Shown here: positions 1 through 48,000 of the stretch, piece after piece | How the letters are laid out: the number at the start of each line of letters is the position of its first letter | Position numbering within the stretch: the first letter of the stretch is position 1 | NCBI GenBank assembly: GCA_019358935.1 | Contig: JAHHIK010000063.1 | Span: 1-48,000, forward strand | DNA length: 48,000 bases | Reading direction: 5' to 3' | Source: Tolypothrix carrinoi HA7290-LM1 | GTDB lineage: Bacteria; Cyanobacteriota; Cyanobacteriia; Cyanobacteriales; Nostocaceae | Position numbers and translations under genes: made by a program | The notes under the pieces: generated by a model | Database searches by the model: none | Seen by the model: only the letters and a program-made list of their open reading frames with translations | Told to the model about the DNA's origin: nothing

Positions 1-237
1 ATTAATAGTGTTTTTAGAGTTTCAACGGATTCCGTAATATCTATTTTAACTACCCCACACATTGTCCATCTCCTCAGCATAAATCTTCTTTACCATCTGT
101 AGCATATTTAAAATAAAATGGTATCAGGAGCAGTTTTTTATTGGTTTGATTTACTTCAGGAATGATATCTTTTATCAAATTTGGATTTAATCTAGAAAAA
201 ATGTTTAGCTTATTGTCCCAATCGAGATTTATTTTAT

Positions 238-430
238 CCGCCTTCGGCGGAAGGCAGAAGGCAGAGGGCAGAGGGCAGAAGGTATAAATTATGTCTTTGA
301 TTCAGCCTTCTGGCTGGAGCCAACTGGGTATAAAACCCCACCGTCTACACGGTGGATTCAATCGGTTGGGGTTTGAATCCCCATCCGATTGCTCCTTCAG
401 CATAGCTGCCTCCTGCCCTCTGCCTTTCTT
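238..430. repeat. MITE-like palindromic element: inverted arms of GGCAGAG/GGCAGAA heptamers around a hairpin-rich core of about 120 bp
   Basis: The left arm at 253-282 reads (GGCAGAA)(GGCAGAG)(GGCAGAG)(GGCAGAA)GG and is preceded by the hairpin ccgcc-ttc-ggcgg (238-250). The right arm at 406-428 (ctgcctcctgccctctgcctttc) is its approximate reverse complement. The core contains the hairpins cagcc-ttct-ggctg, ccaccg-tctaca-cggtgg and caatcgg/tgggg-tttgaat-cccca/ccgattg. There is no ORF. Confidence 0.5.
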
Positions 431-728
431 CAAATCGTAGAGATAATATTGTTACCATAGACCTACTTCAATATTTTCAAGCTGCTTTATTTTTTCGGTT
501 TAGGTTTTTATATTTAATGTATTTTTTGACTATTACATTGATTTTTCAATAAAAGATGAGTGGTGTTTGATAAATTATCGATTGCTTGAACTATCAACTT
601 TATGTCTATTGAGTCAGCTAAATAGTAGTGAAAAAGGAGTTTTGAGAGAATTAAATAGTTAATAAGGGTGAGGTAATAAAGCAAAACCGAACCCCCAAAA
701 AACAACTTAATTCAGGAATAAAAAGACA

Positions 729-911
729 ATGGCTACTATCAAAATTAACAACTTAAATGCTGCTGGATCGGAACTTTTCAGCGATTCTGAAAGCTTTCTT
801 AATGACTTGACAGAAAATGAAATTGAAAATCTAATTGGCGCAGGTTGGTATATTCGTTTTTCAGTTAATAACAGAGGTATACAAGTTTGCTTTAGTTGGG
901 CGTGGCGTTAA
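729..911 (+). CDS. Double-glycine-type leader precursor peptide (bacteriocin/RiPP-like), 60 aa
   Basis: The leader MATIKINNLNAAGSELFSDSESFLNDLTENEIENLIGA fits the L(-12)-S/T(-11)-x-x-E(-8)-L/I(-7)-x-x-I/L(-4)-x-G-G/A consensus. The core is about 21-22 aa, Trp-rich and cationic (GWYIRFSVNNRGIQVCFSWAWR). It is paralogous to the next ORF and adjacent to a C39/ABC remnant. Confidence 0.6.
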   Translation: MATIKINNLNAAGSELFSDSESFLNDLTENEIENLIGAGWYIRFSVNNRGIQVCFSWAWR

Positions 912-938
912 TTAACGTCTAACAAAGAATTTACAATG

Positions 939-990
939 GGTTACTAGATTTAGTCACCAATATCTACTTTATCTAGTAAACCAATTTTTA
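939..990 (+). terminator. Weak stem-loop plus T-rich tract between the two precursor genes (possible attenuator or processing hairpin)
   Basis: ggttactagat (939-949) pairs with atctagtaaacc (971-982). That gives 11 bp with one bulged A and a 21-nt loop, followed by aattttta. The stem is AT-rich, so stability is modest. Confidence 0.25.
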
Positions 991-1022
991 CTCATGATTT
1001 ACAAAGAATGGAGATTTTAAAA

Positions 1023-1241
1023 ATGGCTACTATCAAAATTAACAACCTCAATACTGCTGGCTCTGACTTTTCCAACGATTATGAAAGCTATCTCAATGAG
1101 CTAACAGATGAAGAAATGAATATGACAGGTGGTTCTTCAGTATACCGTTATTTCGCTGGCACTTTGTTGGAATTAATAGGTCGGGCTTACCAAGTGGGAC
1201 GCCAACAGCGTCGAAATGATAATGCATGTTATCCACGGTAA
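1023..1241 (+). CDS. Double-glycine-type leader precursor peptide, paralog 2 (72 aa from ATG 1023)
   Basis: The leader MATIKINNLNTAGSDFSNDYESYLNELTDEEMNMTGG aligns with the leader of 729..911. A GGAG lies 9-10 nt upstream of ATG 1023, which favours this start over the ORF-track start at 1008. The cationic core is SSVYRYFAGTLLELIGRAYQVGRQQRRNDNACYPR. Confidence 0.6.
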   Translation: MATIKINNLNTAGSDFSNDYESYLNELTDEEMNMTGGSSVYRYFAGTLLELIGRAYQVGRQQRRNDNACYPR

Positions 1242-1312
1242 TTGCTTTAGCTATATTTTTACGGCTACAACTGACGGCTGTAAGTGAGCTTAATGCTGAA
1301 TAGAAAAGCTAT

Positions 1313-1400
1313 GTTCCTTGGCTCTGCCAGGGAACGACACATAGGAGGCAGAGCCTCTGTGAGGGCATTCCCAGGTGGAACCTGGGAACGAGGGGACGAG
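1313..1400. repeat. Cluster of three palindromic hairpins (Nostocales small-dispersed-repeat-like) between convergent gene ends
   Basis: gttccttggctctgccagggaac (1313-1335) is a near-palindrome. Two further hairpins are gaggc-aga-gcctc (about 1345-1357) and ttcccagg-tggaa-cctgggaa (1368-1388). The element shares the GGCAGAG motif with the element at 238-430. It lies between the + strand peptide gene end (1241) and the - strand ABC remnant end (1505), so it may act as a bidirectional terminator. Confidence 0.5.
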
Positions 1401-1504
1401 AGCCAGCGGGTTTATATTTGAACGCATTTACAGTTTCAAATCGCCTTGTTGTAACTTCTTAAATGGGTCAATTAGTAAGTCAATAACCCGACGTTGACGG
1501 ATTA

Positions 1505-2281
1505 TTACTTCATCTGAATAATTTGTTCTGATTCAGCATCAAGGTGACTAGTAGCTTCATCAAAAACCAACACTTGGGGATTACCCAACAAAGCACGAGC
1601 GATCGCCATCCTTTGTCGTTGTCCACCAGATAACATTCCCCCACCTTCACCAATTTGCGTTTCATAGCCCATCGGCAGCTTTGTAATAAACTTATGTGCC
1701 CCTAACGAGCCTATGACCAAGCCTAGTCCCACGGTTGTTAAAGTCAACTCAGACCTTTGTACAACCACACGGTCTAAAATTAACTGAGTAAACAACGGCG
1801 TAATCAATCCAAAAATCTGGATAAAGACGGAAGCAATAAATACTTCCAACAACACAAGCCAGTGAGGTTTGACTAACTCAAATAACTGCCAAAAGGGAGT
1901 ACTATCATTTTTGGTTTCTTTAACTAAGGCTGTGGGTTCTAGTAACAAGGTATTGCCAGTCCAACCAGCTTTAAATTCTGCATGGCTGAGGCTGCGCTGA
2001 CCGATCGCAGGATCGGCTAAAATTACGTGTTTGTGCGTCACCTCATAGACAACGACATAGTGATTGCCTTCCCAGTGCGCGATCGCCACTAAAGATTGTT
2101 CAGCTAGTTTGTCTAAGCTAGCTTTCACAGGTCGAGTCGAAAAGCCAATGCTTTCTGCCGCTGCTACTAACCCCCGCAGCGAAGCACCATTGCGGTCAAC
2201 ATTAGCTAAGTCCCGCAACCGATTAAGACTAAAACGCTTAATTCGCTCGCCAGATGCTTGCTTAACCATTGCGCTGTCCAA
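1505..2281 (-). pseudogene. Remnant of a C39-peptidase-domain bacteriocin-processing ABC exporter (N-truncated, internally deleted, C-truncated)
   Basis: The translation keeps the C-terminal half of a C39 domain (..[42 protein letters not shown]) and one TM helix. At about nt 1690-1715 it jumps directly to [51 protein letters not shown] (Q-loop, signature and Walker B). The catalytic Cys of C39, TM3-6, Walker A and the H-loop are all absent. Confidence 0.8.
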
Positions 2282-2595
2282 CAGCGAAATGGATAGCCAA
2301 ATTCTTTTGGACTGCGGCTAACTAATTCCTTCAAACGTTCCTGATACTGGTCATTAACGGTTTTGGGTCTGCCAAGAGGGGAAGCATTCGAGTTGTGAGC
2401 TTCACCTGAGGATGCCACCAAAATCCAATGCCGTACCGTGACACGAGAGCAGCCTAACTGTTTACAGATTTGGCTCTGGGTTTTGCCTTCATCGGCTAGC
2501 AGCATAATTTGAACATTCTTCCGTCCCGCATTCCTCGCGACGTGTCGCCGGACAGAATATAAGTGTCCGGCGAACCGTCGCGTCCATGTAATCAT
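2206..2595 (-). mobile_element. IS630 (Tc1/mariner)-family transposase N-terminal fragment (pseudogene)
   Basis: The HTH region LLADEGKTQSQICKQLGCSRVTVRHWI and ..[42 protein letters not shown] are typical of IS630 N-termini. No DDE catalytic domain follows. The reading frame runs into the C39/ABC remnant at about 2230-2290. Confidence 0.7.
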
Positions 2596-3626
2596 GGGCG
2601 GGGTTAGGGACGGGCAGATTTTATGCTACTCTGGTTGGACGTATCCGTGTATATCCGGTTGGAAAGCTTTAACTAACGGCAAGAACGGACACCTGGAGTT
2701 ATCTAATCTTGGCAAGATCCGGATGCGGGGAACCGCTCGTACCTGGGGTAAACCTACTACTTGTACCATAGTTTATCGTTCTGGTATTTGGTACGCTTCA
2801 ATTACCGTACAATGTAATCCAGTAAGAGTTACTGGTACAGGTGCAATTGGGCTAGATTTTGGCTCTCCATAATGCTGTTGCAATGAGTGATGGGACTTTA
2901 ATTGAAAATCCTCGTTATGGGGCAAAGCTAAAGCAACAAATTGCAAAGGCATCACTATCAAAGCGACGCAAGCGAAGTCCTAATTTTAAGAAAAAGATAA
3001 AAGCTTCTAACCGATGGAAAAAGGCTAGTAGAAAGGTAGCTTCATTGCAACGCAAATCCGCTAATAAAAGGCAAGATTGGGTTCATAAAACTGCCACACA
3101 AATTGTTAGCTGTAATAGCTTGGTGGCAACAGAGAAACTTGATCTCAAAAATATGACTCGTAAGGCTAAAAAAGGCAGCACTCGAAAGGCTCAAAAAACT
3201 GGGCTTAACCGCTCGATTCTCGATGTGGGGATGGGGATGTTGAGAACAGCTATTGAGTATAAACTGTCTGAGTGTGAGGGAGTTTTTGTGGAAGTCCCTA
3301 CAAAAACTGTTAAGCCGAGCCAAACTTGCCCAAACTGCGGAATCAAAAAAAAGAAAGAATTATCAGAGCGAATCCACAATTGTCCATGTGGATTTACGTC
3401 TGACCGCGATGTAGCGGCAGCGATGGTCATGCTCAATTGGGCAATGGGGGCGGGAACCGACCTCAATAAACGTGGATTGGATAGCTCTACTTCTATTCAC
3501 TGTGGTGGATTTAAGCAACTGTTCGAGATGAAGCGTTACTATACCTCGTCCATCTTCTTAGATGGGCGGGGTAAGTTCATGAAACTTCCAAATATAAGAA
3601 AGATTAGCTTGGTAATTCGCGAATGA
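2594..3626 (+). mobile_element. tnpB: IS200/IS605-family TnpB (OrfB, RNA-guided nuclease family) remnant, 5'-truncated and frameshifted
   Basis: Two overlapping frames (2594..2872 and 2859..3626) together give LELSNLGKIRMRG..TIVYRSGIWYASITVQ..AIGLDFG then a frameshift near 2858-2872 then LALHNAVAMSDGTLIENPRY. RuvC-I Asp is at 2855-2857 and RuvC-II Glu (ATEKL) at 3132-3134. The Zn finger is CPNCG...CPCG (about 3327-3392) and RuvC-III is SDRDVAAA (about 3400). About 100 N-terminal aa are missing and no tnpA is present. Confidence 0.8.
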
Positions 3627-4094
3627 TATTCAAAGAACCACTTTTCTTTTCCACATAAGAGTGAAAAGTCAGTTTGGCTGAAAGCTTGAAATTGCGTTAA
3701 TTGTTCTGTTTCTAGTTGAGAATTCTGCCCATTTTTGGGGTAAAAGCACACGAACCTTCTTATTTTTTCTGCTACCCCCAAGTATTGAGGGGATACGACA
3801 AAGGGATACTTAAAATGGTGTACTATGACAAATGTGAATAAAGACCTGCGTTAACAAATAGACCGTCCAAGTCAATCGAGCCATTTCAACACACTGCCAT
3901 TTCTTGACGGAAGTCAAAACTTGTTGCGGTTAAGCTTGGTTTATAATTGATTTTTTCGCACAGGCGCTATTGGTTCAGTCTAACGATTCTCAATCAGGTC
4001 TTTATCGGTTGCCTCAATCTTAAAACTGAATTTTTACAATTTAGTTTTGAGAATATTACTCATTTCATACTTTTAGCACACAAAGCTTAACATT

Positions 4095-5129
4095 ATGCAA
4101 ACATTTGAATCTCAAAATAAATTTGCAGAAGAAATTTATTCAAAAATCAATAACGGGATTTTAGGAACCATAGGTAATACACCATTGATCGAGCTAAAAA
4201 ATGTCTTCAAAGATGCTCACTTTCAAGTTTTTGCCAAATTGGAAATGTTTAATCCAGGAGGTAGCATCAAAGACCGTTCAGCCATAAATATGCTCAAAAA
4301 TGCGTTATTGAGAGGAGATATTAAAGCCAGAAGTACAATTATTGAATCTAGCTCGGGAAATTTAGGTGTAGGGTTGGCACAAGTATGCGCTTTTCTCAAC
4401 TTACGTTTTATCTGTGTAGTTGATCCCAAAACAACCCAACAAAATATTAACATTCTTAAAGCATATGGGGCAGAGGTTGATCTTGTCACAAAACCAGATT
4501 CAATTACAGGTGATTTCTTACCAACTCGCATTAACCGAGTGAAATCATTATTGGCTTCTATTCCTAATAGTTATTGGTGTAATCAATATGCTAACTTAGA
4601 TAACGCGATCGCTCATTATCAGACAATGAATGAAATTGTAACAGCCCTCAACGGAAAACTTGACTATTTATTCTGTGCTACTAGTAGCTGTGGCACACTC
4701 CGTGGCTGCTCTGAATATGTTAGAAGTAACAATCTCAACACAAAAGTTATTGCTGTTGATGCAAAGGGAAGTGTTATATTCGGTGACAAAAGAGGTAAAC
4801 GGCTTTTACCAGGTCATGGTGCAGCACGAGTCCCAGAATTGTTCGAGCCTGGACTAGAGGATGAATGCGTGCATATATCTGATTTAGAATGTGTTATGGG
4901 CTGTCGTCATTTGCTTTGTTGGGAAGCGATATTAGCTGGAGGCTCATCAGGAGGAATTATAACCGCAATTGCAAAAAAAACAGCAGAAATTCCAAAAGGT
5001 GCTACTTGCGTTGCTATTCTATGCGATCGCGGTGAGCGCTACCTGGACACAGTTTATTCAGACACTTGGGTCGAAGAACACTTTGGTAAGTTGAATGGAA
5101 CTATATTCAGCCCAGTAGCTAACACTTAA
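4095..5129 (+). CDS. sbnA: PLP-dependent cysteine-synthase-fold enzyme, SbnA-like (2,3-diaminopropionate biosynthesis, step 1)
   Basis: 344 aa. GNTPLIEL, FNPGGSIKDRSA (PLP lysine) and ESSSGNLG are hallmarks of the CysK/CBS fold. The gene sits directly upstream of an ornithine-cyclodeaminase-family gene, as in sbnA-sbnB and sulG-sulH pairs. Confidence 0.75.
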   Translation: MQTFESQNKFAEEIYSKINNGILGTIGNTPLIELKNVFKDAHFQVFAKLEMFNPGGSIKDRSAINMLKNALLRGDIKARSTIIESSSGNLGVGLAQVCAFLNLRFICVVDPKTTQQNINILKAYGAEVDLVTKPDSITGDFLPTRINRVKSLLASIPNSYWCNQYANLDNAIAHYQTMNEIVTALNGKLDYLFCATSSCGTLRGCSEYVRSNNLNTKVIAVDAKGSVIFGDKRGKRLLPGHGAARVPELFEPGLEDECVHISDLECVMGCRHLLCWEAILAGGSSGGIITAIAKKTAEIPKGATCVAILCDRGERYLDTVYSDTWVEEHFGKLNGTIFSPVANT

Positions 5130-5178
5130 CCTAGTAATAAGACTTTAATAATAATTATTAAAAAGGAAGGTATTTACT

Positions 5179-6213
5179 ATAAACTACGATAACGTACTTC
5201 TTCTAAAAGGTGATGAGATTCTTACTCTCTTCAACAAACGCGAACAGGAAATCCTGGAAATTGTCAAATTAGCATATCAAATACATTCGCAAGGTGATAG
5301 TAGCTTGCCTCATTCTAGTTTCTTGCGTTTCCCTAATAAGCAGAAGGAGCGAATTATTGCCTTGCCAGCTTACCTGGGTGGTGAGTTAAATACGGCAGGC
5401 ATTAAATGGATTGCTTCTTTCCCAGCCAATTTAGCTATGGGTATAGAGAGAGCCTCAGCTGTTTTAATCATAAATTCCACAGAAACCGGACGCCCACAAG
5501 CTATTATGGAAGGCTCTGTTATTAGTGCCAAACGCACTGCTGCTAGTGCGGCAATTGCTGCTCATTATCTACGAGGCAAGCAATCATTAACTACAGTTGG
5601 TCTGATTGGCTGTGGTTTGATTAATTTTGAGACTGTTCGGTTTCTTTTAAGCACTCGCCCAGAAATAGAAACTCTGTTCATTTATGATTTGCTCAGAGAA
5701 AAAGCCGAGCAATTCAAACGTAAATGTCAGCAAATAACTGATAAATTGGAAATTGTAATTTTTGAAGAAGCAAATGCTGTTTTGAAAAATGCCTCTCTAA
5801 TCTCCCTGGCAACAACCGCAAGCCAACCCCATATATTCGATATTTCCTTCTTCCAACAGAACAGCATAATTTTGCACACTTCTCTACGAGACTTGTCACC
5901 TGAGATAATTTTATCTGCTGATAACATTGTTGATGACATAGACCATGTTTGCCGCGCTCAAACATCTATTCATCTTACTGAACAACAAACGGGGAACCGA
6001 AAATTTATCAGATGTACCCTTGGTGATATACTCAATGGCATTGCCCCCCCTCGGCAAGACAACAGTAAAATTGCTGTATTCAGTCCTTTTGGGCTGGGCA
6101 TACTCGACCTCGCTTTAGGTCAGTTAGCCTACAAATTAGCGTCGGAGCAAAACTTAGGAACTGCGATCGCATCATTTTTCCCAGTTTCTTGGTTACAGCG
6201 CGAAGAATATTAA
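5179..6213 (+). CDS. sbnB: Ornithine cyclodeaminase/mu-crystallin-family NAD enzyme, SbnB-like (2,3-diaminopropionate biosynthesis, step 2); start codon uncertain
   Basis: Family features are AKRTAASAAIAAHYL and the Rossmann motif GLIGCGLINFE. The ORF track starts at TTG 5305, but the in-frame upstream translation INYDNVLLLKGDEILTLFNKREQEILEIVKLAYQIHSQGDSS looks like the genuine N-terminus. The last in-frame stop is at 5152-5154, and an AAGGAAGG SD at 5163-5170 lies 8 nt before ATA 5179. No ATG, GTG or TTG is available in that stretch. Confidence 0.7.
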   Translation: MNYDNVLLLKGDEILTLFNKREQEILEIVKLAYQIHSQGDSSLPHSSFLRFPNKQKERIIALPAYLGGELNTAGIKWIASFPANLAMGIERASAVLIINSTETGRPQAIMEGSVISAKRTAASAAIAAHYLRGKQSLTTVGLIGCGLINFETVRFLLSTRPEIETLFIYDLLREKAEQFKRKCQQITDKLEIVIFEEANAVLKNASLISLATTASQPHIFDISFFQQNSIILHTSLRDLSPEIILSADNIVDDIDHVCRAQTSIHLTEQQTGNRKFIRCTLGDILNGIAPPRQDNSKIAVFSPFGLGILDLALGQLAYKLASEQNLGTAIASFFPVSWLQREEY

Positions 6214-6274
6214 GTCACTAAGTACCAACATACATATATCATATATACATAACATTTAAATCATATGGATTTAT

Positions 6275-8128
6275 ATGGATCTCATTCGTCTTCTTCTAAG
6301 TTCCTCTTGGAAAATTCTTATCCTTGCAGCTATTGTTAGCTTACTAAGTGGAGTAACTACTACAGGTATAATAGCTGTCATTAATAATACCCAAGTAAAT
6401 TCTTCAACCCTAAATGCATCACTTATTTGGGGATTTGTTGGTCTGTGTTTATTCCGTTTTATTAGTAGCGTTATTTCTCAAACCCTATTAATTTCTCTTT
6501 CACAAAAGGCGATTTTAAATCTAAGAATGCTTTTAAGTCAAAGAATTCTTGCATCTCCTTTTTATCATATAGAAAGTCTTGGCAATAATCGTATTCTGGC
6601 AACCCTGACTGATGATGTTCAATCAATCTCTAACACAGCTCTCATTCTGCCTAGAATATGTGTGAATATTGTTATTGTAGTAAGTTGCTTGCTTTATTTA
6701 TGTTGGCTTTCTCCAACGCTGTTTCTTATTCTGGTTCTTTTTATAGTAATAGGAATAACCAGTTATCAGCTAACAGCTAATAAGGCAACAACATTTTTGC
6801 TTAGGGGTCGGGAGCAGCAAGACAAATTGTTTAGTTATTTTCGCGGTATTACCGACGGAACAAAAGAGCTGATGCTTCACTACAAAAAGCGCGAAACATT
6901 TTTCAAAGATCTTCAAGCAACAGCAGAATCTTACGAACATGAAAATGTAGTTGGTATGAGTATCTTTGCACTGGCTGCTAGCTGGGCACAAATCATGTTT
7001 TTTGTAGCGATTGGTATCGTTATTTTCATACTACCTGCTCTGAAGAATACTCAAAATCAGGTTTTATCAGGCTACGTACTGACAATTACTTACCTAATTG
7101 TGCCTTTAGATGCTATTATTAATTCGCTCTCAACATTTAGCAAGGCGTTTGTTGCTCTCGATAAAATTAAATCATTAGATTTGAAATTAACAACTCCAGC
7201 TAAAGAGATTGGTTTTGAAGATAATTTGAAATTATTAACTTCTGCTCAAGAAACTGAAGAAGATAATTTGAAATTATTAACTTCTGCTCAAGAAACTGAA
7301 GAAGATAATTTGAAATTATTAACTTCTGCTCAAGAAAGTAGAGAAGATAATTTGAAATTATTAACTCCAGAACTAGAAAATAAAGAAGATAATTTGAAAT
7401 TATTAACTTTTGATCAAGAAAGTAGAGAAGATAATTCGTTAATTTTCTCAGACTCAGAACTTATCTGTCAGCGTCTAGAGTTTTTAGATGTCACTTATAA
7501 ATATCAGAGTGAAGATAAATATCTCTTTACCGTAGGACCTATTAATTTAACGTTTTCTGCTGGAGAAATTGTTTTTTTAATTGGAGGTAACGGTAGTGGA
7601 AAATCTACTTTTATTAAGCTGTTAACTGGTCTGTATATTCCGGACACAGGAAAGATTATTATCAACGGAAAACTAATCACTGCTGAAGAACGCGAGTGGT
7701 ATCGACAGCATTTTTCAGTTGTGTTCTTCGATTTTTATCTGTTTGATAATTTATTAAATTCAGGCAAAACTATCTCTGACGAGCAAATTTACGATTATCT
7801 CGTAAAACTTCAACTTAACAACAAAGTTAAAGTGAAGAATGGTATACTTTCAACCACAGCCTTATCTCAAGGTCAACGGAAACGTCTAGCTCTACTAACT
7901 GCATATTTAGAAGACCGAGCTATCTACGTATTTGATGAATGGGCTTCCGATCAAGATCCTATATTCAAGAATATTTTCTATACGCAAATATTACCAGATT
8001 TAAAAAGTCAAGGCAAACTTGTAATCGCTGTTACCCATGACGACCAGTATTATCACTTATCAGATCGGATTATCAAGTTGAATAATGGAATTGTCGAATA
8101 TGACAAGCTTCAGCAACAGCCTTTGTAG
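6275..8128 (+). CDS. Fused permease/ATPase ABC exporter, cyclic-peptide exporter type (SyrD/PvdE-like)
   Basis: 617 aa. The N-terminal TMD has about 6 helices. The NBD carries Walker A GGNGSGKST (about 7583-7609), signature LSQGQRKRLAL and Walker B IYVFDEWASDQD. The gene is embedded in an NRPS cluster. The TMD-NBD linker carries the tandem repeat listed separately. Confidence 0.8.
   Translation: MDLIRLLLSSSWKILILAAIVSLLSGVTTTGIIAVINNTQVNSSTLNASLIWGFVGLCLFRFISSVISQTLLISLSQKAILNLRMLLSQRILASPFYHIESLGNNRILATLTDDVQSISNTALILPRICVNIVIVVSCLLYLCWLSPTLFLILVLFIVIGITSYQLTANKATTFLLRGREQQDKLFSYFRGITDGTKELMLHYKKRETFFKDLQATAESYEHENVVGMSIFALAASWAQIMFFVAIGIVIFILPALKNTQNQVLSGYVLTITYLIVPLDAIINSLSTFSKAFVALDKIKSLDLKLTTPAKEIGFEDNLKLLTSAQETEEDNLKLLTSAQETEEDNLKLLTSAQESREDNLKLLTPELENKEDNLKLLTFDQESREDNSLIFSDSELICQRLEFLDVTYKYQSEDKYLFTVGPINLTFSAGEIVFLIGGNGSGKSTFIKLLTGLYIPDTGKIIINGKLITAEEREWYRQHFSVVFFDFYLFDNLLNSGKTISDEQIYDYLVKLQLNNKVKVKNGILSTTALSQGQRKRLALLTAYLEDRAIYVFDEWASDQDPIFKNIFYTQILPDLKSQGKLVIAVTHDDQYYHLSDRIIKLNNGIVEYDKLQQQPL
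7217..7435 (+). repeat. In-frame 42-bp tandem repeat (5.2 copies) inside the ABC exporter linker
   Basis: The unit gaagataatttgaaattattaacttctgctcaagaaactgaa encodes EDNLKLLTSAQETE. The copies lie at 7217, 7259, 7301, 7343 and 7385, with a partial copy at 7427. The first two are identical and the later ones diverge progressively at their 3' halves. Confidence 0.95.
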
Positions 8129-8172
8129 CGTTACCCACTTAAACTGAACTCATTTTATTAACAGCAAATTTT

Positions 8173-8997
8173 ATGAACCTCTCTGAAAACCAGATTCAAA
8201 AGTACGAGGAAGATGGATTATTATTCTTCCCAGAGTATTTTTCAGATAGAGAAGTCAGCATTCTACAGAGGGAACTTTCACGGTTGCCTGAGGATGCTCC
8301 GGGGAAGGTTGTAGAAAACGACAATAAAACGGTGCGTGCTCTTCATGGTTGTCACGAGTACAGCGAAATCTTTAAGAGCTTGGCTCAACACCCCCGTCTT
8401 TTGAAACCAGTTCAGCAGATTCTCAAAGAATTGGTCTATCTTTACCAGTTTAAAATCAACATGAAAGCTGCTTTTACAGGTGATGTCTGGCCCTGGCATC
8501 AAGATTACACATTTTGGTATAAAGAAGATGGTTTACCAACCTCAGAAGTAATAAATGTCAGTATTTTTTTAGATGAAGTCAATCACTTCAATAGTCCGTT
8601 ATATTTCATCCCAGGCTCACACAAAGAAGGACTGATTGATGTTGAGGCACAAATGGCGAACAATAGCAACAAAGGTACAGATTGGCAAGCTAATTTCAGC
8701 GCTAATCTCAAGTACTGTCTTAGTCACACAAATGTTGCTCAAATGGTCGCAAAAAAAGGTATCGTAGCCCCAGTTGGTCCTAAAGGGTCTGTTATATTCT
8801 TTCATGGCAATATAGCCCATGCCTCAGTTTCTAATATTTCTCCTTATAATCGCAGGCAGATTATTATTACCTATAGCAGTGTAAAAAATATTCCAATTTC
8901 TAAGAGTCAGCCTCGACCAGCATTCTTAGTTTGCCGAGATTACGTTCCATTGCAACCAAAAAAAGATGATGTTCTTCTGCAAGTCAGTATGGTATAG
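8173..8997 (+). CDS. Fe(II)/2-oxoglutarate dioxygenase, PhyH superfamily, ectoine-hydroxylase (EctD)-like
   Basis: 274 aa. VWPWHQDYTFWYKEDGLP resembles the EctD signature F-x-WHSDFETWH-x-EDG-M/L-P. The HxD (HQD) and distal His (FFHGNIAHAS) form a 2-His-1-carboxylate facial triad. Confidence 0.7.
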   Translation: MNLSENQIQKYEEDGLLFFPEYFSDREVSILQRELSRLPEDAPGKVVENDNKTVRALHGCHEYSEIFKSLAQHPRLLKPVQQILKELVYLYQFKINMKAAFTGDVWPWHQDYTFWYKEDGLPTSEVINVSIFLDEVNHFNSPLYFIPGSHKEGLIDVEAQMANNSNKGTDWQANFSANLKYCLSHTNVAQMVAKKGIVAPVGPKGSVIFFHGNIAHASVSNISPYNRRQIIITYSSVKNIPISKSQPRPAFLVCRDYVPLQPKKDDVLLQVSMV

Positions 8998-9081
8998 TTT
9001 GCTGTTGATGAGAGTTAAAGATGAGTACTTCTTACTCTAAGTATCTCCAAATTAATAATTACTTATAGATAACGTGACGGT

Positions 9082-12000
9082 ATGTTTACTCCAGCATCAG
9101 AAGAAGTTTTCATATTTCCCTTATCTTTTGCTCAGGAACGGCTTTGGTTTCTTAACCAGTTAGACCCAAATAACACCTCTTACAATATTAAAAGTGCTTT
9201 GCAGCTAGATGGTCAACTGAATATCACTGCTTTAGAAAGAGCAATACAGGAGATACAGCAACGTCACGAAGTTTTGCGAACTACCTTTAAAGTTATTGAT
9301 GGAACGCCATTTCAAGTCATTGCTTCTGCCAGCACCCTGACTTTACCCGTGCTTGAATTAAAGGGGATGGCAAAAGAAGAGAAGTTTGTTAGCGTACAAC
9401 GCCACATAAGCGAAGAAGCCAGAAAACCTTTTAACCTCTCCACAGACTTTTTATTGAGAATTAGTCTATTAAAGCTAGCAGAACACTCTCATGTTTTACA
9501 AATAACAGTACATCATATAATTGCAGACGTTTGGTCGATAGGAATTTTCATTCAAGAGTTGACAGCACTTTACGAAGCTTTTTGTCAAGGAAAACTTTCT
9601 CCCCTACCAGAGTTACCTATCCAGTATGCTGACTTCGCCGAATGGCAACGGCAGTGGCTCAGTGGAGAAGTGCTAGAGTCCCAGATTAACTACTGGAAGG
9701 AACAGTTGGCAGGAGCGCCACCTCTGCTGGAGTTACCCACTGACCGACCTCGCCCTCCCGTGCAAACCTTTAGCGGAAGTACTGAGAGGTTCCAACTTAG
9801 TGCTTCACTGACCCAACAGATCCGCAGCTTAAGTCAGCAGGTAGGAACAACTATGTTTATGACGCTGCTAGCAGCGTTTGCTCTGTTGCTGTCACGCTAC
9901 AGTCATCAGAAGGACATTATTGTTGGCTCCTCTATTGCCAACCGTAACCGTCAAGATATAGAAACACTTATTGGCTTTTTTGTCAATACCTTGGTGCTGC
10001 GTATTGATTTACAGAGTAATCCTACCTTTTGGGAGTTGTTGCAGCAGGTGCGGCAGACGACTCTAGATGCTTATGACCAACAAGACTTACCCTTTGAACA
10101 GCTGGTCGAAGCTCTGCAACCAGAGCGGAGTCTGAGTCACCAGCCCCTGTTTCAGGTGATGTTTGAGATGCAGAATGTGCCGATGGGAACTCTGGAACTG
10201 TCTGAGTTGACCTTAACGCCACTGGAACCAGAACACGCGATCGCCAAGTTTGATTTGATGTTGACAATGCAGGAGGTAGAGTCGGGACTGTTGGGAACTT
10301 GGGAGTACAACAGCGACTTGTTTGATGCTGCCACTATTCGCCGGATGATAGGGCATTTCCAGACTTTGCTGGCGGCGATTGTTGGCAACCCCAAGTGTCC
10401 GGTGATGCAGCTACCTCTGCTCACAGACGGGGAACAACAGCAGTTACTGGTGGCGTGGAACGACACTCAGAAAGATTATCCTCAAGACAAGTGTATCCAT
10501 CAGTTGTTTGAAATCCAGGTGGAACAAACCCCAGAGGCGGTGGCTGTTGTATGTGAAGGCAAACACCTCACCTATCGAGAACTGAACACCCAAGCTAATG
10601 GTTTGGCACGGCGGTTGGTGGAGCATAAAGTTGGATCGGAAACTATCGTAGTCTTGCTAGCTGAACGGAGTATCGAGTTCTTGACTGGCATGATGGCAGT
10701 CTTTAAGGCAGGTGGAGCTTATCTGCCCCTCGATCCCCAGTATCCTCAGCAACGCATCTGTGAGGTCTTGCAGCAAAGTCAAGCACCCTTGGTGTTGGTA
10801 TCTAACAAGTTCGAGCTTGTTCTCTCTCAAGCTATAGAAAGCTTATCAAAACAAACCAGACCAAAAATATTGCGCTTAGAAGAATTATGCTCGCAGTCCA
10901 AAGAAAACCTAACAGTAGACAGTAAGCCAAATCATCTAGCTTATATAATTTATACATCAGGTTCGACGGGTGTACCTAAAGGGGCAATGGTCGAACATCA
11001 GGGAATGGTAAATCATTTGTATGCTAAAATCCAAGACCTGCAACTTACCGCTCTCGACCGGATAGCACAAAATGCCCGTCAAAGTTTCGATATCTCCGTT
11101 TGGCAATTACTAGCCGCTCTGTTGGTGGGGGGACGAGTTTACATTTTCAATGATGAGGTTGCTTGCGACCCAAGTCAACTGCTTTCTCAAGTAGAGCAAC
11201 AGGAAATCACCATTTTGGAGATGGTGCCATCCTTATTACGAATGGCAATCGAGAATCTCTTGAGTAACCAAAACCAACGCCTTCAATTATCGAAGTTACG
11301 ATGGTTAATTCTCACGGGAGAAGCTTTACCGCCCCAGTTGTGTCGTCAGTGGTTTGATTGCTATCCGACCATTCCGATGCTGAACGCCTATGGTCCGACT
11401 GAATGTTCTGATGATGTCACCCATTACTTTATTTCCCAACCGCCTACGACCGAGGTGTTAAATATGCCCATTGGTCGTGCAGTAGCAAATACAAGATTAT
11501 ACGTGTTAGATTCTCAGTTGCAACCACTACCAATAGGAGTAACGGGGGAATTATACGTTGGCGGAGACGGCGTGGGACGAGGGTATCTCAATAATCCACA
11601 ACGGACGGCAGAAGTCTTCATCAGCGATCCCTTCCTACAAAAGCCCGGAGCGCGGTTATACCGTACCGGAGATCGAGTTCGCTACCTGCTTGATGGCAAT
11701 ATTGAGTTTTTTGGTCGTATTGACCATCAGGTTAAGGTGCGGGGCTTCCGCATTGAACTAGGAGAAATAGAAGCAGTTTTGACCGAATGCCCACAGGTAC
11801 GGGAGACAACGGTCATAGTCTGGGAAGACCATTTTGGGAATAAACTTTTGGTCGCCTATGTCGTTCCTCACCAAGAGCAACCTACTATCAGTACATTGCG
11901 GGGCTTTCTCAGAAAGAAGTTGCCGGAATACATGGTACCAACAGTATTTGTGTTCTTAGAGGCTCTACCCTTGACCCCCAACGGCAAGCTCGATCGCCGT

Positions 12001-15000
12001 GCCTTGCCTGCACCAAATGCTTCTCTAAGTCTAGACGATAACTGGGTAGCACCCCGCACGCCCACCGAAGAAATAATTGCCGATATCTTCTTATCGGTTC
12101 TGAAGCTGGAACAGGTGGGTGTACACAACAATTTCTTTGAACTGGGAGGACATTCGCTACTTGCGACTCAAGTTGTCTCAAGGCTGAGGGAAACCTTTCA
12201 AGTAGAGATGCCCCTGCGTACTTTGTTTGAATCGCCTACTGTTGCCGAATTGGAGCGGGCGATCGCTTCAAAACTTATGACTTCAGGATTGGTAATTCCT
12301 GACATTAAACCAGTATCAAGAGATACTGAACCATTACCCTTATCCTGGGCGCAAGAACGGCTGTGGTTTTTGGATCGGTTGTCAGGTCCCAATCCAACCT
12401 ACAACATACCTATAGCAATACAAATTACTGGAAATCTGAATGTAGTAGCCCTAGAGCAAGCCTTAACTGAAATTATCCGACGCCACGAGGTCTTACGTAC
12501 CACTTTTCCCACAGTCAACGGAACTCCAGTACAGGCGATCGCATCTCCAACAGCATGTACTTTGAACGTTGTAGATTTGCGTTCGATCAACAAAAACTTT
12601 CAAAAAGATCGCGTACAATCAAACGCAACTCAAGAAGCCCAGCAACCTTTCGATCTGACGAGTGATTCCCTAATCCGCTTCAAACTTTTGCAGTTAGAAG
12701 AGCAATCCCACGTCTTGCTGCTAACTTTGCATCATATCATTTTCGATGGCTGGTCAAGCGAGATTTTTGTGCGAGAACTGCTTGCTCTCTATCAAGCTTA
12801 CATACGTCAAGAACCTTCACCATTATTTGCACCGTCAATCCAGTATGCAGATTTCGCTTACTGGCAGCGACAATGGCTTGAAGCACAAGTGTTAGAAACA
12901 CAACTGAGTTATTGGAAGCAGCAACTTGGCGGAACATTACCAGTGCTGCAACTACCCGTAGATAACGTCCATCCTGCAACTCAGAATTATAAAGGAGAAA
13001 AGCAAGCGATACGTTTGTCTAAGGAACTTACCGCTTCTTTAAAGGCTTTGAGCCGCCAAGAAAAAGCTACTCTCTTCATGAGCTTGTTGGCTGCATTCAA
13101 AATATTACTATCCCGCCATACTGGTCAGGAGGATCTGATTGTTGGTGTTCCAATTGCCGGTCGCAATCACCTGGGGACAGAAAATCTCATCGGCTTTTTT
13201 ATCAATAGCCTACCTTTACGTACAGATTTGTCAGGAAATCCCAGCTTTGGGCAGTTATTAAGAAAAGTGCGCGAAATCACTCTAGAAGCTTATCAAAACC
13301 AAGACATTCCGTTTGAAAAGCTGGTAGAACAACTGCGACCAGAACGTTCGTTGACTCGGCATCCGGTGTTTGATGTGATGTTTAACATGGACAATACACC
13401 GGAAGTCGCACTAGAAATTCCCGGCTTGACTTTTGAGCCGTTGGATCTCGCACAGCCAGAGTCAAAATTCTGGATGACAGTATTTGTGCAAGAGGTGGCA
13501 GAAGAACTCAACATTAGTCTAGTGTATCGGCAAGCGCTGTTCTCGTCTGAACGCATGAGTAATTTTTTGGAGCAGTTTGAGCATTTATTGCAACAAATTG
13601 TAGTACATCCCGATCGCTCCATACAATCTTATTCTCTAATTACACCACAGTCGCGCTCTTTATTACCAGATGCTAGTGCTAGGCTTGATGAACCTGACTA
13701 CGAACCAGTGACTGCCCTGTTTGCTGCTTGGGTTGAGAAAGCGCCTCGGCAAACGGCTATCCGTAAGAACGGTCAGGTGTGGACTTACAATCAATTGTCC
13801 GAAAGCGCCCATACTATTGCACAGGTTCTCTTAAGTTCCGGTGTGCAACAGGGAGATGTAGTAGCTGTGTACGGTGCGAAGAGTTTTGAACTGATTGCCA
13901 GTATGCTTGGGGTATTCTTCAGCGGTGCTGTGTTGCTGATGCTGGACTCGAACCTACCAGATCGTCGCCAGCAACAGATGCTCCAAGACGCACAAGCCAA
14001 GTATCTCCTGAATGTGAACACTCAGTCAAAACAAGCACTTTTGACAAAAAGCTCCTTGGAGGTAATTGACGTTTCACCTCTTTTTGCAACAACGATTGAA
14101 AACACAACAAACTGCTGTTTGCCAACGCTGAATGCAGGCGATCGCGCTTACATCTTCTTCACTTCTGGTAGCACAGGGACACCGAAAGGGGTGTTGGGGA
14201 CTCACAAAGGCATTTCGCATTTTCTGCAATGGCAACGCCAAACTTTTGAAATTGGTACTTTTGACCGCGTTGCCCAATTAACTAGCCTCACTTTTGATGC
14301 CGTACTCAGAGATGTGTTTCTGCCTTTGACCAGTGGAGCAACACTCTGTTTGCCCTCGCAGGACTATGATTTAGGGTCAGATCGGGTGTTAAGCTGGTTG
14401 CAAACTGAGCAAATCACTCTAGTTCACACTGTTCCGGCGGTAGCACAGTCTTGGCTAACACAAGTACCCTTCGGAATTCACTTACGCTCATTACGCTGGA
14501 TTTTCTTCTCTGGAGAACCTTTAACTCAGACGCTGGTTCGTCAATGGCGACAGACTTTTCCAGAAGCAGGGGAGATAATTAATCTCTACGGGGCAACAGA
14601 AACCACGATGGTGAAATGCTTCTACAGAGTGCCTAAAAATACTTATGCTGGGGTGATGCCAGCAGGTTGGGCGCTTCCCCAAACGCAAGCGCTGGTATTA
14701 AATTCAACTAACCAGTTATGTGGAATTGGGGAAATAGGGGAAATTATTATCCGCACCCCCTTCCGCACTTTAGGCTATATTAATGCGATCGCCGAACAAC
14801 AGCAACGGTTTGTGCCCAATCCAGACAGTAACGATCCAGAGGATTTGTTGTACTATACTGGCGACAAGGGGCGCTACCGTCCGGATGGAGCGGTTGAAGT
14901 TTTGGGTCGAAACGACGACCAAATTAAGATTCGCGGAATACGGATTCAACCAGCAGAGATTGAGACGGTATTGAACCAGCACCCAGCCGTGGCAGAAAGT

Positions 15001-18000
15001 GTAGTAATTGCCACACAACTATCAGCCGAGGATAAACGCTTAGTTGCCTATGTAGTTGGCACAAATCAAACATTCACTCTCAAAGACCTGCGCTACTTCC
15101 TCAAACAGCACCTGCCGGAGTTTTTAGTGCCGTCAGCCTTTGTTGTGTTAGACGCTTTGCCACTAACTTCTAATGGTAAAGTCAATCGTCAGGCTTTGCC
15201 TGCCCCATCTTTAGAAGTAGTTACTAGTGCTAGCATTAAACCTCGTAACCCAACTGAGGAAGTGATTCTCAGTATCTTTGCCTCTGTTCTTAAACTTCAG
15301 CACCTTGGTGTTGATGATAACTTCTTTGAAGTAGGTGGACATTCTCTACTCGCCACTCAAATTGTCTCGAGGCTGCGAGAAGCCATTCAAATCGAGATCC
15401 CCTTGCGTACTTTATTTGAAGCACCCACCGTTGCCGAACTCGCTCAAGCTATTTGGGCACTGCGTCAGACAACTTCCGGATTAGTAATTCCTCGAATTGA
15501 ACCAGTATCAAAAAATACTGATTGTTTGCCACTATCTTGGGCGCAAGAACGGCTGTGGTTTTTAGACCAATTAGAAGGTCCTGGTGCCACATACAATATG
15601 CCAGCAGCAGTCCATATCTCTGGACAGCTGGATATCGTAGCCTTAGAGCAAGCCTTAAGCGAACTTGTCCGACGCCATGAAATCCTACGCACTACCTTTC
15701 CCTTGGTCAATGGAGTTCCTGTTCAGGTAATTGCCCCCCCGTCAGCAACAGCAATTCCTCTGGTAGATTTGCGTTCAGCAAGTGTAGAACAAACCGCTGA
15801 AGTCAAACGCTTGGGTTCGTCGGAAACCGAGCGACCTTTTGATCTAGCTAGAGATTTTCTGCTGCGCGTTATTATACTACAGCTTGGGGACGATAGTCAT
15901 GTGCTATTAGTGACAATGCACCACATCATCTCCGATGATTGGTCAATTGGCATATTTATTCAAGAATTGTCTACTCTCTACCAAGCATTTTTATCAAAAG
16001 TCCCCTCTCCTTTACCTGAGCTACCCATCCAATATGCTGACTTTGCCGTTTGGCAACGTCAGTGGTTAAAAGGAGAGATTCTAGACACCCAACTCAATTA
16101 CTGGAAGCAACAATTGGCAGGAATACCGACACTGCTGGATCTGCCCACTGACCGACACCGTCCCCCCGTGCAAACCAAACGAGGTAGCACCGAGAGTTTT
16201 GAACTTAATGCTGATTTGGCTCAACAGCTCAAAAAGTTGAGTCAGCAGTCAGGGACAACTTTATTTATGACACTGCTAGCAGCCTTTGCCCTGTTATTGT
16301 CGCGCTACAGTCGTCAGGAAGATATAGTTCTTGGCTCTCCCATTGCCAACCGCAACCGCCAAGAGATAGAGCCGTTGATTGGCATTTTTATTAATACCTT
16401 GGTGCTGCGCGTTGACCTCCAGAATAATCCTACTTTCCTAGAGCTGCTGCGGCGTGTGCGGCAGATGACTCTAGATGCTTATGCTCACCAAGATTTACCT
16501 TTTGAGCAATTGGTAGAAGCATTGCAACCAGAACGGAGTTTAAGTCACCATCCGTTGTTCCAGGTCATGTTTGTGCTGCACAATGCCCCAATACCAACCT
16601 TGGAACTGCCTGGATTAACTCTAACACCGCTGGAACGAAAGCGCACAGTAGCTAAGTTCGATTTAACTCTGTCAATGAGTGAGACAGCGACGGGACTTGC
16701 GGGGACTTGGGAGTACAACAGCGACTTGTTTGAGGCGGACACTATTCGCCGGATGATAAGGCATTTTCAGACTTTGTTGGAATCGATTGTTGTAAACTCC
16801 GAGCATCCAGTGGGTCAGCTATCGTTGCTGACAGAACAAGAGCGGCATCAGTTGTTGGTAGAATGGAACAACACCCAAGCCGACTACCCAGTTAACAAGT
16901 GCGTTCATCACTTGTTTGAGGAGCAAGCAGAGCGTACACCAGAAGCAATTGCTGTTGTGTTTGAAAACCAACACCTAACTTATGCAGAACTTAACTTAAA
17001 AGCGAATCAATTAGCGCATTACTTACAATCTCAAGGAGTAACACCTGAAACCCTTGTAGGTATATGTATAAAACCCTCTCTAGAAATGGTCATCGGTCTA
17101 CTAGGAATCCTTAAGGCAGGTGGAGCTTATGTGCCGTTAGACCCAGAGTATCCTCAAGAACGCCTAGCATTTATGCTATCTGATTCTGGTATACCTGTTT
17201 TGTTAACTACTAGCGATATAAAAGTAGAGTTACTTAAACATCAAGCATGTTTAATCGACATTAATAAAAATTGGGAAATCATTTGCCAGGAAAACCGGGA
17301 AAATCTTATTGGCGGTGTTAAGCCAGAGCAGCTAGTTTACGTTATTTATACCTCTGGCTCAACTGGCAAACCTAAGGGTGTGCAAATATCGCATCAATCT
17401 GTAGTCAACTTTTTGACTGCTATGCAACAGCAACCTGGATTGACAAACCAAGACGTACTTCTTTCCGTTACCACTTTATCTTTCGATATTGCAGCTTTAG
17501 AACTCTACTTACCACTAACAGTAGGAGCACGAGTCGTTTTGATTCCTCGTGAAGTAGCTTCAGATGGAATACAGTTAGCCCAGAAGTTAGCTAAGGCAGC
17601 AGGGGAGAAAAATGCGACAGTCATGCAGGCAACTCCTGCGACCTGGCGATTACTTTTAGCTTCTGGTTGGCAAGGCAGTCCACACCTGAAAATTTTAGTG
17701 GGTGGTGAAGCTTTACCACAAGAGCTAGCTACTCAGTTGCTTGACAAAGGTGCCTCTGTATGGAATTTATATGGTCCTACAGAAACGACCATTTGGTCAT
17801 CTGTTTATAAATTAAAAATGCGAGCAAAAGAAGCTTGTGACGCAGATGTAGAATATATTGGTCGTCCGATCGCAAATACCCAATTTTATATTCTAGATCG
17901 TCATCTCCAACCTACTCCTATCGGGGTTCCAGGTGAACTTCATATTGGTGGTGCTGGTGTTGCTCGCGGCTACCTCAACGCAAGCGAGTTAAATACCGAA

Positions 18001-19512
18001 AAATTTATCCCTAATCCCTTTAGTGATAAGTCAGAAACACGCTTATATAAGACAGGAGATTTAGCTTGCTACTTAAGCGATGGCAAAGTCAAGTTTCTGG
18101 GTCGTATTGACAATCAAGTAAAAATTCGGGGCTTCCGCATAGAACTAGGAGAAATTGAAGCGATATTGACCAAACATCCTGCTGTTAGAGAGGTTGTAGT
18201 CGTAGGTCGAGAAATCAGCGCAGGCGACAAACGTCTAATTGCATATATTGTACCTGATGGAAATCAAACTCCGACCAGCGTTGAACTGCGCTACTTTCTT
18301 TTAGAGCAACTTCCTGAGTATATGGTGCCAACAAACTTTGTCATGCTCACTCGAATGCCTCTGACTCCTAACGGCAAGATTAATCGTCGTGCTTTGCCTG
18401 ACCCAGAGCGAAGTCTGAGCCAAGAAGAGCGTTTTGTCCCTCCTCGCAACAGACTCGAACTGGAACTGACCCAAATCTGGTCTGAAGTACTCAATGTTAA
18501 TCCAGTTGGCATTCAAGATAATTTCTTTGAGTTGGGAGGTCATTCCCTTTTAGCAGTTTCCTTAATGGCTCAGATTCAGCAGAAGCTTGGACAAATCTTA
18601 CCTTTGACAACTCTTTTTCAAGGAGCGACGGTCGAACAGCAAGCAATGCTTCTTCTAAAACAAACCGATACCCATCCTTGGTTTCCCTTAGTCGCGCTTC
18701 AGCCGAAAGGGTCGAAGCGTCCTTTGTTCTTTATCCATCCTGGTGGTGGTAGTGTCTTTAGTTACCTAGAGTTAGCTCAGTACCTGGGTACAGACCGACC
18801 GCTCTACGGACTGGAACCTAGTGGCTTCCTTAGCGGAGAGTCGCCACACTCGCAAGTCGAAGAGATGGCAGCACATTACATCAAAGCGATACAGACAGTC
18901 CAACCGAATGGTCCCTATTTGTTAGCAGGTTGGTGTATGGGGGGAGCGATCGCATTCGAGATGGCACAACAACTTCAAGCCCAAGGTCAGCAAACATCTC
19001 TGTTGGCATTAATGGAAATCTTTGATTTCTCTGCAAATTCCGACCGGCTCACAGTAGATGAAACAGCTCTTTTAGTACCTTTATTTAGAACTCACCTCTC
19101 CCTCTCGCAAGAGCAATTGCAACAAGTCGAAGCTAACTTGCGACAAATGGACGTTAATGAGCAGCTTGCTTATACCATAGAGCAAGCAAAGCAGCATAAC
19201 CTACAACTTCCTCTTGGTTTTGGGGTAGAACAGCTAGGTCGTCTCCTCAAGGTAAGGAAAATCCATGCTTGCGCTGCTGCGAAGTACGTTCCTCAACTTT
19301 ATTATCCAGGAAAAGTAACACTTCTCCAAGCCAACGAAGGAATCGCTGCCAACTCTAACAATCCAACCCAAGGTTGGGAGATGCTAGCCGATAAGGTAGA
19401 GCTACATTGGGTTCCGGGTAATCATCGCACAATGTTCCACGAACCTCATGTCAAAATACTTGCTGAAAAACTGCTTCTTTGTCTTGAGCAAACACAAGCA
19501 GAGGAATTATGA
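9082..19512 (+). CDS. NRPS, three modules plus thioesterase: C-A-T-C-A-T-C-A(Gly)-T-TE (predicted terminating synthetase)
   Basis: 3476 aa. C1 is HHIIADVWS (9511-), A1 YTSGSTGVPKG (10951-), and the T1 Ser is at 12154-12156. C2 is HHIIFDGWS (12730-), A2 FFTSGSTGTPKG (14155-), and the T2 Ser is at 15343-15345. C3 is HHIISDDWS (15919-), A3 YTSGSTGKPKG (17347-), and the T3 Ser is at 18544-18546. The TE begins RPLFFIHPGGG and has GWCMGG. Hand-extracted codes are A1 DIWEITADDK, A2 DARHFSLMVK and A3 DILQLGLIWK (the Gly code). An ATGA overlap joins it to the next gene. Confidence 0.95.
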   Translation: MFTPASEEVFIFPLSFAQERLWFLNQLDPNNTSYNIKSALQLDGQLNITALERAIQEIQQRHEVLRTTFKVIDGTPFQVIASASTLTLPVLELKGMAKEEKFVSVQRHISEEARKPFNLSTDFLLRISLLKLAEHSHVLQITVHHIIADVWSIGIFIQELTALYEAFCQGKLSPLPELPIQYADFAEWQRQWLSGEVLESQINYWKEQLAGAPPLLELPTDRPRPPVQTFSGSTERFQLSASLTQQIRSLSQQVGTTMFMTLLAAFALLLSRYSHQKDIIVGSSIANRNRQDIETLIGFFVNTLVLRIDLQSNPTFWELLQQVRQTTLDAYDQQDLPFEQLVEALQPERSLSHQPLFQVMFEMQNVPMGTLELSELTLTPLEPEHAIAKFDLMLTMQEVESGLLGTWEYNSDLFDAATIRRMIGHFQTLLAAIVGNPKCPVMQLPLLTDGEQQQLLVAWNDTQKDYPQDKCIHQLFEIQVEQTPEAVAVVCEGKHLTYRELNTQANGLARRLVEHKVGSETIVVLLAERSIEFLTGMMAVFKAGGAYLPLDPQYPQQRICEVLQQSQAPLVLVSNKFELVLSQAIESLSKQTRPKILRLEELCSQSKENLTVDSKPNHLAYIIYTSGSTGVPKGAMVEHQGMVNHLYAKIQDLQLTALDRIAQNARQSFDISVWQLLAALLVGGRVYIFNDEVACDPSQLLSQVEQQEITILEMVPSLLRMAIENLLSNQNQRLQLSKLRWLILTGEALPPQLCRQWFDCYPTIPMLNAYGPTECSDDVTHYFISQPPTTEVLNMPIGRAVANTRLYVLDSQLQPLPIGVTGELYVGGDGVGRGYLNNPQRTAEVFISDPFLQKPGARLYRTGDRVRYLLDGNIEFFGRIDHQVKVRGFRIELGEIEAVLTECPQVRETTVIVWEDHFGNKLLVAYVVPHQEQPTISTLRGFLRKKLPEYMVPTVFVFLEALPLTPNGKLDRRALPAPNASLSLDDNWVAPRTPTEEIIADIFLSVLKLEQVGVHNNFFELGGHSLLATQVVSRLRETFQVEMPLRTLFESPTVAELERAIASKLMTSGLVIPDIKPVSRDTEPLPLSWAQERLWFLDRLSGPNPTYNIPIAIQITGNLNVVALEQALTEIIRRHEVLRTTFPTVNGTPVQAIASPTACTLNVVDLRSINKNFQKDRVQSNATQEAQQPFDLTSDSLIRFKLLQLEEQSHVLLLTLHHIIFDGWSSEIFVRELLALYQAYIRQEPSPLFAPSIQYADFAYWQRQWLEAQVLETQLSYWKQQLGGTLPVLQLPVDNVHPATQNYKGEKQAIRLSKELTASLKALSRQEKATLFMSLLAAFKILLSRHTGQEDLIVGVPIAGRNHLGTENLIGFFINSLPLRTDLSGNPSFGQLLRKVREITLEAYQNQDIPFEKLVEQLRPERSLTRHPVFDVMFNMDNTPEVALEIPGLTFEPLDLAQPESKFWMTVFVQEVAEELNISLVYRQALFSSERMSNFLEQFEHLLQQIVVHPDRSIQSYSLITPQSRSLLPDASARLDEPDYEPVTALFAAWVEKAPRQTAIRKNGQVWTYNQLSESAHTIAQVLLSSGVQQGDVVAVYGAKSFELIASMLGVFFSGAVLLMLDSNLPDRRQQQMLQDAQAKYLLNVNTQSKQALLTKSSLEVIDVSPLFATTIENTTNCCLPTLNAGDRAYIFFTSGSTGTPKGVLGTHKGISHFLQWQRQTFEIGTFDRVAQLTSLTFDAVLRDVFLPLTSGATLCLPSQDYDLGSDRVLSWLQTEQITLVHTVPAVAQSWLTQVPFGIHLRSLRWIFFSGEPLTQTLVRQWRQTFPEAGEIINLYGATETTMVKCFYRVPKNTYAGVMPAGWALPQTQALVLNSTNQLCGIGEIGEIIIRTPFRTLGYINAIAEQQQRFVPNPDSNDPEDLLYYTGDKGRYRPDGAVEVLGRNDDQIKIRGIRIQPAEIETVLNQHPAVAESVVIATQLSAEDKRLVAYVVGTNQTFTLKDLRYFLKQHLPEFLVPSAFVVLDALPLTSNGKVNRQALPAPSLEVVTSASIKPRNPTEEVILSIFASVLKLQHLGVDDNFFEVGGHSLLATQIVSRLREAIQIEIPLRTLFEAPTVAELAQAIWALRQTTSGLVIPRIEPVSKNTDCLPLSWAQERLWFLDQLEGPGATYNMPAAVHISGQLDIVALEQALSELVRRHEILRTTFPLVNGVPVQVIAPPSATAIPLVDLRSASVEQTAEVKRLGSSETERPFDLARDFLLRVIILQLGDDSHVLLVTMHHIISDDWSIGIFIQELSTLYQAFLSKVPSPLPELPIQYADFAVWQRQWLKGEILDTQLNYWKQQLAGIPTLLDLPTDRHRPPVQTKRGSTESFELNADLAQQLKKLSQQSGTTLFMTLLAAFALLLSRYSRQEDIVLGSPIANRNRQEIEPLIGIFINTLVLRVDLQNNPTFLELLRRVRQMTLDAYAHQDLPFEQLVEALQPERSLSHHPLFQVMFVLHNAPIPTLELPGLTLTPLERKRTVAKFDLTLSMSETATGLAGTWEYNSDLFEADTIRRMIRHFQTLLESIVVNSEHPVGQLSLLTEQERHQLLVEWNNTQADYPVNKCVHHLFEEQAERTPEAIAVVFENQHLTYAELNLKANQLAHYLQSQGVTPETLVGICIKPSLEMVIGLLGILKAGGAYVPLDPEYPQERLAFMLSDSGIPVLLTTSDIKVELLKHQACLIDINKNWEIICQENRENLIGGVKPEQLVYVIYTSGSTGKPKGVQISHQSVVNFLTAMQQQPGLTNQDVLLSVTTLSFDIAALELYLPLTVGARVVLIPREVASDGIQLAQKLAKAAGEKNATVMQATPATWRLLLASGWQGSPHLKILVGGEALPQELATQLLDKGASVWNLYGPTETTIWSSVYKLKMRAKEACDADVEYIGRPIANTQFYILDRHLQPTPIGVPGELHIGGAGVARGYLNASELNTEKFIPNPFSDKSETRLYKTGDLACYLSDGKVKFLGRIDNQVKIRGFRIELGEIEAILTKHPAVREVVVVGREISAGDKRLIAYIVPDGNQTPTSVELRYFLLEQLPEYMVPTNFVMLTRMPLTPNGKINRRALPDPERSLSQEERFVPPRNRLELELTQIWSEVLNVNPVGIQDNFFELGGHSLLAVSLMAQIQQKLGQILPLTTLFQGATVEQQAMLLLKQTDTHPWFPLVALQPKGSKRPLFFIHPGGGSVFSYLELAQYLGTDRPLYGLEPSGFLSGESPHSQVEEMAAHYIKAIQTVQPNGPYLLAGWCMGGAIAFEMAQQLQAQGQQTSLLALMEIFDFSANSDRLTVDETALLVPLFRTHLSLSQEQLQQVEANLRQMDVNEQLAYTIEQAKQHNLQLPLGFGVEQLGRLLKVRKIHACAAAKYVPQLYYPGKVTLLQANEGIAANSNNPTQGWEMLADKVELHWVPGNHRTMFHEPHVKILAEKLLLCLEQTQAEEL
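18670..19509 (+). other. Type I thioesterase domain with Cys at the nucleophile position (GWCMGG)
   Basis: The alpha/beta-hydrolase TE layout reads PLFFIHPGGGSVFSY..PLYGLEP..GPYLLAGWCMGGAIAFEMA..WVPGNHRTMF. The position that is normally Ser in GxSxG is encoded by TGT at 18934-18936, in frame (residue 3285). Confidence 0.85.
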
Positions 19513-22500
19513 AAAATATGAAGTATTTGAATTATCCCCTGCAATCTCCCCATGAGTTCTTCACTTTTGTAGATATTCTGCGCCAGCGAGCAGAATGTCA
19601 GCCTGACTCAACAGCTTACATTTTCTTACAAGACGGAGAAACTGAAGAAATCAGCCTAACTTATCAAGAGTTAGACCTTTGCTCGCGGAGCATCGCCGCT
19701 CAACTTCAAAATCTGGAAGCGACGGGCGAGCGAGCACTACTTCTCTACCCACCGGGTTTGGAATTTATTTCTGCCTTTTTCGGGTGTTTGTATGCAGGGG
19801 TTGTAGCTGTTCCTGCTTATCCACCTCGGCGCAATCAGCGCATGACACGGTTGCAAGCTATTGTGGCTGACGCGCAGGCAACTTTTGCCCTGACCACGAC
19901 ATCTGTTTTAACCAATATTAAGCACAATTTAATAGAAGAACCAGAACTAGCAGCTTTGCGTTGGATAACTACTGACAATATTGCCACTAACCTAGTGGAA
20001 AATTGGCAAGTGCCGATGGTAAGCAATGATACATTGGCATTTCTCCAGTATACTTCAGGTTCTACAGGGACACCAAAAGGGGTGATGGTGAATCATGAAA
20101 ACCTGCTGCACAATGAACAAATGATACAGCAGGCATTTGGTCATTCTTCAGAAACTATCTTTGTCGGTTGGTTGCCTTTATTCCATGATATGGGACTGAT
20201 TGGGAATGTCCTGCAACCTTTGTACTTGGGTATACCAAGCATTCTCATGCCCCCAGAGGCTTTCCTGATGAAGCCTTTTCGCTGGCTGATGGCGATTTCC
20301 CGCTATAAAGCTACTACCAGTGGCGGACCGAATTTTGCTTACGATCTATGTGTTCAAAAGATTAATCCTGAACAACGGGCAAGTCTAGATTTGAGTAGCT
20401 GGGAAGTCGCTTTTAATGGAGCCGAACCAGTGCGTTGGTCAACGATAGAGCAGTTTGCTCGCACTTTTGCTGATTGTGGCTTTTCTCAAAGTGCATTTTA
20501 CCCCTGCTACGGGATGGCTGAGACAACTTTATTTGTTTCTGGGGGTTTAAAAACAAATCCACCTGTTGTCTACTCAGTTAAAGAGGCAGAACTTGAGAAA
20601 AACCGGGTGGTTGAAGCTAAGAGTGAATATGCGGGAACGAGGAAGATAGTTGGCTGTGGACAAGCGTGGTTAGATGAGAAAATCGCGATCGCTGACCCTG
20701 AATCTTTAACTCAGTGTCCAGCAGGGCAAGTGGGAGAGATTTGGGTTTCCGGATCGAGTGTAGCTGGTGGCTATTGGAATCGACCAGAGCAGACAAAACA
20801 AACTTTCCAAGCCTACTTGTCAGATACAGGCAGAGGTCCGTTTCTACGTACAGGTGATTTGGGATTTTTGCAGGATGGTGAGTTGTTCATCACCGGACGG
20901 CTCAAGGATTTGATTATCATTCGCGGTCGCAACCATTATCCCCAAGATATTGAACTAACAGTAGAAAAGTGTCACCCTGCACTGCGTCCCAACTGTGGAG
21001 CCGCGTTTTCGGTAACTCTCAACGGTCAAGAAAAACTGGCGATCGCTCAAGAGGTAGAGCGGAGTTTTCTGCGGAAACTAAACGCTAATGACGTGATTGG
21101 GGCAATTCGTCGAGCAGTAGCACAGCAGCACGATATAGAAGTTTTTCAGGTGCTGCTGCTCAGGACTGCCAGTATCCCCAAAACTTCCAGTGGCAAAGTT
21201 CAGCGCAGTGCTTGTCGGGCTGGGTTTCTAGCTGGAAACCTGAATGTGGAAGCATCTTGGTCTGCAAATCCTCAAAACCAAACAAAATTCCCGCATTTGG
21301 AAACGGAAGTAAAAGCAGAAAGTCAACAAGTGCAAACAGCATTGAGCCAGGATAAATCTTACAGTATTGAAGCTATCCAAGCTTGGTTAATTTCAAAAGT
21401 TTCAGAGCAACTGCAAGTTCTTCCAGAGGAAATAGACATTCAGCAACCCTTAGCCCAGTATGGTCTAAGTTCGATGGTTGCAGTTAGCCTTGCTGGTGTT
21501 GCTCAGGAATGGCTTGGACATAAAGTTTCTCCTACCTTATTGTACGATTATCCGACTATCGAACTTTTAGCCCAGCATCTAACAGAAAATACCTCTTCCC
21601 CATTGCCCATTGCCCATTGCCCCCCCACCAAGACGGAGGCGATCGCTATCATTGGTTTGGGCTGCCGTTTCCCCGGTGCCAATGACCCAAAAGCTTTCTG
21701 GCAGTTACTGCAAAACAAAGTGGATGCGATTACAGAAGTGCGATCGCGTTGGGATCTCAACGCATTGTATAACTCAGAACCCGCAACACCAGGGAAAATG
21801 AGTACCCGTTGGGGCGGATTTCTGGAGCAAGTAGACTCTTTCGACACCCAATTTTTCGAGATTGCGCCCCGAGAGGCAGAACGGATAGACCCTCAGCAAC
21901 GGCTGTTATTAGAGGTAGCCTGGGAAACACTGGAAAACGCTGCTGTGTCACCGAACAAATTAGCGGGTAGCCAAACTGGTGTCTTCATTGGTATCAGTAG
22001 CAATGACTATTCCCGGTTTCAGTGTGAGTCATATGCTGATATTGATGCTTACACTGGTACTGGTAATGCCTTGAGCATCGCCGCCAACCGCCTGTCCTAT
22101 GTGCTTGATTTGCGGGGACCTTCGTTAGCAGTAGATACCGCTTGCTCCTCATCCCTAGTATCCGTACACTTAGCGTGCCAAAGTTTGCAAAATAAAGAGT
22201 GCAACCAAGCTCTAGCAGGTGGGGTGAATTTAATTTTATCCCCAGAATTGACTATCACCTTTTCCCAAGCAAAGATGATGGCTGCCGATGGTCGTTGTAA
22301 GACATTCGATGCTGATGCCGACGGTTATGTGCGCTCGGAGGGCTGCGGCTTGGTACTCCTCAAGCGTCTTTCTGATGCCCAAAGCGACGGAGACAATATC
22401 CTGGCAATCATCAGAGGCTCGGCAATTAATCAAGATGGTCGCAGTAATGGGCTAACAGCGCCCAACGGACTTTCCCAGCAGGCGGTGATTCGGCAGGCAC

Positions 22501-24740
22501 TTTCAAACGCTGGTGTGACACCATCTGAACTAAGTTATGTGGAAACCCACGGTACGGGTACTGCCTTGGGAGACCCGATTGAGGTGGAGTCCCTTAAAGC
22601 AGTGCTGCTGTCAGACCAATCTGGCAACCAGCCCTGTGCCCTTGGTTCAGTCAAAGCCAATATCGGTCATTTGGAAGCTGCTGCGGGCATCGCCGGCTTA
22701 ATTAAAGTAGTACTCTCTCTACAACACGGGGAAATTCCACCCCAGTTACACCTAAACCAGTTGAATCCGCATATTTCTTTGAATGGTAGCTCATTTTACA
22801 TTCCCAAGGAGCGACAACCTTGGCTTGGCGGATCGAAGTCTCGTTTTGCAGGGGTGAGTTCATTTGGCTTCGGTGGCACCAATGCCCATGTCGTACTGGA
22901 AGAAGCACCAAATGTAGAGACGTTACATGATGTAGAGACGTTACATCTACGGTCTCTACGTGAACGTCCTCTAAACCTTTTAACGCTGTCAGCCAAAAGT
23001 GAGAAGGCGCTTTTGGAACTAGCGCAACGTTATGCGGCATTCAGTGAAACGAACCCGACTGCTTCAATTGCAGATATCTGCTTTACTGTTAATACTGGGC
23101 GATCGCATTTTGACCACCGTTTAGCCGTTGTTGCTGAATCTACCTTACATCTGCGCGAACAGCTAGATGCTTTTGCTGCCCGAAGGGAAACTGTTGGACT
23201 ATTTACGGGTCAGTTGACTAACCGCAAGCGCCCAAAAATAGCATTTCTATTTACGGGTCAGGGTTCTCAGTATATCGACATGGGACGGCAACTTTACGAC
23301 ACGCAGCCTACCTTCCGCAAAACCCTCGACCGCTGCGACGAAATTCTGCGTCCCTATTTAGAAAAGCCACTGCTGTCAGTCCTTTATCTGGACCTAAACG
23401 CAGCAGAGGAAAATACTCAATCTAAAATCGACGAAACCGCCTACACTCAACCAGCATTATTTGCTATAGAATATGCGCTCTACCAGTTATGGAAATCCTG
23501 GGGGATCGAACCTGCTGTGGTTATGGGTCATAGTGTGGGGGAATATGTCGCCGCAACTGTAGCTGGTGTATTTAGTTTGGAAGATGGTCTAAAGTTAATT
23601 GCCAAACGTGCTGCAAGAATGCAGGCTCTACCCAAAAATGGGAAAATGGTGGCAGTATTTGCGGATGAAGCACGGGTAAATTCAGCAATTCAACTTTATG
23701 CTCAGAATGTGGCGATCGCCGCTATTAATGCACCTGAAAACATTGTGATTTCTGGGAAACTGAATGCCATTGAAGCAGTAAGTGCTTCTCTGCGAGCCGA
23801 AGGCATTAAAACAAAATCTCTGCAAGTTTCCCATGCATTTCACTCGCCACTGATGGAACCCATACTAAACGATTTTACAGATGTTGCAGAGGCAGTTACT
23901 TATGCCAAACCTCATCTGCCCCTAATTTCCAACATTACTGGACAACTCGTCAATGATGACATTACTACCCCCCAATATTGGGTTCGTCACTTACGGCAGC
24001 CGGTCAAATTTGCCCAGAGCATCCAGACCTTGAACTTACATGGATGCGAAATCTTGGTAGAAATTGGACCAAAACCTGTTTTGCTGGGAATGGCACAACA
24101 ATGTCTCCCGCAAAATACAAAGCTATGCTTCTTGCCCAGTCTGCAACCAAAGCAAGAAGATTGGCAGCAGTTGCTGCACACTTTGGGGCAGATGTACGTG
24201 CAAGGAATAGAGGTCAACTGGTCTAAGTTTGATCGAGATTATCAAAGACGCAAAGTAATATTACCTACCTACCCATTTCAAAGGCAAAAATATTGGATAG
24301 AAACCAGCAATACAACCGCAAACAAACAAAAAAGTTTTCAGCCGCAAAATCAAACAAAGAAACATCCCCTTTTAGGTTATCGATTAGAAGGCTTGGCTCT
24401 TCCAAATACTTATATATGGGAAACCGAGATTGACGAGCAGTATCTTTCGTACCTAAAAGAACATCGAGTTTGGGAAACCGTACTCATGCCTCATACCGCT
24501 TATATAGAAATTGCTTTGGCTGCTGCCGAGGAAGCGTTTGATGTCAAGTCTAACCATCTAACTAATTTGAAATTACATCACCCCCTGTTTTTATCTGAGA
24601 AACGAGATCAAAAAATTCAAGTTGTCTTAGTTTCTAATTCTGATGCTTCGTTGTCTTTTCACGTATATAGCTGTCAAATCAATCAAGAATCATCCTCCCA
24701 AGGGTGGACTTTATATGCCACTGCACAGGTTCATCTTTAG
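19509..24740 (+). CDS. Loading and PKS part 1: FAAL-ACP-KS-AT(malonyl)-DH N-terminal hotdog only
   Basis: 1743 aa. The FAAL carries FVDILRQRAECQPDSTAYIFL.., YTSGSTGTPKG (20049-) and FLRTGDLGF..GRLKDLIIIRGRNHYPQDIE. The ACP is GLSSM (Ser 21471-21473). The KS has DTACSSS (Cys 22143-22145), HGTGT and NIGH. The AT has GHSVGE (Ser 23532-23534) and HAFH (23832-), the malonyl type. The DH half has HPLLG (24363-) and HRVWETVLMP (24462-). The ORF stops right after the first hotdog (..TLYATAQVHL*). Confidence 0.9.
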   Translation: MKNMKYLNYPLQSPHEFFTFVDILRQRAECQPDSTAYIFLQDGETEEISLTYQELDLCSRSIAAQLQNLEATGERALLLYPPGLEFISAFFGCLYAGVVAVPAYPPRRNQRMTRLQAIVADAQATFALTTTSVLTNIKHNLIEEPELAALRWITTDNIATNLVENWQVPMVSNDTLAFLQYTSGSTGTPKGVMVNHENLLHNEQMIQQAFGHSSETIFVGWLPLFHDMGLIGNVLQPLYLGIPSILMPPEAFLMKPFRWLMAISRYKATTSGGPNFAYDLCVQKINPEQRASLDLSSWEVAFNGAEPVRWSTIEQFARTFADCGFSQSAFYPCYGMAETTLFVSGGLKTNPPVVYSVKEAELEKNRVVEAKSEYAGTRKIVGCGQAWLDEKIAIADPESLTQCPAGQVGEIWVSGSSVAGGYWNRPEQTKQTFQAYLSDTGRGPFLRTGDLGFLQDGELFITGRLKDLIIIRGRNHYPQDIELTVEKCHPALRPNCGAAFSVTLNGQEKLAIAQEVERSFLRKLNANDVIGAIRRAVAQQHDIEVFQVLLLRTASIPKTSSGKVQRSACRAGFLAGNLNVEASWSANPQNQTKFPHLETEVKAESQQVQTALSQDKSYSIEAIQAWLISKVSEQLQVLPEEIDIQQPLAQYGLSSMVAVSLAGVAQEWLGHKVSPTLLYDYPTIELLAQHLTENTSSPLPIAHCPPTKTEAIAIIGLGCRFPGANDPKAFWQLLQNKVDAITEVRSRWDLNALYNSEPATPGKMSTRWGGFLEQVDSFDTQFFEIAPREAERIDPQQRLLLEVAWETLENAAVSPNKLAGSQTGVFIGISSNDYSRFQCESYADIDAYTGTGNALSIAANRLSYVLDLRGPSLAVDTACSSSLVSVHLACQSLQNKECNQALAGGVNLILSPELTITFSQAKMMAADGRCKTFDADADGYVRSEGCGLVLLKRLSDAQSDGDNILAIIRGSAINQDGRSNGLTAPNGLSQQAVIRQALSNAGVTPSELSYVETHGTGTALGDPIEVESLKAVLLSDQSGNQPCALGSVKANIGHLEAAAGIAGLIKVVLSLQHGEIPPQLHLNQLNPHISLNGSSFYIPKERQPWLGGSKSRFAGVSSFGFGGTNAHVVLEEAPNVETLHDVETLHLRSLRERPLNLLTLSAKSEKALLELAQRYAAFSETNPTASIADICFTVNTGRSHFDHRLAVVAESTLHLREQLDAFAARRETVGLFTGQLTNRKRPKIAFLFTGQGSQYIDMGRQLYDTQPTFRKTLDRCDEILRPYLEKPLLSVLYLDLNAAEENTQSKIDETAYTQPALFAIEYALYQLWKSWGIEPAVVMGHSVGEYVAATVAGVFSLEDGLKLIAKRAARMQALPKNGKMVAVFADEARVNSAIQLYAQNVAIAAINAPENIVISGKLNAIEAVSASLRAEGIKTKSLQVSHAFHSPLMEPILNDFTDVAEAVTYAKPHLPLISNITGQLVNDDITTPQYWVRHLRQPVKFAQSIQTLNLHGCEILVEIGPKPVLLGMAQQCLPQNTKLCFLPSLQPKQEDWQQLLHTLGQMYVQGIEVNWSKFDRDYQRRKVILPTYPFQRQKYWIETSNTTANKQKSFQPQNQTKKHPLLGYRLEGLALPNTYIWETEIDEQYLSYLKEHRVWETVLMPHTAYIEIALAAAEEAFDVKSNHLTNLKLHHPLFLSEKRDQKIQVVLVSNSDASLSFHVYSCQINQESSSQGWTLYATAQVHL
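24363..24737 (+). other. Dehydratase N-terminal hotdog subdomain at the C-terminus of the first PKS polypeptide
   Basis: HPLLGYRL..LKEHRVWETVLMPHTAYIEIALAAAE matches the DH HxxxGxxxxP region, with the catalytic His kept and Gly changed to Glu. It ends at the stop at 24738-24740. No second hotdog follows on this polypeptide. Confidence 0.75.
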
Positions 24741-24783
24741 ACAAACATATGTAAAATAAGCTTTGATATGAGAAAAATAAAGT

Positions 24784-25790
24784 ATGAAGTTCGGTTTGAT
24801 GTTTTTTGCCAGTAGTAAAGATGCTCTAATTAAAGATAAATACAGCCTGGTGATTGAAAGTGCCCAATTTGGCGATCGCCACGGGTTTTCTAGTATTTGG
24901 ACACCACAGCGGCACTTGACAAAATTTGGCAGTCTTTATCCGAATCCAGCAGTATTAAATGCAGTACTGGCAAGAGAAACTCGGCACATTAGGTTACAAG
25001 CCGGAAGTGTTGTTTTGCCAATTCACGATCCTATTCGGATTGCTGAAGAGTGGGCTGTTGTTGATAATTTGTCCGCTGGTCGAGTTGGGATATCTTTTGC
25101 TTGCGGTTGGAATCCCAATGACTTTGTTTTTTTTCCTGAGAAGTATAAAGACCGTTACAAAGAACTGTTTAACGGTATTGAGGTTGTCCGAAAACTCTGG
25201 CAAGGTGAATCTATTCAGGTGACTAATGGAAACGGAAATCAGATTGATTTCAGGATTTATCCAACACCAGTTCAACCAGAACTTCCAATTTGGATTACTG
25301 CTGCTAGTAACCCTCAAACCTTTATTAAGGCAGGAGAAATTGGTGCTAATCTTTTAACTCACCTATTAGATCAAGATATAGAAGAATTAGCCGATAAAAT
25401 TACCCTTTATCGTCAGGCACGAGCAAAGCATGGACATAATCCTGAAGGGATAGTGTCAATTATGTTACACACTTTTGTCGGTCAGGACTTTAATGTAGTT
25501 CGTGAACAAGTGCGTGTCCCTTACTGTGAATATCTCAAGTCTAATATTCGTCTACTTAAAGGTTTGGCTCAAAGTAGGGGTTCTAGATTAGATATATCTA
25601 CGCTATCTGAAAAAGACCTTGATGAGTTTGTTAACTTCTTGTTTGAAAGATTTGCCAACTCTAGAGGACTCATTGGCACACCAGAAACGTGTCTTGATTT
25701 GCTCAGGCAACTTGACAGTATTGGAGTAGATGAAGTATCCTGCCTACTTGACTTTGGTCTAAGTAAAAATCTCATTCTGGAACATCTACC
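24784..25790 (+). other. Embedded luciferase-like (FMN-dependent) monooxygenase domain
   Basis: The first roughly 335 aa of the 24784 ORF have the TIM-barrel LLM family pattern (MKFGLMFF, SIWTPQRH, RIAEEWAVVDNLSGGR-like, ELPIWITAAS). The boundaries are approximate. Confidence 0.75.
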
Positions 25791-28311
25791 TCATCTCAAT
25801 CAGCTTCGAGAACTTTATAACACTGAGGTGTCTGAGAAAAATGGCTCAGTTGTAAATCTTAACATTACTAATACTAATAGTATATTTTTAGATAATCCAG
25901 AAAAAGCTATACTAAAAACGAAAATTCTCCTTTCCACCGCAGAAACATTACCAGAAATCCGTAAGCGATGCACAAAGCATAAAAGTGCTGAAGAATTCTA
26001 TAAATTTTTGTATAAGCATGGACTTCGGCTAGGAAGAACTTTTCAGGGTATAGAAAATTTGTGGCTGGGTAAAAAAGAAGCACTAGCACAAGTAAAGCTT
26101 CAGCTTACAGAAAGCAACTCCTATAATTCTCTGAGAATTCATCCGCCTCTTTTAGAAGCTTGTCATCAAGTTCTCTTAGCAACTTTACTTGATAAAATAC
26201 ATTTGACCAATGAGCCGTCACTGTATTTACCTATGGGGTTCAAGAGTTTTCAAATCTACGAGCCGATGAGCAATCAGATTTGGAGCCATGCACTTTTGTC
26301 AAATGTAGACATTAAGGAATCAATTGAAGGGGATGTTCGCATATTTGATGAAAACGGAAAATTATTAGTAGAAGTTTTTGGTTTACAGATGCAGCGTGTT
26401 GAACACCTGAGCCATCAAACCAGCATTAAAGATAATTATGCAAATTGGTTTTATGAATTGCAATGGGAACTTAAGCCGCTGGTAAAATTAGAGTCTTTAC
26501 CTCGAGAACCAGGTAGTTGGATCGTCTTCGCCGATCGCCTGGGCATTGGTCAGACTCTGGCAAAACTTTTAGAGGCACAGGGACAAACCTGTTTTGTCGT
26601 TCATTGTCGCCAAGAAGATCGAACTCAAGTAGGTCAAATTCTGCTCGATCCAGCCGATCCTAAAGCGATGCAGGAACTAATCGAGCAGATGAAAACACAA
26701 CTGCCCTGTCGGGGTGTGGTGCATCTTTGGAGTTTGGATACGACACCCACTGAAGAAACAACAATCTCTTCATTAGAGAAGGATCAAACGCTTGCATTGA
26801 CAAGTACGCTACACTTAGTTCAAGCGCTCTTGAGGACAAACACATCTGAGTTGCCTCTGCTGTGGTTAGTGACCAGAGGAACGCAAAAAATTGGTTCAGA
26901 AGCTGATTTGCCAGCAATAGCTCAAGCTGCCACATGGGGGCTGGGACGTTCGCTTTCTATGGAGATGCCTCATATTTGGGGAGGACTTGTAGATATCGAT
27001 CGCCAATTTTCCATTGCCTCTGCTGCAAAAGCCTTGTTCGAGCAACTTTGGCATCAAGACGGAGAAAGCCAAATCGCACTCCAAAGCGATACTAGGTATG
27101 TTGCTCGGCTTGTGCCTAGCCAGAACGTGCAAATAAATACACAACCGCTAAGTTTGCATTCTGATGCAACATATCTGATTACGGGTGGTTTAGGACATCT
27201 AGGGCTGAACACCGCCCGTTGGATGGTTGACAAAGGAGCGCGACATATAGTATTAATGGGACGGAGCGATGCTTCGAGTACTGCTCGGCAAGCGATCGCT
27301 CAACTAGAAGATAATGGCGCTCAAGTCTTAGTTGTCAAAGCTGATGTCTGCAATCAAGCAGATGTTGACAGAATATTTGAGAAAATTAAGGCGTACTATC
27401 CGCCACTTCGGGGAATTTTTCATGCTGCTGGTGTCGCTGGATTTCACCCCTTGCAGGATATGACACCTGATGCGATCGAGTCTGTACTCAATCCCAAAGT
27501 AGTAGGAACGTGGAACTTACATCAAATCACTTTAGGGATGAAGTTAGACTTTTTTGTTTGTATCTCCTCTATTGCATCAGTTTGGGGATCTGAAGGACTA
27601 GCTCATTACGCAGCAGCAAACCACTTTCTTGATATATTTGCACATTATCGTCATAGTCTTAAATTACCTGCGTTAACAGTTAATGTGGGACTGTTAGCTG
27701 ATGGCGGTATGCATCGCCAGAAAGATTTTACAGGGATGGGGGAGCTACTTACTCAAATCGGGTTGAAATACTACTCCCCGCAAAATTTACTTAAAGCGGT
27801 GGAGTATTCCCTGGAAATAGGTGTCCCTCAGCAAATCATCATCGATATTGATTGGGCTATCTTTAAAGAACTTTATGAAGCACGGGAGCGCAGAACCCTC
27901 CTCAAACAAATTAACGTTCAATTGCCAAAGCCGTTTAAAGGACAATCAGGGCAACTGGGGGAGGTATTACAGCAATTAGAGAATGCATCCGAGGGCGATC
28001 GCTACGGTCTTTTGGTAGCTTATCTTCAGGCTAAAGTTGCCAAAGTTTTAAAACTCAAACATTCCCAACTACCGACTCCAGAACAAGGTCTTACTCAGAT
28101 GGGCATGGATTCTCTGACCGCAATGGAATTAAAAAATGGCATTCAAAAAGAATTAGGTATAGACATTCCCATAATACAATTTATCGGGGGAACGACTATT
28201 GCTGCTTTAGCCACTGAGTTAAACAAACAGTTGACTCAAGGGGATAGGGATCGAGAAATTGAGTTCTCAACAGACGAGCAGAATAGCGATTGGATTGAGG
28301 GGGAAATATGA
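24784..28311 (+). CDS. PKS part 2: luciferase-like monooxygenase (LLM) domain - DH C-terminal hotdog (degenerate) - KR - ACP - C-terminal docking tail
   Basis: 1175 aa. The N-terminus MKFGLMFFASS..GFSSIWTPQRH..LPIHDPIRIAEEWAVVDNLSAGRVGISFACGW is the FMN-dependent LLM fold embedded in natural-product synthases (MupA/MtaG-MOX type). It is followed by EEFYKFLYKHGLRLGRTFQGI and IHPPLLEACHQ, the second DH hotdog, with the LLD Asp replaced by Glu (GAA 26155-26157). The KR has TGGLGHLG (about 27184-) and the YAAAN Tyr at 27607-27609. The ACP is GMDSL (Ser 28111-28113). The tail is ..DWIEGEI. Confidence 0.9.
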   Translation: MKFGLMFFASSKDALIKDKYSLVIESAQFGDRHGFSSIWTPQRHLTKFGSLYPNPAVLNAVLARETRHIRLQAGSVVLPIHDPIRIAEEWAVVDNLSAGRVGISFACGWNPNDFVFFPEKYKDRYKELFNGIEVVRKLWQGESIQVTNGNGNQIDFRIYPTPVQPELPIWITAASNPQTFIKAGEIGANLLTHLLDQDIEELADKITLYRQARAKHGHNPEGIVSIMLHTFVGQDFNVVREQVRVPYCEYLKSNIRLLKGLAQSRGSRLDISTLSEKDLDEFVNFLFERFANSRGLIGTPETCLDLLRQLDSIGVDEVSCLLDFGLSKNLILEHLPHLNQLRELYNTEVSEKNGSVVNLNITNTNSIFLDNPEKAILKTKILLSTAETLPEIRKRCTKHKSAEEFYKFLYKHGLRLGRTFQGIENLWLGKKEALAQVKLQLTESNSYNSLRIHPPLLEACHQVLLATLLDKIHLTNEPSLYLPMGFKSFQIYEPMSNQIWSHALLSNVDIKESIEGDVRIFDENGKLLVEVFGLQMQRVEHLSHQTSIKDNYANWFYELQWELKPLVKLESLPREPGSWIVFADRLGIGQTLAKLLEAQGQTCFVVHCRQEDRTQVGQILLDPADPKAMQELIEQMKTQLPCRGVVHLWSLDTTPTEETTISSLEKDQTLALTSTLHLVQALLRTNTSELPLLWLVTRGTQKIGSEADLPAIAQAATWGLGRSLSMEMPHIWGGLVDIDRQFSIASAAKALFEQLWHQDGESQIALQSDTRYVARLVPSQNVQINTQPLSLHSDATYLITGGLGHLGLNTARWMVDKGARHIVLMGRSDASSTARQAIAQLEDNGAQVLVVKADVCNQADVDRIFEKIKAYYPPLRGIFHAAGVAGFHPLQDMTPDAIESVLNPKVVGTWNLHQITLGMKLDFFVCISSIASVWGSEGLAHYAAANHFLDIFAHYRHSLKLPALTVNVGLLADGGMHRQKDFTGMGELLTQIGLKYYSPQNLLKAVEYSLEIGVPQQIIIDIDWAIFKELYEARERRTLLKQINVQLPKPFKGQSGQLGEVLQQLENASEGDRYGLLVAYLQAKVAKVLKLKHSQLPTPEQGLTQMGMDSLTAMELKNGIQKELGIDIPIIQFIGGTTIAALATELNKQLTQGDRDREIEFSTDEQNSDWIEGEI
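25960..26430 (+). other. Dehydratase C-terminal hotdog subdomain with degenerate active-site motifs
   Basis: The YGP motif is degenerate (GLRLGRTFQ instead of GLxYGPxFQ). The LLDxxxQ/H motif reads LLEACHQ. The boundaries are approximate. Confidence 0.65.
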
Positions 28312-31300
28312 TTTTATCTGAGTTTTTACAAGAGATTTCAATCAAAGGTTGGAAATTATGGAGTGAGAATGGACGGTTGCGCTATCGTGCCCCCAATAAT
28401 GAAGCAACCTCCTCAGTATTAGAGCAACTTACACAGTATAAAGTAGAAATCCTGAAGTTGCTGCAACAGCCTAATCTCTTGGAGGTTTATCCCCTTTCCT
28501 ACGGTCAGCGGGCGCTATGGCTATTGTGGCAATTGGCACCTGAGAGTTGCGCGTATAACGTAGCTTTTAACTGTCGCATTCGCTCTGATGTAGATGTTGC
28601 CGCTTTGGAGAAAGTTTTTCAGGTACTGAGCGATCGCCACCCGATTTTGCGTAGCACTTTTCCAAAGCTAGGAACAGAACCGATTCAGCAGGTTAATCCC
28701 GAACAAAAAGTAGACTTCCAACAGATCGATGCTACCAACAGCCACGAGGAAGAACTGAAAACAAAGGTTATTGCCGCATATCAAACCCCGTTCGATCTCG
28801 AACGCGGACCAGTCATGCGCGTGAGACTGTTTACCAGATCGAAGCAAGAGCATATCTTATTGCTAGTCATTCACCATATTATAGGTGAAGGTTGGTCAAT
28901 CGGAATATTGCTGGATGAGTTGAAGGTGCTTTACCCAGCATTGAGAGCGGGTAGAGAGCTTACTCTTCCCCCTCCCGCACACTTGCATCAAGATTATGTG
29001 CGTTGGCAAAAGACAATAATCGATTTAGCAGAGGGAGAGCGTCTGTGGGACTACTGGCAGCAACAACTCGCAGGAGAACTACCCGTACTAAACTTGCCCA
29101 CAGATAAACCCCGACCCTCGGTACAGACTTACAATGGTGCTTCCTATCCCCTGTATCTGAGCGAAATTCTTACCCAGCAACTCAAGGAACTGGCTCAGTC
29201 TGAAGGAGCTACATTATACACGATTCTCTTAGCTGCTTTCAAGGTGCTACTGCATCGCTATACCGATCAAGATGATATTTTAGTCGGATCTCCAACTGCA
29301 AGCAGGCATCGCCCAGAATTTACGCAGATAGTCGGCTATCTGGTTAATCCAGTTGTTTTACGGACAAATTTATCAGGAAATCCCAGCTTTAAGGAGTTTC
29401 TTGCTCAAGTTCGCAACACGGTCAATGCAGCAATAGTACATCAAGATTATCCCTTTCCACTGATTGTAGAACGGCTGCAACTTCATCGCGATTCTAGTCG
29501 CTCACCTATCTTTCAAGCTTGCTTCGTCCTCCAAAAACTACAGCAAACTCCAGATGTCCTCAAATTGTATTCCAGTCAGGTAGGCACCGCCATAGAATGG
29601 GGGGGATTGGTGCTGGAACCTTATGAAGTGCCACAACAAGAAGGGCAGTTCGATTTGACTCTAGAGATAGCTGATAGCGATGCTTTGTTAGTTGGAGTCC
29701 TCAAATATAACGCTGACTTGTTTAACAAAGAAACCATCGCTCAGATGGCAAGTCATTTCCAAACGCTATTAGAAGGCATTGTAACTCACCCGGAACTGGC
29801 GATCGCTCAATTACCACTGCTGAACGAGCAACAGAGATACCAGTTGCTAGTGGAGTGGAACCAAACAGCAGCAGATTATCCACAGCATAAATGCATCCAT
29901 CAGTTATTTGAGGAGCAGGTGCAACGTACACCTAATGCCGTAGCGGTGGTGTATGAAAACCAGCAGTTGACCTACCAGCAGTTGAACGAGCGAGCCAATC
30001 AGTTAGCCCACTATCTGCAATCTTTGGGGGTAAAACCTGAGGTGTTAGTGGGTCTTTGTGTCGAACGTTCGCTAGAGATGATTGTTGGAATTTTGGGAAT
30101 TCTCAAAGCAGGTGGTGCTTATGTACCACTAGACCCTGAGTATCCCCAAGACCGTTTAGCCTATATGTTAGCAGATTCCCAAGTCCCGGTGCTGCTTACT
30201 CAAGAAAAACTTATCCCTGTGTTACCTAAGCATCCAGCGCACGTTATTTGTCTAGATACTAAGTGGGAACAAATTGCTACGGAACAAAAGACATATCCGG
30301 TAAGTGGTGTCCAACCAGAAAATTTGGCTTACGTAATTTATACTTCTGGGTCTACGGGAAAGCCGAAGGGTGTGATGAATGCTCACCAGGGGATCTGCAA
30401 TCGCTTGTTATGGATGCAAGAGGCATACCAATTGACACCCACAGATAGCGTGTTGCAAAAAACTCCTTTTAGCTTCGATGTCTCAGTATGGGAATTCTTT
30501 TGGACTTTGTTAGCAGGGGCACGTTTGGTTATTGCCAAACCAGGTGGACATCAAGATAGAGATTATTTGGTTAACCTCATTGCCCAAGAGCAGATTACCA
30601 CTGTGCATTTTGTTCCCTCGATGCTGCAAGTCTTTCTTGAAAGTCGAGATTTAGAACAATGTCACTGTTTGCGTCGGGTCATCTGTAGCGGTGAAGCCCT
30701 CCCCCTTGACCTACAGGAAAAATTCTTCCAGCGTCTTGGCGGTGAATTGCATAATCTGTACGGTCCAACAGAAGCGGCAATTGACGTGACAGCTTGGCAG
30801 TGTCAAAGAAACAGCGATTTGAGAACTGTACCTATCGGTCGCCCCATTGCCAACATGCAGATTTATATCCTCGATCCATATCTGCAACCTGTTTCCATTG
30901 GAATGACTGGTGAACTTTATATTGGGGGTATAGGAGTTGCTTGTGGCTACCTCAACCGTCCGGATTTAACTGCCGAAAGGTTTATTACCAATCCCTTCAC
31001 TAATTTTGGATTGTCGAGTCCAGAATTATCTGAAACTCAAGCGCAATTTAATAATCTAAAATCTCAAATCCAAAATTTAAATAAGAGTGAACGTCTGTAC
31101 AAAACAGGAGACTTAGCCCGCTATTTACCAGATGGCAACATTGAATTTATTGGGCGTATTGACCATCAAGTTAAGATTCGCGGCTTCCGCATTGAGTTGG
31201 GAGAGATTGAATCGGTTTTGAACACTCATCCTCAAGTGCAGCAAGTTGTAGTCATCACCAGGGAAGACCAACCAGGCAACAAGCGCTTAGTAGGCTATAT

Positions 31301-34300
31301 TGTTTGTAACTTTGAGCCACCGACCATCAACGAACTACGCAGCTTTTTGAAGCAGCAACTGCCAGAGTATATGGTGCCGGGCGCCTTCGTGTTGCTTGAG
31401 GCAATGCCGCTTACTCCCAACGGCAAGGTGGATCGCAAAGCCTTGCCTGTGTCAGCAGATTTGGCGGGAGAAAGAGAGTTTGTGCCTCCCCAAACCCTGA
31501 CTCAAGAGTTAATCGCCAACATCTTTACTGCCGTCTTGAAAGTACCAGTGGGGATCTACGACAACTTCTTTGAGCTTGGGGGACATTCCCTGCTAGCCAC
31601 CGAGATCGTATCGAAGCTGCGGCAAGCCTTTGAAATAGAAGTGCCTTTGCGATCGCTATTTGAATCTCCCACCGTAGCTGAATTAGATCGAATTTTAAGT
31701 GAATTACGTCAGGCTGAACCTCTTGGAGGGCAAAAACTTGATGTTTCTCTCCCACCTCTTGTGCCAGACCCAGACCAACGCTATCAACCCTTCCCCCTAA
31801 CTGATATTCAGCAAGCTTACTGGCTTGGTCGCGATTCCACCTTTGACTTGGGTAATATCGCAAGTCACGCTTACTTTGAGATCGATTGCTTTGACTTAAA
31901 TCTGAAACGCCTCAACCAAGCTTGGCAGCAATTAGTTGATCGTCATGATATGCTGCGGGCAGTGGTGCTACCAAACGGTCAACAGCAAGTCCAGGAACTT
32001 GTTCCTCCCTATCAGTTTCAAGTGTTGGATTTGCGCCAATCACCCCAAATTGCCACTCAGCTAGAGGCGATTCGCGATCAAATGTCCCATCAGGTCTTGC
32101 CAGCTGACCAATTGCCTCTGTTCGAGATCCGTGCTTCTATTCTAGATGAAAAGCGTATCCGCCTGCACCTCAGCATTGATGCTCTCATTGCTGATGCCTT
32201 TAGTTTAAACCTGATTGGGCAACAGTGGCTGCAACTGTACCAAAATCCTGATAGTTTGCTCCCCAAAATAGAACTGTCGTTTCGAGACTATGTTTTAGCG
32301 GCATTAGCTTTTAAGGATACACCCCAGTATCAGCGCGATCGCAAATACTGGTTAAATCGTCTAAATACTTTACCACCAGCACCGGAGTTACCATTAACCA
32401 GAAATTTAACTTCCACACAAGAACCTCAGTTCCACCGGCGCAGCGCTCAACTTTGCCCAGAAGATTGGCAGCAATTGAAAAACAAAGCTGTTCGGGCTAA
32501 TCTAACTTTTTCTAGTGTGTTATTAGCTGCTTTTGTTGATATATTAAACCTTTGGAGTAAAAATCCGAAATTTACGATCAATTTGACTCTTTTCAATCGC
32601 TTACCTTTACATCCTCAAGTTAATGACCTTGTAGGAGATTTTACTTCCCTTAACCTACTAGAGGTTGATAACTCAATAGCAGCTCCATTTACCAACCGCG
32701 CTCAACGCTTACAGCAGCAATTGTGGCAGGACTTAGATCGCCAATATTTTAGTGGAGTTGATGTGCAGCGAGAACTTCGCCGTCAGCGAGGAAGTTACCA
32801 ACCAATGGGGGTTGTATTTACTAGTATATTGGGTCTCAATTCCTTAGTTCAAGAGGAATTTAATCTCAACCAGTTGGGAGAAATGGTCTATGGAATCAGT
32901 CAAACACCGCAAGTATGGCTAGATCAGCAGATTTACGAGCAAGATGGGGCTTTAGTTTTCAACTGGGATGCGGTAAAAGAATTGTTTCCTGTAGGTCTTC
33001 TTGACGATATGTTTGAGACCTACTGCAATTGGCTGAAAAACTTAGCTACTTTTGATCGTGCTTGGGATGAACTTTACCCTCAACTGTTACCACCAGCTCA
33101 ACTTGAACTCATATCTGCTGTGAATGATACGGCAACGAGAGTTTCAGAGAAGACCTTACACGGTTTATTTATCGAGCAGGTGAAATTACGCGCCCAAGCG
33201 ATCGCTATCATTACTCCAGAGCGCACTTTGACTTATCAGGAATTGTACCTCAAAGCTAACCAACTTGGTCATCAACTACGGCAATTAGGTGCTACACCTA
33301 ATACACTTGTAGCTGTCATTATGGAGAAGGGCTGGGAACAAGTTATAGCAGTTTTAGGCATCTTAATATCTGGCGCAGCTTATTTACCTATTGACGTAGA
33401 ACTGCCTAGAGAGCGTCAATTATACTTGCTTGAGCAAGGAGAAGTCAAGCTGGTTTTAACTCAATCTCGCCTTCAGGAAAAATTATCTTTGCCAAAAAAA
33501 GTTGAATGTTTGTTAGTTGACACTGAGGAATTGTCAGAACTAAATTCAAGTTTTCTCGAATCAGTGCAGTCTAGTACTGATTTAGCTTATGTTATTTATA
33601 CCTCTGGTTCTACAGGTGTGCCCAAAGGAGTGATGATTGACCATCAAGGAGCGGTCAATACTATATTAGATATCAACCAGCGCTTTGGAGTAGGAGCAGG
33701 CGATCGCGTACTTGCTTTATCGGCTTTAAACTTTGACCTGTCGGTGTATGACATTTTCGGTTTGCTAGCAGCAGGGGGATGTCTGGTTATACCCTCACCA
33801 GAGAAAATAAAAGATCCATCTCACTGGTTAGAGTTGATGACCTCTCACCAAGTAACTTTGTGGAACACAGTGCCGGCTTTGATGCAAATGCTGGTAGAAT
33901 ATTTGACTGGAAACCCAGACAAAGTAACATTATCATTGCAATTAGCTTTATTGAGTGGGGATTGGATTCCTCTGAGTTTACCAAAACAAGTAAAAGCCCT
34001 AGGGTCAGACGTACAGGTTGTGAGCCTTGGAGGAGCAACTGAAGCCTCGATTTGGTCAATTTATTATTTAATTGAGGAGGTTGACCCAAGCTGGAAAAGT
34101 ATTCCTTATGGGAAACCCTTGCTAAATCAACGCTTTTATGTATTCAATGAGTTGATGCAGCCTTGTCCACTTTGGGTATCAGGGCAACTTTATATTGGAG
34201 GTATCGGACTAGCTCAGGGATACTGGAAAAATCAACTTAAGACACAAGCCAGCTTTATTACTCATCCCGTCACTCAAGAGCGATTATACAAAACGGGTGA

Positions 34301-35735
34301 CTTAGGACGGTATTTGCCGGATGGCAATATTGAATTTCTCGGTAGAGAAGATTTTCAGGTAAAAATCAATGGATACCGCGTTGAACTCGGTGAAATTGAG
34401 GCAGTGTTAAGGCAGCATCCTACAGTTAAAGAAGCGGTTGTGACTTTAGTCGAGGAGTCGCGGGAGAAAAAACGCTTGGTAGCCTATGTTGTTCAAAAGG
34501 CTACATCTAACTTGCAACCCGCTCAAAGTGAAGCCTACGATCCCCATCAATTACCAGGAGTAATAGTCGATCCCCTAGAACGCATTGAATTTAAACTTAG
34601 ACAACCAGGATTACGACAGTTACAATCCGCTCAAACGACTATCGAGTTACCCAAACCAGAGTTTGATGAAGCGCTTACCCAAGCTTACTTAGCACGTCAA
34701 AGTTATCGAGAATTTCTGCCAAAATCTATTTCTCTAGAAGAGTTTAGCCAGTTTTTCAGTTGCCTGCTACCAATGCAACTAGAGAATTATCCTCTACCCA
34801 AATATCGCTATCCTTCTGCTGGAAATCTTTATCCTGTACAAACATATTTATTCGTCAAGCCCAATGCAGTGAACGGGCTAGAAGCCGGTATCTATTACTA
34901 CCATGCTTCTGAGCATCGCCTAGTTTTACTTTCTTCCGTTACAGAAATTGATGACAGTGTTTATGGAGGCAATAAGTCAATTTTTGAACAGTCAGCTTTT
35001 TCAGTATTTTTGATTGGGCAGTTAAGTGCGATTTCTCCCATGTATGGGGAACTTGCTATGAACTTTTGTCTTTTAGAAGCAGGTCACATGGGTCAGCTTT
35101 TGATGAGTAACGCGCCGGCTTACTCAATTGGATTGTGTCCGATTGGCAATCTAGAATTCAGCAAATTACGAGAGTTGTTTAAGCTGGAATCAACCCATAA
35201 TCTGCTTTATAGTTTTGTTGGGGGAAAAATTGACTCTTCTCAAACCAAGCGATGGTTCTCATCTAATTCTGGACAAAAAGCAAACTCGATTTCTGACGAA
35301 CTACGCGAGTATCTTCGTCAGAAGTTACCTGAATACATGGTACCCAAAAGTTTCATGCAGCTAGAAGCTTTGCCACTGACACCCAACGGCAAAGTCAACT
35401 ACAAAGCCTTGCCACAGCCCGAAGTTGAACTTCAACAGGAAAAAGCATTTGTTGCTCCCCGTACCTCTGTTGAGAAACAGTTAGCTCAAATGGTGGAAAA
35501 TATTCTCTGTTTAGATCGAGTTGGAATTTACGACAATTTCTTTGAAGTAGGGGGGGATTCTCTTCTAGCAACTCGGCTCATCTCCAGAATTAGGGAAACT
35601 TTTGCGATTGAGCTTCCTTTACGCCAATTCTTTGAAGACTCTACTGTGAGTAACATAGCTGACTACATTGAAACAGTTAGTTGGGTGGGACAAGAGGTAG
35701 TTGCAGAAATAGAGCTTGAAGAGGAAGAAATATGA
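28308..35735 (+). CDS. NRPS, two modules: docking-C-A(Ser)-T-Cy-A(Cys, with embedded Ox)-T (thiazole-forming)
   Basis: 2475 aa. The N-terminal TubC_N-like docking domain is MILSEFLQEISIKGWKLWSENGRLRYRAPN... The C domain is HHIIGEGWS (28872-). A1 is YTSGSTGKPKG (30339-) with code DVWHISLIDK (Ser-like), and the T Ser is at 31587-31589. The Cy domain has FPLTDIQQAYWLGR and DALIADAFS (32178-32198). A2 is YTSGSTGVPKG (33598-) with code DLYNLSLIWK (Cys). An FMN oxidase is inserted between A8 and A10, and the T Ser is at 35559-35561. The acidic tail is ..AEIELEEEEI. Confidence 0.95.
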   Translation: MILSEFLQEISIKGWKLWSENGRLRYRAPNNEATSSVLEQLTQYKVEILKLLQQPNLLEVYPLSYGQRALWLLWQLAPESCAYNVAFNCRIRSDVDVAALEKVFQVLSDRHPILRSTFPKLGTEPIQQVNPEQKVDFQQIDATNSHEEELKTKVIAAYQTPFDLERGPVMRVRLFTRSKQEHILLLVIHHIIGEGWSIGILLDELKVLYPALRAGRELTLPPPAHLHQDYVRWQKTIIDLAEGERLWDYWQQQLAGELPVLNLPTDKPRPSVQTYNGASYPLYLSEILTQQLKELAQSEGATLYTILLAAFKVLLHRYTDQDDILVGSPTASRHRPEFTQIVGYLVNPVVLRTNLSGNPSFKEFLAQVRNTVNAAIVHQDYPFPLIVERLQLHRDSSRSPIFQACFVLQKLQQTPDVLKLYSSQVGTAIEWGGLVLEPYEVPQQEGQFDLTLEIADSDALLVGVLKYNADLFNKETIAQMASHFQTLLEGIVTHPELAIAQLPLLNEQQRYQLLVEWNQTAADYPQHKCIHQLFEEQVQRTPNAVAVVYENQQLTYQQLNERANQLAHYLQSLGVKPEVLVGLCVERSLEMIVGILGILKAGGAYVPLDPEYPQDRLAYMLADSQVPVLLTQEKLIPVLPKHPAHVICLDTKWEQIATEQKTYPVSGVQPENLAYVIYTSGSTGKPKGVMNAHQGICNRLLWMQEAYQLTPTDSVLQKTPFSFDVSVWEFFWTLLAGARLVIAKPGGHQDRDYLVNLIAQEQITTVHFVPSMLQVFLESRDLEQCHCLRRVICSGEALPLDLQEKFFQRLGGELHNLYGPTEAAIDVTAWQCQRNSDLRTVPIGRPIANMQIYILDPYLQPVSIGMTGELYIGGIGVACGYLNRPDLTAERFITNPFTNFGLSSPELSETQAQFNNLKSQIQNLNKSERLYKTGDLARYLPDGNIEFIGRIDHQVKIRGFRIELGEIESVLNTHPQVQQVVVITREDQPGNKRLVGYIVCNFEPPTINELRSFLKQQLPEYMVPGAFVLLEAMPLTPNGKVDRKALPVSADLAGEREFVPPQTLTQELIANIFTAVLKVPVGIYDNFFELGGHSLLATEIVSKLRQAFEIEVPLRSLFESPTVAELDRILSELRQAEPLGGQKLDVSLPPLVPDPDQRYQPFPLTDIQQAYWLGRDSTFDLGNIASHAYFEIDCFDLNLKRLNQAWQQLVDRHDMLRAVVLPNGQQQVQELVPPYQFQVLDLRQSPQIATQLEAIRDQMSHQVLPADQLPLFEIRASILDEKRIRLHLSIDALIADAFSLNLIGQQWLQLYQNPDSLLPKIELSFRDYVLAALAFKDTPQYQRDRKYWLNRLNTLPPAPELPLTRNLTSTQEPQFHRRSAQLCPEDWQQLKNKAVRANLTFSSVLLAAFVDILNLWSKNPKFTINLTLFNRLPLHPQVNDLVGDFTSLNLLEVDNSIAAPFTNRAQRLQQQLWQDLDRQYFSGVDVQRELRRQRGSYQPMGVVFTSILGLNSLVQEEFNLNQLGEMVYGISQTPQVWLDQQIYEQDGALVFNWDAVKELFPVGLLDDMFETYCNWLKNLATFDRAWDELYPQLLPPAQLELISAVNDTATRVSEKTLHGLFIEQVKLRAQAIAIITPERTLTYQELYLKANQLGHQLRQLGATPNTLVAVIMEKGWEQVIAVLGILISGAAYLPIDVELPRERQLYLLEQGEVKLVLTQSRLQEKLSLPKKVECLLVDTEELSELNSSFLESVQSSTDLAYVIYTSGSTGVPKGVMIDHQGAVNTILDINQRFGVGAGDRVLALSALNFDLSVYDIFGLLAAGGCLVIPSPEKIKDPSHWLELMTSHQVTLWNTVPALMQMLVEYLTGNPDKVTLSLQLALLSGDWIPLSLPKQVKALGSDVQVVSLGGATEASIWSIYYLIEEVDPSWKSIPYGKPLLNQRFYVFNELMQPCPLWVSGQLYIGGIGLAQGYWKNQLKTQASFITHPVTQERLYKTGDLGRYLPDGNIEFLGREDFQVKINGYRVELGEIEAVLRQHPTVKEAVVTLVEESREKKRLVAYVVQKATSNLQPAQSEAYDPHQLPGVIVDPLERIEFKLRQPGLRQLQSAQTTIELPKPEFDEALTQAYLARQSYREFLPKSISLEEFSQFFSCLLPMQLENYPLPKYRYPSAGNLYPVQTYLFVKPNAVNGLEAGIYYYHASEHRLVLLSSVTEIDDSVYGGNKSIFEQSAFSVFLIGQLSAISPMYGELAMNFCLLEAGHMGQLLMSNAPAYSIGLCPIGNLEFSKLRELFKLESTHNLLYSFVGGKIDSSQTKRWFSSNSGQKANSISDELREYLRQKLPEYMVPKSFMQLEALPLTPNGKVNYKALPQPEVELQQEKAFVAPRTSVEKQLAQMVENILCLDRVGIYDNFFEVGGDSLLATRLISRIRETFAIELPLRQFFEDSTVSNIADYIETVSWVGQEVVAEIELEEEEI
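34540..35240 (+). other. Nitroreductase-like FMN oxidase (Ox) domain embedded in the Cys A domain
   Basis: ..RQSYREFLPKSISLEEFSQFF..YPSAGNLYPVQTYLFVKP..GIYYYHASEHRLV..LEAGHMGQLLM..GLCPIG is the EpoB/BlmIII/MtaD-type thiazoline oxidase pattern. It lies between GYRVELGEIE (A8) and LPEYMVPKSF..PNGKV (A10). Confidence 0.8.
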
Positions 35736-35812
35736 ATCAAAAAAGCGTGGTGAAGTTGCTTTCTCAACTGCGTCAACTGAATATTCAAGTTATAGCTGAA
35801 GGAGAAAAGTTA
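35701..35812 (+). repeat. Direct repeat copy 1 (112 bp, identical to 36641-36752), spanning the stop of the 28308 NRPS and a duplicated 5' fragment of the next NRPS
   Basis: A base-by-base comparison of ttgcagaaatagagcttgaagaggaagaaatatgaatcaaaaaagcgtggtgaagttgctttctcaactgcgtcaactgaatattcaagttatagctgaaggagaaaagtta gives 112/112 identity. A degenerate extension lies upstream (tgggacaagag at 35686 and at 36623). Confidence 0.95.
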
Positions 35813-35824
35813 TCCTATGCGTAA
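35732..35824 (+). pseudogene. Truncated duplicate of the N-terminal docking domain of the 36672 NRPS (30-aa ORF)
   Basis: MNQKSVVKLLSQLRQLNIQVIAEGEKL is identical to residues 1-27 of the 36672 product. It then diverges (SYA, stop at 35822-35824) where the hydroxylase cassette begins. Its ATG overlaps the upstream stop (ATGA). Confidence 0.8.
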
Positions 35825-36611
35825 AAAATTATCTTGGGATATGCTTCGTAAGTTACTTCATGGTTACAATACTATTCGTAAAAATAGCCAAAAACCTGAA
35901 TTAGCTAGGTTAAAAGACATTTATTCGGGAAAGTTCCAGTTCGCTGAATTGGTTTCACCTAACTTTATTAGCCTGCTCAGTAAGGCTGTTAGTAAAGATA
36001 AGGACAGCCATTATCTTGACAAGATGCAGCGTCCATTACTATATTTTCCGTTCTTAACTGCCAAACCCTTTCACGAGAAAGACGAGAACGCAGAACTCTT
36101 GGAGCGATATGCAGATATTATCCGCAAGGAATTCTCTGCAATTGATGAATTCTTGTACAAAAAACATCCAGCGACGCTAGTTAAAGATGGCAAATGGGAT
36201 ACTTTTACACTTTTCCGTAATGGAGTAAAGCATGAGGCTAACTGTGCACTCTGTCCGGAAACAACCCGCATTATCGAGCAATTGCCACACTGCTGCAATT
36301 GGCATGGCATGGCCTATTTTTCAGTCCTTCAACCAGGGGTACACATTCCACCACACTGCAGTTACACGAATGGTCGCCTGCGATATCACTTAGGGTTGGA
36401 AGTACCAGAGGGCGTCTGGATACGAGTGAAGGATGATGTTCGTTATTGGATTTCTGACAAATGTCTAATCTTTGACGATTCATTCGAGCATGAGGTTTTC
36501 CATAAAGGGCAAACACGAAGAGTCGCCTTGATTGTAGATTTATGGCATTCAGACTTGAGCAAAGAAGAACGCAAAGCGCTTGAGGAGATTTATATCGAAT
36601 TCAAGACCTAG
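35817..36611 (+). CDS. Aspartyl/asparaginyl beta-hydroxylase-family (AspH/LpxO-like) Fe(II)/2OG oxygenase
   Basis: 264 aa. ..AYFSVLQPGVHIPPHCSYTNGRLRYHLGLEVPEGVWIRV..WISDKCLIFDDSFEHEVFHKG..RVALIVDLWH matches the family pattern G.xI.PH...N.RLR.HLGL.vP....i.V....W..G....FDDSf.HEv.N...R..L..D.WHP. Confidence 0.8.
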   Translation: MRKKLSWDMLRKLLHGYNTIRKNSQKPELARLKDIYSGKFQFAELVSPNFISLLSKAVSKDKDSHYLDKMQRPLLYFPFLTAKPFHEKDENAELLERYADIIRKEFSAIDEFLYKKHPATLVKDGKWDTFTLFRNGVKHEANCALCPETTRIIEQLPHCCNWHGMAYFSVLQPGVHIPPHCSYTNGRLRYHLGLEVPEGVWIRVKDDVRYWISDKCLIFDDSFEHEVFHKGQTRRVALIVDLWHSDLSKEERKALEEIYIEFKT

Positions 36612-36640
36612 ACTTAGTTCAATGGGACAAGAGTTACAAG

Positions 36641-36752
36641 TTGCAGAAATAGAGCTTGAAGAGGAAGAAATATGAATCAAAAAAGCGTGGTGAAGTTGCT
36701 TTCTCAACTGCGTCAACTGAATATTCAAGTTATAGCTGAAGGAGAAAAGTTA
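36641..36752 (+). repeat. Direct repeat copy 2 (112 bp, identical to 35701-35812), covering a relic NRPS C-terminal tail and the true start of the 36672 NRPS
   Basis: See copy 1. The relic micro-ORF at 36622-36675 encodes MGQELQVAEIELEEEEI, which mirrors the ..VGQEVVAEIELEEEEI C-terminus of the 28308 product. Confidence 0.95.
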
Positions 36753-39700
36753 CGTTATCAAGCTCCTAAAGGAGTTTTGACTCCCGAACTGCGTCAAGAA
36801 ATTGCTGAGTATAAAGCACAAATTCTCGCATTTCTGAGTACAGTCAATAGAAATGAGAGGTCTGTACTTTCAGCAATTGAGATTATTCCTAGAAACGAAA
36901 ACTTACCTCTTTCTTTTGGTCAAGAACGATTATGGTTTTTAGACCAACTTCAAGGTTCAACAGCTTATAACGAGCATGGGGGAATACGAATTACAGGTAA
37001 GCTAGATGTGACGGCGATACAATCTGCTTTTGCAGAAGTTTTGCGCCGCCACGAAGTGCTGCGGACGACTTTCCCGTTAGTTAATGGCAAGCCGACACAA
37101 GCGATCGCCCCACAGGTAAACGCAGAAGTAGCGCTGCTCGATTGGCAGCATTTAACCGAGAGTACGCGGGAGAGCCAATTGCAGCATTATGCCCAACAGC
37201 AAGCCCAGACGCTGTTTGATTTGGCATCCGGTCCTCTGGTGTGTGCCACCTTAGTACACTTAGCTGCTGAAGAATGGGTGCTGTTGATTGTGATGCACCA
37301 TATTATTTGTGACTATTGGTCAGTCAATATTTTTATTCAAGAACTCTCTGCTCTGTATCAAAGTTTCACTCAGGGTCAGCCATCTCCTTTACCAGAACTT
37401 GTTATCCAGTATGCTGATTATGCTTCTTGGCAACGTCATCGGCTGAATGGCTTGCTTGAAACGCAACTCTCTTACTGGAAGAAACACTTAGCTGATGCTC
37501 CTTCTGTGCTACAGTTGCCAAGCGATCGCCCCCGACCATCGGTGCAAAGCTATCGGGGTGAGGCTCAAACATTTATTTTAGACCAATCGTTGACCAAAAA
37601 GTTGCAGCAACTTAGCCAAACTTTTGGAACAACGCTGTTTATGACGCTGCTGACGGCGTTTTCCACTCTATTGTACCGCTACAGCAATCAAGAGGATATT
37701 GTTATTGGCTCGCCCATCGCTAACCGTAACCGGGCAGAAATTGAATCGCTGATAGGATTTATTGCCAACGTATTGGTGTTGCGGGTGCGCTTTGAAAACA
37801 ATCCCAGCTTTGCACAGTTGCTGGAGCAAGTGCGGGAAGTGACTTTGCAAGGGTATGCTCATCAGGATGTGCCGTTTGAGCAAGTGGTAGAAGCTTTACA
37901 ACCAAAGCGTTCTTTAAGTTACTCGCCGCTGTATCAGGTAATGTTCGTGTTGCAGAATGTTCCAAAAGAGCCGCTAGTGTTACCAGGGGTGACTTTAAAG
38001 CCATTCACTCCCAAGACCCAAACAGCTAAGTTTGATTTGACACTCATGATAGAGGAGAGCGAGCAGGGCTTGATCGGAACTTGGGAGTACAACACCGATT
38101 TATTCAACAAGGAAACCATCGCTCGCATGTGTGAGCATTTCCAAACATTGTTGTCAGCCATTGTAACTCATCCAGAACAAAGAGTTAGTCAATTACCACT
38201 GCTGAGTGAGCAACAGAGATACCAGTTGCTGGTAGAGTGGAACCAAACAGCAGCAGACTATCCGCAAAACAAGTGCATCCATCAATTGTTCTTTGAGCAG
38301 GTCGAGCGTACCCCCGATGCTGTAGCGGTAGTATGTGAAGAGCAAATTATTACCTACAAAGAGTTAAATAATCGTGCCAATCAACTAGCGCGTTATTTGC
38401 AAGACTTAGGTATCAGACCTGAGGTGCGGGTCGGTGTGTGTATAGAGCGCTCTGTGGAAATGGTTGTGGGACTGTTGGGGATTCTCAAGGCAGGTGGTGC
38501 TTATGTGCCACTAGACCCAACATATCCCCAAGAGCGTTTGCGCTATATGTTAGATGATAGTGGAGCGTTGCTGCTGCTAACTCAGCAAAAGTTGCTGGAC
38601 TTATTGCCGCCACATTCAAAAGGTGCAGTATGTTTGGATACAGACTGGCAGTCAATTGCCGCCCAGAGTACAGACAATTTTGTTAGTGATGCCACCGCCA
38701 AGAACTTGGCTTATGTGATTTATACATCGGGGTCTACTGGCAAGCCAAAAGGTGTGGCGATCGAACATCATAGCACAGTGACTTTATTAAATTGGGCGCA
38801 AGATATATTTACACCAAAGCAACTAGCTGGGGTCTTGGCTTCAACCTCAATTTGTTTCGACCTTTCAGTGTTCGAGCTGTTTCTTCCCTTAAGTGTGGGT
38901 GGTAAGGTTATATTAGCTGAAAATGGATTGCATTTACCTACCATTACCGCTGAAGCGGAAGTTACCTTAATTAATACGGTTCCCTCTGTCGTTGCGGAGT
39001 TACTCCGAACCAACAGTATTCCAGATAAAGTGCGTACAGTCAACTTGGCTGGTGAACCTCTGCAAAATCAACTGGTGCAACAGTTATATCAGCAAGTTAA
39101 AATTGAGAAGGTTTTTAATCTTTACGGTCCATCGGAAGATACCACCTACTCCACCTTTGCCTTGTGCCTTCAAGAAGAAAAGCAGGCGATCGCAAGCAAC
39201 TCAATAACCATTGGTCGTGCGATCGCAAATACGCAAATATATATTTTAGACCGTCACCTTCAACCCCTACCAATCGGTGTTCCTGGAGAAATATACATCG
39301 GTGGCGCTGGTTTAGCCCGATGTTATTTCAACCATCCAGAGTTAACCGCACAGAAATTTATCCCTAATCCCTTTGGCAACCAACTTTCCTCCCGTCTCTA
39401 TAAAACTGGCGACTTAGCACGTTACCTACCAAACGCGAATATTCAGTTTTTGGGTCGCATTGACAATCAGGTGAAGATACGCGGCTTTCGCATTGAACTT
39501 GGGGAAATTGAAACGGCGCTTACCGCACATCCCCAAGTACTTGAAGCAATAGTCATTGTCCGAGAAGACACTCCAAGCGACAAACGCCTAGTAGCTTATA
39601 TAGTTGCACAAAATTCACCTACCAGTAGCGAACTACGCTTTTTCCTCAAACAGAAGCTACCCGACTACATGCTGCCCAAGTATTTTGTTATACTAGAAAG

Positions 39701-41453
39701 GTTGCCGTTAACCCCGAACGGCAAGGTGGATCGTAAAGCCTTGCCTGCTCCCGAAGCAGATTTTGTGCGTGGATTTGTACCTCCCCAAACCCCCATTGAA
39801 CAGACCTTAGCTGCTATTTGGCAGGAAGTCCTCGAAGTGTCACAAGTTGGCATTGATGATAATTTCTTTGCGATCGGAGGAGATTCCATCCTCAGTATCC
39901 AAGTGGTTTCTCAGGCTAAACAAGTCGGCATTCAAATCACTCCCAAACAGCTATTCCAATATCAAACCCTTGCCGAACTTGCTGCTGTTGCTAACACAAC
40001 CACTGCCGTGCTTGCTCAACAAAAGGTAGTCACAGGAGAGGTTCCCCTAACTCCGATTCAAAAGTGGTTTTTCGAGCAAAATTGGTCTAACCCGCATCAT
40101 TTTAATCAGTCGGTACTGCTGCAACTGCCCAATAACTTCAATCCCTCATTTTTGTCCAAAGCAGTTAGCCAGTTACTAGAACATCACGATGCTTTGCGTC
40201 TTTTGTTTATTTCCACTGAGGGAAACTGGCGGCAAATCAACAAAGGACTTGAAGACAGCGTGCCGTTTGAGCAAGTGGATTTATCTCAAGTTCCCCAGTC
40301 CGAACAACTTACAGCTCTTGAGGAAATTGCCGCCCGACTACAAGCTAGCTTAAACCTAAATGTTGGTCCGTTGATGCGAGTCGTGCTGTTTAACTTAGGT
40401 AGCAACTGTTGCCAGTGTTTACTAATTGCGATTCATCACCTCGCAGTCGATGGTGTCTCCTGGCGAATACTGCTTGAAGATTTGTTTGCTGTCTATCAGC
40501 AGCTAGAACGAGGAGAAAGCATTCAACTGCAAAAGAAAACCACCGCCTTTCAAGATTGGGCGATACGTCTGAGTCATTATGCACAATCAAACATTTTACA
40601 GCAACAGTTAAATTACTGGCTGAACCTGCCTTGGTCGAAAGTAGCACCACTGCCAGTGGATGAGCCTGCTAACAAACAATATAATACCGTGGCGAATGCG
40701 GCTGAAGTATCAGTTGCTTTGGATAAAAAACAAACTGATGCCCTCTTGCAGGAGGTCTGTGTTGCCTACAACACCCAAATAAATGATGTTCTGTTGACTG
40801 CTTTAGCGCAGAGTTTGAGGAAGTGGACTGGGAAATCTGCGTTTCTCATTGATTTGGAGGGACATGGACGAGAAGACTTATTTGAAGAGGTAGACTTGTC
40901 CCGAACAGTCGGCTGGTTTACGAGTCTTTTTCCAGTGCTGTTGCACTTAGAAAGTACAACTGACCTTGGGGAAACTCTCAAGGCTGTTAAAGAACAATTG
41001 CGAGGAATTCCTCTTCGGGGTATTGGCTACGGTATTCTACGTTACCTCAGTCAAGAGAGTGAAATTTGCATTCAACTTCAGGCTTTGCCCCAAGCAGATA
41101 TTTGCTTTAACTACTTTGGTCAATTTGCACAGTCAGGATTTCTTGGGGTAAGTTGGCAATTTGATGCTGTGTCTAAGCGCTTTGACCGCAGTAGTGAGGG
41201 TGGGCGTCCTTATTTGTTGGATGTTAACGCGATGGTGGTTGAAGGAAAGTTGCAAATCACTTGGACTTACTGTTGTCAAGTTCATCACAGTGCTACAGTG
41301 AAGCTGCTGGCACACAATTATATCGAGGAACTGCAAAAACTGATTGACCATTGTCTGTCTCCTGAGGCTAAGGGTTACACTCCCTCAGATTTTCCGGAAG
41401 CAGGGTTAAGCCAAGAACAACTTGACACTCTACTGGCGGAGGTAGGATTTTGA
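36672..41453 (+). CDS. NRPS, one module with epimerase: docking-C-A(Ala)-T-E (D-Ala)
   Basis: 1593 aa. The TubC_N-like docking domain is MNQKSVVKLLSQLRQLNIQVIAEGEKLRYQAPKGVLTPELRQEIAEYKAQILAFL. The C domain is HHIICDYWS (37296-). The A domain is YTSGSTGKPKG (38721-) with code DLFNNALTYK (the Ala code). The T domain is GGDSI, typical before an E domain (Ser 39885-39887). The E domain is HHLAVDGVSW (40434-). Confidence 0.95.
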   Translation: MNQKSVVKLLSQLRQLNIQVIAEGEKLRYQAPKGVLTPELRQEIAEYKAQILAFLSTVNRNERSVLSAIEIIPRNENLPLSFGQERLWFLDQLQGSTAYNEHGGIRITGKLDVTAIQSAFAEVLRRHEVLRTTFPLVNGKPTQAIAPQVNAEVALLDWQHLTESTRESQLQHYAQQQAQTLFDLASGPLVCATLVHLAAEEWVLLIVMHHIICDYWSVNIFIQELSALYQSFTQGQPSPLPELVIQYADYASWQRHRLNGLLETQLSYWKKHLADAPSVLQLPSDRPRPSVQSYRGEAQTFILDQSLTKKLQQLSQTFGTTLFMTLLTAFSTLLYRYSNQEDIVIGSPIANRNRAEIESLIGFIANVLVLRVRFENNPSFAQLLEQVREVTLQGYAHQDVPFEQVVEALQPKRSLSYSPLYQVMFVLQNVPKEPLVLPGVTLKPFTPKTQTAKFDLTLMIEESEQGLIGTWEYNTDLFNKETIARMCEHFQTLLSAIVTHPEQRVSQLPLLSEQQRYQLLVEWNQTAADYPQNKCIHQLFFEQVERTPDAVAVVCEEQIITYKELNNRANQLARYLQDLGIRPEVRVGVCIERSVEMVVGLLGILKAGGAYVPLDPTYPQERLRYMLDDSGALLLLTQQKLLDLLPPHSKGAVCLDTDWQSIAAQSTDNFVSDATAKNLAYVIYTSGSTGKPKGVAIEHHSTVTLLNWAQDIFTPKQLAGVLASTSICFDLSVFELFLPLSVGGKVILAENGLHLPTITAEAEVTLINTVPSVVAELLRTNSIPDKVRTVNLAGEPLQNQLVQQLYQQVKIEKVFNLYGPSEDTTYSTFALCLQEEKQAIASNSITIGRAIANTQIYILDRHLQPLPIGVPGEIYIGGAGLARCYFNHPELTAQKFIPNPFGNQLSSRLYKTGDLARYLPNANIQFLGRIDNQVKIRGFRIELGEIETALTAHPQVLEAIVIVREDTPSDKRLVAYIVAQNSPTSSELRFFLKQKLPDYMLPKYFVILERLPLTPNGKVDRKALPAPEADFVRGFVPPQTPIEQTLAAIWQEVLEVSQVGIDDNFFAIGGDSILSIQVVSQAKQVGIQITPKQLFQYQTLAELAAVANTTTAVLAQQKVVTGEVPLTPIQKWFFEQNWSNPHHFNQSVLLQLPNNFNPSFLSKAVSQLLEHHDALRLLFISTEGNWRQINKGLEDSVPFEQVDLSQVPQSEQLTALEEIAARLQASLNLNVGPLMRVVLFNLGSNCCQCLLIAIHHLAVDGVSWRILLEDLFAVYQQLERGESIQLQKKTTAFQDWAIRLSHYAQSNILQQQLNYWLNLPWSKVAPLPVDEPANKQYNTVANAAEVSVALDKKQTDALLQEVCVAYNTQINDVLLTALAQSLRKWTGKSAFLIDLEGHGREDLFEEVDLSRTVGWFTSLFPVLLHLESTTDLGETLKAVKEQLRGIPLRGIGYGILRYLSQESEICIQLQALPQADICFNYFGQFAQSGFLGVSWQFDAVSKRFDRSSEGGRPYLLDVNAMVVEGKLQITWTYCCQVHHSATVKLLAHNYIEELQKLIDHCLSPEAKGYTPSDFPEAGLSQEQLDTLLAEVGF

Positions 41454-44400
41454 ATCAAAAAGCAGAAAAAAGCAAGAACATCGAATCAATTTATCCCCTC
41501 TCGCCAATGCAGCAGGGAATGTTGTTTCACACTGTTTACGCTCCCAACTCAGGAGTCTATGTTGAGCAAGTGCTTTTCACCATCTGCGGTGAACTTAATA
41601 TAGCTGCCTTTAAGCAGGCATGGCAGAAATTGGTAGAACGCCATCCGGTTTTGCGGACTCTGTTTGTTTGGGAAAAGCAGCAGGTGCCCTTGCAGGTGGT
41701 ACGCAAACAAGTGGAGTTACCTTGGAATTATTGCGATTGGCGAGAACTGTCTCCAAAGGCGCAACAGCAGCGCTTGGAGGAATTTTTGCACGCAGACCGA
41801 TATCAAGGCTTTGTACTCAACCAAGCACCCCTAATGCGCTTCACCCTCATGGAGCTTGCCTCGCAACGCTATCAGTTCCTCTGGAGCCATCACCACATCA
41901 TAATGGATGGTTGGTGTCTCCCCATTCTCCTCAAAGAAGTCTTAACTTTTTACGAAGCCTACAACCGAGGTGAAAGCTGCTACATACCTGCTTTGAGTCC
42001 CTACCGAGATTACATTGCTTGGCTGCAAAAGCAAGACGTATCTGAGGCAGAAGCATTTTGGCGACGAACCCTTAAGGGATTTAGAACGCCCACGCCCCTA
42101 GTAGTGGATCGACCATCTCTTCAAAGCTTAGAGCAGTATCCCACTTATCACAAGCAGGAACTGAGTTTATCCTCCGAAGTAACTCAAAAGCTTCAATCTT
42201 TGGCACGACAGCATTCTATCACCTTGGCTACTCTAGTGCAAGCTGCTTGGGCAATGCTTTTGAGTCGCTATAGTGGAGAGTCAGAAGTTTTGTTTGGGGT
42301 GACTGTTTCGGGTCGTTCTGGCAATTTATCAGGCATCGAAGAGATGGTCGGACTGTTTATCAACACTTTACCCTTGCGGGTTTCAGTCCCCAGAGAAAAG
42401 CCTGTGTTGCAATTGTTACAAGAAGTGCAACAGATGCTCTTAGAATTGCAGGAGTATGCTTACATCCCACTAGCAGAAGTTCAACGGCTGAGTGAGGTTA
42501 AAGCTCCTTTGGCTCTGTTTGAGAGCATTTTGGTGTTTGAGAACTATCCGGTGGATAAATCTTTGCGGCAGTCAAACCACTCCTTCAAAGTCACTGAGGT
42601 GGAAGTTTTTGAACAAACAAACTATCCCCTGACTGTGTTGGTTTTTGCTGAAGAAAAGTTGTTAATTAAAATAAGCTACGATCGCAGCCGTTTTGAAGCC
42701 GATACCATTACTCGCATGGGTGGACACTTGCAGACGTTGTTAGAAGCGATCGCTTCTAATCCAAACCAGCAAGTGGAAAAACTGCCATTGTTGACAAAAG
42801 CACAGCAGCACCAGTTGTTATTAGAGTGGAACCAGACAGCAGCAAACTACCCTCCAGATAAGTGTCTCCATGAATTGTTCTTTGAGCAGTCTTTGAGCAC
42901 TCCCAACGCGGTAGCGGTGGAGTTTGAAAACTCTCAGTTGACCTATCAGCAGTTAAATGAGCGAGCCAATCAGTTAGCCCATTATCTGCAATCGCTTGGG
43001 GTCGAACCTGAGGTATTAGTGGGGTTGTGCGTTGAACGCTCCTTGGAGATGGCGATCGCGGTCTTGGCTATCCTCAAAGCTGGTGGAGCGTATGTGCCGC
43101 TCGACCCCGCTTATCCCCAAGAACGGTTGGCTTTTATGCTGGAGGATACTCGCTCAAAAGTTTTGCTGACTCAATCTCGATTGCGATCGCACCTCCCCGA
43201 ATCAGATCGTGTTTTCTGTATAGATGAACAATGGGAAGTTATTGCCCAACAACCCTCCACTAATCCAGCTAGCCCCGTCCAGCCAAGCAATCTTCTCTAC
43301 GTCATTTACACCAGTGGCTCTACTGGGCGACCCAAAGGCATTACACTATCTCACCAAGCCTTGGGCAACTTGATTTACTGGCATCTCGAAACCATGAAGC
43401 AGGGAGTTGGGGTTCTCCAATTTGCATCGTTGAGCTTTGATGCCAGCTTCCACGAAATGTTTGCTGCCTGGTGTTCTGGTGGAACATTATACATGATTCC
43501 GGAAAGCCTGCGGTTGGATGTGGAAAAACTCGTTGATTTTTTAGCTGAAAAACCGATACAGAAAGTCATTTTGCCAGTAGCCCTTTGGCAGCAGATAGCC
43601 CAAGTTTATGGGCAGCAAGCCGATTTGTTCCGTAATATTACTGAGGTAATAATTACAGGTGAGCAGTTGCAAATTACCCAGCCTATTATTGATTTGTTTA
43701 AGCAGTTAAACCACTGCCGCCTGCATAATCATTATGGTCCCTCAGAGACTCACGTAGTTACTGCATTTACATTTAACGACTCACCAGATACTTGGCGTAT
43801 TTATCCTCCAATAGGCAAACCAATAGCCAACACGCAAATCTATATTTTAGACGAGCATTGGCAACCCGTTCCCATCGGCGTTCCAGGGTTCTTATTTATT
43901 GGGGGGGCAAATCTGGCACGGGGTTATCTCAATCGTCCGGACTTAACAGCACAGAAGTTTGTTCCCAATCCCTTTGGTAAAGGGCTGCTTTACCAAACCG
44001 GAGACTTGGCGCGTTATCTGCCGGATGGCAACATTGAATTTATCGGGCGGGTAGACGACCAGGTTAAGGTTCGCGGCTTCCGGGTTGAATTGGGTGAAGT
44101 GGAAGCGGTGTTAAACAAACACCCACAGTTAAGCCAAGCGGTGGTAACAGTGCAAGGAAACGCAGCCAATGAAAAGCGACTGGTCGGCTATGTAGTTCCA
44201 AAGTCCGAGACAGTAACAACCGAGCAGTTGCGCTCTTTTCTGTTGCAGAAGTTACCGGAGTACATGATTCCATCAGCGTTTGTTACTCTAGAATCCCTGC
44301 CCTTAACTCCCAATCAGAAGATCGATCGCCGTGCTTTACCTATACCGGATTTGCAGCCAAGTCGCTCAGATGACTATGCACTGCCCCGCAATCCAAAAGA

Positions 44401-47400
44401 AGAAATTATTGCCAACATCTTCGCCTCGGTTCTGAAACTTGAGCACCTAGGTGTTGATGATAACTTCTTTGAACTGGGTGGGCATTCTCTACTCGCCACT
44501 CAAGTTGTATCGAGGCTGCGAGAAGCCTTTCAAATCGAGATCCCCTTGCGTACTCTATTTGAAGCACCCACCGTTGCCGAACTCGCTCAAGCTATCTGGG
44601 CACTGCGTCAGACTGCTTCGGGATTAGTAATTCCTCGACTTAAGCCTGTATCAAAAAATACGAATTTTTTGGCGCTATCTTGGGCGCAAGAACGGCTGTG
44701 GTTTTTAGACCAACTAGAATCGGACAGTGCGACCTACAATATGCCAGCAGCGCTTGAGATATCTGGAGAGCTAAATGTAAAAGCCCTAGAGCAAGCCTTA
44801 ACGGAAATTATACAACGCCACTCGGTTCTGCGTACAACTTTTGCCACGGTCAACGGAACTCCAATGCAGGCGATCGCCCCTGCTGTGGCAGTAACTATTC
44901 CCGTTGTAGATTTGCGATCGCAAAGCGTGCGCGAAGCGCAATCGATCAACAAAAACTCGCGGAAAGATCGCGTAAAATCCGAAGCAACCCAAGAAGCTCA
45001 ACAACCCTTTAATCTAGCGAGTGGTTCCCTAATCCGCTTTAAACTTTTGCAACTGGCACAATCTCATGTGCTGCTTGTAACCATGCATCATATAGTTTTC
45101 GATGCTTGGTCAATCAGCATTTTTGTTCGAGAACTGATTGCTCTCTATGAAGCAGCCTTGCATCAACAGCCTTGTGTGTTGCCCGCCCTACCAATTCAGT
45201 ATACTGATTTCGCGTGCTGGCAGCGACAATGGCTTCAAGGAGGAGTGTTAGAAACGCAACTGAACTATTGGAAGCAGCAACTTGCTGGCAATTTACCAGT
45301 ACTACAGCTACCTATTGATTACCCCCATTCACTAACTCAGAATTATCAAGGAGCACAGCAAGTTCTACGTTTGCCCAAGTCTCTGACCGCAGCAGTTAAA
45401 ACTTTGAGCCGCCAAGAGGGAGTCACTGTGTTTATGACCTTGTTGGCAGCATTCAAAGTATTACTGTCCCGCCACACTGGACAGGAAGATATTATTGTCG
45501 GTTCACCGATTGCGGGTCGTAACCACCTTGGAACTGAAGAGCTAATTGGCTTTTTTCTGAACACTCTACCCCTACGCACTAACTTGTCAGGAAATCCCAA
45601 CTTCCGGCAGTTGTTAAGCAAAGTGCGTGATGTGACACTATCAGCTTACAACCACCAAGACATTCCCTTTGAAAAGTTGGTTGAAGAACTGCGACCAGAA
45701 CGCTCCTTGAGTCGGCATCCAGTGTTTGATGTGATGTTTAACATGATCAATACACCGGAGGTAGCACTAGAAATTCCCGGCTTGACTTTTGAGCCGTTGG
45801 AGCTAACACAGCAGTCGTCAAAATTCTGGATGACAGTATTCGTTCAAGAGGTGGCAGAGGAACTTAACATTAAGCTGGTGTATCGACAGAACCTGTTCTC
45901 ATCCGAACGTATGACTGCTTTTCTGGAACAGTTTGAGCATTTAGTGCAACAAATCGTGGCTGAACCTGAGCGTTCGATTCAATCTTATTCTCTAGTTACA
46001 CCACAGTCGCGCTCTTTGTTGCCAGATGCGAATGCTGGGCTTGATGAACCTGACTACGAACCAGTGACTGCCCTGTTTGCTGCTTGGGTTGAGAAAGCAC
46101 CTCGGCAAACGGCTATCCGTCAGAACGATCGCATGTGGACTTACCAGGAATTGTCCCAAAGCGCCCATACTATTGCACAGGTTCTCTTAAGTTCCGGTGT
46201 GCAACAGGGAGATGTAGTAGCTGTGTGCGGTGCGAAGAGTTTCGGACTGATTGCCAGTATGCTTGGGGTATTCTTCAGCGGCGCTGTCTTGCTGATGCTT
46301 GATTTGAACCTTCCAACTCATCGCCAGCAACTGATGCTCCAGGAGGCTCAAGCCAAGTATCTCTTGAATGTGGGCATTAAGTCAAAACAAGCACATTTGA
46401 CAGAAAGCTCCTTAGAAATTATTCATGTTGATCCTGAGACTGCAACAGCGATTGAAAAGACAACAAACTGCTGTTTGCCAACGCTGAATGGAGGCGATCG
46501 CGCTTACATCTTCTTCACCTCTGGTAGCACAGGGACACCGAAAGGGGTGTTGGGGACTCACAAAGGTATTTCTCATTTTCTCGACTGGCAACGCCAAACT
46601 TTTGAGATTAGTACTTTTGACCGAGTTGCCCAATTAACTAGTCTCACTTTTGACGCTGTTCTCAGAGATGTTTTTCTGCCTTTGACCAGTGGAGCAACAC
46701 TCTGTTTGCCGACTGTGGACAATGACTTAGGGTCAGATCGGGTGTTAAGCTGGTTGGAAACTGAGCAAATCACTGTAGTTCACACAGTTCCGGCACTGGC
46801 ACAGTCTTGGCTAACACAAGTACCATTAGGAATTCACTTAACGAAGTTGCGCTGGATTTTCTTCTCCGGAGAACCTTTAACTCAGACGCTGGTTCGTCAA
46901 TGGCGACAGACTTTTCCAGAAGCAGGGGAAATAATTAATCTCTACGGAGCAACAGAGACTACAATGGTCAAATGCTTCTACAGAGTGCCTAGTGAGATTC
47001 CATGTGGGGTGATGCCAGCAGGTTGGGCGCTTCCCCAAACGCAAGCGCTGGTATTAAATTCAACTAACCAGTTGTGTGGAATCGGGGAAATCGGGGAAAT
47101 TATTATACGTACCCCCTTCCGCACTTTAGGCTATATTAATGCGATCGCCGAACAACAGCAACGGTTTTTGCCCAATCCAGACGGCAACGATCCAGAGGAT
47201 TTGTTGTACTATACTGGCGACAAGGGGCGCTACCGTCCGGATGGAGCGGTTGAAGTTTTGGGTCGAAACGACGACCAAATTAAGATTAGAGGAATACGTG
47301 TTCAACCAGCAGAGATTGAGACGGTATTGAACCAGCACCCAGCGGTGGCAGAAAGTGTAGTGATTGCCACAGACGAGACGCCAGGGGACAAACGCTTAGT

Positions 47401-47968
47401 TGCCTATGTAGTTGCCACGAATCAAACATTTGCCAAAAGCGAGGCAAGCTACTTTCTCAAACAGCACCTACCGGAGTATCTGGTGCCATCAGTCTTTGTT
47501 GTGTTAGACGCTTTGCCACTGACTGCTAATGGTAAAGTGAACCGTCGTGCTTTGCCTGCCCCATCTTTTGAAGTAGGTGAGAGTGCTAGCAATGTTAAAC
47601 CTCGAACCCCAACTGAGGAACTGATTGTCAGTATCTTTGCCTCTGTTTTGAAAGTTCAGCACTTAGGTGTTGATAATAACTTCTTTGAGGTGGGTGGACA
47701 TTCTCTACTCGCCACTCAAGTTGTTTCTCGTCTGCGGGAGGCACTCAAAGTAAATCTGCCTCTACGAACTTTATTTGAGGCACCAACTCCTGCTGAACTA
47801 GCCGTAGCCATTGAGAAAATTAAAGTGACTGGAGGCGCTGAGATTGACACACCCAAAATCACAAAGATTTCTCGGGAACGGCATCGAGTTCAAGTCTCGT
47901 CTCAAGAGGAGTTAACACTTCCTGATGCTGTGAGGCAGGAGATTTTCAAACCAGAAAGTAAACATTAA
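41450..47968 (+). CDS. NRPS, two modules: C(DCL-type)-A-T-C-A-T plus a C-terminal tail of about 55 aa
   Basis: 2172 aa. The TTG start overlaps the upstream TGA (TTGA). C1 begins IYPLSPMQQGMLFH, fitting a donor-D-specific C domain after an E domain, and has HHIIMDGWC (41891-). A1 is YTSGSTGRPKG (43307-) with code DAH(I/V)ITHVVK (unassigned), and the T1 Ser is at 44486-44488. C2 is HHIVFDAWS (45086-). A2 is FFTSGSTGTPKG (46511-) with code DARHFSLMVK, and the T2 Ser is at 47702-47704. No TE, R or C domain follows the last T. Confidence 0.95.
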   Translation: MNQKAEKSKNIESIYPLSPMQQGMLFHTVYAPNSGVYVEQVLFTICGELNIAAFKQAWQKLVERHPVLRTLFVWEKQQVPLQVVRKQVELPWNYCDWRELSPKAQQQRLEEFLHADRYQGFVLNQAPLMRFTLMELASQRYQFLWSHHHIIMDGWCLPILLKEVLTFYEAYNRGESCYIPALSPYRDYIAWLQKQDVSEAEAFWRRTLKGFRTPTPLVVDRPSLQSLEQYPTYHKQELSLSSEVTQKLQSLARQHSITLATLVQAAWAMLLSRYSGESEVLFGVTVSGRSGNLSGIEEMVGLFINTLPLRVSVPREKPVLQLLQEVQQMLLELQEYAYIPLAEVQRLSEVKAPLALFESILVFENYPVDKSLRQSNHSFKVTEVEVFEQTNYPLTVLVFAEEKLLIKISYDRSRFEADTITRMGGHLQTLLEAIASNPNQQVEKLPLLTKAQQHQLLLEWNQTAANYPPDKCLHELFFEQSLSTPNAVAVEFENSQLTYQQLNERANQLAHYLQSLGVEPEVLVGLCVERSLEMAIAVLAILKAGGAYVPLDPAYPQERLAFMLEDTRSKVLLTQSRLRSHLPESDRVFCIDEQWEVIAQQPSTNPASPVQPSNLLYVIYTSGSTGRPKGITLSHQALGNLIYWHLETMKQGVGVLQFASLSFDASFHEMFAAWCSGGTLYMIPESLRLDVEKLVDFLAEKPIQKVILPVALWQQIAQVYGQQADLFRNITEVIITGEQLQITQPIIDLFKQLNHCRLHNHYGPSETHVVTAFTFNDSPDTWRIYPPIGKPIANTQIYILDEHWQPVPIGVPGFLFIGGANLARGYLNRPDLTAQKFVPNPFGKGLLYQTGDLARYLPDGNIEFIGRVDDQVKVRGFRVELGEVEAVLNKHPQLSQAVVTVQGNAANEKRLVGYVVPKSETVTTEQLRSFLLQKLPEYMIPSAFVTLESLPLTPNQKIDRRALPIPDLQPSRSDDYALPRNPKEEIIANIFASVLKLEHLGVDDNFFELGGHSLLATQVVSRLREAFQIEIPLRTLFEAPTVAELAQAIWALRQTASGLVIPRLKPVSKNTNFLALSWAQERLWFLDQLESDSATYNMPAALEISGELNVKALEQALTEIIQRHSVLRTTFATVNGTPMQAIAPAVAVTIPVVDLRSQSVREAQSINKNSRKDRVKSEATQEAQQPFNLASGSLIRFKLLQLAQSHVLLVTMHHIVFDAWSISIFVRELIALYEAALHQQPCVLPALPIQYTDFACWQRQWLQGGVLETQLNYWKQQLAGNLPVLQLPIDYPHSLTQNYQGAQQVLRLPKSLTAAVKTLSRQEGVTVFMTLLAAFKVLLSRHTGQEDIIVGSPIAGRNHLGTEELIGFFLNTLPLRTNLSGNPNFRQLLSKVRDVTLSAYNHQDIPFEKLVEELRPERSLSRHPVFDVMFNMINTPEVALEIPGLTFEPLELTQQSSKFWMTVFVQEVAEELNIKLVYRQNLFSSERMTAFLEQFEHLVQQIVAEPERSIQSYSLVTPQSRSLLPDANAGLDEPDYEPVTALFAAWVEKAPRQTAIRQNDRMWTYQELSQSAHTIAQVLLSSGVQQGDVVAVCGAKSFGLIASMLGVFFSGAVLLMLDLNLPTHRQQLMLQEAQAKYLLNVGIKSKQAHLTESSLEIIHVDPETATAIEKTTNCCLPTLNGGDRAYIFFTSGSTGTPKGVLGTHKGISHFLDWQRQTFEISTFDRVAQLTSLTFDAVLRDVFLPLTSGATLCLPTVDNDLGSDRVLSWLETEQITVVHTVPALAQSWLTQVPLGIHLTKLRWIFFSGEPLTQTLVRQWRQTFPEAGEIINLYGATETTMVKCFYRVPSEIPCGVMPAGWALPQTQALVLNSTNQLCGIGEIGEIIIRTPFRTLGYINAIAEQQQRFLPNPDGNDPEDLLYYTGDKGRYRPDGAVEVLGRNDDQIKIRGIRVQPAEIETVLNQHPAVAESVVIATDETPGDKRLVAYVVATNQTFAKSEASYFLKQHLPEYLVPSVFVVLDALPLTANGKVNRRALPAPSFEVGESASNVKPRTPTEELIVSIFASVLKVQHLGVDNNFFEVGGHSLLATQVVSRLREALKVNLPLRTLFEAPTPAELAVAIEKIKVTGGAEIDTPKITKISRERHRVQVSSQEELTLPDAVRQEIFKPESKH

Positions 47969-48000
47969 TTGTACGAATTTTAGACATCGAAATTACTTTG

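Follow-up and report, generated by a model that had tools for sequence, protein, structure and literature searches.

Among the closest known systems to this locus is the ccs cluster (Leptolyngbya sp. NIES-3755 plasmid 2, AP017310.1) of cyanochelin B, a lipopeptide siderophore. The acyl group of cyanochelin B is 2,3-dihydroxylated, which has been attributed to a KS-AT-Ox-cMT-KR module (PMC12628792). The ccs genes are co-linear with biosynthesis, the initiating unit is split between two genes, and the second of these opens with a luciferase-like monooxygenase and the C-terminal half of a DH. The acyl group is joined directly to a methyl-thiazoline, and neither a Ser module nor an Ox domain is involved. 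In addition, the cluster has canonical Asp modules with TauD-type hydroxylases, and its terminal reductase domain leads to ethanolamine. For thiazoles, the Cy-A(Ox)-T modules of the epothilone EpoB and bleomycin type are the standard arrangement.

The window (the whole stretch of DNA analysed, 48,000 nucleotides) comes from Tolypothrix carrinoi HA7290-LM1 and contains a single co-directional hybrid PKS/NRPS cluster at positions 4095-47968. All 11 ORFs are on the forward strand, and their coordinates agree with those of an earlier sequence-only reading (Table 1; genes are called by their first position). Using Pfam, we found a FAAL-ACP loading unit (19509) and a thioesterase, one of each, together with eight NRPS modules and a single PKS module that extends with malonate. 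The single loader, the eight residues and the single TE claimed by that reading were thus recovered. We consider it likely that this is an intact lipopeptide cluster, in which the initiating genes lie downstream of the terminating synthetase gene. The product should be a fatty-acid-capped eight-residue peptide with a thiazole, and the predicted chain is acyl-Ser-Thz-Ala-X-Z-B-Z-Gly. Beyond this, we infer the hydroxylation chemistry, the release mode, the biological role and the identities of X, Z and B, these residues being assigned by code resemblance and gene co-occurrence.

By sequence comparison, the initiating genes are relatives of those that start cyanochelin B synthesis, and the cluster is therefore not a new kind of system. 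No characterised cluster sharing this architecture was found among those compared here. The earlier reading did not recognise the combination as a characterised one either, but relatives exist, both in parts of the cyanochelin B cluster and in sister clusters of Plectonema radiosum NIES-515, Brasilonema sp. CT11, Calothrix anomala FACHB-343 and Acaryochloris sp. CRU_2_0, all uncharacterised.

Table 1. Genes and selected motifs of the cluster
Feature	Position	Strand	Basis
sbnA-like PLP enzyme, first step of L-2,3-diaminopropionate (Dap) synthesis	4095..5129	+	TIGR03945, Pfam PALP
sbnB-like dehydrogenase, second step of Dap synthesis	5305..6213	+	TIGR03944
ABC exporter (fused TMD-NBD), cyclic-peptide export type	6275..8128	+	TIGR01194
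Fe(II)/2-oxoglutarate hydroxylase, PhyH family, GriE/EctD-like, HxD motif (WHQD)	8173..8997	+	Pfam PhyH
Terminating NRPS, modules 6-8: C-A(B, probably Dap)-T-C-A(Z)-T-C-A(Gly)-T-TE	9082..19512	+	Pfam (C-A-T x3 + TE), motifs, codes
TE nucleophile motif GWCMGG, Cys replacing Ser	18928..18945	+	motif
Loading and PKS part 1: FAAL-ACP-KS-AT(malonyl)-DH N-terminal half	19509..24740	+	Pfam: FAAL(AMP-binding + DIP2-like)-ACP-KS-AT-PKS_DH_N
Split DH, N-terminal hot-dog half, non-canonical motif HxxxExxxxP	24363..24671	+	Pfam PKS_DH_N, aa 1619-1721
PKS part 2: luciferase-like FMN monooxygenase-DH C-terminal half-KR-ACP, acidic tail DWIEGEI	24784..28311	+	Pfam: Bac_luciferase-PS-DH-KR-ACP
NRPS modules 1-2: TubC_N dock-C-A(Ser)-T-Cy-A(Cys, embedded Ox)-T, acidic tail EIELEEEEI	28308..35735	+	Pfam: TubC_N-C-A-T-Cy-A(Nitroreductase insert)-T
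AspH/LpxO/OlsC-family Fe(II)/2-oxoglutarate hydroxylase	35817..36611	+	Pfam Asp_Arg_Hydrox
NRPS module 3: TubC_N dock-C-A(Ala)-T-E, makes D-Ala (predicted)	36672..41453	+	Pfam
NRPS modules 4-5: DCL-type C-A(X)-T-LCL C-A(Z)-T, conserved basic tail	41450..47968	+	Pfam: C-A-T-C-A-T + ~60-aa tail

Initiation and chain assembly

The FAAL would activate a fatty acid and load it on the ACP, and KS-AT(malonyl) would add one C2 unit to the acyl chain. The 19509 protein has the motifs DTACSS, HGTGT, NIGH and GHSVG..HAFH, and along its whole length it shares 56% identity with BAU16016, encoded by gene 1 of the cyanochelin B cluster. The same two-gene split as in cyanochelin B follows: identity of the 24784 protein to BAU16015 is 51% in the part with the monooxygenase and the DH half, and 34% in KR-ACP. 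Its monooxygenase belongs to the MupA/Atu3671 family (TIGR04020, 485.9 bits). The DH is split by the 19509/24784 gene boundary and the monooxygenase lies between its two halves, a feature absent from the sequence-only reading. The catalytic Asp of the DH is replaced by Glu (LLEACHQ), and the domain is probably inactive; some dehydratase activity is conceivable because the catalytic His is kept and Glu takes the place of Asp. The KR has its catalytic residues in place. The MupA-type monooxygenase would hydroxylate C-2 and the KR would reduce C-3, which by analogy with cyanochelin B may give a 2,3-dihydroxyacyl thioester.

Codes of the A domains were taken from alignment to GrsA-PheA. The 28308 protein would add Ser (DVWHISLIDK) and then Cys (DLYNLSLIW-), which Cy would cyclise and Ox oxidise to a thiazole. 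As in the standard Cy-A(Ox)-T modules, Cy has the DxxxxD motif, the A domain has a Cys code, and a nitroreductase-family FMN oxidase is embedded in this A domain ahead of T. This module is 55% identical to that of cyanochelin B. The 36672 protein would incorporate Ala (DLFNNALTYK) and epimerise it to D-Ala by its E domain (HHLAVDG). Subsequently, the 41450 protein would take the chain via its DCL-type C domain and add X and Z, and the 9082 protein would add B (DIWEITADDK), Z (DARHFSLMVK) and Gly. The code of the last module, DILALGLIWK, is identical in the Gly module of cyanochelin B, and by this code the last residue is Gly. Release by the Cys-thioesterase would give either a free acid or a macrocycle. 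The TE nucleophile is also Cys in the Brasilonema orthologue (GWCLGG), and it is Ser in Plectonema and Calothrix. The thiazole module, the D-Ala and the Cys-TE had all been claimed before and are borne out by these domains and codes. For X, module 4 reads DAHIITHVTK in our alignment, which differs at one position from the former code DAH[I/V]ITHVVK.

Gene order and integrity of the cluster

The non-colinear order 19509, 24784, 28308, 36672, 41450, 9082, which the earlier reading had deduced from domain logic and found in agreement with the docking elements, is supported by docking elements and by the relatives. The acidic tail of the 24784 protein would dock onto TubC_N of the 28308 protein, and a second tail/TubC_N pair would pass the chain from there to the 36672 protein. 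The E domain of the latter is followed by the N-terminus SPMQQGMLFH of the 41450 protein. The 28308 N-terminal dock is nearly identical in the Plectonema gene behind the monooxygenase gene, and homologues of 36672 and 41450 are fused in Plectonema (ORF L002 233-11506). In Calothrix (L007), a single ORF encodes the PKS, the monooxygenase, the KR and the first two modules; behind it stands the racemase gene, and next comes a TE gene that starts with an LCL domain. The TE gene of Calothrix comes after the Z-T-tail gene. Furthermore, the basic C-terminal tail of the 41450 protein (PKITKISRERHRVQV...) is kept in Plectonema, Brasilonema and Calothrix.

Downstream, Logan contig L164 (100% identity with window positions 47314-48000) shows a gene for a 249-aa racemase at a distance of 9 nt from the window end, with a convergent ORF behind it. 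No further synthetase gene was found on L164 up to that ORF, so the additional NRPS, TE or loading genes past 48000, which would have changed the earlier order, did not appear. Unrelated genes stand behind the racemase gene in Plectonema and Brasilonema.

There is a small chance that order or length differ, through module skipping or iteration, another TubC_N pairing, or a trans-acting partner encoded elsewhere, and that the product is not the predicted lipo-octapeptide. The two tail/TubC_N pairs are similar, which makes cross-talk conceivable, module gain, loss and recombination are frequent among the relatives, and the source contig (49,308 bp) stops 1.3 kb after the window. However, the cluster has a single loader and a single TE, the 36672-41450 and PKS-first NRPS junctions are fixed by fused homologues, and the racemase gene and the convergent ORF follow downstream. 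Only the proposed order agrees with the pairing of E and DCL and with that of the basic tail and the TE gene's N-terminus, both of which are conserved.

A decaying or silent remnant without product is very improbable. A C39-ABC fragment and a truncated TnpB on the upstream flank, sbnB without a canonical start codon, and the frameshifted TE gene and PhyH remnant of the Plectonema relative would fit decay. Nevertheless, all six megasynthase ORFs (1175-3476 aa) are uninterrupted with intact catalytic motifs, proteins of >90% identity exist for the PhyH hydroxylase (Tolypothrix sp. NIES-4075) and the terminating synthetase, and another sample contains an orthologous stretch of 72-78% identity. 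Taken together, these three observations argue for purifying selection.

Precursor and tailoring genes and the residues B, X and Z

The Dap cassette, the dedicated exporter and the two Fe/2OG oxygenases of the sequence-only reading are confirmed by profile matches. SbnA (437.7 bits, cut-off 349.95) and SbnB (391.7 bits, cut-off 326.9) both pass their NCBIfam equivalogs. SbnB matches profile positions 39-327, as the listed ORF is without the first ~38 conserved residues. These are encoded upstream in frame, behind the motif AAGGAAGG, and in that stretch there is no ATG, GTG or TTG start for the conserved N-terminus. In Rhizonema (L015), a 73% identical SbnA homologue adjoins an A domain with the code DIWELTADDK. 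Because this code co-occurs with SbnA/B there and both equivalogs are present here, L-Dap, supplied by SbnA and SbnB, is the most likely identity of B. The exporter matches the cyclic peptide export ABC transporter model (446.5 bits, cut-off 286.2), and its linker carries a 14-aa unit repeated five times (42-nt x 5.2 tandem repeat, 7217-7436).

PDB matches of the 8173 enzyme are 7E01/7DZZ (the two best, 1.5e-70, generic name only), the leucine hydroxylase GriE (5NCH, 4e-60, full length) and EctD (4e-38). GriE and LdoA are free L-leucine 5-hydroxylases (PMC11611013). The gene is intact in Brasilonema, where X is present, and a remnant in Plectonema, where X is absent. The 8173 enzyme thus probably hydroxylates the free amino acid supplying X, and the most likely candidates for X are Pro-like or aliphatic residues carrying this hydroxyl group. 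NosE/NosF-type genes for conversion to 4-methylproline were not found within the window. The 35817 protein matches the catalytic domain of human AspH (1.4e-32) and, below cut-offs, the OlsC and LpxO models; a 77% orthologue has the same position in contig L161. Its candidate substrates are an Asp-type residue of the peptide or the acyl chain.

Both Z domains have the same code, with an H/T register ambiguity at 'VHT' in the alignment, and are 87% identical to each other; no close match was found among solved A domains. Z was compared with microcystin and ACVS codes, and that of the second McyB module, DARHVGIFVK, resembles the Z code. The best solved relative of the racemase is McyF (6e-46, versus 2e-18 for other Asp racemases). 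Its gene adjoins a Z module in L002, L003, L004, L007, L008 and the distant L156, and it is a member of the cluster. Compared with microcystin (McyF and the second McyB module), the racemase is closest to McyF and the Z module has no E domain; unlike the microcystin D-MeAsp supply, glutamate mutase or MeAsp genes are not present. The C domains downstream of Z are in the LCL clade, closest to the C domain after the thiazole. Together with the Arg at code position 3, this suggests an iso-linkage at Z.

Sister clusters and possible metal binding

The cluster belongs to a recombining family with those of Plectonema, Brasilonema, Calothrix and Acaryochloris. They have the FAAL-PKS-monooxygenase-KR unit in common (77-83% identity in Plectonema and Brasilonema), as well as Z modules, the conserved basic tail and the adjacent racemase. 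As here, the loader gene of Plectonema and Brasilonema lies downstream of the TE gene. However, the peptide modules differ, with His(E)-Thr-Z and Thr-?(E)-Z in Plectonema and X-Z plus four more modules in Brasilonema, and the loci of both are without the Ser-thiazole gene, the AspH-like gene and the D-Ala module. The Calothrix cluster is co-linear, and its final module contains a monooxygenase.

It is possible, though doubtful, that the product is a cyanochelin-type siderophore and the cluster a Nostocales branch of the cyanochelin family. Fe(III) would then be bound by the dihydroxyacyl/thiazole region and by the two Z residues, which would be Asp-derived and hydroxylated by either the AspH-like enzyme or the PhyH enzyme. 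The identities of the initiation genes and the Cy-Cys module to cyanochelin B are consistent with this, as are the two hydroxylases in the cluster. Like cyanochelin B, the predicted product is a lipopeptide with two acidic-type residues, and every family member has two such modules (Z+Z, or Asp+Z in Calothrix). The Brasilonema variant also carries a DTEDIGTVVK module, which we take to resemble hydroxy-ornithine codes. On the other hand, we found no import genes in the window or the available flanks of the relatives, neither for a TonB-dependent transporter nor for a periplasmic binding protein, whereas the cyanochelin B and C clusters both adjoin a TonB-dependent uptake cassette. The TauD-type Asp beta-hydroxylase and the canonical Asp code are both absent, and release is by TE with no reductase. 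Furthermore, the Ser module between the hydroxyacyl group and the thiazole would lose the alpha-hydroxy/thiazoline chelating geometry proposed for cyanochelin B. We therefore assign the role of a cyanochelin-like metal-binding amphiphile only tentatively, some other bioactive lipopeptide being somewhat more likely; metal binding is a hypothesis only, because siderophore-uptake genes are absent. Compared with cyanochelin B, the window cluster is not co-linear, has no cMT, and adds the Dap genes, Z-type A domains, the McyF-like racemase, PhyH- and AspH-type hydroxylases and the Cys-TE.

Extent of the cluster and order of the assembly line

The source contig is 49,308 bp long and belongs to a metagenome-assembled genome of T. 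carrinoi HA7290-LM1, and its proteins run from MBW4570966 (SbnA) through MBW4570975 and onward. The cluster comprises eleven close-packed ORFs in one direction, six of which encode proteins of 1175-3476 aa. Every domain listed in the sequence-only reading was recovered by Pfam. The debris of a mobile element (TnpB) and a pseudogene (C39-ABC fragment) marks the left border. In addition, a TnpB gene lies just past the 3' end of the related cluster in Brasilonema. The sequence beyond position 48,000 was reached via a homologue of the racemase, on a Logan contig (L164) that is 100% identical to the end of the window; the PhyH protein of the cluster occurs in identical form in the same sequencing run. 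The inferred order and length of the chain had been made dependent on possible further synthetase genes past the window end, and on this contig we saw only the racemase gene and then a convergent ORF, which leaves both standing. The 49,308-bp T. carrinoi contig carries this protein under the annotation "amino acid racemase", and the racemase should be added to the cluster. An Rfam search of the window gave no match, and exact-protein look-ups with the products of 41450, 35817 and 36672 matched no contig.

Coordinates of the features in the window and in the comparison contigs
Feature	Location	Strand	Remark
C39-peptidase/ABC-transporter fragment	1505-2281	minus	Pfam
Truncated IS605-type TnpB	2859-3626		255 aa
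Left-border debris	1505-3626
Eleven clustered ORFs	4095-47968		one direction
Conserved N-terminal part of SbnB	5149-5305		5' of the listed TTG start
Tandem repeat in the exporter gene	7217-7436		42-nt unit
TE nucleophile elbow	18928-18945		aa 3283-3288 of the 9082 protein
Duplication in the KS-AT linker of 19509	22912-22946		18-nt unit
Split DH with monooxygenase	24363-26409		gene boundary 24740/24784
Overlap with L164	47314-48000
Racemase gene	48009-48758 (window-equivalent)		249 aa; on L164, past the window end
TnpB, Brasilonema	L003 14438-15391
PhyH fragments, Plectonema radiosum	L006 1-263 and 7997-8190
Second luciferase-like monooxygenase, Calothrix anomala	L007 17693-18739
Stand-alone Z-type A-T proteins, distant metagenomic loci	L154 8001-10802 and L156 8001-10768

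All eight A domains are accompanied by a T domain and there is only one TE, the pattern of complete modules with a single release. Among the megasynthase genes (named by start position), 28308 encodes TubC_N-C-A-T-Cy-A(Ox)-T, 36672 encodes TubC_N-C-A-T-E, 41450 encodes C-A-T-C-A-T with a tail, and 9082 encodes (C-A-T)x3-TE. The C, Cy and E motifs were found, with HHxxxD everywhere but in the first C domain (HHxxxE). The acidic tails DWIEGEI (24784) and EIELEEEEI (28308) face N-termini that match TubC_N (E = 5.8e-11 and 1.6e-19), and the E domain of 36672 is followed by the C domain starting with SPMQQGMLFH, which has only about 30% identity to the cluster's LCL-clade C domains. In Plectonema radiosum, the gene 3' of the monooxygenase gene opens with a near-identical dock (MILSEFLQEISIKGWKLWSE...) and encodes the 36672-type and 41450-type proteins fused in one 3757-aa ORF. 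In Calothrix, a gene for Z-T (an A domain of type Z with its T domain) and a conserved basic tail is followed by the racemase gene and then by a gene that starts with ...FVFPLSFAQERLWFL and ends in a TE; this arrangement is the co-linear counterpart of the 41450 -> 9082 junction. Furthermore, the TE gene comes first in Plectonema and Brasilonema, as in the window. Thus, the order 19509 -> 24784 -> 28308 -> 36672 -> 41450 -> 9082, which the sequence-only reading had proposed, is well supported by the single loader and TE, the docking elements, the E/C pairing, the Plectonema fusion, the Calothrix junction and the Plectonema and Brasilonema arrangement. The window is not co-linear with biosynthesis, and its TE gene (9082) precedes its FAAL gene (19509). 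Such a gene order is not rare; the cluster obeys standard assembly-line logic and leaves the current view of assembly-line biosynthesis unchallenged.

Starter unit and comparison with cyanochelin B

The 19509 product includes AMP-binding (aa 25-423), AMP-dom_DIP2-like (467-582) and PP-binding (626-691) domains in Pfam. A FAAL with a carrier protein therefore stands at its N-terminus, as in FAAL-primed PKS/NRPS lipopeptide lines, and the complete layout is FAAL-ACP-KS-AT plus the N-terminal hot-dog half of a DH. The N-terminus of 24784 is a luciferase-like FMN monooxygenase (TIGR04020, MupA/Atu3671 family, 485.9 bits), followed by the C-terminal half of the DH, an intact KR and an ACP. The motifs of one elongation module are all present in the KS (DTACSS, HGTGT, NIGH), the AT (GHSVG..HAFH, the malonyl signature), the KR (NADPH motif GGLGHLG with S..Y..N) and the ACP (GMDSL), and the module is predicted to be competent. 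The double hot-dog fold of the DH is thus divided between two proteins with the monooxygenase in between, and its motifs are non-canonical (HxxxExxxxP; LLEACHQ, with Glu replacing the catalytic Asp). The same layout is found in the cyanochelin B cluster, and in Calothrix anomala it is contiguous within a single ORF, which indicates that the split is a gene boundary within one functional module. The DH halves may be a docking or scaffold element rather than a dehydratase. In the KS-AT linker of 19509, there is also a perfect direct duplication (ATGTAGAGACGTTACATG, 1.9 copies), which is in frame and doubles VETLH(D).

The top match of a plasmid protein search was the cyanochelin B cluster of Leptolyngbya sp. 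NIES-3755. Its first gene, described by its authors as FAAL-containing (PMC12628792), shares 56% identity with the 19509 product along its entire length. With 24784, the second gene shares 51% identity across the monooxygenase and DH half and 34% across KR-ACP, and it adds a C-methyltransferase between these parts. The initiating unit is split into genes in the same way, and the Cy-Cys modules of this cluster and of 28308 share 55% identity. The acyl group of cyanochelin B is 2,3-dihydroxy-2-methyl and is attached to a methyl-thiazoline, and the module is drawn as KS-AT-Ox-cMT-KR (PMC12628792). By analogy, the PKS module of the window should give a 2,3-dihydroxyacyl chain. Here, the cyanochelin-type combination of a FAAL and a PKS with flavin monooxygenase and KR was found by homology and TIGR04020, with the alpha,beta-dihydroxylation itself taken from the cyanochelin B structure.

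A cyanochelin-like metallophore would fit the initiation machinery in common with the cyanochelin B cluster, the pair of acidic-type residues found throughout the family, and the thiazole with two hydroxylases, but the Ser module disrupts the hydroxyacyl-thiazoline geometry, and we put this reading somewhat below an even chance. Cyanochelins have two Asp modules with TauD-type beta-hydroxylases (stand-alone or interface) that give two beta-OH-Asp. However, a TauD-family gene or domain and the canonical Asp code DLTK..H.GK are absent from the window, which has instead two Z-type domains with PhyH and AspH-family enzymes. The uptake genes are also at variance with a metallophore: no TonB-dependent siderophore uptake/export cassette was found within the window, and the sole transporter of the cluster is one ABC exporter. 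A receptor and iron ABC permeases lie immediately upstream in the cyanochelin B locus, whereas the window has the C39-ABC and TnpB fragments there. In addition, the gene order of cyanochelin B clusters is stated to be co-linear with biosynthesis, unlike that of the window, and the cyanochelin reductive release is missing here.

The Z domains could also be read together with the McyF-like racemase beside the cluster. On that proposal, the Z domains (DAR[H/T]FSLM[V/I]K) and the racemase would introduce a new class of building block, a side-chain-linked D-Asp-type residue, and the product would be the first of a new structural class of amphiphilic metallophores in cyanobacteria, one that diverged from cyanochelins by replacing the beta-OH-Asp modules. 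We regard this full proposal as unlikely.

Predicted residues and tailoring enzymes

The adenylation codes were derived via alignment to GrsA-PheA, namely DVWHISLIDK (Ser), DLYNLSLIW- (Cys), DLFNNALTYK (Ala), DAHIITHVTK (residue X), DIWEITADDK (residue B) and DILALGLIWK (last module). The codes read earlier all matched except that of X, which differs at one position. The Gly module of the cyanochelin B cluster has exactly the code DILALGLIWK, which ties the last module of the window to Gly. Full-text literature searches for Stachelhaus codes (Z, B, X, McyB2, McyE and fungal Aad) found none.

The family of the Z domains is large (consensus D[VAP]R[HTS]F[AS]L[LM][AV]K), occurs in many phyla, and is frequently a stand-alone A-T loader. 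The racemase adjoins the cyanobacterial DAR.FSLM subgroup at five loci, and with a distant one there are six Z-module loci in all; in the distant case, an Asp/Glu racemase gene lies directly 3' of a DARSFSLMIK A-T protein. The racemase gene is 3' of the last NRPS gene in Plectonema, Brasilonema, a Nostocaceae MAG and Acaryochloris, and also in Calothrix, where the TE gene comes after it; unrelated genes follow it in Plectonema and Brasilonema. Among solved structures, the encoded protein is closest to McyF, the aspartate racemase of microcystin synthesis (6e-46, vs 2e-18 for other Asp racemases). The Z modules are without an E domain, and a McyF-like racemase beside an E-less module is the first feature expected of McyF-type D-Asp supply. 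The C domains following Z are of the LCL clade, 65% identical to each other, and nearest to the C domain after the thiazole, where the donor carbon is achiral. Furthermore, Z has Arg at code position 3, which we take to resemble the side-chain-carboxyl activators of acidic amino acids (McyB2, McyE and the Aad domain of fungal ACVS). From sequence, we propose with moderate confidence that Z is a D-Asp-type residue supplied by the racemase and possibly iso-linked. The gene neighbourhoods of five distant Z-type A-T proteins, often PKS/NRPS loaders, did not settle the substrate, since a racemase was found in only one of the five. When metagenomes were scanned with the Plectonema racemase there was no match, and a second scan, with the Z-T tail, gave distant NRPS only (<=54% identity) and no family member. 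Z is a widespread A-domain specificity class, and because it recurs together with a McyF-like racemase, its substrate is open to direct testing. We consider this pairing the most promising lead of the cluster. At two distant metagenomic loci of unrelated bacteria (L154 and L156), the stand-alone Z-type A-T genes, apparent PKS/NRPS loaders, are followed by a JmjC/cupin-8 gene in one case and an Asp/Glu racemase gene in the other.

Both enzymes of Dap (L-2,3-diaminopropionate) synthesis pass their equivalog thresholds (SbnA, TIGR03945, 437.7 bits against a cut-off of 349.95; SbnB, TIGR03944, 391.7 bits against 326.9). In Rhizonema sp. PD37, SbnA and SbnB genes 73-74% identical to those of the window lie about 6 kb away from a DIWELTADDK A domain. 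In the sequence examined of the Plectonema and Brasilonema loci, there is neither the B code nor SbnA/B. Dap is the best reading of B, two residues upstream of the last (Gly) residue. Meanwhile, about 38 conserved N-terminal residues of SbnB are in frame 5' of its listed start, after an SD-like AAGGAAGG motif. This stretch has no ATG, GTG or TTG, and the Met of Rhizonema is a non-GTG Val codon in the window, which suggests either that translation starts at a non-canonical codon or that the enzyme is truncated at its N-terminus.

The PhyH-family protein (g8173) has the iron motif HxD (WHQD), neither HxA nor HxG. Thus, it is a hydroxylase, and a halogenase could be ruled out. Its nearest PDB structures are 7E01/7DZZ (under a generic name) and the leucine 5-hydroxylase GriE (4e-60), with EctD behind; a text search on the PDB entries 7DZZ, 7E01 and others yielded nothing relevant. 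Free leucine is the substrate of GriE and LdoA (PMC11611013). Brasilonema, where X occurs, has an intact PhyH gene; in Plectonema radiosum, which has no X and keeps two Z modules, the gene is reduced to two short fragments. PhyH therefore tracks X and not Z, and its action as a hydroxylase of Z (Asp) is disfavoured. The code of X resembles those of Pro type, and X is likely to be an aliphatic or imino acid carrying a hydroxyl group. The second oxygenase, g35817, is of the AspH/LpxO/OlsC family and is absent from the sister clusters. A 77% orthologue in another sample has the same position, between orthologues of 28308 and 36672 (72% and 78% identical). In the ABC exporter, an in-frame tandem repeat (5.2 copies, 90% matches) codes for EDNLKLLTSAQETE-like 14-aa units in the linker of the membrane and ATPase domains; in Brasilonema, the homologue has 555 aa against 617 aa here, a difference of 62 aa.

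Thioesterase and related clusters

The TE of the 9082 protein has the elbow GWCMGG, that is GxCxG and not GxSxG, and its nucleophile is Cys. It is also Cys in Brasilonema (GWCLGG) and Ser in Plectonema and Calothrix. Thus, a Cys TE occurs in both clusters ending with Gly, and a Ser TE in both that do not. This pattern comes from four clusters only; it could inform TE engineering. Among the Cys-nucleophile TEs, ObiF and SulM form a beta-lactone and a beta-lactam. No C-terminal beta-hydroxy or beta-amino residue for self-cyclisation was found in the window, where the last code is that of Gly, so formation of a beta-lactam or beta-lactone by this TE was ruled out.

No characterised cluster of this architecture was found in the literature searched or in PLSDB, and PLSDB megablast did not find a near-identical cluster. 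The expected product, provided that the cluster is expressed, is a so far undescribed thiazole lipopeptide from a terrestrial Tolypothrix. In addition, its relatives in Plectonema, Brasilonema, Calothrix and Acaryochloris are a natural recombinant set that shows module shuffling in cyanobacteria, with the shuffled modules behind a conserved FAAL-PKS-monooxygenase starter common to cyanochelin siderophores. In Plectonema radiosum, the NRPS gene with the TE is split in two, as overlapping ORFs of 2612 aa and 1405 aa; together with the PhyH fragments, this hints at either decay or a sequencing frameshift in that relative. In Calothrix anomala, a second luciferase-like monooxygenase lies inside the A domain of the last NRPS module, before T-TE, an arrangement similar to that of MtaG of myxothiazol, the maker of the terminal amide.

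Follow-up and report, generated by a model that had tools for sequence, protein, structure and literature searches.

Introduction

How does a polyketide synthase (PKS) module work when its dehydratase (DH) is divided between two genes and a flavin-dependent oxygenase has been placed between the two halves? This question is raised by a 48,000-nucleotide stretch of DNA from Tolypothrix carrinoi HA7290-LM1 (GCA_019358935.1, JAHHIK010000063.1:1-48000), referred to here as the window. A PKS module in this cyanobacterial lipopeptide gene cluster consists of two proteins, and the break falls between the two halves of a DH-like fold. A preliminary description of the DNA had drawn attention to this junction, and its claims are considered below together with the domain anatomy, the distribution of the layout and its counterparts in characterised pathways.

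Domain organisation of the two proteins

The first gene, ORF A (19509..24740), encodes a FAAL-ACP-KS-AT-DH(N) protein of 1743 aa according to the ORF list, its translation and Pfam; this gene and all features of the module described below lie on the + strand. Pfam places the FAAL at aa 25-582, the ACP at 626-691, the KS at 710-1082, the AT at 1246-1568 and the N-terminal DH hotdog, DH(N), at 1619-1743. DH(N) (24363..24737) carries the motifs HPLLG and HRVWETVLMP and is matched by PF21089 (PKS_DH_N) over aa 1619-1721, from position 1 to 102 of the 103 in the profile (E 7e-23), so that ORF A does end, as first described, right after this hotdog with the stop at 24738-24740. The last strand of DH(N) occupies model residues 125-133 (aa 1734-1742) in AF2, and about one more residue follows before the protein ends.

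The stop and the spacer together occupy 24738..24783. The stop is TAG, and the spacer itself (24741-24783) has the 43 nt and the AT-rich composition given earlier, with 79% A+T; it is partly conserved with Brasilonema CT11, and no terminator or promoter matches were found inside it. ORF B is read in a different frame from ORF A, and both the ORF A stop and the ATG-AAR-TTY-GGT start of ORF B are conserved in relatives. The DH halves are therefore not on one polypeptide, being separated by the TAG, the 43-nt spacer, a change of frame and a luciferase-like monooxygenase (LLM) of 342 aa.

ORF B (24784..28311; 1175 aa) reads LLM - linker - DH(C) - KR - ACP and shares 61% identity along its entire length with the orthologue in Brasilonema sp. 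CT11. The LLM (24784..25809; aa 1-342), an FMN-dependent luciferase-like monooxygenase of the MupA/Atu3671 family, begins at Met1 without any N-terminal extension. TIGR04020 aligns with aa 3-342 over the whole of its profile (1-341 of 341) at 485.2 bits against a cutoff of 244.45, and among solved structures the Ox domain of PuwE is nearest (PDB 6KET, E 8e-121). A low-complexity linker (25810..25938; aa 343-385), in which Pfam gave no domain match and which measures 37-92 aa in relatives, leads to the C-terminal hotdog, DH(C) (25939..26409), matched by PF14765 (PS-DH) over aa 386-542 (profile 3-162 of 166, E 6e-31). The ketoreductase (KR; 26440..27699) is made up of a prefix, or structural subdomain, at aa 553-635 (NF047870) and a catalytic subdomain at aa 795-972 (PF08659, E 5e-68); it lacks the LDD motif and has the Trp and the YAAAN motif, and is A-type-like in this respect. 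The module ACP (28021..28215; aa 1080-1144, PF00550) is followed by an acidic C-terminal tail. The order first proposed for ORF B, with a complete LLM ahead of the second DH hotdog, the KR and the ACP, is borne out by the full-length TIGR04020 match, by PF14765 and by the KR and ACP matches.

Complementarity of the two halves

That the two segments are complementary subdomains of one DH, as had been supposed, is supported by the Pfam halves, by alignment to solved Cur DHs and by superposition of a joined AF2 model. DH(N) aligns with residues 7-133 of the CurK DH, 3-128 of CurF and 25-144 of PpsC, and ORF B aa 388-540 align with residues 150-299 of the CurJ DH, 145-286 of CurK and 142-282 of CurF; on the solved Cur DHs the ORF A tail and the ORF B half take complementary ranges of about 5-133 and about 145-299. 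PDB 6K97 is a sequence match for both halves. With the LLM left out, concatenated DH(N)+DH(C) gave an AF2 model of pLDDT 88.4 and pTM 0.88, which matched the full-length CurJ, CurK and CurF DHs with target-normalised TM-scores of 0.85-0.89 over about 297 columns; a double hotdog is favoured by construction in this comparison, since the halves were covalently joined and the alignment held ordinary contiguous DHs. A single-sequence AF2 run on the DH(N)+LLM+DH(C) chimera reached a pLDDT of only 32.

Distribution of the split layout

The homolog search was made with an AT+DH(N) query. The survey for the same synteny met the three-part layout DH(N), LLM, DH(C) in 83 of the loci examined, 79 of them split by the same stop/start junction and 4 fused, which is far beyond chance. 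These loci are spread over Cyanobacteria, Chloroflexota, Burkholderia, Acidobacteriota, Bacteroidota, Nitrospirales and Actinobacteria, at least seven phyla. The commonest architecture is FAAL-KS-AT-DHn / LLM-DHc-KR-ACP; KR-less members (LLM-DHc-ACP) also exist, and modules of the PuwE type and the P0027 type have an LLM without DH halves.

In the split loci the LLM always starts at Met1. Across loci, a median of 7 aa follows DH(N), and the gaps between stop and start run from -35 to 565 nt; because these gaps vary in this way, recoding or frameshifting across the spacer was rejected. The LLM-DHc proteins among the best 120 LLM homologs begin at the LLM start or within a few residues of it. 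A crude neighbour-joining tree built from the LLM domains does not bring the four fused forms together in one tight clade. With the same junction conserved in 79 loci, the earlier view that the module must be put together from two proteins stands, and the junction is no assembly error.

The layout, of which the preliminary description knew no described case, is real yet already known: about 80 genomes contain it, and among them is the published, product-linked cyanochelin B cluster.

Comparison with characterised systems

The loading module of cyanochelin B, encoded by BAU16016 and CcsC (BAU16015) on plasmid 2 of Leptolyngbya sp. NIES-3755 (AP017310.1), is broken at the identical point. Both systems read FAAL-ACP-KS-AT-DH_N / LLM-DHc-...-KR-ACP, the LLM-DHc region of CcsC is 51% identical to that of the window's ORF B, and the cyanochelin B cluster likewise has an NRPS next, Asp beta-hydroxylases and heterocycle formation. 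They differ in that CcsC is LLM-DHc-cMT-KR-ACP, with a C-methyltransferase between DHc and KR that is missing from the window, in that the cyanochelin B DH keeps HxxxG and the Asp where the window has HxxxE and Glu458, and in the stop/start gap, which is 12 nt in cyanochelin B and 43 nt in the window. The cyanochelin B product contains a 2,3-dihydroxy-2-methyl acyl unit beside a thiazoline, corresponding to alpha-hydroxylation with the beta-OH retained (PMC12628792). The published scheme for this module is KS-AT-Ox-cMT-KR; the DH halves are not mentioned, and the word 'dehydratase' occurs 0 times in the text (PMC12628792). Nesting of DH and LLM is not described in the papers on myxoglucamide, megapolipeptin, palmerolide and Floridanema. 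In annotating loading modules of the cyanochelin type, the 'Ox' domain should be read as nested in a DH-like fold.

Nor is a split DH new in itself. In the cis-AT PKS for cremimycin one part of the DH closes CmiP3 and the other opens CmiP2 (PMC11284099); 6K97 is the structure of an artificially fused form, and this fused DH is an active dehydratase that gives a 2-enoyl product. The cremimycin junction, from an actinomycete macrolactam pathway, has no inserted domain; the window's N half ends ORF A as in cremimycin, but its C half follows the LLM and does not stand at the N-terminus of ORF B.

With regard to the oxygenase, the window's LLM shares the TIGR04020 family with MupA of mupirocin and with the Ox domain of PuwE (puwainaphycin, 6KET), each of which corresponds to hydroxylation at the alpha-carbon of a chain carried on an ACP. 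The substrate of MupA is a beta-keto thioester, which it hydroxylates at the alpha position and which has to be tethered to the ACP (PMC10952193); MupA differs in being a free-standing enzyme that works in trans in a trans-AT PKS. A monooxygenase inside another assembly-line domain is also found in the MOX of MtaG and MelG (myxothiazol, melithiazol), where the alpha-carbon is hydroxylated; there the monooxygenase lies in an NRPS adenylation domain of an unsplit protein, the substrate is a glycyl residue, and a terminal amide is formed (PMC11411415).

Proposed function and alternatives

We consider it about 68% probable that ORF A and ORF B form, on two polypeptides, the first module of a lipopeptide assembly line like that of cyanochelin, one that loads the lipid and alpha-hydroxylates it, with a double hotdog that is reassembled and does not dehydrate. 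The FAAL of ORF A would activate a fatty acid, the ACP would tether it, and KS-AT would extend the chain by one malonyl unit onto the ACP of ORF B. With reduced FMN and O2, the LLM would hydroxylate the alpha-carbon of the ACP-bound beta-ketoacyl thioester, and the A-type-like KR would next reduce the beta-keto group, giving a 2,3-dihydroxy fatty acyl-ACP that would be handed to the next NRPS through its TubC-type docking domain. The chemistry, which we infer from the structure of cyanochelin B and the biochemistry of MupA, is in keeping with the earlier suggestion that the LLM alpha-hydroxylates an ACP-bound intermediate: the cyanochelin B acyl unit (PMC12628792), the MupA reaction (PMC10952193) and the 6KET match together make this its most likely activity.

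The DH-like double hotdog, for its part, would carry out no dehydration and would act as a scaffold or docking device. Most likely, DH(N) and DH(C) reassemble non-covalently into one double hotdog, which would link KS-AT with LLM-KR-ACP and keep the LLM inside the reaction chamber of the module. The following NRPS (28308-35735) opens with a TubC-type N-terminal docking domain (28317..28469, likewise on the + strand; PF18563, E 6e-11), and the NRPS at 36672 has a second one (E 2e-19), so other junctions of the assembly line use canonical docking elements. No docking domain was found at the junction of ORF A and ORF B. Since the break point is conserved in about 80 loci without a canonical docking domain, the two hotdog halves suggest themselves as a natural subunit interface, and a docking role for them is what we infer from the absence of another docking element and from the split-DH precedent. 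Reconstitution of the hotdog as a docking device, an idea already put forward in the preliminary description, is a plausible candidate.

A wider proposal can be offered tentatively, as one that may well prove wrong, namely that a vestigial double hotdog has evolved into a portable 'hotdog-complementation' docking device, which joins two PKS polypeptides and clamps a flavin hydroxylase in the reaction chamber, and which, outside the window's sub-clade, where the His-Asp pair is retained, may also help to abstract the alpha-proton in a composite DH/LLM hydroxylase site. If the docking-device reading is true, it would represent a class of PKS subunit interface not yet described, one that is conserved in at least seven phyla and could be reused in engineering split synthases. 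In this layout, a PKS gene stopping halfway through a DH is neither truncated nor misassembled, and such an end would mark an alpha-hydroxylating module that supplies a 2,3-dihydroxy or 2-hydroxy-3-keto fatty acyl starter.

Could the DH-like fold instead still be catalytic and work together with the LLM? The KR and then the DH could make a 2-enoyl thioester, a flavin peroxide could turn it into an epoxide and the epoxide could then be opened to the diol, or the DH His could abstract the alpha-proton and pass the enolate to the LLM. The altered catalytic motifs had been taken as a sign that the DH is probably not a normal dehydratase, and they were read correctly: in HRVWETVLMP, His1652 (24462-24464) and the Pro are kept and the motif Gly is Glu1656 (GAA 24474-24476), DH(C) has LGR at the YGP position, and in HPPLLEACHQ the catalytic Asp is Glu458 (GAA 26155-26157) with the Gln kept. 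As an argument they are weaker than first put. The loss of YGP was rejected as a sign of inactivity, because the active CurJ DH reads HLGQSF at this position, with LGQ, and also lacks YGP. The other two changes are limited to the window's sub-clade (Gly-to-Glu and Asp-to-Glu/Asn) and are not found in the family as a whole, in which 69 of 80 loci retain the His of HxxxGxxxxP and 69 of 80 the Asp, a hint that beyond the sub-clade the fold has kept some part in catalysis. The connected cremimycin split DH, as an active dehydratase, also speaks for a catalytic fold.

Against it stand the sub-clade changes themselves and the His-to-Tyr replacement in the nearest relatives, L008 and L009; with HxxxE and Asp-to-Glu, they suggest that the DH is dispensable as a catalyst in the window's clade. 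Furthermore, the KR-less members would be unable to make a DH substrate, MupA needs no DH to act on the beta-keto thioester directly, and PuwE-type and P0027-type modules do without the DH halves. A catalytic DH-like fold working with the LLM is unlikely in our judgement. Net dehydration is argued against by the beta-OH that the homologous cyanochelin B module leaves in its product, and the earlier opinion that this is probably not a normal dehydratase is strengthened by the 2,3-dihydroxy-2-methyl acyl unit which that module yields.

Similarly doubtful is that the LLM of this strain is itself catalytically impaired, in which case the starter would be a plain 3-hydroxy fatty acyl group and the LLM and DH halves would serve as a scaffold only. 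The active-site motif (24904..24918) reads PQRHL where the invariant form is PERHF; E42Q and F45L are unique to the window's LLM, whereas 115 of 115 homologs, like every relative surveyed, have the E and the F. Because of these unique changes in an otherwise invariant motif, this copy may be impaired. They adjoin His44, which, from the 37-residue spacing of F511 to H548, would be the counterpart of H548, the essential His of the MxgE Ox domain (PMC13638107). However, His44 is kept, and the LLM is identical at 57 of the 61 columns of at least 95% conservation; its TIGR04020 match scores at double the cutoff, both substitutions (E-to-Q and F-to-L) are conservative, and the large ORFs of the cluster are all intact. 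For this strain, the variant leads one to expect either that the change is tolerated or that the product is less oxidised.

Much less probable is another oxygenation by the LLM, for example Baeyer-Villiger oxygen insertion or chain shortening: such chemistry has been proposed for some PKS-associated LLMs, according to a review (PMC8739492), but the closest relatives with a known product (cyanochelin B CcsC, PuwE and MupA) all correspond to an alpha-hydroxyl. Least credible is that the split is an artefact of assembly, sequencing or a recent pseudogenising mutation and that the true gene is one fused ORF, for although four natural fused versions exist (L081, L083, L084 and L086), the stop and ATG recur at matching places in 79 loci, whose assemblies and phyla are independent and whose spacers vary, ORF A and ORF B are in different frames, and DH_N is present in none of the best 120 LLM homologs.

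Cluster context

The host lipopeptide gene cluster is probably of the siderophore type. No TonB-dependent receptor was seen within the window. An Asp beta-hydroxylase (PF05118) is encoded at 35817-36611, a nitroreductase-type Ox sits inside the NRPS at 28308-35735, and an ABC transporter is found at 6275. The features of a cyanochelin-type context, that is, an Asp beta-hydroxylase, a heterocycle-forming NRPS with an oxidase and a transporter, are present.

A dehydratase fold divided between two proteins

ORF A (19509..24740, + strand, 1743 aa) carries Pfam AMP-binding/FAAL, PP-binding, KS, AT and PKS_DH_N domains, of which the last (PF21089, the N-terminal hotdog) occupies aa 1619-1721, matches profile positions 1-102 of 103 (E 7e-23) and is followed by no further Pfam domain. 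The TAG stop codon (24738-24740) is succeeded by a 43-nt spacer of 79% A+T, after which the consecutive ORF B (24784..28311, + strand, 1175 aa), in a different reading frame, encodes from Met1 a complete luciferase-like monooxygenase (LLM) of the MupA/Atu3671 family, whose namesake is MupA (TIGR04020 profile 1-341 of 341, 485 bits; cutoff 244). A 43-aa linker leads to the C-terminal hotdog, PS-DH (PF14765, aa 386-542, E 6e-31), and then to KR and ACP domains.

In sequence searches against solved structures, the ORF A tail aligns with CurK DH 7-133, CurF DH 3-128 and PpsC DH 25-144, and ORF B aa 388-540 with CurJ DH 150-299, CurK 145-286 and CurF 142-282. These successive ranges place the break in the loop that connects the hotdogs and bear out the preliminary description, which had taken the two pieces as complementary DH halves. 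When ORF A aa 1610-1743 was joined covalently to ORF B aa 372-560 for structure prediction with a 57-row alignment, the model reached a pLDDT of 88.4 and a pTM of 0.88. It superposes on the full-length CurJ, CurK and CurF DHs over ~297 columns (target-normalised TM-score 0.85-0.89, rmsd 2.5-3.5 Å), in a test biased towards the double hotdog by the covalent link and by the ordinary contiguous DHs in the alignment. The predicted model thus shows compatibility of the halves, not their association.

The split is widespread

None of the best 120 homologs listed for the LLM-DHc region contains DH_N; in those that are LLM-DHc proteins the LLM comes first, the N-terminus coinciding with M[QK]FGL or lying no more than ~25 residues from it. 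A scan of 185,579 genomes, one per species, with an LLM-tail+DHc alignment confirmed 493 relatives; the 80 best loci were kept, and DH(N), LLM and DH(C) were located with an HMM built in-house for each. Counting the window and previously retrieved loci, 83 loci contain all three. Of these, 79 close one ORF with DH(N) and open the following one with the LLM; they are found in Cyanobacteria, Ktedonobacteria and other Chloroflexota, Burkholderia chromosome 3, Acidobacteriota, Bacteroidota, Nitrospirales, Streptomyces and Nonomuraea; only four (two Bradyrhizobium, one Vicinamibacterales, one Thermoanaerobaculia) have all parts in a single ORF. The split is real and common. Across the surveyed loci, 1-38 aa (median 7) extend past the DH(N) model, and stop and start are separated by -35 to 565 nt (median 43), with an ATGA overlap at many junctions. 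The possibility, raised in the preliminary description, of an assembly error at 24738-24783 is excluded, as are a recent pseudogene and a recoding site, because the split recurs in 79 loci over this span of distances, the stop and the ATG-AAR-TTY-GGT start sit at equivalent positions in relatives, and the spacer is partly conserved in Brasilonema sp. CT11, where the orthologue of ORF B shows 61% full-length identity.

The commonest surveyed architecture is that of the window itself, FAAL-(ACP)-KS-AT-DHn followed by LLM-DHc-KR-ACP, and variants have a cMT or lack the KR. The natural one-ORF forms (L081 and L084, Bradyrhizobium; L083, Vicinamibacterales; L086, Thermoanaerobaculia) have 12-34 aa between DH(N) and LLM and would be useful templates for structural work. 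A conserved Burkholderia cepacia-complex locus on chromosome 3 or a megaplasmid (L006, L040-L062) reads FAAL-KS-DHn, then LLM-DHc-KR, with an ATGA stop/start overlap. In a Trichodesmium MAG (L017, 4062-4631) the DH(N) stop and LLM start lie an unusually long 565 nt apart, and a normal contiguous DH module occurs further downstream within that locus. A high-GC PKS (P0027, 906 aa, on a 1.17-Mb contig) has AT-LLM-KR on one polypeptide and neither DH half, and thus an LLM can fill the DH position without the hotdog frame.

Role of the DH-like fold

The altered motifs noted earlier were all found: HRVWETVLMP keeps the His with Gly replaced by Glu, LGR stands at the YGP position, and HPPLLEACHQ has Glu for Asp (GAA, 26155-26157). 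The loss of YGP, previously read as a sign of altered catalysis, is uninformative, since the active CurJ DH has LGQ there. In the window's sub-clade the Gly has become Asp or Glu, the Asp has become Glu or Asn, and in the two nearest relatives the DH His is Tyr; this decay suggests that dehydration is not under selection there. No docking domain was detected by domain search at the ORF A/ORF B junction; TubC_N is present at other junctions of the cluster. In cremimycin biosynthesis, a DH is likewise divided between two PKS proteins, CmiP3 and CmiP2, and its artificially joined form is active (PDB 6K97; PMC11284099); both window halves match 6K97 in sequence. On these grounds we favour, and infer, that the fold serves as a scaffold and, by complementation of its hotdogs, as a docking device. 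Outside the sub-clade, a residual catalytic role is a less likely rival explanation, as family-wide 69 of 80 loci retain the DH His and 69 of 80 the Asp.

LLM chemistry

Among solved structures, the PuwE Ox domain (6KET, E 8e-121) is closest to the window's LLM; the PuwE pathway yields a 3-amino-2-hydroxy fatty acid (PMC4219810). MupA hydroxylates the alpha-carbon of a beta-keto thioester only on the right ACP (PMC10952193). The most economical reading would have the FAAL-loaded fatty acid extended by KS-AT, C-2 of the 3-oxoacyl-ACP hydroxylated by the LLM, C-3 reduced by the KR, which appears A-type-like by sequence (Trp present, no LDD motif), and the 2,3-dihydroxyacyl chain passed to the NRPS. 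Hydroxylation at the keto stage fits the KR-less LLM-DHc-ACP relatives of Scytonema PCC 10023 (L001-L003, L082) and Hapalosiphonaceae JJU2 (L004), whose predicted products are 2-hydroxy-3-keto acyl chains. All of these Scytonema contigs break off within DH(N), ~240-320 nt before the LLM gene begins.

Among 115 homologs, 61 columns of the LLM reach 95% conservation or more, and the window agrees with 57 of them. Two of the four mismatches fall in one motif, PERHF, invariant in 115/115 homologs and in every surveyed relative, which reads PQRHL here (24904-24918, ORF B aa 41-45) through single-base codon changes (CAG for GAG, TTG for TTY). The changed residues adjoin the retained His, apparently equivalent, from the 37-residue spacing of F511 to H548, to MxgE H548, which is essential for alpha-oxidation by that Ox domain (PMC13638107). 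This copy of the LLM could be attenuated.

Relation to cyanochelin B

The best plasmid match to the LLM-DHc query lies on plasmid 2 of Leptolyngbya sp. NIES-3755 (AP017310.1; 51% identity, 100% of the query), where BAU16016 is FAAL-ACP-KS-AT-DH_N and, 12 nt on, BAU16015 (CcsC in the cyanochelin B cluster) is LLM-DHc-cMT-KR-ACP. The published scheme for this module is KS-AT-Ox-cMT-KR, with no mention of a dehydratase, and the product bears a 2,3-dihydroxy-2-methyl acyl unit on a thiazoline (PMC12628792). The LLM of this homologous module thus corresponds to the alpha-hydroxyl, and the beta-hydroxyl is kept. The window module is a member of, and works like, this cyanochelin-type alpha-hydroxylating loading module, but it lacks the cMT and its DH is more degenerate. 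It combines two known things, the split DH shared with cremimycin and the assembly-line LLM hydroxylase shared with MupA and PuwE. The view that no split-DH/LLM arrangement had been described therefore fails for the layout, which is common and includes the cyanochelin B genes; it stands insofar as the literature within reach of our search, which did not extend to the founding cyanochelin paper, nowhere spells out that Ox is nested between two hotdogs or that the break point is conserved. For annotation, this anatomy offers a modest but useful general insight, and it provides a testable structural hypothesis.

By gene content, the window's cluster is of the same flavour as that of cyanochelin B. 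The NRPS at 28308-35735 has a nitroreductase-family oxidase domain (aa 2129-2304) inside its second module, which suggests oxidation of a thiazoline or oxazoline to an azole, and is followed by a stand-alone Asp beta-hydroxylase (35817-36611); TubC-type docking domains and an ABC transporter are also present. An adjacent pair of genes at 4095-6213, for a PLP-dependent enzyme (PALP) and an ornithine cyclodeaminase (OCD)/mu-crystallin protein, resembles SbnA/SbnB, which make 2,3-diaminopropionate, and may supply a non-proteinogenic building block. A TE-bearing three-module NRPS (9082-19512) lies upstream of the FAAL loading gene (19509-24740), overlapping it by 4 nt, so that gene order is not colinear with assembly order. 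Seeming cluster-edge debris occupies 1505-3626, comprising a 257-aa fragment on the - strand that fuses a piece of a C39 peptidase with the end of an ABC ATPase, together with part of an HTH transposase and a truncated IS605 OrfB/TnpB-like ORF.
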